In this document: positions 1 through 34,657 of the stretch, piece after piece
Layout: each line of letters begins with the position of its first letter
How positions within the stretch are numbered: position 1 is the first letter of the stretch
Origin: an uncultured Actinomycetes bacterium
Lineage (GTDB): Bacteria; Actinomycetota; Thermoleophilia; UBA2241
Assembly (NCBI GenBank): GCA_963709345.1
Contig: CAVPVX010000009.1
Span: 1-34,657, forward strand
Reading direction: 5' to 3'
Length of the DNA stretch: 34,657 nt
Made by a program: the position numbers and the translations under genes
The notes under the pieces: generated by a model
What the model was told of the DNA's origin: nothing
The model's database searches: none
What the model saw: only the letters and a program-made list of their open reading frames with translations

Positions 1-91
1 GGAGCGCGTCCAGCTCGGCCAGGGCCTCGCGCGTTCGGCATCGCCGCACTCGACCACAAAACCGCTGCACCGTGCGGCAACCCGCGACGTT

Positions 92-119
92 TTGTCGCGC
101 GCGAGGCCGGTGATAGACT
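92..119 (+). promoter_or_regulatory. Candidate housekeeping (sigma70-type) promoter of the mttB-kamA operon
   Basis: TTGTCG (92-97), 16-nt spacer, then TAGACT (114-119) preceded by TGn. The same TGn-TAGACT occurs before tRNA-Asp. Confidence 0.45.
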
Positions 120-287
120 CCGGCCGTGCCTACCGCTTCCTCAATCAGCATAAGCACGATCAACCGCGCCTGCGGTCTGTAGGCCCTCCGTCCCCCCGGA
201 CGGGCCCCTTTGTGTGTCGCCGCGACGCCCGCCCGCTGACCGACTCATCGTCCTGACCTGTCGTCGGACTCCAGCGAGGTTGCCGCA

Positions 288-1754
288 ATGACCACCCGCA
301 TCAACCCCATTGCCCCCCGTCTCTGGTGGGACGTGCTCAATCCCAGCGAGCTCGAGCGCATCCACGAGGCGACGCTCGACGTGATGGAGAGCGTAGGCAT
401 CCGCTTCCCCAGCGAGAAGGCGCTCGACATCCTCGAAGAGAACGGCTGCGAGGTCGACCGCGCCACCCAGGTCGCCAGGCTGCCCCGCGCGGTCGTCATG
501 GAGGCCGTCTCGCAGGTGCCGGACAGTTACGTGCTCGCCGGCCGCGACCCCGACTGCGACATGCTCATCGACGGCAAGCACTGCTATCTGAGCAACGACG
601 GCTCGGGCGTCTTCGTCTTCGATCACGAGACGGGCGAGAAGCGCCCCAGCACCAAGGCGGATGCGGCGACCAGCGCCCGCTTCGTCGACGCGCTACCGAA
701 CATCAGCTACTACTGGGGCCCCGTCGTCACCAGCCGGGACGTGCCGCCGGCGACCAAGGCGCTGCACGACGCCGAGGCCGTGTTCACCAACACGAGCAAG
801 CACTTCCAGACGGTGACGACCGTCGGCGAGAAGCCCGCGCGCTACCTCGTCGAGATGGCGGCCGCCATCGTCGGCGGTACCGACAAGCTGCGCGAGCGGC
901 CGATCCTCAGCTTCATGCAGTGCGCCGTCGACCCGCTCGGCCACGACGGCCCCAACCTCGAGGCCAACCTGGTGGCCGCCGAGCACGGGCTGGCCAGCGG
1001 CTTCATGCCCATGCCTCTCGCGGCCGGCACCGGCCCGGCGACGCTGGCGGGCAACCTCGTCGTCCAGAACGCCGAGGCGCTCAGCGGCGTCGTGCTGCTT
1101 GAGCTGGCGTTCCCCGGCGTGCCCGCCTTCTTCGCCGGCGCTCCCAGCGTCATCGACCTCAAGACCGGCGGGTACACCGGCGGCTCGCCGGAGGACTACC
1201 TGCTCGCCGGCGCGTCCACCCAGCTCGCCCACTTCTACGGCGTGCCGATGGCTGTGGGCACCATGGCCACCGGGGCCAAGGAGCCCGACTGGCAGGCCGC
1301 CATCGACGACTCTCTCAGCACCTTCGCCGGCGTGATGACCAACGCCGACATGATGAACGGCGCCGGGCTGCTGAACGGCTCCAAGATCCTCAGCTACCCG
1401 CACATGGTCATGGAGACCGAGATCTACGGGATCATCCAGAAGGTCGCCGACGGGATCGTCGTGGACGACGAGACGCTGGCGCTCGACGTGATCAAGAAGG
1501 TGGGACCGAACGGTACCTACCTCTCCGAGAAGCACACGCGCCGGCACATGAAGGAGATCTGGCGCCCGAGCGTCTGGGATCGTACCCCGTACGACACTTG
1601 GCTGCGTGAGGGCAAGAATGGCGCCCTGGAGAAGGCGACGGAGATCGCCGCCGACATCCTTGCGAACTACCGGCCCGAACCGCTGCCGGACGATGTGATC
1701 AGAGAGCTGCGCGCGATCGTCGATCGCGCCGACAAGGAGTTGGTGGTCTCCTGA
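288..1754 (+). CDS. Trimethylamine methyltransferase (MttB) superfamily corrinoid methyltransferase, non-pyrrolysine
   Basis: 488 aa. N-terminal 'LNPSELERIHEATLDVMESVGIRF', 'PLAAGTGPATLAGNLVVQNAEALSG', 'AKEPDWQA', 'LALDVIKKVGPNGTYLSEKHT'. No in-frame amber codon. GAGG RBS. Confidence 0.9.
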   Translation: MTTRINPIAPRLWWDVLNPSELERIHEATLDVMESVGIRFPSEKALDILEENGCEVDRATQVARLPRAVVMEAVSQVPDSYVLAGRDPDCDMLIDGKHCYLSNDGSGVFVFDHETGEKRPSTKADAATSARFVDALPNISYYWGPVVTSRDVPPATKALHDAEAVFTNTSKHFQTVTTVGEKPARYLVEMAAAIVGGTDKLRERPILSFMQCAVDPLGHDGPNLEANLVAAEHGLASGFMPMPLAAGTGPATLAGNLVVQNAEALSGVVLLELAFPGVPAFFAGAPSVIDLKTGGYTGGSPEDYLLAGASTQLAHFYGVPMAVGTMATGAKEPDWQAAIDDSLSTFAGVMTNADMMNGAGLLNGSKILSYPHMVMETEIYGIIQKVADGIVVDDETLALDVIKKVGPNGTYLSEKHTRRHMKEIWRPSVWDRTPYDTWLREGKNGALEKATEIAADILANYRPEPLPDDVIRELRAIVDRADKELVVS

Positions 1755-1776
1755 TGCCCGCCATCGGTAGCCGCTG

Positions 1777-3216
1777 ATGCCCGCCGCCCGCCTCATCGTG
1801 TGGGACGATGCCGCCTGCTGGCGCGTCCACGAGGCGACGCTCGCGCTGCTGGAAGAGACCGGCGTCGAGGTGCGCCACCCCGGCGCTCGCGAGCTGCTGG
1901 CGGAGGCGGGCGCGCGCCTCGAAGGCACGCGCGCCCGCATCCCGGCCGCGATGGTCGATGCCGCCCTGCAGAGCGCGCCACGACGCTTCACGATCCAGGA
2001 ACGCGGCGCCTCCGCGGGGGGCGGCGGCCACGCCCGTCGCGGAGAGTTCGGCGGCCTCGACCTCAGGGACGGCAACAGCTATTTCGGCACGGGGTCGGAC
2101 TGCGTCTACGTCACCGACCCCGACTCCGGGGAGCGCCGGCAGAGCACGACCGTCGATGTCGAGGGCATGGCGGCCCTGGCCGAGAAGCTGCCCAACCTCG
2201 ACTTCGTCATGAGCATGGGGCTCCCGGGCGACGTGCCCGCCGCGGTCGGCGATCTGGCGCAGTTCGCGGCGATGCTGGCCGGCACGCGCAAACCGTTGCT
2301 GACCACGGCGCACGACGCGGTCTCCCTGCGCCGCATGCGTGACATGGCGGCCGTGTGCGGCGAAGCACGCAGCTTCGGCTGCTACGCGATGCCCAACCCG
2401 CCGCTGGTGCACAGCGAGGACGCCCTCGACAAGGTCCGCGGCTGTGCCGAACTGGAGATCCCCCTCATCTACGCGCCGGCCCCGGCGGCGGGCACCACGG
2501 CGCCCGCATCTCTGACCGCGACCATCGTGGTCGGCAACGCGGAGACGCTGAGCGGGCTCGTGGTTCATCAGCTGGTGAAGGCCGGCGCACCGTTCGTGTA
2601 CGGCGTCGGCTGCGGCGCCTTCGACATGCGTACCGCCGTGGACGTCTACGGCGCTCCCGAGCACTTCCTCGGCAACGCTGCGGCGACCGACCTCGCCAGG
2701 TTCTACGGCCTGCCGAGCTTCGCGTACGCGGCCGTGTCCGACGCCAAGTCGTTCGACGAGCAGTGGGCCGCCGAAGCCGGCATCACCGCGGTGCTTGGCG
2801 CCCTCAGCCGCGCCACGCTGCTGCACGACGTCGGGTATCTCGAGAGCGGGCTGCAGAGCAGCTACGAGACGATCGTGCTCGGCGACGAGCTGGTCGGCTA
2901 CGCTCGCGCCCTGCTCGTCGAGGTCGGCGTCGACGACGAAGCGCTGGCGCTGAACGAGATCGACGCGGTCGGCCCCGGCGGCAGTCACCTGGGACGGGGC
3001 TACACACGGATCCACCACCGCGACGCGTGGGCTCCGGCGTTGCTCGACAGGGCTGCGCACGACCGGTGGGCGGCAGCCGGCGCGACCACGCTCAGGGAGC
3101 GCGTCTTCGCCACGACCGAGGCTCTGCGGGCTGAGCCGCGCGCGTTCGCCCTGGAGGAATCGGTTCGCGAGCGGCTGAGCGCCGTGCTCGCCGAGGCGGA
3201 AGGGAGCGGCTCGTGA
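1777..3216 (+). CDS. MttB-superfamily corrinoid methyltransferase, non-pyrrolysine (paralog 2)
   Basis: 479 aa. 'RVHEATLALLEETGVEV', 'AGTTAPASLTATIVVGNAETLSGLV', 'SDAKSFDEQ', 'LHDVGYLESGLQSSYE', 'VGPGGSHL'. Confidence 0.88.
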   Translation: MPAARLIVWDDAACWRVHEATLALLEETGVEVRHPGARELLAEAGARLEGTRARIPAAMVDAALQSAPRRFTIQERGASAGGGGHARRGEFGGLDLRDGNSYFGTGSDCVYVTDPDSGERRQSTTVDVEGMAALAEKLPNLDFVMSMGLPGDVPAAVGDLAQFAAMLAGTRKPLLTTAHDAVSLRRMRDMAAVCGEARSFGCYAMPNPPLVHSEDALDKVRGCAELEIPLIYAPAPAAGTTAPASLTATIVVGNAETLSGLVVHQLVKAGAPFVYGVGCGAFDMRTAVDVYGAPEHFLGNAAATDLARFYGLPSFAYAAVSDAKSFDEQWAAEAGITAVLGALSRATLLHDVGYLESGLQSSYETIVLGDELVGYARALLVEVGVDDEALALNEIDAVGPGGSHLGRGYTRIHHRDAWAPALLDRAAHDRWAAAGATTLRERVFATTEALRAEPRAFALEESVRERLSAVLAEAEGSGS

Positions 3217-4625
3217 GCGATCCGACCATGGCGGGCGGAGCGGTGGCGCCGCACCCGATCATGACGTCACCGGCGCGGCTCGCGCTGCGTGTGCTCGGTG
3301 ACGACGACGTGGTGCGCCTTCACGCGGCCGCGCTCGAGCTTCTCGGCGCCGAGGCCGCCGCAGCTGAGGCCGCGGCTGTGTCGGCGCCGAGCAGCTTTGT
3401 CCTGGCCGGCCGCGTCCCCGAGCACGACCTGACCGTCGGCGACGGCCGCGTCTGGCTGGCGGCCGGTGTCGCCACGGCCGGACCGGGCGGCGTCCCCGCC
3501 CGCGTGCGGCCCCTCGTCGGTGGCGATCCGGTACAGGCCACTGCCGCCGACCTCGACGTCGCCTGCCGCCTGGCCGACGCACTGCCCGAGGTCGCCGTCG
3601 TCGCCGGTCCGCCCGTGCGCGCTGTCGGCGAGACGCCGCTCGGGGAGCTGGCACGCTGCTTCGCCGGCACGAGCAAGCACGTGCTGTGCGGGACGCTGAC
3701 TACCGCCGGTCAGGCGGAGGCGGCTCTCGCCATGGCCGCTGCGGTCGCCGGCTCCGAGGCCGAGCGCCGCCGCCGCCCGCCTCTGTCGCTCTGCGCCGTC
3801 GCCGATGGTCTGGATGCGGCGCTCGTCTTCGCGCACGCCGGCCTGCCGGTGGCGCTGATCGTGCCGCCGGCCGTCGCCGCGCGGGCGCCCTCAGTGCCCG
3901 CAACGGCAGGCACGCCCGTCTCGGCGGCGGGTGCGCCGTCGGGTCTCGCCGCCGCTCTTGTGCGGCACCACGCCGGCGCGCTGGCCGGCTGCGCGGCGGT
4001 GCAGGCGGCGGCTCCCGGCGCGCGGTTCCTGTATCCTGCCGATCCGGCAGCCTTCGGCCTGCCCGCGGCCGGTCCGGTGGCGGCGCTGTTCCAGCTCGGG
4101 GCGGCCCAGCTGGCCGCCCACGTCGGTCTCCCGCTCGTCGCCGCCGGCATGCGCACGGCCAGTCACGAGCCCGACTGGCAGGCGTCCACGCAGGATGCCT
4201 TCGCCTCGTTCTGCACGACCGCCGCGGGGGTCGCCGTCACCGCCGGCGCCGGCACCCTCAGCGCCGGCACCGCCTTCAGTCCGCAGCAACTGGCCATGGA
4301 CGCGGAGGTCTTCAGCTGGAACGCGAGGATCTCCCTCGGCATCGACGTCCAAGATGAGAGCATCGCGTTGGATACGATCAAGCAGGTGGGCATCGGGGGC
4401 AACTACCTCGGCCAGCGCCACACACGCAGGCACATGAAGGACGTCTGGCGACCGCGCCTGCTCGACCGTAGCATGTGGGATGCGTGGATCGCCTCCGGTA
4501 AGGAAGGCGCCTACGAAAAGGCCACCGGCATCGTGGATGGGCTGCTCGCCGGGCACGAGGTCGTGCCGCTCGGCGACGAGGTCAGCGGCATGCTCGAGCG
4601 TATCGCCGCCGAAGCCGGGCTCTAG
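3213..4625 (+). CDS. Degenerate MttB-family protein (paralog 3), possible pseudoenzyme
   Basis: 470 aa, GTGA-coupled to paralog 2. The C-terminal ~150 aa are MttB-like ('HEPDWQAS', 'IALDTIKQVGIGGNYLGQRHTRRHMKDVWRP'). The central region is Ala/Pro-rich and poorly conserved. Confidence 0.8.
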   Translation: MSDPTMAGGAVAPHPIMTSPARLALRVLGDDDVVRLHAAALELLGAEAAAAEAAAVSAPSSFVLAGRVPEHDLTVGDGRVWLAAGVATAGPGGVPARVRPLVGGDPVQATAADLDVACRLADALPEVAVVAGPPVRAVGETPLGELARCFAGTSKHVLCGTLTTAGQAEAALAMAAAVAGSEAERRRRPPLSLCAVADGLDAALVFAHAGLPVALIVPPAVAARAPSVPATAGTPVSAAGAPSGLAAALVRHHAGALAGCAAVQAAAPGARFLYPADPAAFGLPAAGPVAALFQLGAAQLAAHVGLPLVAAGMRTASHEPDWQASTQDAFASFCTTAAGVAVTAGAGTLSAGTAFSPQQLAMDAEVFSWNARISLGIDVQDESIALDTIKQVGIGGNYLGQRHTRRHMKDVWRPRLLDRSMWDAWIASGKEGAYEKATGIVDGLLAGHEVVPLGDEVSGMLERIAAEAGL

Positions 4626-4648
4626 AGACCCGGCATCACACCGCTTGC

Positions 4649-4671
4649 GCGGCGGGTCTACGGCCCGCCGC
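4649..4671 (+). other. Intergenic GC-rich stem-loop between mttB3 and kamA
   Basis: GCGGCGGG(TC)-TAC-(GG)CCCGCCGC inverted repeat with no U-tract. Possible mRNA stabiliser or attenuator. Confidence 0.4.
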
Positions 4672-4727
4672 TACCACCAGGACCAGGGACCGTGGGACGC
4701 AGGGGCCCCGCGAGAAGGAGACGGACA

Positions 4728-6023
4728 GTGATCAGAGACCGCAAGGACATACCGCTCTTCCGAGATGTGAGCGACGCCGACTGGAGCGACTACCGCTGGC
4801 AGCTCCGCAACCGGCTGAACACCACCGACGACTTCGCGCAGGTGCTCGATCTCGACGACAAGCAGCGCGCCGACCTCGACGCCTGCATGGGCAAGTTCCG
4901 CGTCAGCGTGACCCCGTACTACGCTTCCCTCATGGATCCGGACGACCCGACCTGTCCGGTGCGCATGCAGGGCGTGGCGACGACCGCTGAGCTTGTCATC
5001 CGTACGGAGGACGTCAAGGATGCCATCTCCGAGGACTTCGACTCACCGACGCCGCGCATCACGCACCGCTACCCGGACCGTGTGCTCTTCCTGGTCACGG
5101 ACATGTGCAGCATGTACTGCCGGCACTGTACGCGCAGGCGTCTGGTGGGTGGCTCCGAGGATATCGTCGCCAAGACGGAGATCGACAACGCGATCAAGTA
5201 CATCGAGCGCGCCACCGAGGTCCGCGACGTGCTCATCAGCGGCGGTGACCCGCTCACGCTGTCGGACGACAAGCTGGAGGACATCATCCGGCGCGTGCGC
5301 GCGATCGACCACGTCGAGATCATCCGCATCGGCTCGCGCATGCCCGTCGTCTGCCCGCAGCGCGTCACGCCGGAGCTCGTCGCCATGCTGAGCAAGTATC
5401 ACCCCCTGTACTTCAACACCCACTTCAACCACCCGAAGGAATTCACGCCCGAGAGCAAGCTCGCCTGCGACCGGCTGAACGACGCCGGCATCCCGATGGG
5501 CAACCAGACCGTCCTCATGCGCGGCATCAACGACTGCGCCAAGGTGATGAAGAAGCTCTCGCACAGGCTGCTCGAGTACCGCGTCAAGCCGTACTACTAC
5601 TACCAGTGCGACCTCGCCGAAGGCACGGCCCACTTCCGTACCAGCGTGGCTAAGGGCATCGAGATCTACGAGAGTCTACGCGGCCACACCACGGGTTTCG
5701 GCGTGCCGACCTACATCATCGACGCCATCGGCGGTGGCGGGAAGACGCCGGTGTACCCCAACTACGTGATCAGCCAGGCGCCCGGCCAGATCATCCTGCG
5801 CAACTACGAGGGTGTGATCAGCAAGTACACGGAACCCGACGACTACGTCGAAGGCCAGTGTCACTGCCCGGACTGCGAGGATGAGCGAACGCGCCTCGGC
5901 GTGGCCGGCATGTTCGACGAGGGCCACGGCCCCACGCTGAACGAGGTGTGGGATGCCCGGATGCAGAAGGTCGTCGACCGCAAGAACCGTATGGCCGACA
6001 TCTTCGGGCCGACCGGGGTCTGA
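4728..6023 (+). CDS. kamA: Lysine 2,3-aminomutase (radical SAM, PLP)
   Basis: CSMYCRHC radical-SAM motif, 'THRYPDRVLFLVTD', 'DVLISGGDPL', PLP Lys in 'DAIGGGGKTPV', Zn ligands 'NDC' plus 'CHCPDC'. Lysine-type acidic residues in 'YQCD' and 'YIIDA'. GTG start at 4728 after AAGGAG. Confidence 0.92.
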   Translation: MIRDRKDIPLFRDVSDADWSDYRWQLRNRLNTTDDFAQVLDLDDKQRADLDACMGKFRVSVTPYYASLMDPDDPTCPVRMQGVATTAELVIRTEDVKDAISEDFDSPTPRITHRYPDRVLFLVTDMCSMYCRHCTRRRLVGGSEDIVAKTEIDNAIKYIERATEVRDVLISGGDPLTLSDDKLEDIIRRVRAIDHVEIIRIGSRMPVVCPQRVTPELVAMLSKYHPLYFNTHFNHPKEFTPESKLACDRLNDAGIPMGNQTVLMRGINDCAKVMKKLSHRLLEYRVKPYYYYQCDLAEGTAHFRTSVAKGIEIYESLRGHTTGFGVPTYIIDAIGGGGKTPVYPNYVISQAPGQIILRNYEGVISKYTEPDDYVEGQCHCPDCEDERTRLGVAGMFDEGHGPTLNEVWDARMQKVVDRKNRMADIFGPTGV

Positions 6024-6148
6024 GGGAGGACGGACCGGGGTACGACCGGAAGGTATCGCGTCGCGGCGTGAGCCGGCGGCGCGTCGGGCCGGCCGGCCGG
6101 GCTGCTCGACGAACTCTCGTCATCCGCCCTGAGTCCTAAGGAGAGAAC

Positions 6149-7933
6149 GTGCCAAAGGTATTCGTCGAGCCCATCGGGCTGACTCTGGAAGTGAGCGAGG
6201 AGGAGAACCTCCTCGACTGTCTCGTGCGCGCGTCCATCGACATCCCCACCGACTGCGCGGGGCGCGGCACCTGCGGGAAGTGCCTGGTGCGGCTCGGCTC
6301 GGGCGAGCTCACGGAGCCGACAGAGCGCGAGCTCAAGCGCATACCCGAGAAGCTGCGCGCCGAGGGCTGGCGCCTGGCTTGCCAGGCGTACCCCCGCTCG
6401 GCGCGCGTCAGCATCGAGGTGCGGGGCACGGCCGGGCAACGACGGATCCTGACGACGTCCAAGATCCATCACGGAGCCGCGCACCCCGCGGTCGTGACCG
6501 AGACCCTGGAGCTTGAGCCGCCGACGCTCGAGGACAAGCGCTCCGACCTGGAGCGCTTCGACGAGGCTCTCGGCGGTGTCGAGGTCCCGCTCTCGGTGCT
6601 CGAGTGCCTGCCGTCGACCTTGCGTGAGGGCAGGTGGAAGGTCACCGCGACGCTCTACGGCAAACGCGTCCTCGACGTGCGCGCCGGCGCCACCGAACAG
6701 GATCTCTACGGGGTGGCCGTCGATATCGGCACCTCCAAGGTCATCGCCTATCTCTTCGACCTTCGCAGCGGCGTTCTCATCGACCAGGAGGCCATCGAGA
6801 ACCCGCAGATGCGGTACGGCGAGGACGTGATCAGCCGGATCGCCCAGGCCGGGCAGTGCGACAAGAGCGCGTCCCTGGCTCACGCGGTCCGCGAAGGGAT
6901 CAACGTGGACCTCGCGGCGCTGTACGAGCGCCAGGACATCGACCCCAGGGACGTCTACGACATGACGGTGGTCGGCAACACTGCGATGCACCATCTCGCG
7001 CTCGGTCTTTCGCCCGTCGGGCTGGGTCAGGCGCCGTTCGCGCCGGCGGCGGCCGAGCCGCTCACGCTGCGCGCGAGTGAGCTCGGCATCAACATCAACC
7101 CGGGCGGCGGCGTCCACTTCCCGCCGCCGATCGCCGGTTTTGTCGGCTCGGATGCCCTGGCGGTGATCGCCGCCACGCGACTCGCCGGCAAGAAGCGGCC
7201 CTCGATGGCGATCGACATCGGCACCAACACCGAGATCGCCCTCGCCCACGACGGCCGCGTGACGGTGACGAGCTGCGCCTCCGGCCCCGCCTTCGAGGGC
7301 TACCAGATCCGCAACGGGATGAAGGCCGTGGCCGGCGCCATCGAGCGCGTCAAAATCACCCGCAAGGGCGAGCCGACCGACATCCAGACGATCGCTGCCG
7401 CCGATCCCATCGGGATCTGCGGTTCGGGGGTGGTCGACCTGCTCGCGGGTCTCGTCCACGCCGGCGTCGTCGACAAGAGCGGGCGCATGCAGGAGCACCC
7501 GCGCGTGCGCAGAGGCGAAGAGGGTCTTGAGTACCTGCTCGCGGAGGGGCGGCACGGCGACATCGTCTTCACCCAGCACGATGTGCGCAGCCTTCAGCTC
7601 GCAAAGGGCGCCATCCACAGTGGCTGGGAACTGCTGCTCGAGACCCTGAACGTGCCGATCGAGGAGCTTGATCGCGTCTACATCGCCGGCGCGTTCGGCA
7701 ACTACCTCGACCTCGGCGCCGCCCAGTATCTCGGCCTCTTCCCGCCGGTCCCGACGAAGCGCGTCGGGTTCGTCGGCAACGCCGCCGGCGTGGGCGCCCA
7801 GATGGCTCTCATCGACGTGCGCGCGAGGAAGCGGATGGCGCGCCTCCGGGAGCGCATCGAGTTCCTCGACCTGGCCACCGACAAGCGTTTCCTGGATGTC
7901 TTCGCCGGCCGCCTCGGCTTCGCCGGCGACTGA
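6149..7933 (+). CDS. ATP-dependent reductive activator of corrinoid proteins (RamA/RACE/DUF4445; 2Fe-2S ferredoxin + ASKHA)
   Basis: N-terminal 'CAGRGTCGKC...RLACQ' [2Fe-2S] motif. ASKHA motifs 'DIGTS', 'YGEDVISRI', 'DIGTNTE', 'SGPAFEG', 'GICGSG', 'AGAFG'. AAGGAG RBS. Confidence 0.92.
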   Translation: MPKVFVEPIGLTLEVSEEENLLDCLVRASIDIPTDCAGRGTCGKCLVRLGSGELTEPTERELKRIPEKLRAEGWRLACQAYPRSARVSIEVRGTAGQRRILTTSKIHHGAAHPAVVTETLELEPPTLEDKRSDLERFDEALGGVEVPLSVLECLPSTLREGRWKVTATLYGKRVLDVRAGATEQDLYGVAVDIGTSKVIAYLFDLRSGVLIDQEAIENPQMRYGEDVISRIAQAGQCDKSASLAHAVREGINVDLAALYERQDIDPRDVYDMTVVGNTAMHHLALGLSPVGLGQAPFAPAAAEPLTLRASELGININPGGGVHFPPPIAGFVGSDALAVIAATRLAGKKRPSMAIDIGTNTEIALAHDGRVTVTSCASGPAFEGYQIRNGMKAVAGAIERVKITRKGEPTDIQTIAAADPIGICGSGVVDLLAGLVHAGVVDKSGRMQEHPRVRRGEEGLEYLLAEGRHGDIVFTQHDVRSLQLAKGAIHSGWELLLETLNVPIEELDRVYIAGAFGNYLDLGAAQYLGLFPPVPTKRVGFVGNAAGVGAQMALIDVRARKRMARLRERIEFLDLATDKRFLDVFAGRLGFAGD

Positions 7934-8930
7934 CCGGCGCAGCGAACCCGGCGAGGGGGGCGCCGCGGGCGCACCCCTCAGTGGACCTCACGGCGGACCC
8001 GGCGCGGGCGGCGCGGGCCCCGCGCCTGATCGCCGGGTCCGCGGCTACACAGAGATCGCCGTCGCATCGCTGATCCTGGGCACATCCGCGACGCTGATCC
8101 AGATTGCGACGATGCCGTCCAGCCTGCTGGTCGTGCTGCGCATGGCGCTGGCCGGCGTCGTCCTCGGAGCGCTGTTTCTCAAGACCGGCGGTATCGACGA
8201 GGTGCGCCGCTCGGGTCACTTCCGCCGCATGGTGCTCGTGGGCTTCGTGGTTGCTCTCGAGCTCATCTTCTACTTCACATCCATCCGCATGGCCAACGTG
8301 ACCGTGGCCGTCTCGCTCGAGTACACGGCGCCGGTGTTCGTCGCGCTGCTGGCGCCGTGGGTGCTGCGCACGCGGCGCCAGACCGTCGACATGGTCGCCG
8401 TCGGGGTGGCCGTGGGCGGTATGGCCCTCCTGGTGCTGCCGGGGCTGGCGCTCGGAGAGGGCCGTACGAGCATCCCCGGCGTCGTGTTCGGTCTTCTCGC
8501 CGGGCTCATGTTCGCGACCGCGATGATGCTCATCAAGAGCATGGGCACGGAGGTGCGGGGCTCCACCTTCGCGCTGTCCTTCTGCCTCGGCAGCGTCATC
8601 CTGCTGACGCCGCTGGCGGTGTGGCAGACGATCACCACGGGTTACCAGCTCACGTGGACGGACACGTGGATCGTGATCGTCAGCGGGCTGATCTACACGG
8701 CCCTGTGCTTCAGCCTCTTCACCGACGGCATCCGCTACGTTCGCGTCGAGCACGCCGGCATCCTGGGGTACATTGAGCCGGTGACGTCGCCGCTGTGGGC
8801 GTTCCTGCTCATCGGTGAGAGCCCGCCGTGGACGACGTTCGCCGGTGGAGCGCTGATCGTTATTGCCGGGATCCTCGTCATCGTCTTCGGCAAGGGTGCG
8901 GCCGAGCCGCTGATCGAGCCCATCACATGA
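7896..8930 (+). CDS. EamA/DMT family transporter 1
   Basis: About 10 hydrophobic segments, 'LEYTAPVF', 'RVEHAGILGYIEPV'. Start uncertain: the nearest in-frame ATG (7896) overlaps the ramA-like gene. Confidence 0.85.
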   Translation: MSSPAASASPATDRRSEPGEGGAAGAPLSGPHGGPGAGGAGPAPDRRVRGYTEIAVASLILGTSATLIQIATMPSSLLVVLRMALAGVVLGALFLKTGGIDEVRRSGHFRRMVLVGFVVALELIFYFTSIRMANVTVAVSLEYTAPVFVALLAPWVLRTRRQTVDMVAVGVAVGGMALLVLPGLALGEGRTSIPGVVFGLLAGLMFATAMMLIKSMGTEVRGSTFALSFCLGSVILLTPLAVWQTITTGYQLTWTDTWIVIVSGLIYTALCFSLFTDGIRYVRVEHAGILGYIEPVTSPLWAFLLIGESPPWTTFAGGALIVIAGILVIVFGKGAAEPLIEPIT

Positions 8931-9883
8931 GCGGCGGGGGCCCAGCGCCCGCCGCCGGTGTCGTCGCCCCGGGCGCCCAGCCTACCGAGCGCCTCCGGGG
9001 CTACGTCGAGGTCGGTCTCGCCAGCCTGGCGAACGGGTCCATCGGCGTCATGGTCACCTACGCCGACATGCCGGCCACGATGCTCCTCTGCCTGCGCATG
9101 GTCATCGCCGCCGCCGTCCTCGGCGTCGTCGTCCTCGCCGGCGGCAGCTGGCGTGATCTGCGCACGCCGGGCGCGCCCCTTCGCGTGCTCGGCATCAGCA
9201 TCGCGCTGTCGCTGAACCTCATCTCCTACTTCCTCGCCATCCGCTACACGGGCGTCGCCGTCGCGATCTTCCTGAGCTACCTGGCGCCGGTGTACCTGGC
9301 GTTCGTCGCGCCGCTGATCCTCAAGGAACGGACGGAGCGCGTGGTCTTCGTCGCGCTCGCGATCGGTCTGGCCGGCATGGCCCTCATCCTCGTGCCGGGC
9401 CTCGTGCTGGAGGGCGTCGAGCTCTCGGCCAAGGGCCTCTTCTTCGGCTGGCTGTCGGGAGCCGCCTACGCCGTCTACCTGCTCTTCGCCAAGAGTCTGC
9501 GCGGCCTGAACGTGCGCAGCACGGCGGTGGTGTTCACGCAGAGCGCCTTCACCGCCGCCGTGATGCTCGTTCCCGGCCTCCTCGCCGTGAGCGCGGCGCA
9601 GTACGAGTACACGGGGGTGGACCTCCTCATGGCGGCGCTTCTCGGGCTCGTAACGACCGCCTTCAGCTTCAGTCTCTTCATGGACGGCCTGCACTACATC
9701 CGCGTGCAGCACGCCAGCATCATGGCGTACATCGAGCCGGTGAGCGCTCCGCTGTACGCGCTCGCCTTTCTCGGCCAGGTGCCGAGCGGATGGACGATCG
9801 CCGGCGGGGCGCTGATCGTCGCCGCGGGCATCCTCGTGGTGCTGTACGCTCGTGGAGAGCCCGAGCTGGAGCCGCTCGGATGA
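8927..9883 (+). CDS. EamA/DMT family transporter 2
   Basis: ATGA overlap with the previous gene, 'FLSYLAPVY', 'RVQHASIMAYIEPV'. Confidence 0.88.
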   Translation: MSGGGPAPAAGVVAPGAQPTERLRGYVEVGLASLANGSIGVMVTYADMPATMLLCLRMVIAAAVLGVVVLAGGSWRDLRTPGAPLRVLGISIALSLNLISYFLAIRYTGVAVAIFLSYLAPVYLAFVAPLILKERTERVVFVALAIGLAGMALILVPGLVLEGVELSAKGLFFGWLSGAAYAVYLLFAKSLRGLNVRSTAVVFTQSAFTAAVMLVPGLLAVSAAQYEYTGVDLLMAALLGLVTTAFSFSLFMDGLHYIRVQHASIMAYIEPVSAPLYALAFLGQVPSGWTIAGGALIVAAGILVVLYARGEPELEPLG

Positions 9884-10845
9884 GCGGCGACCGGCGGACC
9901 GGCGGCTCTCAGGCTCGAGGCGGAGCCGCTTCACCCGGCGCGGCCCAGCGCCGCGACCCGCTCGGCTACGGCCTCGTCGTCGGCGCGTATCTGCTCTTCG
10001 GTATCAGCGCGACGCTGGTCACCTGGGCCGACGCCCCCGAGAGCATCCTCCTCGTCATCCGCTTCGCGCTCGCGGCGGTCCTGCTTCTACTCGTCTTCTC
10101 CCGCCGCCGGCCACTCCGGGGCATGCTGCGGCCCGGCCGGTGGCAGCGGCTCCTCCTCATGGGCGCTCTCGACGCGTTCACGATGATCGCCTACTTCTTC
10201 GCCGTGCGTACCATCGGCGTGGCCATCGCCACCTTCTTCCTCTTCCTGCAGCCGGTGTGGGTGGCGTTCATCGCCCCCCGCTTTCTGCACGCGTCGACCG
10301 AGCGCATCGTCTACGTGGCGCTGGCGATCGCCGTGGGCGGCATGGCCATCATCCTCTGGCCCACGTTCACCGGCGACGCGGTGGGTCTCTCCGTGCTCGG
10401 GCTCGCGGCAGGGCTCGCGGCGGGGTGGGCTTTCGCCTTCTTCCAGATGATCGTCAAGGGGCTGACGCGCGAGGTCTCGAGCATCACGATGGTCACTGCT
10501 GAGTGCGCGCTCGACGCCCTGTTCATCCTGCCGCTCGCCCTCTGGCAGCTTGCCGGCTGGGGACAGGGCCTCACCGCGCGAGATTGGGTCGCCGCCGTGG
10601 TCATGGGCCTGGTGGCCACGGCGCTTGGTTACACGATGTGGATGGAAGGCGTGGCGCGGATCCGCGTGCAGCACAGCTCGATCCTCGGACTGCTCACGCC
10701 GGTCGCCGCGCCGGTCTACGCACTCGTCTTCCTCGGACAGGGCATCGGCCCGTGGACGGTCGTCGGCGGGGCGCTGATCCTGTTTGCCGGCGCGCTGGTC
10801 GTCGTGTTCGGCGCCGGCGACGCGGAGCTTGAGGCGCCGCTGTGA
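9880..10845 (+). CDS. EamA/DMT family transporter 3
   Basis: ATGA overlap, 'FFLFLQPVW', 'RVQHSSILGLLTPV'. Confidence 0.88.
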   Translation: MSGDRRTGGSQARGGAASPGAAQRRDPLGYGLVVGAYLLFGISATLVTWADAPESILLVIRFALAAVLLLLVFSRRRPLRGMLRPGRWQRLLLMGALDAFTMIAYFFAVRTIGVAIATFFLFLQPVWVAFIAPRFLHASTERIVYVALAIAVGGMAIILWPTFTGDAVGLSVLGLAAGLAAGWAFAFFQMIVKGLTREVSSITMVTAECALDALFILPLALWQLAGWGQGLTARDWVAAVVMGLVATALGYTMWMEGVARIRVQHSSILGLLTPVAAPVYALVFLGQGIGPWTVVGGALILFAGALVVVFGAGDAELEAPL

Positions 10846-11831
10846 GCGGCGGCCGGCAGAGCGCCGCCGCCGCGCCGCCGGCTACCCGGGGCCAGGTCGT
10901 GACCGGACGTCGGCGTCGCGACCCTCTCGGGTACGTCATCGTCCTGATCTCGTACCTGGGCATGGCCGGCAGCGCCCCGTTGGTCGCCTGGGCGGACGCG
11001 CCCGAGGCGATCATCCTCTGCCTGCGCATGGCGTTCGCGGCGCTCGCCCTCGGCGCCGTGTTCCTGCGGCGCCCGATGATCGCCGACTGGCGCCGCCCGG
11101 GCGCCGCCTGGCGTCTCGTCCTCATGGTGGCGATGTCGTCGGTCACGCTGCTGCTCTTCTTCTACGCCGTGCGCCACACCAGCGTCGCCATCGCCATGTT
11201 CCTCCTCTTCCTCATGCCGGTCTGGGTAGCGCTCGCGGCGCCTCGGATCTTCAAGTCGCCGCGCGAGCCTGTCGTGTGGCCGGCGCTCGGCCTTGCCCTG
11301 GCCGGCCTTGCGGTCATCCTCCTCCCCGACCTGCTCGGCGAGGGCATCGAGCTCTCGGTCGCCGGCCTGCTCGCGGCGCTGTTCACCGGCTTCGGCTATG
11401 CGACCTATGCGGTCTCGGTGAAGGGGCTGACGAAGATCGTCGCGCCGTCGACGATCTCGACGGCCGAGGCCGCCGGCGACACCCTCCTGGTGCTCCCGCT
11501 CGCGATCTGGCAGTTCACGAGCACCGGATATCAGCTCGACCAGCGCGCCTGGGTGGCCGCCATCATCATGGGCGTCCTCTGCACGGCGATCCCGTACACT
11601 CTCTGGATCGAGGGCACGCGCCGCGTCCGCGTGGAGCACGTCACGATCCTCGGCTACGTCGAGCCAGTGGCCGGGCCTCTGTACGCGGTGTTCCTCGTCG
11701 GGCAGCTGCCCGGGCTCTGGACGTGGGTCGGCGGAGCGATGATCCTCGGCGCCGGGCTCCTCGTCGTCGTGTTCGGCCGAGGCGAGGGCGAAGCCTCGGT
11801 CGCCGCGGCCGCCGAGCCGGGCCCGCTGTGA
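10842..11831 (+). CDS. EamA/DMT family transporter 4
   Basis: GTGA overlap, 'FLLFLMPVW', 'RVEHVTILGYVEPV'. Confidence 0.88.
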   Translation: MSGGRQSAAAAPPATRGQVVTGRRRRDPLGYVIVLISYLGMAGSAPLVAWADAPEAIILCLRMAFAALALGAVFLRRPMIADWRRPGAAWRLVLMVAMSSVTLLLFFYAVRHTSVAIAMFLLFLMPVWVALAAPRIFKSPREPVVWPALGLALAGLAVILLPDLLGEGIELSVAGLLAALFTGFGYATYAVSVKGLTKIVAPSTISTAEAAGDTLLVLPLAIWQFTSTGYQLDQRAWVAAIIMGVLCTAIPYTLWIEGTRRVRVEHVTILGYVEPVAGPLYAVFLVGQLPGLWTWVGGAMILGAGLLVVVFGRGEGEASVAAAAEPGPL

Positions 11832-11862
11832 TGGCGGCTGCCCTCTCGCTTGAGGCCGCTCC

Positions 11863-12774
11863 ATGAGCCGCGCCACTCGCGGCTACCTCCTGGTCGCCGG
11901 GTCGTTCCTCATCATGGGCCTTATCGGTGCGCTCGTGGAGTGGGCGACGGCGCCGGAGAGCGCGCTGCTCGTGCTCCGCTTCGCGACGGCGGGGCTCGTA
12001 CTCGGCGTGGTCTTCGCGCGCCGCCGGCCGCTGGCGGGAGCGGCCCGGCGCTCCGTCTGGCCGCGCCTCCTCCTGATGGCGGCCGTCGACGCCTTGACGC
12101 TCCTGCTCTTCTTCGTCGCCATACGCGGCACGAGCGTCGCGATCGGCATGTTCCTGCAGTTCCTCGCGCCGGTCTGGGTGGCGCTCATCGCGCCGCGCAT
12201 CTTCCGCGTCCGGACCGAGGCCATCGTGTACCCGGCGCTCGCGGTCGCCCTCGCCGGGCTCGCCGTGATCCTGGCGCCGTCGCTGCTCGGCGAGGGCGTC
12301 AAACTCTCGCCGTGGGGGGTGACGGCGGGTCTGCTCGCAGGCCTCGGCTACGCGGCGTTCCAGCTCGTGGTCAAGGACCTGACCAAGCGCGTCTCGGCCG
12401 TGACGATCGTCTTCACCGAGGCTTGGCTCGACGCCCTCATCTTGCTGCCGCTGGCGCTCTGGCAGACGGTCGGCGCCGGCTACCACCTGACCACGCGCGA
12501 CCTCGTCTCCGGGCTCGTCCTCGGCGTGCTCTGCACGGCGCTCGCCTACCTCATGTGGACCTACGGGGTGGGGATGATCAAGGTGCAGCACAGTTCCATC
12601 CTCGGCTACCTCGAGCCGGTCTCCGCGCCGCTGTACGCGCTGCTTCTGCTCGGCCAGGGCATCTCCGTGTGGACGGTGCTCGGCGGGGCCCTGATCGTGG
12701 TCGCCGGCCTGCTGGTGGTGCTGCTCGGCGAGCACGAGGAGGAGGGCGTGACGTCCTTGGAGCCGGCGCCGTGA
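11863..12774 (+). CDS. EamA/DMT family transporter 5
   Basis: 303 aa, 'FLQFLAPVW', 'KVQHSSILGYLEPV'. Confidence 0.88.
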   Translation: MSRATRGYLLVAGSFLIMGLIGALVEWATAPESALLVLRFATAGLVLGVVFARRRPLAGAARRSVWPRLLLMAAVDALTLLLFFVAIRGTSVAIGMFLQFLAPVWVALIAPRIFRVRTEAIVYPALAVALAGLAVILAPSLLGEGVKLSPWGVTAGLLAGLGYAAFQLVVKDLTKRVSAVTIVFTEAWLDALILLPLALWQTVGAGYHLTTRDLVSGLVLGVLCTALAYLMWTYGVGMIKVQHSSILGYLEPVSAPLYALLLLGQGISVWTVLGGALIVVAGLLVVLLGEHEEEGVTSLEPAP

Positions 12775-13712
12775 GTGGACACTCGCAGCGCCTCAGGGGC
12801 TACGCCATGGTCGGCGGCTCGGCCGTCATGTTCGGCGCCACGGGGGCGTGGGTCGGCATGACCGACCTCCCGGCCAGCACGGTGCTCTGCATGCGCATGG
12901 CGCTGGCCGCCGTCATGGTCGCGCTTCTCGGCGGGGCGAGGCGGTGGGTGCGGCAGTCGCGCCGCCCCGGCGTGTCGCGTCGCCTGCTCGCGCTCGGTCT
13001 CGTCGACGCCCTGCAGCTCTACACGTTCATGCTTGCGCTGCGCCATCTCGACGTGGCGCTGGCGGTGTTCCTCTCGTACATGTCGCCCATCTACATCGCG
13101 CTGGTCGCACCGCGCCTGCTCAGGCAGCGCACCGAGTCGGTCGTCGCCGTCGCGCTGGTGCTTGCCGTGTCGGGCATCGTCGTCATGGTGGCTCCCGGGC
13201 TCATGGACCCCTCGTTGCGCGTGTCGACCCTCGGGGTGGCGCTGGGCCTGGCTTCCGGGCTGCTCCTCGCGGTCTTCTTCCTGATCGCCAAGACGCTCAG
13301 CGCGGACGTCGACGGCAGCACCATGCTCATCTCGAACGGTGTGATCGTGGCTGCCGTCATGCTGCCGGTCGGTCTGATCCAGTGGGCCGGAGTCGGCTTC
13401 GCGTTCGCGCTGACGGACTTCTGGGCGGTGCTGGCGCTGGCCGTCTTCAGCACCGCTCTGGGCGGCACCGTCTTCCTGCACGGCATGCGGTACATCCCGG
13501 TGCAACACACCTCCATCGTCGGGCTCCTCGAGCCGGCGAGTGCACCGGTCTTCGCGCTCGTCCTCCTGGCCGAGAAGCCGGTGTTCTGGACGTTGCTGGG
13601 TGGCGCCCTGATCCTCGGCGGCGCCGTGCTGGTGGTGCTGTTCGGCGCCACCGAGGAGGGTCTTGCCGGATCACCGGAGGAAGTGGTGGGCGAGGCGGGG
13701 GCCTCTCGGTGA
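12771..13712 (+). CDS. EamA/DMT family transporter 6
   Basis: GTGA overlap at 12771 (C-terminal half of the 620-aa track ORF), 'FLSYMSPIY', 'PVQHTSIVGLLEPA'. Confidence 0.87.
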   Translation: MSGHSQRLRGYAMVGGSAVMFGATGAWVGMTDLPASTVLCMRMALAAVMVALLGGARRWVRQSRRPGVSRRLLALGLVDALQLYTFMLALRHLDVALAVFLSYMSPIYIALVAPRLLRQRTESVVAVALVLAVSGIVVMVAPGLMDPSLRVSTLGVALGLASGLLLAVFFLIAKTLSADVDGSTMLISNGVIVAAVMLPVGLIQWAGVGFAFALTDFWAVLALAVFSTALGGTVFLHGMRYIPVQHTSIVGLLEPASAPVFALVLLAEKPVFWTLLGGALILGGAVLVVLFGATEEGLAGSPEEVVGEAGASR

Positions 13713-14079
13713 GTCGCCACCGGCGCGGCATCGGGAGGCCGGCGGCGTCAGGGAGTCCGGACTGGACATCGTGGCGAGCCGCCGGGCGCAACTCTTCCTC
13801 CGCGTGCACGCGCGCGGGGTGCCAAGACGCGGCGTATCCGATACGCTCTTGACGCGGCCGGGGGCGTGTGCCGTCGCCGGCTCGCGGGCTCGAGACGACC
13901 GTCTTGGCGAGCCCGCCCGGCTCTGGAGGGAGCCCGGCATGACCATCCTCCTCATCTACAGCCGACTCTGGCCGGACCCGGGTTGAGACCGGGACGCGGC
14001 ATCCGCCTACTGTGAATCCTCAGGGGGGGCGATCCCGGACCGCCGCCCTCCTCGCCTCATCTGGCCGAAAGGAGCTCCG

Positions 14080-15348
14080 ATGACCAAACCCGTTCAGAGC
14101 GCTCCCAAGCTCGATCTCACCAAGTCCATGAGCATGCTCGAGGATGCTCAGCGCCTCACTCCCGGCGGCGTCGGCGGCATCCGCCGGGCCTACAACTTCG
14201 TGGTCGGCGAGTACCCCGTGTTCCTCACTCATGGCCACGGCGGCCACATCATCGATGTCGACGGCAACGAGTACATCGACATGCTTTGCGCTTACGGGCC
14301 GATCATCCTCGGCTACGTCGAGGACGAGATCAACGACGCCGCAAAGGCGCAGATGGACAAGGGCTTCTGCTTCAGCCTTGTGCAGCCGCTGCAGAACGAG
14401 CTCGAGCAGCGGCTTGCCGACATCATGCCGTGCGGCGAGCAAACGATCCTCGTCAAGACCGGCTCGGACGCGACCAACGCGGCCGTCCGCGCGATGCGCG
14501 CCTACACCGGCCGCGACAAGATCGCCCGCTGCGGCTACCACGGCTGGGGGGACTGGTGCGTGGAGCATCACGGCGGCGTGCCCAAGGCCGTGACCGACCT
14601 CACGGTCGAGTTCGAGTACGGCGACATCGCCCACCTCGAGCGTGTCTTCGCCGAGAACCCGGACGAGATCGGCGGCGTGGTCATCACCCCGGTCGGCCAT
14701 CCCATGGCCAAGCCGATCATCCCGCCGCCGGACGGCTATCTGCAGGCGGTCGTCGACCTCTGCCACGAGAACGGCACGGTCGTGACCTTCGACGAGGTCC
14801 GCACGGGATTCCGCGTCGCCATGGGCGGCGCCAGCGAGCGCTACGGCGTGGTGCCGGACCTCACGACGGTCGGCAAGGCGATGGCCAACGGCTACGCCAT
14901 CGCTGCGCTCGTCGGCAAGCGCGAGGTCATGAGCGTCTACGAGAAGGACGCCTTCCTCAGTTCCACGTACTTCCCCAACAGCCTTGAGATGGCGGCCAGT
15001 ATGAAGTGCCTGGACATCCTCGAGCGCGAGAAGGTGCCGGACGCGATCTGGGAGCGCGGGACGAAGTTCCTCGCGCGACTCGGCGAGATCGTCGACGCCT
15101 CCGGTGTGCCGGTGACCAGGAGCGGCATCCCGCCGATGCCGTTCCTCACATTCGATCACGCGGACGACCGCTACAAGGAGCGGCGGACGGAGTTCTACAC
15201 GCAGTGCATCCGCCGCGGGCTCTTCGTGCAGCCGTACCACCACTGGTACATCTGCTACCGCCATACCGAGCAGGACCTCGACCGCGCGCTCGAGGTGGTC
15301 GAGGAGAGTCTTGCCTACGTGGCCCAGGAGTACCCTGTCGGCAAGTAG
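14080..15348 (+). CDS. Class III PLP aminotransferase, HemL-like; probable 3-aminobutyryl-CoA (beta-amino) aminotransferase, Kat-like
   Basis: 'DVDGNEYID', 'KTGSDAT', 'GYHG', 'FDEVRTGFR', PLP Lys in 'TVGKAMANG'. Directly upstream of kce. AAAGGAG RBS. The family is secure; the substrate is inferred from context. Confidence 0.75.
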   Translation: MTKPVQSAPKLDLTKSMSMLEDAQRLTPGGVGGIRRAYNFVVGEYPVFLTHGHGGHIIDVDGNEYIDMLCAYGPIILGYVEDEINDAAKAQMDKGFCFSLVQPLQNELEQRLADIMPCGEQTILVKTGSDATNAAVRAMRAYTGRDKIARCGYHGWGDWCVEHHGGVPKAVTDLTVEFEYGDIAHLERVFAENPDEIGGVVITPVGHPMAKPIIPPPDGYLQAVVDLCHENGTVVTFDEVRTGFRVAMGGASERYGVVPDLTTVGKAMANGYAIAALVGKREVMSVYEKDAFLSSTYFPNSLEMAASMKCLDILEREKVPDAIWERGTKFLARLGEIVDASGVPVTRSGIPPMPFLTFDHADDRYKERRTEFYTQCIRRGLFVQPYHHWYICYRHTEQDLDRALEVVEESLAYVAQEYPVGK

Positions 15349-15375
15349 CCGCCCGCGACGGATCGAGGAGGCCGG

Positions 15376-16203
15376 ATGGACAAGCTCATCATCACCGTCG
15401 CCGGTGTCGGCGCTGAGACGACGAAGGAGGCGCAGCCGGGACTGCCGGTCACGGCTGCGGAGATAGGCGCCGACGCGGCGCGCTGCCGTGAGGCCGGCGC
15501 CGCGATGTACCACCTGCACGTACGCGACGCCGAGGCCAACCCGACGCAGGCCAAGGAGGTCTTCGCGGCCGCGATCGAGGCGATCCGCGAGCGCACGGAC
15601 ATCATCATCCAGACGAGCACCGGCGGCGCCATGGGCATGACCGCCGACGAGCGGCTGCAGCCGCTCGAGCTCGGCCCGGAGATGGCGTCACTCACGACCG
15701 GCACCGCCAACTTCGGCGACGACGTGTTCTTCAACGACACGGCGCTGATGACGGAGTTCTACACGCGCATGCAGAAGAAGCGTGTGCGGCCCGAGTTCGA
15801 GATCTTCGAGGCCGGGCAGATCGACAACGCGCTCAAGCTGGTGAAGAGCCACGGTCCGGCCGGCCCTCTCATGCACTGGGACTTCGTGCTCGGCGTGCCC
15901 GGCAGCATGAGCGGCGAGCCGCGCAACCTCGTCTTTCTCGTGGACAGGGTTCCCGAGGGCAGCACCTGGACGTGCACCGGCATCGGCCGCTGGCACATGC
16001 CGGTCGCAATGACGGCGCTCGCGCTGGGCGGCAACGTGCGCCTCGGCTTTGAGGACAACGTCTTCTACCACAAGGGAGTCCTCGCCAAGGAGAACGCCGA
16101 GCTCGTCGGCCGCGTCGCGCGGATCTCGCGCGAGTGGGGGCGCGAGCCGGCGAGCCCCGACGAGGCGCGGAAGATCCTCAAGCTGGGCGAATACGCGGGC
16201 TGA
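15376..16203 (+). CDS. kce: 3-keto-5-aminohexanoate cleavage enzyme (BKACE/DUF849)
   Basis: 'KLIITVAGVGAE', Zn-binding 'HLHVRD', 'QTSTGG', 'PEFEIFE', 'NVRLGFEDN'. GAGGAG RBS. Confidence 0.9.
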   Translation: MDKLIITVAGVGAETTKEAQPGLPVTAAEIGADAARCREAGAAMYHLHVRDAEANPTQAKEVFAAAIEAIRERTDIIIQTSTGGAMGMTADERLQPLELGPEMASLTTGTANFGDDVFFNDTALMTEFYTRMQKKRVRPEFEIFEAGQIDNALKLVKSHGPAGPLMHWDFVLGVPGSMSGEPRNLVFLVDRVPEGSTWTCTGIGRWHMPVAMTALALGGNVRLGFEDNVFYHKGVLAKENAELVGRVARISREWGREPASPDEARKILKLGEYAG

Positions 16204-16213
16204 GGCGGAGGAT

Positions 16214-16288
16214 CCGGGCGGGCGCGCCTCCGGCGGCCCGCCCGGCTCTCACCGCGGGGCGAGGCGGCTCTTTCGGCCGCTTCGCCTC
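16214..16288 (+). terminator. Tandem GC-rich hairpins downstream of kce (likely terminator)
   Basis: CCGGGCGGGC...GCCCGCCCGG (16214-16245) followed by GGCGAGGCGGC...GCCGCTTCGCC. No clear U-tract. Confidence 0.5.
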
Positions 16289-16441
16289 CTCCACATGGAC
16301 ATTTGTACCCCTCAAGCAACCCCGCGTCCGTGTCGACAGGGGGGCTGTAGGCATGGCGAGCGGCGGCCGTGTCGGGGGCACCCTGGCGGGCATACACTAA
16401 GGGGCGCGCTTTGACGCGGCCGTGTCGAGCGGGGGAGCGGG

Positions 16442-19030
16442 ATGGCGTTCCGTACCAAGAATCGCAAGACCGAGCGCGGCGAGCTCGAGTTGCTGCGCGG
16501 GCTCGTCAGGCTTGCGAACCAGATGCAGTCCAGCCTCGCCCTCGACGCCATCGTTCACGTCATCGCCACGGCTCTGAGAGAGACCTTCGGCTTCCGCGAG
16601 GCCACGGTCTACCTGCTGGATGCGGACGGCAGCTTCGCCGCGCACGCCACAGTCGGGGAGTTCCCCGACTACGACCGGCAGATCTTCGAGCGGCCCGTGC
16701 CGCGGCGCATCTGGGACGAGCTCTTTCTCGAGAAGTACCAGATAGGCTCGTCATACTTCATCGACCGCCGTCAGCACGTGTGGACGGAGGAGCAACTCCA
16801 CTATCTTCCGGCGCTCGACCTCGGCTCGCGCGCCGAGGGCGAATGGAGTCCTGAAGACGACCTGTTTGTCCCCTTGTTCGACAAGAACCATGAGATCATG
16901 GGCGTTCTCGACCTGTACGACCCGTCGGACCGCAGGTTGCCGACCCTCGAGCTCGTCAAGTCGCTCGAAGTCTTCGCTACGCACGCGGCGGTGGCCATAG
17001 AGAACGCCCGCCAGTACGAGCAGCTCGAGGACGCAACGACGCAGCTGCAGGCGCAGCTGGCGCTGCGGCACGAGCTGCTGAGCGCCAGCGGCGCGCTGCT
17101 CTCGTCGCTCGAGCAGACGGAGGTGCTCGAGCACATCGCCGACACGCTGAAGCAGATCGTCGACTACGACACCATGGACATCCGTCTCGTGGACTTCGAG
17201 CGCGGGGTGCTCGTCGCCGTCTACGCGCGCGACGAGCACGATGAGCAGCAGATATTCGGCTTCGAGATGGCGCTGGATGAGGGCATCAGCGGCTGGGTGG
17301 TCCAGCACCGGGAGGCCCAGCTCGTCAACGACATGGACGCCGACCCGCGCGCCGTGTTCGTCCCCGGCACCCAGGAAGACGAGCCGCAGGCCTGCATCCT
17401 CGTGCCCCTGATCGTCGGCGACGAGGTGATCGGCGTGATGACGATGGACCGGCTCGGCGGTCGCACGTTCGACGAACGTGAGCTCGAGCCGGCCCGTCTT
17501 TTCGCCAACATGGCTGCCATCGCGATCCATAACGCGCGGCAGTACGACGCCCTCGAAGAGACGTCGGCGCGGCTCCAGAGCCAGCTCGCGCTGCAGCACG
17601 AGCTCATGGGCCTGAGCACGATGCTCCTCAGCTCACTCGGCCAGCAGGAGGTGTTCGCCCGCGTCACGACGATGCTCAAGGACCTCGTCGACTACGACGC
17701 GATGGACATCCGCCTTCTCGACGAGGAGACGCGGGAGCTGGTGTGCATCTACTCGCGCGACACGAACGCCGAGCAGATGGAGCGCTTCCGCATCTCGATC
17801 GACGACGGCGTGAGCGGCTGGGTCGTGCGGCACAACGAGGCGCAGCTCGTCAACGACATGGCGAACGATCCGCGGATCGTCCAGGTCCCCGGGACGGTGG
17901 AAGAGGAGCCGCAGGCGAGCATCATCGTGCCGCTGTCGGTACGCGGCAAGGTGACCGGCGTGCTGTGCCTGGACCGCATGGACGGACGCATCTTCAAGGA
18001 CGAGGAGCTCGAGCCCGCCAAGCTGTGCGCCAACCTGGCCGCCATCGCCATCCACAACGCGCGCACCTACGAAGAGATGGAGCGCCAGGCGATCAGCGAC
18101 GGGCTCACCGGGATCTACAACTACAGGCACTTCCACGAGTCGCTGAAGGCCGAAGTGAGTCGCGCCGCCCGGTACGGGGAGCAGTTCTGCCTTCTGATGA
18201 TGGACCTCGACCACTTCAAGGCGGTGAACGACACGATCGGCCACCAGAAGGGCGACGACGTGTTGCGGGCGGTCGCGGGCGTTCTGCGCAGCTGCTCGCG
18301 CGAGTCCGACCACCTGGCGCGCTACGGTGGCGAGGAGTTCGCGATGATCCTGCCGCGGACCGGTCTCGATGAGGCGCAGACCCTGGCCGAGCGCGTGCGC
18401 GCCTCGGTGGCCGCGCTCGACCCGGGGCACCCCGACCTGCTCGTCACCATGTCCATCGGCGTCTCGGCGTACCCGGAGTCGGCCGACGACAGCGATGGCG
18501 TGCTCGGCGCCGCCGACGCGGCGCTGCTCCGGGCGAAGACGCACGGCCGCAACAGGGTCTGCCTCTACAACGACGCGACCGAGGGTGTGGCGACCGAGCT
18601 CGAGGGCGATCTCGCATGCCTCGGCCGTCGCTTCGCCGCGTTCATCGGGCTCAGCGAGGCGGAGACCGCCGGGCTCGTCACCGCTCTCGCCGTGCACGAG
18701 ACCGGCGCGACCGTGCAGGACGAGGTGCAGGTCATCCTCGGCACCGGCACGAACGGCGATGCCAAGCCGAACGACGTGCGCCGGAACGCCGTGAACGCGC
18801 TCGTGTACGGGAACGAACGCTGGGACGGCGCGGGGTACCCGGAGGGGCGGCGCGGGAGCGCCATCCCCCTCGTCGCCCGCGCCTTCGCCGTCTGTCGCCG
18901 CTTCGAGGTCGCCGCGCAGAACGGCGACAGCGTCGCCGAGCTCCGCAGCCGCGCCGCGCGCGAGCTCGACCCCCGCATGGTGCAGCGCTTCGCGGCGATG
19001 CTGCGCGCCGACAAGGCCGCGCACAACTGA
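16442..19030 (+). CDS. Sensor diguanylate cyclase: 3x GAF + GGDEF + degenerate HD-GYP-like C-terminus
   Basis: Three GAF repeats ending 'A(V/I)AI(E/H)NAR', 'DGLTGIYN', 'DLDHFKAVND', I-site 'RESD' five residues before 'GGEEF', C-terminal 'ERWDGAGYPEG'. Confidence 0.9.
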   Translation: MAFRTKNRKTERGELELLRGLVRLANQMQSSLALDAIVHVIATALRETFGFREATVYLLDADGSFAAHATVGEFPDYDRQIFERPVPRRIWDELFLEKYQIGSSYFIDRRQHVWTEEQLHYLPALDLGSRAEGEWSPEDDLFVPLFDKNHEIMGVLDLYDPSDRRLPTLELVKSLEVFATHAAVAIENARQYEQLEDATTQLQAQLALRHELLSASGALLSSLEQTEVLEHIADTLKQIVDYDTMDIRLVDFERGVLVAVYARDEHDEQQIFGFEMALDEGISGWVVQHREAQLVNDMDADPRAVFVPGTQEDEPQACILVPLIVGDEVIGVMTMDRLGGRTFDERELEPARLFANMAAIAIHNARQYDALEETSARLQSQLALQHELMGLSTMLLSSLGQQEVFARVTTMLKDLVDYDAMDIRLLDEETRELVCIYSRDTNAEQMERFRISIDDGVSGWVVRHNEAQLVNDMANDPRIVQVPGTVEEEPQASIIVPLSVRGKVTGVLCLDRMDGRIFKDEELEPAKLCANLAAIAIHNARTYEEMERQAISDGLTGIYNYRHFHESLKAEVSRAARYGEQFCLLMMDLDHFKAVNDTIGHQKGDDVLRAVAGVLRSCSRESDHLARYGGEEFAMILPRTGLDEAQTLAERVRASVAALDPGHPDLLVTMSIGVSAYPESADDSDGVLGAADAALLRAKTHGRNRVCLYNDATEGVATELEGDLACLGRRFAAFIGLSEAETAGLVTALAVHETGATVQDEVQVILGTGTNGDAKPNDVRRNAVNALVYGNERWDGAGYPEGRRGSAIPLVARAFAVCRRFEVAAQNGDSVAELRSRAARELDPRMVQRFAAMLRADKAAHN

Positions 19031-19123
19031 CGCTCCTGCGCGCGGGAGACCCGCTCCGCCCCGGAAACGCCTCATTCGACCGCCTGCGGTTTCTTCGCGC
19101 CGGAAATCTGACATACTTGCTCC

Positions 19124-22072
19124 ATGGACAACGTTCGCCCCATGCGCTCCCGCAAACCCGCGCCCAAGCGAGCCGGCCGTCCGTCACGGCGCCGCGTGAT
19201 CATCGGCGTCGTCGTTGCCGTACTCATCGTCCTGATCGCCTTCGGCGGGCGAGTCCTCGGTTACTATGTCGACTGGCTGTGGTTCGGCGAGATCGGATTC
19301 CGCTCGGTGTTCTGGACGGGCATCTGGGCGCAGCTCCTGCTGGGGCTGGCCGCCTTCGTGGTGTTCTTCCTCGTCGTGGCGGCGAACGTCGAGATCGCGC
19401 GGCGTCTGGCGCCGAGCTACCGCGCCGACGAAGACGGCACCCTGCTCGAGCCGCGCAGCCCGGCGGTGCGCAAGTGGGTGGGCGTCGGCGGCGTGGCCGT
19501 CAGCGCCGTCGTCGCCTTTGCGGCGGCCGTGGCGGCCTCGGGTTCCTGGCAGACCTTCCTGCTCTACTTCAACCAGGTCGAGTGGGGCGACAAGGACGCC
19601 ATCTTCGGTCGCGATCTCTCCTTCTACGTGTTCGCCGTGCCGGCGTGGCAGAGCGTGCTCGACTTCACGCAGGCCGCGCTTGTCGCGTCGCTGATCCTCG
19701 CCGGCGTCGTGCACCTGATCATGGGCGGCATCGACTTCAAGCAGACCGGCGCCGCAGGCGCCGCAGGTTCGGGAGGCGCGGGTGGCGCCGGCGAGTCCGA
19801 GCCGACCTCGCCCTTCGCCCGCGCCCAGCGCGCCGCCGCCCCGCAGCTCCCACAGGTCGACGTCAAGCTCGGCGGTCGCGCCGTCGCACACCTCTCGGCG
19901 ATCCTCGCCGCGATCTTCATCGTCGTCGGCATCGGCCAGCTCTTCAAGGGCTGGAGCCTGCTCTACTCGACGGCCGGGGCTATCTACGGCGCCGCCTACA
20001 CCGACGTCGTCGTGCGGCTGCCGCTCACGCGGGTGACGATGGTCATCGCCTTCGTCCTCGCGGCGGCCCTCATCTGGAACATGCGCCGGCGGCATCAGTG
20101 GTGGCCGCTGGTCATCGTGGTCTGGATCGTCGCACTCGTCGTTCTGCGCGGCATCGTGCCGGCAGCGTACCAGTCGCTGGTCGTCAACCCGAACCAGCTC
20201 AGTAAGGAGCGCGAGTACATCGCCAACAACCTCGACGCCACGAAGAAGGCGTACGGGCTTCATGACATCGAGCAGGAGGCGATCTCGCCGCGCGCCACGC
20301 TCACGCCGGCGCGGCTGGACGACAACCAGGCGACGCTGCGCAACATCCGGCTGTGGGATCCCGCGACCCTGGTCACGAGCTACCGCCAGCTCCAGGAACT
20401 GCGCCCGTACTACATCTTCCTCGACGCCGACGTGGACCGCTACACGGTCAACGGCGTCTATCGCCAGACGATGCTCTCGCCGCGCGAGCTGAACACCGAC
20501 GGCCTGCCCGAGCAGGCCCAGACGTGGGTGAACCAGCACATCACCTACACGCACGGCTTCGGCGTGGCGATGAGCGCCGTGAACCAGGTCACCGCCGACG
20601 GCTCCCCGGACTTCCTCGTCCAGGACGTTCCCCCGCGGAGCGCCAAAGGGCTCGAGATCGAGCAGCCGCGCATCTACTTCGGCGAGCGCGGCACCGACTA
20701 CACGCTGGTCAACACGACCGAGGCGGAGTTCGACTACCCCGCCGCCGACGGCGACGTCTACACCGACGGCTACACGGGCACCGGCGGCGTGCCTATCTCG
20801 CCGGTCCTCAATCGTCTGGCCTTCTCGGCCCAATACGGGACGATCAAGTTCTTCACGACGTCTGCGCTCAAGAGCGACAGCCGACTGATCTTCCGCAACA
20901 ACATCCGCGAGCGGGTGCAGACGGCGGCGCCCTTCCTCGAGCTCGACCCCGACCCGTACATGGTGATCGCCGACGGCCGTCTGTGGTGGATCCAGGACGC
21001 CTACACCACGTCGGACCGCTACCCGTACGCGACTCCGCAGGGGGATCTGAACTACCTGCGCAACTCGGTCAAGATCGTGATCGACGCCTACAACGGGTCC
21101 ATGAAGTTCTACGTGTGGGACGACGAAGACCCGCTCCTCACGGCTTGGCGCGGCATCTACCCGGATCTCTTCACGCCGCGCAGTGAGGTGCCCAAGACGC
21201 TGCTCGAGCATGTCCGCTACCCCGAGGCCCTCTTCGACGTCCAGGCCGAGATCTGGCAGACCTACCACGTCGACGGACCGGAGATCCTCTACAACAAGGG
21301 CGACCAGTGGGCGATCCCGGAGAACGTCTCGACCACCGAGGGTGGCCGCATGGACTCCTACTACGTGATCATGAAGCTGCCGGGTGAGGATGAGGAGGAG
21401 TTCCTGCAGATGCTCCCCTTCGTGCCCAACGGCAGGAAGAACATGATCAGCTGGCTGGCCGCGCGCAGCGATGAGCCCCAGTACGGCAGCAAGCTGAACA
21501 TCCTGTTCTCGCGCAGCACGACCGTCTACGGCCCCAACCAGGTCGAGTCGACGATCAACCAGGACCCGGAGATCTCCGCCCAGCGCACCCTCTGGGGGCA
21601 GCAGGGTTCAGAGGTCATCCTCGGCAACCTCCTCGTCGTCCCGATCGAGGATTCGCTCCTCTACGTCCAGCCGCTGTACCTGCAGAGCGACCAGACGCAG
21701 CTGCCCCAGCTCAAGCGCGTGATCGTCTTCTACCGCGCACCCGAGTTCGAGGGCAGCGACGCCAACGCCCGTCAGGTGGTGGCCATGCGGCCGACGCTCG
21801 GCGAGGCGCTTGCGGCCGCCTTCGGCGAGACCTTCGACACCGGCAGTGCCTCGGGCGACACCCCCGCCGACACCGGCGAGACCCCCAGCCCGGGCGGCGG
21901 CCAGGCGGGCGGCGGTCTGAGCGCCGAGGCGCGCGACCTCATCGCGCGCGCGAACAGCGAGTTCAACGCCGCCCAGGAAGCGCTCAAGGCCGGCGACTTC
22001 GCCGAGTACGGCAGCCGCGTCACGGCGCTGCAGCAGGCCCTGAACGACCTGCAGCGCCTGCAGCAGCAGTAG
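19124..22072 (+). CDS. UPF0182 family membrane protein
   Basis: 982 aa. 'YVDWLWFGEIGFRSVFW', 'DAIFGRDLSFYVF', 'NIRLWDP', 'DVDRY', 'WVNQHITYTHGFG', 'PRIYFGE', 'NYLRNSVK', 'LYVQPLY'. Confidence 0.92.
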   Translation: MDNVRPMRSRKPAPKRAGRPSRRRVIIGVVVAVLIVLIAFGGRVLGYYVDWLWFGEIGFRSVFWTGIWAQLLLGLAAFVVFFLVVAANVEIARRLAPSYRADEDGTLLEPRSPAVRKWVGVGGVAVSAVVAFAAAVAASGSWQTFLLYFNQVEWGDKDAIFGRDLSFYVFAVPAWQSVLDFTQAALVASLILAGVVHLIMGGIDFKQTGAAGAAGSGGAGGAGESEPTSPFARAQRAAAPQLPQVDVKLGGRAVAHLSAILAAIFIVVGIGQLFKGWSLLYSTAGAIYGAAYTDVVVRLPLTRVTMVIAFVLAAALIWNMRRRHQWWPLVIVVWIVALVVLRGIVPAAYQSLVVNPNQLSKEREYIANNLDATKKAYGLHDIEQEAISPRATLTPARLDDNQATLRNIRLWDPATLVTSYRQLQELRPYYIFLDADVDRYTVNGVYRQTMLSPRELNTDGLPEQAQTWVNQHITYTHGFGVAMSAVNQVTADGSPDFLVQDVPPRSAKGLEIEQPRIYFGERGTDYTLVNTTEAEFDYPAADGDVYTDGYTGTGGVPISPVLNRLAFSAQYGTIKFFTTSALKSDSRLIFRNNIRERVQTAAPFLELDPDPYMVIADGRLWWIQDAYTTSDRYPYATPQGDLNYLRNSVKIVIDAYNGSMKFYVWDDEDPLLTAWRGIYPDLFTPRSEVPKTLLEHVRYPEALFDVQAEIWQTYHVDGPEILYNKGDQWAIPENVSTTEGGRMDSYYVIMKLPGEDEEEFLQMLPFVPNGRKNMISWLAARSDEPQYGSKLNILFSRSTTVYGPNQVESTINQDPEISAQRTLWGQQGSEVILGNLLVVPIEDSLLYVQPLYLQSDQTQLPQLKRVIVFYRAPEFEGSDANARQVVAMRPTLGEALAAAFGETFDTGSASGDTPADTGETPSPGGGQAGGGLSAEARDLIARANSEFNAAQEALKAGDFAEYGSRVTALQQALNDLQRLQQQ

Positions 22073-22085
22073 CTCCGGAGCCGGA

Positions 22086-22115
22086 TCGGCCGGGCCGCCT
22101 TCGGCGACCGGCCGA
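22086..22115 (+). terminator. Stem-loop after the UPF0182 gene
   Basis: TCGGCCGG...CGCC-TTC-GGCG...CCGGCCGA inverted repeat just after the stop codon. Confidence 0.4.
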
Positions 22116-22365
22116 ACCTCTCGTAGACGAACGCCCCGTCCCGATTCGCCTCGATCCGGGCACCCCAAGCGATTGACTCCACGCCCACAGCCTCAGGCGC
22201 AGGAGTCGACGAGTGCCCGGCTCGGCCGCCCCAGCCGGTGGTTGAGGCAGATGGAGGCGGCCAGGCAGAGAAAGCGAGCGAGGACACGCTCGCGCAGGCC
22301 GGTCAGGGGCGCGCCACCGTGACAGAGCTTCGCTACGACAACCACGTGACGAGCGACCCAGGGCA

Positions 22366-22850
22366 TTGACCGGTCGATCCCTCAGACAGCAGGACGGCCT
22401 CGGGCTCGTCGAGCTGCTCGTCGGCATGACCATCCCCACCATCATCACGACCATGGTCAGCCTCAGCTGGACGTCCTTGCAGAACGACGCGTGCTTCCAC
22501 AGCGTCAGGAGCAGTGAGGCGCCCAGGGCCCGCTCGCGACGCCGTCGAGCGGATGCGGCGGGAGATCCGGGACGCTCAGGCGTTGACCGGCCAGACTGGA
22601 CTCGAAGTACGGAGCCGACGGCAGGTTCACCGGCACGCCGGTGAACCTGCCGTCGGCTCCGACCTGCCGGGCGGCAACGGCGCCCATACGGACATCGTCG
22701 GCTCGCTGTTCAGCAGGGGCGACGTCGACTTCGGGGGCAGCACCGGCATCGTCATACGACCCCGACGTGCTCAACAACGACCACGTGACCACCACTACTC
22801 CGGTCACACAGATCGCTCCAGGTACCCGGCAGGAGCTGTCGCCGAACTGA
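22366..22850 (+). pseudogene. Frameshifted, internally deleted remnant of a PilW-like/PilX-like minor pilin pair
   Basis: 'GLGLVELLVGMTIPTIITTMVSLSWTSL' and, after a frameshift, 'ARDAVERMRREIRD' match the 25001 ORF. 'TDIVGSLFSRGDVDFGGSTGIV' and 'YDPDVLNN...PGTRQELSP' resemble the C-terminus of the 25785 ORF. Confidence 0.7.
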
Positions 22851-23198
22851 ATCACTGAAGACCGAGGCACAGCCCCGAAAGGCAGGGTCCTCACACATCT
22901 GTGCCTGCGGAACAGACAACCGTGAGGATCCCAGGGGCGCCGGGGCGGTCGTCAGAGCCGCGCGGCACTCCGTCTCGATCCCGCCGTGGCCCCGTTGCCC
23001 GTGCGGACTACGCATCTTGCCGCTCTCGCGCACGCACGGGCCAGTGCTTTCGTCACCGTGGTGTGAGTGCGACAATGAGAAGCCATCTCGATCCCGAGGC
23101 TCGTGAGAGGCGGGCCGCAGGGTCGCGGTCGGGCCGGGCGAAGCGTTAACCGAGAGAGAGCGGTGCCCGGCCGGGCTACGTCTGCGTGAGTGAGAGGC

Positions 23199-23225
23199 TC
23201 ACGTTTCGCCCCGACTCGCCGATAC
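23199..23225 (+). promoter_or_regulatory. Sigma-28 family (FliA/WhiG/SigD-type) promoter of the pilin cassette
   Basis: TCACGTTT-N11-GCCGATAC versus consensus TAAAGTTT-N11-GCCGATAA. It ends 37 nt before the ATG, with a GGAGG RBS between. Confidence 0.65.
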
Positions 23226-23262
23226 AGCGAATAGAGAATCCCCGCTATCCGGAGGCAGGGCA

Positions 23263-24981
23263 ATGAATAGGCACTTCTGGCAGGCCCATGAGAGGGAAGC
23301 CGGATTCAGCTTCATCGAGCTCTTGGTCACGATCATCATCGCGGGCATCGCGTTCGCGGCAATGGTCCCGATGTTCGTGGGTGCCCAGAAGGCGACGGCA
23401 GGCGCCCAGCTCCGCAACGTCACGCTGCAACTCGCGCAGGACAAGCTTGAGAAGGTCCGTGGGCTCGACTACGACTTGATCACCACGACCAACCTGCAGA
23501 GCAGTACGTTCGCGAACAGTCAGTTCGGCACGACCGTTGCGTGGACGACCGGCGGCGGCACTACGCGCACCTTCAATCTCGTGTACCGGGTGGATCTGTT
23601 GCCGGTGGGCTCCACGCCGGGACAGGAGTCCTACAAGCAAGTGACGATCACGGCCTCGTGGGTGGCTCCTCCGTCGCCTGTGAAGCCCATTCAGCTGAGC
23701 ACTATGGTCTCGAAGCAGTACGCGGGGCCGCAGATCATCCGCTTCGATGTGGGCCCCGACTCCGTCCTCGATGAGACGAGCGGAACCACGAGCATCGTCT
23801 CCGGACCCGTGGTGCTCGATGCCTACATCTCACCAGACGATATCGCGAGCATGAACCAAGCCGCGTCAGAGGCGGATCGTGGCTACGTGATCTTCACCGT
23901 GACCTCGCTGAACGGCACCAAGGTCGATTCAGCCGAGATCAAGGCGCCGGTCAGCGGCACTCCGGGCCGCTACCAGTACACTTGGGACAATTCGACGGCC
24001 GCTAACGGCGTGTACATCCTTCAGGCCGTGGCGGTGGCCGGCTTCGGCTCGCGTGCCCAGGGGATGCCGGTGAGCATTGCCCTCCAGTACACGAACAACG
24101 CGCCTCCGGCGCCCACCAGCCTGACGGCTCTGGCAGGAGACGGGACGGTCCTCCTCAACTGGATCGTCCCCGCCACAGCAGACATCGACTACTTCGAGGT
24201 CTGGCGGTCCACAGACGGCGTGACTTTCACGAAGCTTGTTGATGTGGCGATGCCGGCGACGTCTCACCTTGACAGCGGGCTGACCAATGGAACGACGTAT
24301 CACTACAAGGTGCGTGTGGTCAACGCGGAAGGGCTGTTCAGCTTCTTCACCGACATCGTCCCGGCGGTGCCGGGCGTTCCGCAGGACATCGTGGCTCCCA
24401 GCATCCCGGCACCGCTCACGGCGCAGGCGGATGCGGCGCAGCCGACCGTTCATCTGGCTTGGGCGATCTCCATCGACGGGGGCAGCCCGACGTCAGGTAT
24501 GGCGGGCTACGTACTGGAGCGCAGCCCCGACGGATCCACGTGGACGGTTCTGCAGAGCTTGTATGAGGGCAATACCTACGACGACACCGCCGCGGGCTGG
24601 TCCAGCTCCTGGCGGTACAGAGTGAAGGCGGTCGACCTGGCCGGCAACCAATCGGGCTACGCTTCCGCCGGCCCCGTCACCACCGTGGCGCCGATCCTGC
24701 GCACCCTGACCGTGACGAACGCCAGCAGACAACAGACCTACGTCTGGGTGCAGAACCCGGTTCTCGCCACGTGGTACGCCGTCAATGGTGCCGCATCCAC
24801 GACACGGCCTTCGTCCGGCGTCTGGGTGAAGAAGAACGGCAACACCATCATCTGGAACAACATGCCGACCGGCCTCTACAATGTCTACTTCCTCTCCCAG
24901 TCCTCCTGGAACGACACCAAGATCCTGAAGTCGCTGGCGGTCGATCTGAACCCCGGCAACGGCTCCGCGAGCTACCCATGA
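23263..24981 (+). CDS. Type IV minor pilin (PilV-like) with Ig-like and two fibronectin type III domains
   Basis: Class III signal peptide 'EAG|FSFIELLVTIII' (Glu+5). FN3 motifs 'PPAPTSLTA...LNW...GLTNGTTYHYKV' and 'APSIPAPLTA...LAW...YRVKAVDLAGNQS'. Confidence 0.85.
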   Translation: MNRHFWQAHEREAGFSFIELLVTIIIAGIAFAAMVPMFVGAQKATAGAQLRNVTLQLAQDKLEKVRGLDYDLITTTNLQSSTFANSQFGTTVAWTTGGGTTRTFNLVYRVDLLPVGSTPGQESYKQVTITASWVAPPSPVKPIQLSTMVSKQYAGPQIIRFDVGPDSVLDETSGTTSIVSGPVVLDAYISPDDIASMNQAASEADRGYVIFTVTSLNGTKVDSAEIKAPVSGTPGRYQYTWDNSTAANGVYILQAVAVAGFGSRAQGMPVSIALQYTNNAPPAPTSLTALAGDGTVLLNWIVPATADIDYFEVWRSTDGVTFTKLVDVAMPATSHLDSGLTNGTTYHYKVRVVNAEGLFSFFTDIVPAVPGVPQDIVAPSIPAPLTAQADAAQPTVHLAWAISIDGGSPTSGMAGYVLERSPDGSTWTVLQSLYEGNTYDDTAAGWSSSWRYRVKAVDLAGNQSGYASAGPVTTVAPILRTLTVTNASRQQTYVWVQNPVLATWYAVNGAASTTRPSSGVWVKKNGNTIIWNNMPTGLYNVYFLSQSSWNDTKILKSLAVDLNPGNGSASYP

Positions 24982-25000
24982 TGAGCAAGGCGGTAGGGCG

Positions 25001-25747
25001 ATGACACGGTGCGCGCAATCGGGGCGAATGCGCGCGCAGCGCATGGCCAGGGACGAGCGAGGCATGAGCCTCGTGGAGCTGCTCGTAGCAATGACCATCA
25101 CTGCCGTGATCTCGGTCATGATCATCCTGAGCTGGACCGCGCTCACGGGTTCGTACGCGAACACCGTCAAACGCGGAAAGGCCGCGGATTGGGCGCGCCT
25201 CTCGCTCTCGCGCATGGAGCGCGAGATCCGCGACGTCGAGCAACCGCCAGCTGCCATCAGCGAGGTGGCCATCGTGCGAGCCCGGCCGTACTACGTCGTG
25301 CTCTACACGACCTTCAACAAGTCGGGCAATGCTTCGGTCTCTACTCCGCCGCGGCTGGTGATGTACCGCCTGTACGGCAATGGAGAGCTGTGGCGCTTCC
25401 ACGACGCCGATGGCGACGGATCCATCGATGACGTGAATATCACCCTTGAGTCGTGGCCGGGGATCAACTTCCCTCCGGGCGAGCGCAGCGGCGGCGAGGG
25501 AGCACAGATCATGGCCAGCAACCTCGTGAACGCCTCGACGCCGAGCACTGCGTCTCCCACGCCGTTGTTCACCTATATCTACTACAACCCCGATGGGACG
25601 TTGGCCCGTGAGAGCGACGTTCGCGGTACAGAGAGCCGGGCGCAGATCAGGGCGGTCGAGATGAACCTTCTCATCGACCTCAACCCCGGCAAGTCACCGG
25701 TGTACACCCACCTGCGCACGACGGCGCAACTGCGCAACACAAGATGA
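25001..25747 (+). CDS. Type IV minor pilin (PilW/PulJ-like)
   Basis: 'DERG|MSLVELLVAMTI' prepilin motif, 'LSRMEREIR', C-terminal 'LRTTAQLRN'. The start could be 25028. Confidence 0.85.
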   Translation: MTRCAQSGRMRAQRMARDERGMSLVELLVAMTITAVISVMIILSWTALTGSYANTVKRGKAADWARLSLSRMEREIRDVEQPPAAISEVAIVRARPYYVVLYTTFNKSGNASVSTPPRLVMYRLYGNGELWRFHDADGDGSIDDVNITLESWPGINFPPGERSGGEGAQIMASNLVNASTPSTASPTPLFTYIYYNPDGTLARESDVRGTESRAQIRAVEMNLLIDLNPGKSPVYTHLRTTAQLRNTR

Positions 25748-25784
25748 CAGTGCGGATGGCAGAGATGACGTCCGGCGGAGGTGA

Positions 25785-26960
25785 ATGGCGATGAGACCAT
25801 GGACGCGATCTTGGGCACGGCGTGGTAGAGGGCGCGAGCGGGGCGCAGGCCTGATCGTGATCATCGCAGTCGTGGCGGCGCTTGCCGTCTCGGCGACCAC
25901 TTTGGTCGCCTTCACGGGTAACATCCAGCACAACACTTCTGACACACAGATGCACGTGAAGTCGTTCACTGTGACCGAGGCGGGGCTTGACGTCGGGATG
26001 GCACAGCTCAGCACGCAATGGCCCGTCTCGTCAACGAGCATTCCCACCTTTGCCACCGCCGCCTTCCGCAGCCGCTTCAGCACGAGCCAGGTCCCGAATC
26101 CACCGAGCGGCGCCTTCATCGCTGTCGATTGGTACGACGACGCGGATCCGGCGAATACAGCGGTCCGTTGGGATCAGAACGGCAACGGCAGACTCTGGAT
26201 GGTTGCGCAGGCCAACGTCGGGACGCGCTCGACGCGCGTCTTGTCGCTCGTTGAGCGTACGTGGTTCACCATGAACCTGCCTCGAGGCATTCCCCTGTGG
26301 GCTGCCGGAGACCTGCTCAGCAACGGAGGGGGCAACAACCCGAAGATCCGGGTCGAGGTCCCGCCGCCGGCGGGCACGACCACGACTATCCAAGTCGGCG
26401 GCACCATTGAGGAGTCCAGCGTCTCGCAGGCAGGCATTGCACAGCTGACCGGTAGCCAGATCAGCTCGCTCGACCAGGTCTTCCCACAGTCGCTTGTTGA
26501 CTCTCTCAAGGCCCTGGCCCAAGCTAATGGGCGCTATTTCACATCGCTGTCCGCCGCGGAATCCAGTCCGGCCAACGCGGTCTGGAGCCCTTCCGGTGGG
26601 ATCAGCGGCCTCACGGTGATCGAGCCTGCAGCCCCGACGAACATGAAGGTCACAGGGAATGGCACCTACAACAGCGAGGCGCAGCCCGGGATTTTTATGA
26701 TCCTCGGCGGCAGCAGCTTCGAGTGGGGTGGCAACGCTGACTTCTACGGCGTCATGTACTCGGAGGGCCCCATGAGCACCTCCCACGGGACAGCTGACAT
26801 CCACGGGATGGTCGTCACCAACAACGATGAAGAGATGAAGGGCACGCCGTGGATCCTCTACAACGACAACTGCATCGCGAATCTCAGCCAGCGCTTCCCT
26901 TCGCTCGTGCGTCGCGTGCAGAACACATGGCGCGAGGTGCAGCCCACACCGCTGCCATGA
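25785..26960 (+). CDS. PilX/PulK-like minor pilin with a large C-terminal domain
   Basis: 'RERG|AGLIVIIAVV' (no Glu+5, typical of PilX), 'SFTVTEAGLD', C-terminal 'FYGVMYSEG...IHGMVV...ILYN...TWRE'. Confidence 0.78.
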   Translation: MAMRPWTRSWARRGRGRERGAGLIVIIAVVAALAVSATTLVAFTGNIQHNTSDTQMHVKSFTVTEAGLDVGMAQLSTQWPVSSTSIPTFATAAFRSRFSTSQVPNPPSGAFIAVDWYDDADPANTAVRWDQNGNGRLWMVAQANVGTRSTRVLSLVERTWFTMNLPRGIPLWAAGDLLSNGGGNNPKIRVEVPPPAGTTTTIQVGGTIEESSVSQAGIAQLTGSQISSLDQVFPQSLVDSLKALAQANGRYFTSLSAAESSPANAVWSPSGGISGLTVIEPAAPTNMKVTGNGTYNSEAQPGIFMILGGSSFEWGGNADFYGVMYSEGPMSTSHGTADIHGMVVTNNDEEMKGTPWILYNDNCIANLSQRFPSLVRRVQNTWREVQPTPLP

Positions 26961-26992
26961 TCACCTGACGTGCTCTTGAGGTATCTCTCATC

Positions 26993-27022
26993 GGGGCGGG
27001 GGGCCGCAGGGCCCCCCGCCCC
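26993..27022 (+). terminator. Perfect 13-bp hairpin after the pilin cassette
   Basis: GGGGCGGGGGGCC-GCAG-GGCCCCCCGCCCC. Confidence 0.6.
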
Positions 27023-27146
27023 AGGCGCGTACGGGGCCGACGGGTCCTAGCGGCACCGCAAGTCTCGATGCGGCCGGAATGGCCACCCGCCCCCTTTGCG
27101 TGCTGCGCGGCTCGCACCCGTCGGCCGTCGTATACTTGCCCTTCGT

Positions 27147-27221
27147 GGGCGATTAGCTCAGGGGAAGAGCGCCTGCCTTACAAGCAGGATGTCGCTGGTT
27201 CAAATCCAGCATCGCCCACCA
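27147..27221 (+). tRNA. tRNA-Val(TAC)
   Basis: Acceptor GGGCGAT/ATCGCCC, anticodon arm CCTGC-CTTACAA-GCAGG, T arm GCTGG-TTCAAAT-CCAGC, encoded CCA. TATACT -10 box at 27131. Confidence 0.97.
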
Positions 27222-27304
27222 CAGCAGTTTCCAAAGCGTGATGGCCAGGGTGTGCGATGCTCAGCCGGACGCGATGGGCTTTCAGGACTTGGCCAAGCGT
27301 CGAT

Positions 27305-27333
27305 TTGACCTTTGTCACGTGACGCAGTACGCT
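27305..27333 (+). promoter_or_regulatory. higBA promoter with an operator palindrome
   Basis: TTGACC-17nt-TACGCT, with the perfect palindrome GTCACGTGAC (27314-27323) in the spacer. Confidence 0.7.
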
Positions 27334-27339
27334 CGGCTT

Positions 27340-27621
27340 GTGATCAAGACGTTCGCGGACAAACAGACCGAGCAGTTCTACGTGACCGGCAAGTCGCGTC
27401 GAGTTCCCCCAGATGTCGCGCGGCGAGTGCTGCGCAAACTGACTGCGATCGACGCGGCCGAGCAGGTCGAACTCCTCCGAGTGCCGCCCGGGAACAGGCT
27501 GCATGCGCTCGGGGGAGATCGAGCCGGCCAGTTCTCGGTCTCTGTCAGCGACCAGTGGCGTATCTGCTTTCGGTTCGAGGACGGCGATGCCTACGACGTC
27601 GAGATCTGCGACTACCACTAG
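27340..27621 (+). CDS. higB: HigB toxin (RelE/ParE family, plasmid maintenance system killer)
   Basis: 'IKTFADKQTE', 'LRVPPGNRLHALGGDRAGQFSVSVSDQWRICFRF', C-terminal 'DYH'. GTG start at 27340. Confidence 0.92.
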   Translation: MIKTFADKQTEQFYVTGKSRRVPPDVARRVLRKLTAIDAAEQVELLRVPPGNRLHALGGDRAGQFSVSVSDQWRICFRFEDGDAYDVEICDYH

Positions 27622-27638
27622 AGATGAGGTGATCACAC

Positions 27639-27953
27639 GTGAGCATTCCAAACGACAGGCAGTTGCAGCGTCGCCCCATCCACCCGGGCGAGATCCTGCG
27701 CGAGGACTTCATGCCCGACTACGACCTGAGCGTGAGCGGGCTTGCCTCCGCGCTGGGCGTGTCGCGTCAGTCCGTGAACGAGCTTGTTCGCGAGCGTCGC
27801 GCGGTGAGCTCCGAGATGGCGCTCCGTCTCTCCCAGCTGTTTGGCAACTCGGCGGAGTTCTGGCTGAACCTGCAGCGCTCGGTCGACCTGTGGGATGCGA
27901 GAGTCGCGCTCGAGGATGACATGCGGCGTATCACGCCGCTCCGGGTCGCCTGA
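27639..27953 (+). CDS. higA: HigA antitoxin (HTH XRE/VapI family)
   Basis: 'PIHPGEILREDF', 'LASALGVSRQSVNEL', 'EMALRL...FGNSAEFWLNLQ'. Follows the toxin gene. Confidence 0.93.
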   Translation: MSIPNDRQLQRRPIHPGEILREDFMPDYDLSVSGLASALGVSRQSVNELVRERRAVSSEMALRLSQLFGNSAEFWLNLQRSVDLWDARVALEDDMRRITPLRVA

Positions 27954-28039
27954 CCGACAAGCGGAGAAGTGCGTTGCAGCTTCTTGCTCCGCGTTCACAT
28001 TGGAGCACCTCCGTCCCGAGAAGCACTACGATCGACGGC

Positions 28040-28567
28040 ATGAGCGTCCACAGACTCGGCAAGAACCCGCATCAGGTGAGGGTCAGGTTGCCCCGCCAGC
28101 CCGACGGCTCGCGGCCGTCCGTCACGAAGACCGTCCACGGTACGGAGACTGAGGCCAAGCGCGTCGAGCGCGAGCTTCTCCACCAGCGCGAAAACGGCAA
28201 GCTCGTCACCCGGGCAAAGGGCGGGTTCGCCACCTACTGCGAGGAGTGGTACGAGGCCGCTCTCCGCGACGTGAAGCCGGAGCCCAAGACGGCCGACCAC
28301 TGGGCCTATCTCATCGACACCCACATCGTGCCGCGCCTCGGCACGATGCGGCTCACCGACATCTCGCCGGCGGCGGTGCGCCGCTTCTACGGCGAGATCC
28401 GGGCAGAACAGGAGCTGGCCGACGGCCGCGTTCGCAAGGGGCTGTCCGGCACGAGCGCACGCGAGGGTCGCCGTCCGCCTCTCCGCGATCCTCTCTCAGG
28501 CGGCGGTCGACGGACTCATCACGAAGGCCAAGGGAGGGATTTCGAGCCGGGCGAGAGCGACTTCTGA
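28040..28567 (+). pseudogene. Truncated tyrosine integrase (arm-binding and SAM-like N-terminal domains only)
   Basis: 'TKTVHGTETEAKR', 'THIVPRLGTMRLTDISPAAVRRFY', 'GLSGTS'. After a frameshift near 28465 it continues 'RVAVRLSAILSQAAVDGLITK'. No R-H-x-x-R-Y catalytic domain follows. Confidence 0.8.
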
Positions 28568-28657
28568 TACCGTCCGGCGGGTTCGACTGTCACGCCGACC
28601 GCGTGGCCGGACGGGCTGGCACTCAGGAAGCACCCACAAGCGCGAAGGGGGATCATC

Positions 28658-29119
28658 ATGAGACGAGGTCTGACCGCCATGCCGGCGATGCCGGCGGCCC
28701 TGTCGGTCACGCTGCTCGCCGTCGCGGGGCGTGGATGCTCGAGCGAGTCGGTCACCCTGGATGGAACCTCATGGCGACTCGTCGGCTGGTCGCTGAGCTC
28801 GATGAGCCCGGAAGAGTCCACCATCACGGCGCAGTTTGCGGACGGCAAGATCTCGGGCAAGTCCGCGGTCAACAACTGCATGGGCCCGTACACGCAGGGT
28901 CCGGGTGACGCGTTCTCGGTCGGCGACCTCGCCGGCACCATGATGGCCGGTCCCGAGCCCGAGATGCGCTCCGAGAGCGCCTACCTCAAGCTGCTGGCCG
29001 AGGCGAAGTCGTATGAGCTGAAGAGCGGCGGGCTCACACTGTTCGACGAAGGCGGCAACGAATCGCTGATCTTCGAGTCCGAGTGGCTCACGCCCGCCTG
29101 CGGTAAGGTACCCGCATGA
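28658..29119 (+). CDS. META (HslJ-like) domain protein, probable lipoprotein
   Basis: Hydrophobic signal ending in Cys ('LLAVAGRGC'), 'LDGTSWRL', 'ITAQFADGKISG', 'GTMMAG', 'ESAYLKLL'. Confidence 0.8.
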   Translation: MRRGLTAMPAMPAALSVTLLAVAGRGCSSESVTLDGTSWRLVGWSLSSMSPEESTITAQFADGKISGKSAVNNCMGPYTQGPGDAFSVGDLAGTMMAGPEPEMRSESAYLKLLAEAKSYELKSGGLTLFDEGGNESLIFESEWLTPACGKVPA

Positions 29120-29838
29120 CCCAGTCGGACTCCGTCGAACGCAAGGCGGCTCGCGAGCGGCAGTCGCACGTGAGGCACGAGTTGCGCGCGCCGCTCGCCG
29201 TCATGTACCCGCTGCTGTCGCTTCTGCTCGACGGCGGAGCCGGCGAGTTCACGGAGAAGCAGCGGGACTACCTCGAGGTCCTCGAGCGCAACGTCGTCCG
29301 GCTCGAGGGCCTGCTCGGGAGCGTCGCCGACAGCGGCTGGGCCGACTGCTCGGCGGCTCCGGCGGCGCCGGCGGAGGTCTCGCTCGGCGACGTCGTCGAC
29401 GAGGTGCTCAGCGCGCGGCACGCCGGTCGCGAGGGCGGCGCGCGCATCGAGGTGCGCTCCGCTCCCGGGCCGATCCGGCACGTCTGGGCCGACCGCGACG
29501 ACGCGCGTCAGATCGTCGCGGACCTGGTCGCCAACGCCGTCGCGTACACTCCGCCGGCCGGTGCGGTCACAGTGCGCATCGGCGTCGGCCGCGAAGCGGG
29601 CTTCGTCGAGGTGGCCGTCTCGGACACGGGCCCGGGCATCCCTGCTGACGAACTGCACCGCGCCTTCGACTTCGGCTTCCGCGGCGAGCTCGCCCGGCGG
29701 CTTTCCGTGCCGGGGCTCGGCGCCGGCCTCTGGATCTGCCGCGAGTTGGCTCAGCGCAACGGCGGCGATGTCTCACTCGTGAGCGCGCCCGGAGCCGGCA
29801 CGACTGCGACCGTCGCCTTGCCGACCGCGCGCCGCTAA
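29116..29838 (+). CDS. Sensor-less histidine kinase (HisKA + HATPase_c)
   Basis: H-box 'RHELRAPL', N-box 'LVANAVAYT', 'DTGPGI', 'GLGAGLWIC'. No TM or sensor domain. ATGA overlap with the META gene. Confidence 0.85.
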   Translation: MTQSDSVERKAARERQSHVRHELRAPLAVMYPLLSLLLDGGAGEFTEKQRDYLEVLERNVVRLEGLLGSVADSGWADCSAAPAAPAEVSLGDVVDEVLSARHAGREGGARIEVRSAPGPIRHVWADRDDARQIVADLVANAVAYTPPAGAVTVRIGVGREAGFVEVAVSDTGPGIPADELHRAFDFGFRGELARRLSVPGLGAGLWICRELAQRNGGDVSLVSAPGAGTTATVALPTARR

Positions 29839-29985
29839 TCGGCCCGGCTGCGTTCTCACGACGCGGTGGCGGTCCGGGCAGCTACGAGCCTGCGCGGGTC
29901 CCCCCGACGAGCATGGTAAAGTTGACCGCACTCGTCCACGGTGGTGTCGATGCCGACGACTGCGGGAGGGATACTGGCAGCCAGC

Positions 29986-31143
29986 ATGTCAGCCGAGCTA
30001 GCGCCACGCACGCTCTTCGTGACCAACGACTTCCCACCTCGCATCGGTGGCGCCCAGTCGTACTACTGGGGCGCAATCCGTACGCTCGACCCATCCGAGG
30101 TCACGATTCTCGCGCCGGCGCACGTCGACGCGGCGGCGTTCGACGCCACGCATCCCTACACGGTCGTGCGTGCGTCCACATCCGTGCTCTGGCCGACGGC
30201 GGCCATGCTCCGCTCGGTGGCCGCTCTCGCGGAGAAGGTCGGCGCGGAGCTCGTGCAACTCGGCCACCCCCTGCCGGCCGGCCTTATGGGCCCGCAACTC
30301 AAGAAGCGCTGCGGAATCCCGTACATCGTCTTTCTCGGTGGCGCGGAGGTCACGCTGCCCGGCGCCATCCCCGGAGTGAACGGCGTCTTGCGGCACGTCC
30401 TCGGCAATGCCTCCATGCTCCTCACCGTCAGCGAGTACACCGCCCGTGCCGCGTCTCAGCAGGTGCGGGGCGCCGTGCCGGCCGAAGTGCTGCGGCCGCC
30501 GCTCGACGTGGCCGGATTCACTCCTGCCGGCGCCGGCGAGGCCGAGCAGCTGCGCCGGTCTCTCGGCATCGACGGCGAGCTCGTCGTCTGCCTCGGTCGC
30601 CTGGTGCCGCGAAAGGGCCAGGACAAGCTCATCGACGCTCTGGCGTTGCTGAGCCAGGAGTTCCCGCGCCTGCATCTTGCCCTCATCGGCGAGGGGCGCC
30701 TGGCGACGCGCCTCTATGACCGCGCTCAGCGGCGTGGGGTCGCCGGGCGCGTGCATCTCACGGGCGCTCTCGTCGATGCTGCCGTCACCGACTGGCTGCG
30801 CGCCGCCGACCTCTTCGCCTCGCCGTGCCGCACGCGCTGGGGCGGCTTTGAAGTGGAGGGCTTCGGCATCGTCTTCGCGGAGGCCGCGCTCACGGGTCTG
30901 CCGGTGATCGCCGGCCGATCGGGCGGGGCTCCCGAGGCCGTGGAAGAGGGCGAGACGGGCATGGTGGTGGACGGCGACTCCGCCCAGCAGGTGGCCGCCG
31001 CACTCGCGCGCCTGCTGCGGCTGTCGCCCGAGAGTCGCCGTGAGATGGGCGCTCGCGGCCGCGCCCGGGCGCTCGCCATGCACGCGCCCGAGGTGGTGGG
31101 CGGGCGCTACCGCGCGCTCCTGCAGCGAGCGGTCGGCCGATGA
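29986..31143 (+). CDS. GT4 glycosyltransferase, PimB'-like (phosphatidylinositol mannoside type)
   Basis: 'LFVTNDFPPRIGGAQSY', 'GRLVPRKGQDKLI', 'EGFGIVFAEA', 'GRSGGAPEAV'. The start could be at 29941 or 29950. Confidence 0.85.
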   Translation: MSAELAPRTLFVTNDFPPRIGGAQSYYWGAIRTLDPSEVTILAPAHVDAAAFDATHPYTVVRASTSVLWPTAAMLRSVAALAEKVGAELVQLGHPLPAGLMGPQLKKRCGIPYIVFLGGAEVTLPGAIPGVNGVLRHVLGNASMLLTVSEYTARAASQQVRGAVPAEVLRPPLDVAGFTPAGAGEAEQLRRSLGIDGELVVCLGRLVPRKGQDKLIDALALLSQEFPRLHLALIGEGRLATRLYDRAQRRGVAGRVHLTGALVDAAVTDWLRAADLFASPCRTRWGGFEVEGFGIVFAEAALTGLPVIAGRSGGAPEAVEEGETGMVVDGDSAQQVAAALARLLRLSPESRREMGARGRARALAMHAPEVVGGRYRALLQRAVGR

Positions 31144-32243
31144 ACGAGGGCCCCACGGCGGCTTCAGAGCACACCGAGCAGCCGCCACGCGACATGGACG
31201 CGATCGAAGTGGCGGAGACGTGCCCGGTCGACACCATCCCGCCGATACCGGGGATCGCGCCGGAAGGCGCGAGCGCCCCGGGTCGCCTCCTCGTGCCGAG
31301 CTTGTGGCGGATGCTGCTCGGCATGGCTGCCGGACTGGGCATCGGTGTCGCCGTCATCCTCATCTTCACCCCGCACATCGCCAGCGAAGTGCACGATGCG
31401 CAGCGCGCCTCCACGCAGCCCTCCTATCTGCTGTTGGCCCTGCTCTGCGTTGCGATCATCATCATCACCGACGCCTGGTCGCTGCTCATCCTGGCGCGGG
31501 TGTTCGAGCCGGAGATCGAGCGGCGCCCCGTGCTCTGCACGGCGCTCGAATCGCACCTCATCGGCGGCGCCACGTCCTTCGGTGGCTTCGAGATCCCCTA
31601 CCAGATAGTCATGCTTCGCCGCGGGCGCCTGAGTGGCTCCCAGGCCATGTCGGTGGTCGTCTTCAAGGGTCTCGTGCACACGCTTCTTCTGGCCGTCGTC
31701 GCGCTCGTCTCGCTGCTGCCCTGGACGGACTCGGCCATCACCCCGCTGCAGCGCTGGTTGCTGCTCGGCGTCACGGCAGCGCTGGTCCTCGTGTGGGTCG
31801 CCGTCTGGCTCTGGGTGCAGCGCCCGATGGGGCGCGCCTTCGTGCCGAAGCGGCTGCACGGCAAGCTGGATGAGCTCGTGGAGGCGGCGCGGGCGTTCGG
31901 CGGCGCGAGCCGCCGCACCATCGCGGAGCTTGTCGCCTTGCAGCTGGTGTACTGGCTGGCGATGTTTGCGATCCTCATCTTCGTGCTGTACGCGCTCGGC
32001 TGGCGCGGCCCGATCGTCCCGATCATCACGGGTCAGGCGGTGATGCAGGTGCTCATGCCGCTCTCGCCGCTTCCCGGCGGGGCCGGCGTGGCCGAGCTCA
32101 GCTACTTGGCGCTCATCGGGCCCTCCACGCCCGAGAGCATCCACGTTTCGAGCCTCGTGCTCTGGCGCTTCTTCACGTGGGTGCTGCCGGTCGCGGCCGG
32201 GGCGGTCTCGCTCAGTACCAGGGGGTTGTGGCGTGCGGCGTGA
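31140..32243 (+). CDS. Flippase-like membrane protein (lysylphosphatidylglycerol synthase TM/UPF0104)
   Basis: Multi-TM, 'GATSFGGFEIPYQ', 'PLPGGAGVAELSY', 'LVLWRFFTW'. Confidence 0.82.
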   Translation: MNEGPTAASEHTEQPPRDMDAIEVAETCPVDTIPPIPGIAPEGASAPGRLLVPSLWRMLLGMAAGLGIGVAVILIFTPHIASEVHDAQRASTQPSYLLLALLCVAIIIITDAWSLLILARVFEPEIERRPVLCTALESHLIGGATSFGGFEIPYQIVMLRRGRLSGSQAMSVVVFKGLVHTLLLAVVALVSLLPWTDSAITPLQRWLLLGVTAALVLVWVAVWLWVQRPMGRAFVPKRLHGKLDELVEAARAFGGASRRTIAELVALQLVYWLAMFAILIFVLYALGWRGPIVPIITGQAVMQVLMPLSPLPGGAGVAELSYLALIGPSTPESIHVSSLVLWRFFTWVLPVAAGAVSLSTRGLWRAA

Positions 32244-32859
32244 GCGACGGCCCTGGGGCGCCCCCCGAACGCTGCTCTGGGCGAGCGGCGCCTTCGCCGC
32301 CGGCTGCATCCCCAGCGGGCGGCTGGTCACGCGGGCGCTCACCGGCCGGTCTCTGGAGGAGATCGGCGACGGCAAGCCGGGTTCCTCCAACGTCGCCCGC
32401 AGCGTGGGCTGGAAGCCCGGCGCCGCCGTTCTCGCCCTTGATGCGGGCAAGGCGTACGCGCCGGCCACCGCGGCGCGGCTGGCGGGCGCCGGCGACGGCG
32501 CCGTGGCGGCTGTCGGCATCAGCGCCATGCTCGGCCACATCGCCGTGGTCAAGGGGAGGGGCGCCGGTTCCGCCCTGGGCGCCATGATCGCCATGGACCC
32601 GGGGACCATGGCGATAGGTGGCGCCGAGCTGGTCGCCGGCGCCAAGCTTCACCGCAACCCCCAGGCGGTCGCCGTCACGGCGCTCTCGCTGCCGCTCATC
32701 AGCCTGCTGCTACACCGAAGGCGACCGCGGCGGGCGCTCGGCCCCCTGGTGCTCATCGCCATTCTGCTGGCGGCGCGCGTCAAGGGTTCGCCCGGCACCG
32801 GGCTGCCGGCGTCGCGAGCGATGCTGTGGCGGCGCTTCTGGCTGGACAGGGACGACTGA
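32233..32859 (+). CDS. PlsY-like glycerol-3-phosphate acyltransferase family protein (divergent)
   Basis: 'GCIPSG', 'GDGKPGSSNVARSVG', 'LDAGKA', 'LGH...KGRG'. The third PlsY motif (H-x-x-N) is not recognisable. Confidence 0.75.
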   Translation: MRRERRPWGAPRTLLWASGAFAAGCIPSGRLVTRALTGRSLEEIGDGKPGSSNVARSVGWKPGAAVLALDAGKAYAPATAARLAGAGDGAVAAVGISAMLGHIAVVKGRGAGSALGAMIAMDPGTMAIGGAELVAGAKLHRNPQAVAVTALSLPLISLLLHRRRPRRALGPLVLIAILLAARVKGSPGTGLPASRAMLWRRFWLDRDD

Positions 32860-32870
32860 AGGGCGGCTCC

Positions 32871-34103
32871 ATGCGCGTCGGGCTCGTGACGCCGTACTCC
32901 TGGACCGTGCCGGGCGGCGTCAACCACCACATAGAGGACCTTGCCGCCGAACTGCAGGCTCGCGGCCACGAACCGTGGATCATCGGCCCTGTGGGGGTCC
33001 TCTCGACCACGCGCCGCGCCGTCGACAGCAGACGGCAACAGGCCGCCGAGCGGTTCATCCCGATGGGCACCGCCGTCCCCGTGCCGTCCAACGGCTCGCG
33101 TTCGTACATCAGTGTCAACCCCCGCGTCGTGCTCCGCATGGACCGCGCGCTCCGCTACGGGCGCTTCGACGTGCTGCACGTCCACGAACCCGGCACGCCG
33201 TGGGTGGGTCTGGCGGCCGTGTTCCTTGCCACGTCTCCGGTGGTGGCGACGTTCCACGCCGCGCTCGAGTCCTCGCTCGGCTACGACCATGCCCCGCGAC
33301 TCGGTCGCGCGGGTATGAAGCGCATCGACGTGCGCATCGCCGTCTCGGAGGCGGCACGCGAGTACCCGGCGCGGCTGTTCCCCGGCGACTACCGCATCAT
33401 CCCCAACGGCGTCGCGGTGGAGAAGTACGCGCCTGCGGTGGGGGCGCCCAAGGTCGGGAACCGCGTGCTCTTCATCGGCCGCGCCGAGAAGCGTAAGGGG
33501 CTCGGCGCGCTCCTGCACGCGTTCTCCGAGCTGCGGCGGCGGTTGCCCGACGCGACGCTGGTGATCGCCGGGGCCACCCGTGGACAGGCGCTCGAGGCCT
33601 CTCGTGTCGGCCTCGGGCCTCCGCTCGACCTCGACGGCGTCGAGGCGCTGGGCTGGGTGGCCGACGACGAGAAGGTCGACCTGTTGGGGAAGGCCGAGGT
33701 GGTGTGCGCGCCGTCGCTGGCCGCGGAGAGTTTCGGCATAGTGCTGGCGGAGGCCATGGCCGCCGGCGTCCCGGTCGTCGCGTCGGATCTGCCCGGCTAT
33801 CGATCCGTGCTCCGGGGGGGCGAGGCCGGCCGGCTCGTGGCTGCCGGCGAGCCGGGCCTTCTCGCCGACGCGTTGTACGACCTTCTGCAGGATCCGGAGG
33901 AGCGGCGGCGGCTTGCGGCGGCGGGCCTGGTCGCGGCGCAACGGCTCTCATGGAGTCGCGTGACCGACGAGATCATCGCCGCCTACGACGACGCCGTCGC
34001 GGTGGGCGACCGGCCCGGCGTGCATGGCCTGCCCGGCAGGCCCTGGTTCGGCCGGGCCTTGCTCGAGTACAGGCTCAGCGGGGGCCGTGCCGGGCGCGGG
34101 TAG
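32871..34103 (+). CDS. GT4 glycosyltransferase, PimA-like
   Basis: 'MRVGLVTPYSWTVPGGVNHH', 'FDVLHVHEP', 'PVVATFH', 'IIPNGV', 'ESFGIVLAEAMAAG'. Confidence 0.87.
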   Translation: MRVGLVTPYSWTVPGGVNHHIEDLAAELQARGHEPWIIGPVGVLSTTRRAVDSRRQQAAERFIPMGTAVPVPSNGSRSYISVNPRVVLRMDRALRYGRFDVLHVHEPGTPWVGLAAVFLATSPVVATFHAALESSLGYDHAPRLGRAGMKRIDVRIAVSEAAREYPARLFPGDYRIIPNGVAVEKYAPAVGAPKVGNRVLFIGRAEKRKGLGALLHAFSELRRRLPDATLVIAGATRGQALEASRVGLGPPLDLDGVEALGWVADDEKVDLLGKAEVVCAPSLAAESFGIVLAEAMAAGVPVVASDLPGYRSVLRGGEAGRLVAAGEPGLLADALYDLLQDPEERRRLAAAGLVAAQRLSWSRVTDEIIAAYDDAVAVGDRPGVHGLPGRPWFGRALLEYRLSGGRAGRG

Positions 34104-34108
34104 CCGTT

Positions 34109-34137
34109 TTGCTGCGCCTATTCGCGTGTGTTAGACT
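34109..34137 (+). promoter_or_regulatory. Housekeeping promoter for tRNA-Asp
   Basis: TTGCTG-17nt-TAGACT with extended -10 TGn. Confidence 0.6.
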
Positions 34138-34195
34138 CCCGCTTCGCTGCATCGCGGCCGGCCGCTCTCGCCAGCGACCATCCGTGGCAGCTCTC

Positions 34196-34272
<77 letters not shown>

Positions 34273-34287
34273 CTCTTCTCCCTGCGT

Positions 34288-34527
34288 TCAGCTCGCCCGC
34301 AACTCGGGATCGCTCAGCTCTTCCTCGCCGAGCGGCGTCGCCAGCCAGGGTCCCTCCGGAAGGATCGCCGGGTCGGTGATGAGCGTCGTCGAGCTGGTGC
34401 GCGTATCGACCCGCAGGCCGCAGTCCCCGTGCCAGAGGTAGCGTGCGCCGTCGTTGCCGACACACAGAGCTTCGAAGCCGCGTGCAGTGACCTCCGTGCG
34501 CGTGAACGTGGCGGTGGCGTCGAGCAT
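34288..34527 (-). CDS. Small hypothetical protein (79 aa)
   Basis: ATG preceded by GGGAGAAG on the minus strand. Protein-like composition and convergent with tRNA-Asp. No family recognised. Confidence 0.5.
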   Translation of the reverse strand: MLDATATFTRTEVTARGFEALCVGNDGARYLWHGDCGLRVDTRTSSTTLITDPAILPEGPWLATPLGEEELSDPELRAS

Positions 34528-34657
34528 GGCATCTTCTCCCGCGTAGAGTCGTGGGTCACCGCTGCGCGCGGCGCCGGGGGCGTCTCTCCCTGTCATCGGC
34601 GCGGCCGAGCCGCGGCTTGAGGAAGGACCCGGGACGCGGCGTTGCCGGGGTGAGCAA

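Follow-up and report, generated by a model that had tools for sequence, protein, structure and literature searches.

A block of co-directional genes in a soil actinobacterium joins methyltransferases of the MttB family to enzymes of lysine fermentation. We hold it a little better than evenly probable that the block serves to demethylate an N-methylated lysine to lysine, which would then be fermented; gene context points to this substrate. The window, i.e. the whole stretch of DNA analysed (34,657 nucleotides), is one whole contig, so that the additional MttB gene found ahead of MttB1 in relatives falls beyond its end.

Gene content of the block

The genes that the initial annotation had named between positions 288 and 16203 were all found, co-directional on the + strand and at matching or nearly matching coordinates (Table 1). 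They comprise three non-pyrrolysine MttB-family genes, all matching PF06253, kamA between mttB3 and the activase gene, six EamA transporters, a Kat-like aminotransferase of the HemL-like class III type and a kce gene. What had been called a RamA-type activator is indeed a corrinoid activase, but it is RACo/AcsV-like and lies outside the RamA subfamily (TIGR04270, 124 bits vs a cut-off of 500). No gene for a corrinoid protein or for a corrinoid:tetrahydrofolate methyltransferase was found in the block.

Table 1. Features of the window discussed in the text
Feature	Position	Strand	Evidence
Extended -10-like element TGATAGACT, upstream of block	111..119	+	Conserved in alignment of 19 upstream regions, family f1
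Small ORF upstream of mttB1, 18 codons, GTG...TAG	126..182	+	Peptide ending ...STINRACGL
MttB1, non-Pyl MttB-family methyltransferase, founder of the "MttB1 clade"	288..1754	+	PF06253 E 3.1e-97
MttB2, divergent non-Pyl MttB paralog	1777..3216	+	PF06253 E 6e-72
MttB3, fast-evolving MttB paralog	3213..4625	+	PF06253 E 2.9e-45; start overlaps MttB2 stop by 4 bases
KamA, L-lysine 2,3-aminomutase	4692..6023	+	TIGR03820 561.5 bits vs cut-off 525.4
RACo/AcsV-type reductive activase of corrinoid proteins, N-terminal 2Fe-2S domain	6149..7933	+	PF00111, PF17650, PF17651, PF14574
EamA (DMT) transporter genes, six in tandem	7668..13712	+	PF00892 in all six
EamA ORFs	7668-8930, 8828-9883, 9790-10845, 10842-11831, 11863-12774, about 12771-13712	+	
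HemL-like class III aminotransferase, candidate Kat (3-aminobutyryl-CoA aminotransferase)	14080..15348	+	PF00202
BKACE, Kce-type cleavage enzyme	15376..16203	+	PF05853 E 5e-97; NF052387 383.2 bits vs cut-off 382

The activase (Fer2, RACo_linker, Raco_middle and RACo_C_ter domains) is the only RACo_C_ter (PF14574) match in the 98%-complete genome and is therefore not private to the block. This weakens the initial argument from the location of kamA, with the mttB genes on one side and "their" activator on the other, the more so as two relatives keep the activase in place without the MttB/KamA part and without the EamA/Kat/Kce part.

The true starts of the first three EamA ORFs lie further in. 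The sixth gene is in the frame of a long ORF (11850..13712; PF00892 E 4.9e-22); another ORF (12848-13852) was rejected as the sixth EamA, having no Pfam or NCBIfam match. EamA 1 to 5 are 36-57% identical to one another and 33-40% to the sixth, and the copies in relatives range from 0 to about 7. Between the sixth EamA gene and the Kat-like gene there is a gap of 367 bases, which makes two transcription units possible.

Upstream of the block, TGATAGACT was located by pattern search 6-7 nt ahead of the small ORF; since a generic sigma-70 scan gave no promoter, we only infer a promoter function for it. An ORF of 15-18 codons occupies the same position in 17 of the 19 loci, with a stop alternating between TAA and TAG at one position and a conserved C-terminal half, and it is possibly leaderless. 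No Rfam family matched at the small ORF.

A lysine fermentation pathway split between two loci

The true start of KamA is probably about 12 codons downstream, its homologs having 430-431 amino acids. Aligned with PDB 2A5H (E 7e-159), KamA conserves R134, D293, D330 and K337, four residues that are invariant in 124 KamAs; MttB-linked KamAs are moreover identical to classical ones at every position at least 90% conserved in the latter. We take D293 and D330 to be the positions that bind the free epsilon-ammonium group. The invariance of the substrate residues indicates that it is most likely free L-lysine that enters KamA. BKACE passes the Kce model narrowly and conserves, relative to PDB 2Y7D (E 1.3e-81), the His-x-His, E143, R226 and E230-D231 positions. 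The top NCBIfam matches of the candidate Kat are GSA aminomutases, all below their cut-offs, and among named ESM Atlas clusters the nearest to it is "3-aminobutyryl-CoA aminotransferase" (0.99). A search of the genome gave no Kal domain; PMC3149608 describes the Kat gene as HemL-like and situated at the kal locus.

KamA, Kce/BKACE and the Kat-like gene are single-copy in the genome and all lie in the window, while kamB-kamD-kamE-thiolase-kdd lie on another contig (C1:384-390 kb), all above NCBIfam cut-offs. Thus steps 1, 4 and 5 of a Kat-variant fermentation are encoded in the window, and the two loci together encode the complete pathway; the lysine genes initially proposed are genuine. The Kat variant as presented by Perret et al. 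2011 (PMC3149608) for "Candidatus Cloacimonas acidaminovorans" and a digester Bacteroidetes contig shares KamA, KamDE, Kdd, Kce, thiolase and a HemL-like aminotransferase replacing Kal. Unlike that variant, the pathway here is divided between two loci, and its genes for KamA, the candidate Kat and Kce are interspersed with those for MttBs, the activase and six EamA transporters. Classical kdd-kamA-kamB-kamD-kamE clusters, some of which include kce, occur in Clostridia, Fusobacterium and other Actinomycetota and have the same KamA, KamDE, Kdd and Kce families, at 50-66% identity. Beside kamA, kdd is present in 51/80 and kamD in 45/80 loci of other phyla. Among nine KamA loci elsewhere in Actinomycetota, kdd adjoins in eight, in some of them together with kamDE or kce; the ninth lacks all of these nearby, and no MttB is near any of the nine.

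The grouping in the window of exactly KamA, an aminotransferase and a BKACE, apart from kamDE-kdd, could suggest a route independent of KamDE. These three enzymes would act in series on an N6-substituted lysine, from the lysine derivative to the beta-lysine derivative, on to 3-keto-6-(substituted amino)hexanoate and finally to acetoacetate and a 4-(methylamino)butyryl-CoA, e.g. gamma-butyrobetainyl-CoA, and the MttBs would demethylate the product or act partway. Pseudomonas B4 reportedly offers a precedent, an N6-acetyl-beta-lysine route via cleavage of 3-keto-6-acetamidohexanoate, and a quaternary N6 would stop the keto-amine from cyclising. Beta-amino-acid transaminases also exist among HemL-like aminotransferases, according to PMC3149608. 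But D293, D330 and all other highly conserved positions of KamA are unchanged, BKACE keeps the Kce residues and exceeds, narrowly, the Kce equivalog cut-off, the only KamA and BKACE available to the KamDE and Kdd of the genome are those of the window, and the Bacillota clusters described below have KamA without aminotransferase or BKACE. We therefore find this route improbable.

The MttB paralogs

Among solved structures, MttB1 and MttB3 are best matched by the Pyl-dependent trimethylamine methyltransferase MttB of Methanosarcina barkeri (PDB 7XCL). In contrast to it, the three MttBs of the window have no in-frame stop (TAG), the residue at the Pyl position being Ala in MttB1, Val in MttB2 and Arg in MttB3, and none of them reaches the TIGR02369 cut-off (464 vs 525 for MttB1). 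MttB genes with an in-frame TAG are also present elsewhere in the genome. MtgB of Desulfitobacterium hafniense (with MtgC and MtgA) and MtpB, MtcB and MtyB of Eubacterium limosum (with MtqC, MtqA and RamQ) are, like MttB1, non-Pyl MT1s of the MttB fold (PF06253). MttB1 is about equidistant from solved MtgB (E 7.5e-74) and solved Pyl-MttB (E 1.5e-76). At the four betaine-binding positions of MtgB (Y97, R312, H348 and F356) MttB1 has G, A, N and S, all small or polar replacements; judging by these residues it is not a glycine betaine enzyme. MttB2 has S, F, H and G.

Eighteen positions are specific to the MttB1 clade, three of them Asp. MttB1 orthologs are 71-94% identical across the family, and the closest relatives outside it belong to Bacillota (48-60%). 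A paralog in the same genome (60% identity) comes after a polar-amino-acid ABC importer gene. MttB2 is 29% identical to MttB1; no copy of it was seen at the locus in G003, G009, G014 and G022, nor in several other genera. MttB3 aligns poorly with solved MttB in the central barrel; its orthologs are 49-80% identical within the genus, just about 115-205 C-terminal residues match in other genera, and the tree places it, weakly supported, as sister of the MttB1 clade. It is possibly degenerate.

Conservation in the family and a link across phyla

The block is conserved throughout the family, but its synteny there is little evidence on its own, as the unrelated downstream GGDEF and UPF0182 genes are equally syntenic. 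Two relatives, G041 and G042 (98% complete), have no MttB1, KamA, KamD, EamA array, Kat or Kce and keep RACo-GGDEF-UPF0182 in place, i.e. two segments either side of the activase are missing together. No MttB1 ortholog without lysine genes was found in any genome searched. G061, as well as the locus in G096, has the lysine genes without an MttB1 ortholog, which counts against the preferred reading.

Among KamA loci from other phyla, any MttB lies within 10 kb in 2/80. Both of these MttBs are 57-59% identical to MttB1 over the full length, each genome having one such gene among 8 and 11 MttB matches, with the next best at 39-40%. We surveyed the whole Bacillota class to which these two genomes belong (210 genomes), 16 of which have an MttB1-clade gene. 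KamA is present in all 16 holders, vs 96 of the 194 other genomes (Fisher p 2.5e-5; kin not independent), and the nine genomes with two KamA matches are all among the holders (p 2e-9). KamA lies within 5 kb at 8 of the 17 MttB1-clade loci of the class, in at least five gene orders, and kce-kamE-kamD within 10 kb at a further two; no lysine gene was seen in the available sequence of the other seven, three of which (L148, L157, L159) are on contigs ending at or near the MttB gene. The MttBs of the two phyla form one clade (support 0.909), and the KamAs linked to them are not sister groups. By these phylogenies the MttB1-KamA pairing was assembled independently in two phyla. The best match in this genome to the second Bacillota MttB is 35% identical, and MttB2 is no ortholog of it, a further point against the preferred reading. 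So is the retention, in the Bacillota clusters, of a second, apparently ordinary KamA.

The genes might nevertheless be neighbours without a common substrate, the MttBs demethylating an unrelated quaternary amine, the lysine genes adjoining them through shared regulation (e.g. nitrogen or energy status) or inherited order, and the activase being there incidentally. With 64 MttB-family matches in the 3.1 Mb genome some chance adjacency is to be expected; the uniqueness of the activase, the equal synteny of GGDEF and UPF0182, the gap before the Kat-like gene and the seven Bacillota loci without a nearby lysine gene fit this explanation as well. Yet one MttB clade, not MttBs generally, adjoins KamA or kamDE-kce in the second phylum in several gene orders, every clade holder has KamA, all two-KamA genomes are holders, and the two segments flanking the activase are jointly absent in G041 and G042. 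We judge simple neighbourhood unlikely, though it deserves some weight.

That KamA by itself, rather than the complete pathway, is the partner conserved between phyla, and that an extra KamA copy is frequent in clade holders, would also suit another lysine-related methylamine (neither N-epsilon- nor N-alpha-methyl-L-lysine), e.g. methylated beta-lysine or hydroxylated trimethyllysine, with KamA interconverting alpha and beta forms. However, the clusters share no recurrent gene, for a hydroxylase for instance, that would provide the extra chemistry, and methylated beta-lysine would give beta-lysine directly, leaving KamA unneeded for catabolism. This seems doubtful to us.

Proposed pathway

The known quaternary-amine:corrinoid systems need a corrinoid protein, a pterin-binding MT2 and a reductive activase. 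Clusters of the Bacillota MttB1 relatives show the same MT1-CoP-MT2 layout, pterin-binding methyltransferases included; here these components are common to the genome and all but the activase are encoded elsewhere. Unlike the Mtg and Mtq systems, the MttB1 clade is tied to KamA and lysine genes. On the preferred reading, demethylation followed by fermentation, the block would be a feeder module attached to the split lysine pathway. An N-methylated L-lysine would be imported, perhaps (this is a guess) by the EamA array. It would be an N-epsilon-methylated lysine (mono-, di- or trimethyl) that stems from protein turnover or from plant and fungal matter, or else N-alpha-methylated lysine. As a substrate of the MttBs the latter, or another lysine-related methylamine, would fit as well as the N-epsilon forms. 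MttB1 would transfer the methyl groups to a corrinoid protein encoded elsewhere, the other paralogs perhaps taking other methylation states, and the single pterin-binding methyltransferase of the genome would pass them to tetrahydrofolate, the single RACo activase keeping the corrinoid reduced. L-lysine would then proceed through KamA (window), KamDE and Kdd (C1), Kce and the Kat-like aminotransferase (window) and thiolase (C1).

Known non-Pyl MttB enzymes, as far as they are described, take one methyl off a quaternary amine, and the classical lysine pathway requires both amino groups of lysine to be free. Three successive demethylations by enzymes of this family would thus be new chemistry, which speaks against the preferred reading. 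The opposite, biosynthetic direction, in which methyl-tetrahydrofolate would methylate lysine or beta-lysine via the corrinoid protein to give a methylated solute, could draw on the reversibility of the reaction and on the pterin-binding methyltransferases of the Bacillota clusters. It is very improbable, given the catabolic Kce and Kat genes in the block, the adjacency of the clade to kamDE-kce in relatives, the demethylating activity described for characterised family members, and the fact that amine methylation from methyl-cobalamin is energetically uphill. If demethylation to lysine and fermentation are indeed what the block serves, it would represent an anaerobic route for consuming methylated lysine, so far undescribed.

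Gene content of the block and its surroundings

The window spans a contig of 34.7 kb from end to end. The genome it comes from is 3.1 Mb in size, 98% complete and about 70% GC. The gene list of the initial annotation was borne out: every gene that it named was recovered with Pfam and NCBIfam, all on the + strand. The sixth EamA gene, a PF00892 match (E 4.9e-22), occupies about 12771-13712; the ORF at 12848-13852, considered for this role, is in the wrong frame and has no Pfam or NCBIfam match. The first five EamA paralogs of the window share 36-57% mutual identity, and related species differ in the size of the array, which has 0 to about 7 copies (loci L013-L049).

Genes of the block, with their coordinates in the window and the domain or family models that they match
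Gene	Coordinates	Strand	Model match
MttB1	288-1754	+	PF06253, 326 bits (cut-off 25)
MttB2	1777-3216	+	PF06253, 243 bits (cut-off 25)
MttB3	3213-4625	+	PF06253, 155 bits (cut-off 25)
KamA	4692-6023	+	TIGR03820, 561.5 bits (cut-off 525.4)
RACo-type activase	6149-7933	+	PF14574, PF17651, PF17650, PF00111
Six EamA genes	7668-13712	+	
Class III aminotransferase, Kat-like	14080-15348	+	
BKACE (Kce-type)	15376-16203	+	NF052387, 383.2 bits (cut-off 382)

Upstream of the block, the ORF at 2-256 was rejected as a gene, being translated conserved intergenic DNA. In relatives one further MttB gene stands upstream of MttB1, in a region that the contig end removes here. Window positions 111-182 hold an extended -10-like element, TGATAGACT, and, 6-7 nt downstream, a conserved ORF of 15-18 codons, found at 17 of 19 family loci and ending in TAA or TAG; here it runs from GTG to TAG and its product ends in STINRACGL. 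Judged on sequence, it may encode a leaderless regulatory leader peptide of the mttB1 operon. The promoter scan of positions 1-16600 returned no sigma-70 promoter, and the terminator scan of the same stretch gave seven weak terminator-like sites for 3.3 expected, none of them at a notable gene boundary. Rfam detected no riboswitch, its only matches being two tRNAs in the window and one tRNA across eight Bacillota loci.

Two gene groups lie towards the other end of the window. Among three consecutive genes at 23263-26960, two encode the N-terminal methylation motif of type IV pilins, one of these together with fn3, and the third (391 aa) has no family match. At 27147-28567 a tRNA gene precedes a small gene with HTH_3 and an ORF of 197 codons matching only N-terminal domains of phage integrase, probably what is left of an integrated element.

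KamA and the lysine fermentation genes

KamA scores over the cut-off of the AblA-type lysine 2,3-aminomutase equivalog, and its match to PDB 2A5H has an E value of 7e-159; the radical-SAM Cys motif CSMYCRHC and the residues R134, D293, D330 and K337 are all aligned. From the literature on 2A5H we take R134, D293 and D330 to be lysine-binding and K337 to be the PLP lysine. These four positions are invariant in 124/124 KamAs, and no position conserved in at least 90% of classical KamAs is altered in the MttB-linked ones. The best 120 homologs found by protein search are all 73-94% identical. Since the lysine and cofactor positions are unchanged, free L-lysine would, on the simplest reading, be the substrate of KamA. 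The MttB step would then precede KamA, i.e. methylated lysine would be converted to L-lysine and L-lysine handed to KamA.

BKACE barely exceeds the cut-off of the Kce equivalog. Aligned with 2Y7D, it keeps His46, His48 and Glu230, presumably the Zn ligands of Kce, as well as Glu143, Arg226 and Asp231, which we take to be functional positions too. The gene directly preceding kce encodes a HemL-like class III aminotransferase that scores under the HemL cut-offs. Among the named ESM Atlas clusters, the one nearest to it is ‘3-aminobutyryl-CoA aminotransferase’ (0.99), a result of an embedding search, which gives no alignment. Perret et al. 2011 (PMC3149608) describe Kat as a HemL-like gene at the place of kal in the lysine fermentation set. 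On gene context and the embedding search, the aminotransferase is a candidate Kat; no Kal domain was found in the genome.

KamA and BKACE are each present in one copy in the genome. Another contig, C1, carries kamB, kamD, kamE, a thiolase gene and kdd (locus L033), all over their cut-offs. Thus the pathway is split over two loci: the window holds steps 1, 4 and 5 of the Kat variant of lysine fermentation and C1 the remaining ones, so that a complete set (KamA, KamDE, Kdd, Kce, Kat-like aminotransferase and thiolase) is found in one genome. With KamDE in this set, a KamDE-independent route via 3-keto-6-(methylamino)hexanoate, which would draw on the window enzymes, appears improbable. That the genes work in the biosynthetic direction is far less probable still.

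The genome also has a D-ornithine fermentation set on contig C2 (186.9-193.7 kb; L034 6891-13653), composed of a GlmL-like gene, OraE, OrtB and Ord. All except the GlmL-like gene are over NCBIfam cut-offs, and a divergent amino-acid ABC importer lies nearby.

Class and residues of the MttB proteins

The three MttB proteins are PF06253 members matched full-length to the MTTB profile, with a mutual identity of only 27-34%. None is of the pyrrolysine type: against a cut-off of 525 bits for the Pyl-type trimethylamine methyltransferase (TIGR02369), MttB1, MttB2 and MttB3 score 464, 293 and 216 bits respectively. Their genes contain no in-frame stop (TAG, Pyl), and the pyrrolysine position is occupied by Ala, Val and Arg in the same order. 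The central barrel of MttB3 aligns badly, and this protein evolves faster than its neighbours in the block.

In MtgB, as described in PMC13080624, betaine is bound by Y97 and F356 through cation-pi contacts and by R312 and H348 through its carboxylate. At Y97/R312/H348/F356 the residues are G/A/N/S in MttB1 and S/F/H/G in MttB2; neither protein has the glycine betaine residue set of MtgB.

MttB1 is isolated. Its best full-length matches among 1.84 billion representatives are 60% (P0121) and 52% identical, followed by values of at most 43%; P0121 stands for a paralog of the same family (f1) that is present in this genome, so the best match from outside the family is the one at 52%. In a FastTree phylogeny of 105 MttB sequences, a sample with E. 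limosum MtcB, MtpB and MtyB outside it, the MttB1 proteins of f1, the paralog and 18 Bacillota genes form one clade with a support of 0.909 (the MttB1 clade). The paralog is encoded on C1 at 439116-440585 (L160 7720-12585), directly 3' of a polar-amino-acid ABC importer (SBP_bac_3, permease, ATPase) and with more MttB genes around. In genus g18 a copy of it stands immediately upstream of MttB1.

Within the clade, the Y97 position is Gly in 6/7 f1 sequences (the other has Ala) and in 18/18 Bacillota sequences, and the F356 position is invariably Ser. The R312 position has Ala in f1 versus Ser in Bacillota, and the H348 position Asn versus Thr. Eighteen signature positions, D215, D303 and D340 among them, are seldom found in the other 72 members of the family; the signatures also comprise small residues at the sites by which MtgB holds the betaine carboxylate. 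We infer that a bulkier substrate bearing one more positive charge would fit such residues. Another lysine-related methylamine as the substrate seems improbable.

Corrinoid partners and the activase

No B12-binding protein or pterin-binding methyltransferase (MT2) is encoded within the window, so the block is not a self-contained operon of MttB-type methyltransferase (MT1), corrinoid protein (CoP), MT2 and activase. In this it differs from the Bacillota relatives, which encode MT1, CoP and MT2 together. Genome-wide there are 64 PF06253 matches, several of which contain TAG in frame, 24 B12-binding matches, all outside the window, and one homolog of the Bacillota-type pterin-binding MT2, on contig C3 (93.0-93.8 kb).

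The activase has the domains of the RACo/RamA type (ASKHA C-terminal, middle, linker and N-terminal Fe-S domains) and falls below the subfamily models, with 124 bits vs 500 for RamA (TIGR04270) and 408 vs 800 for AcsV (NF040756). In the initial annotation kamA sat between the mttB genes and “their” activator. That possessive has to be dropped: the activase is the sole RACo_C_ter gene of a genome with 64 MttB matches, and therefore cannot be read as private to the block. Two reduced relatives (L063, L064) retain it at the site and lack the genes on both flanks.

Contig C10 (55.9-61.8 kb; L161 5889-11833) encodes in order an aminotransferase, an MttB, a CoP, an ornithine cyclodeaminase-family protein and another MttB, followed by a divergent TetR/BetI regulator. 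The arrangement suggests a further MttB set tied to amino-acid metabolism. Its CoP is 58% identical to the partner CoP of the Bacillota MttB1-like gene, and is a candidate partner of MttB1.

Conservation within the family and the phylum

Within the genus, the order from MttB1 to BKACE is kept at 14 of 20 loci from 19 genomes; the remaining six are cut by contig ends and hold their part in the same order. Eight other genera gave 13 loci, nine of which have an MttB1 ortholog (78-85% identical); two are cut by contig starts, and in L037 and L040 the ortholog is absent. The pair KamA-RACo is kept at all 13, as are EamA, aminotransferase and BKACE where the contig reaches, with the exception of L040, which is without the aminotransferase. 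The synteny that the initial annotation proposed to check is of limited weight: gene order is kept across the family, but unrelated genes downstream are just as conserved. These encode a GAF-GGDEF-HD protein and a UPF0182 membrane protein (window 16442-22072), which follow the block at the same position family-wide; synteny at this level is therefore not specific to the catabolic genes.

Losses are more telling as to what goes together. The site reads RACo-GGDEF-UPF0182 in G041 and G042, small genomes of this genus that are both 98% complete: EamA, Kat and Kce are missing there, and neither genome has KamA, KamD or an ortholog of MttB1, for which the best match is 32-34% identical. Thus the segments on both sides of the activase are absent together with the remaining lysine fermentation. 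One genome, G061, has lysine genes and no MttB1-like gene; an MttB1 ortholog without lysine genes was found in none of the genomes searched.

In a 400-genome sample of Actinomycetota, a KamA homolog occurs in 13 genomes. None of the nine loci at 51% identity or more has an MttB within about 10 kb of KamA; kdd lies beside KamA in eight of them, and kamDE or kce does so too in some.

Linkage of MttB1-like genes with KamA in Bacillota

A genome-contig search with a low-GC actinobacterial KamA as query gave 80 loci, mostly from Bacillota, with kdd in 51, kamD in 45 and any MttB in only two: L076 (Symbiobacterium sp. MAG) and L098 (Clostridia MAG). The MttBs of these two loci are 57-59% identical to MttB1 across about 483 residues, and each is the one MttB1-like gene of its genome, among 8 and 11 MttB matches respectively. 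L076 reads MttB1-like gene (5425-6996), CoP (7004-7648), weak pterin-binding protein, sigma-54 activator with PAS, KamA, CoP, second MttB, pterin-binding MT2 and NhaC-type transporter. In L098 the MttB1-like gene, CoP and activator are on one strand and KamA is divergent. The source genome has no ortholog of the second Bacillota MttB (best match 35% identical).

The genomes of L076 and L098 belong to one Bacillota class; 16 of its 210 genomes have a gene of the MttB1 clade (48-60% identity). KamA is present in 16/16 of these holders vs 96/194 others (Fisher p 2.5e-5), and the nine genomes with two KamA matches are all among the 16 (p 2e-9); both p values are overstated, the genomes being related. 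The extra cluster KamA shows no active-site change. At the 17 clade loci, KamA lies within 5 kb in eight, in at least five arrangements, and kce-kamE-kamD within 10 kb in two more. The other seven show no lysine gene nearby, three of them (L148, L157, L159) on contigs ending at or near the MttB gene. In one subclade (L150, L153, L155, L156, L158) the MttB1-like gene and CoP follow an MFS_2-type transporter, not KamA; two of these five loci have kce-kamE-kamD 5-8 kb away. An Eis-like acetyltransferase was discarded as a recurrent cluster member: it occurs at only 2/17 loci, and its two copies resemble each other only distantly.

The MttBs concerned form one clade, but in a phylogeny of 124 KamAs those linked to MttB in one phylum are not sister to those in the other. 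The linkage thus looks, from these trees, as if it had been assembled more than once. Co-location of MttB and lysine genes with no common substrate, which the equally syntenic downstream genes of the family would allow, seems unlikely in view of this second phylum.

Discussion

We lean towards a reading in which N-methylated lysine, a substrate suggested by gene context, would be demethylated to lysine, which would then enter Kat-variant fermentation. Its chemistry is the weakest link: the non-pyrrolysine MttB enzymes known so far remove one methyl from a quaternary amine, and the pathway needs both lysine amino groups free. Several MT1 paralogs might act in series, or the substrate might carry fewer than three methyls. 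Lysine methylation is one of the most frequent modifications of proteins, free trimethyllysine is present in plants, and trimethyllysine is discussed as a precursor of gut trimethylamine.

A full-text literature search found no link of trimethyllysine with MttB; papers naming trimethyllysine and corrinoid were, by their titles and abstracts, off-topic. No route for anaerobic, oxygen-independent methyl removal from methylated lysines was found in the literature searched. Among listed titles and abstract openings on the MttB superfamily since 2019, the substrates are carnitine, gamma-butyrobetaine, choline, glycine betaine, proline betaine, trimethylamine, tetramethylammonium, chloromethane and dichloromethane. 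Peat Actinobacteriota express pyrrolysine and non-pyrrolysine mttB genes, according to Ellenbogen et al. 2023 (PMC10805028), a paper from which the word ‘lysine’ is absent.

More tentatively, the MttB1 clade could comprise the first cobalamin-dependent methyltransferase for N-methyl-lysine, e.g. N-epsilon-trimethyllysine. With partner MttB paralogs it would strip the methyls from lysine, so that anaerobes of at least two phyla could ferment methyl-lysine from protein or plants and pass the methyls to the folate pool, not to trimethylamine. If true, this would be a new substrate class for the MttB superfamily, and a defined clade, recognisable by its signature residues and represented in two phyla, would be at hand for direct expression and assay. 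An enzyme demethylating trimethyllysine without trimethylamine release would be of interest to the gut trimethylamine field. The reading would, if it holds, also account for some of the large MttB expansions of Thermoleophilia in peat and soil.
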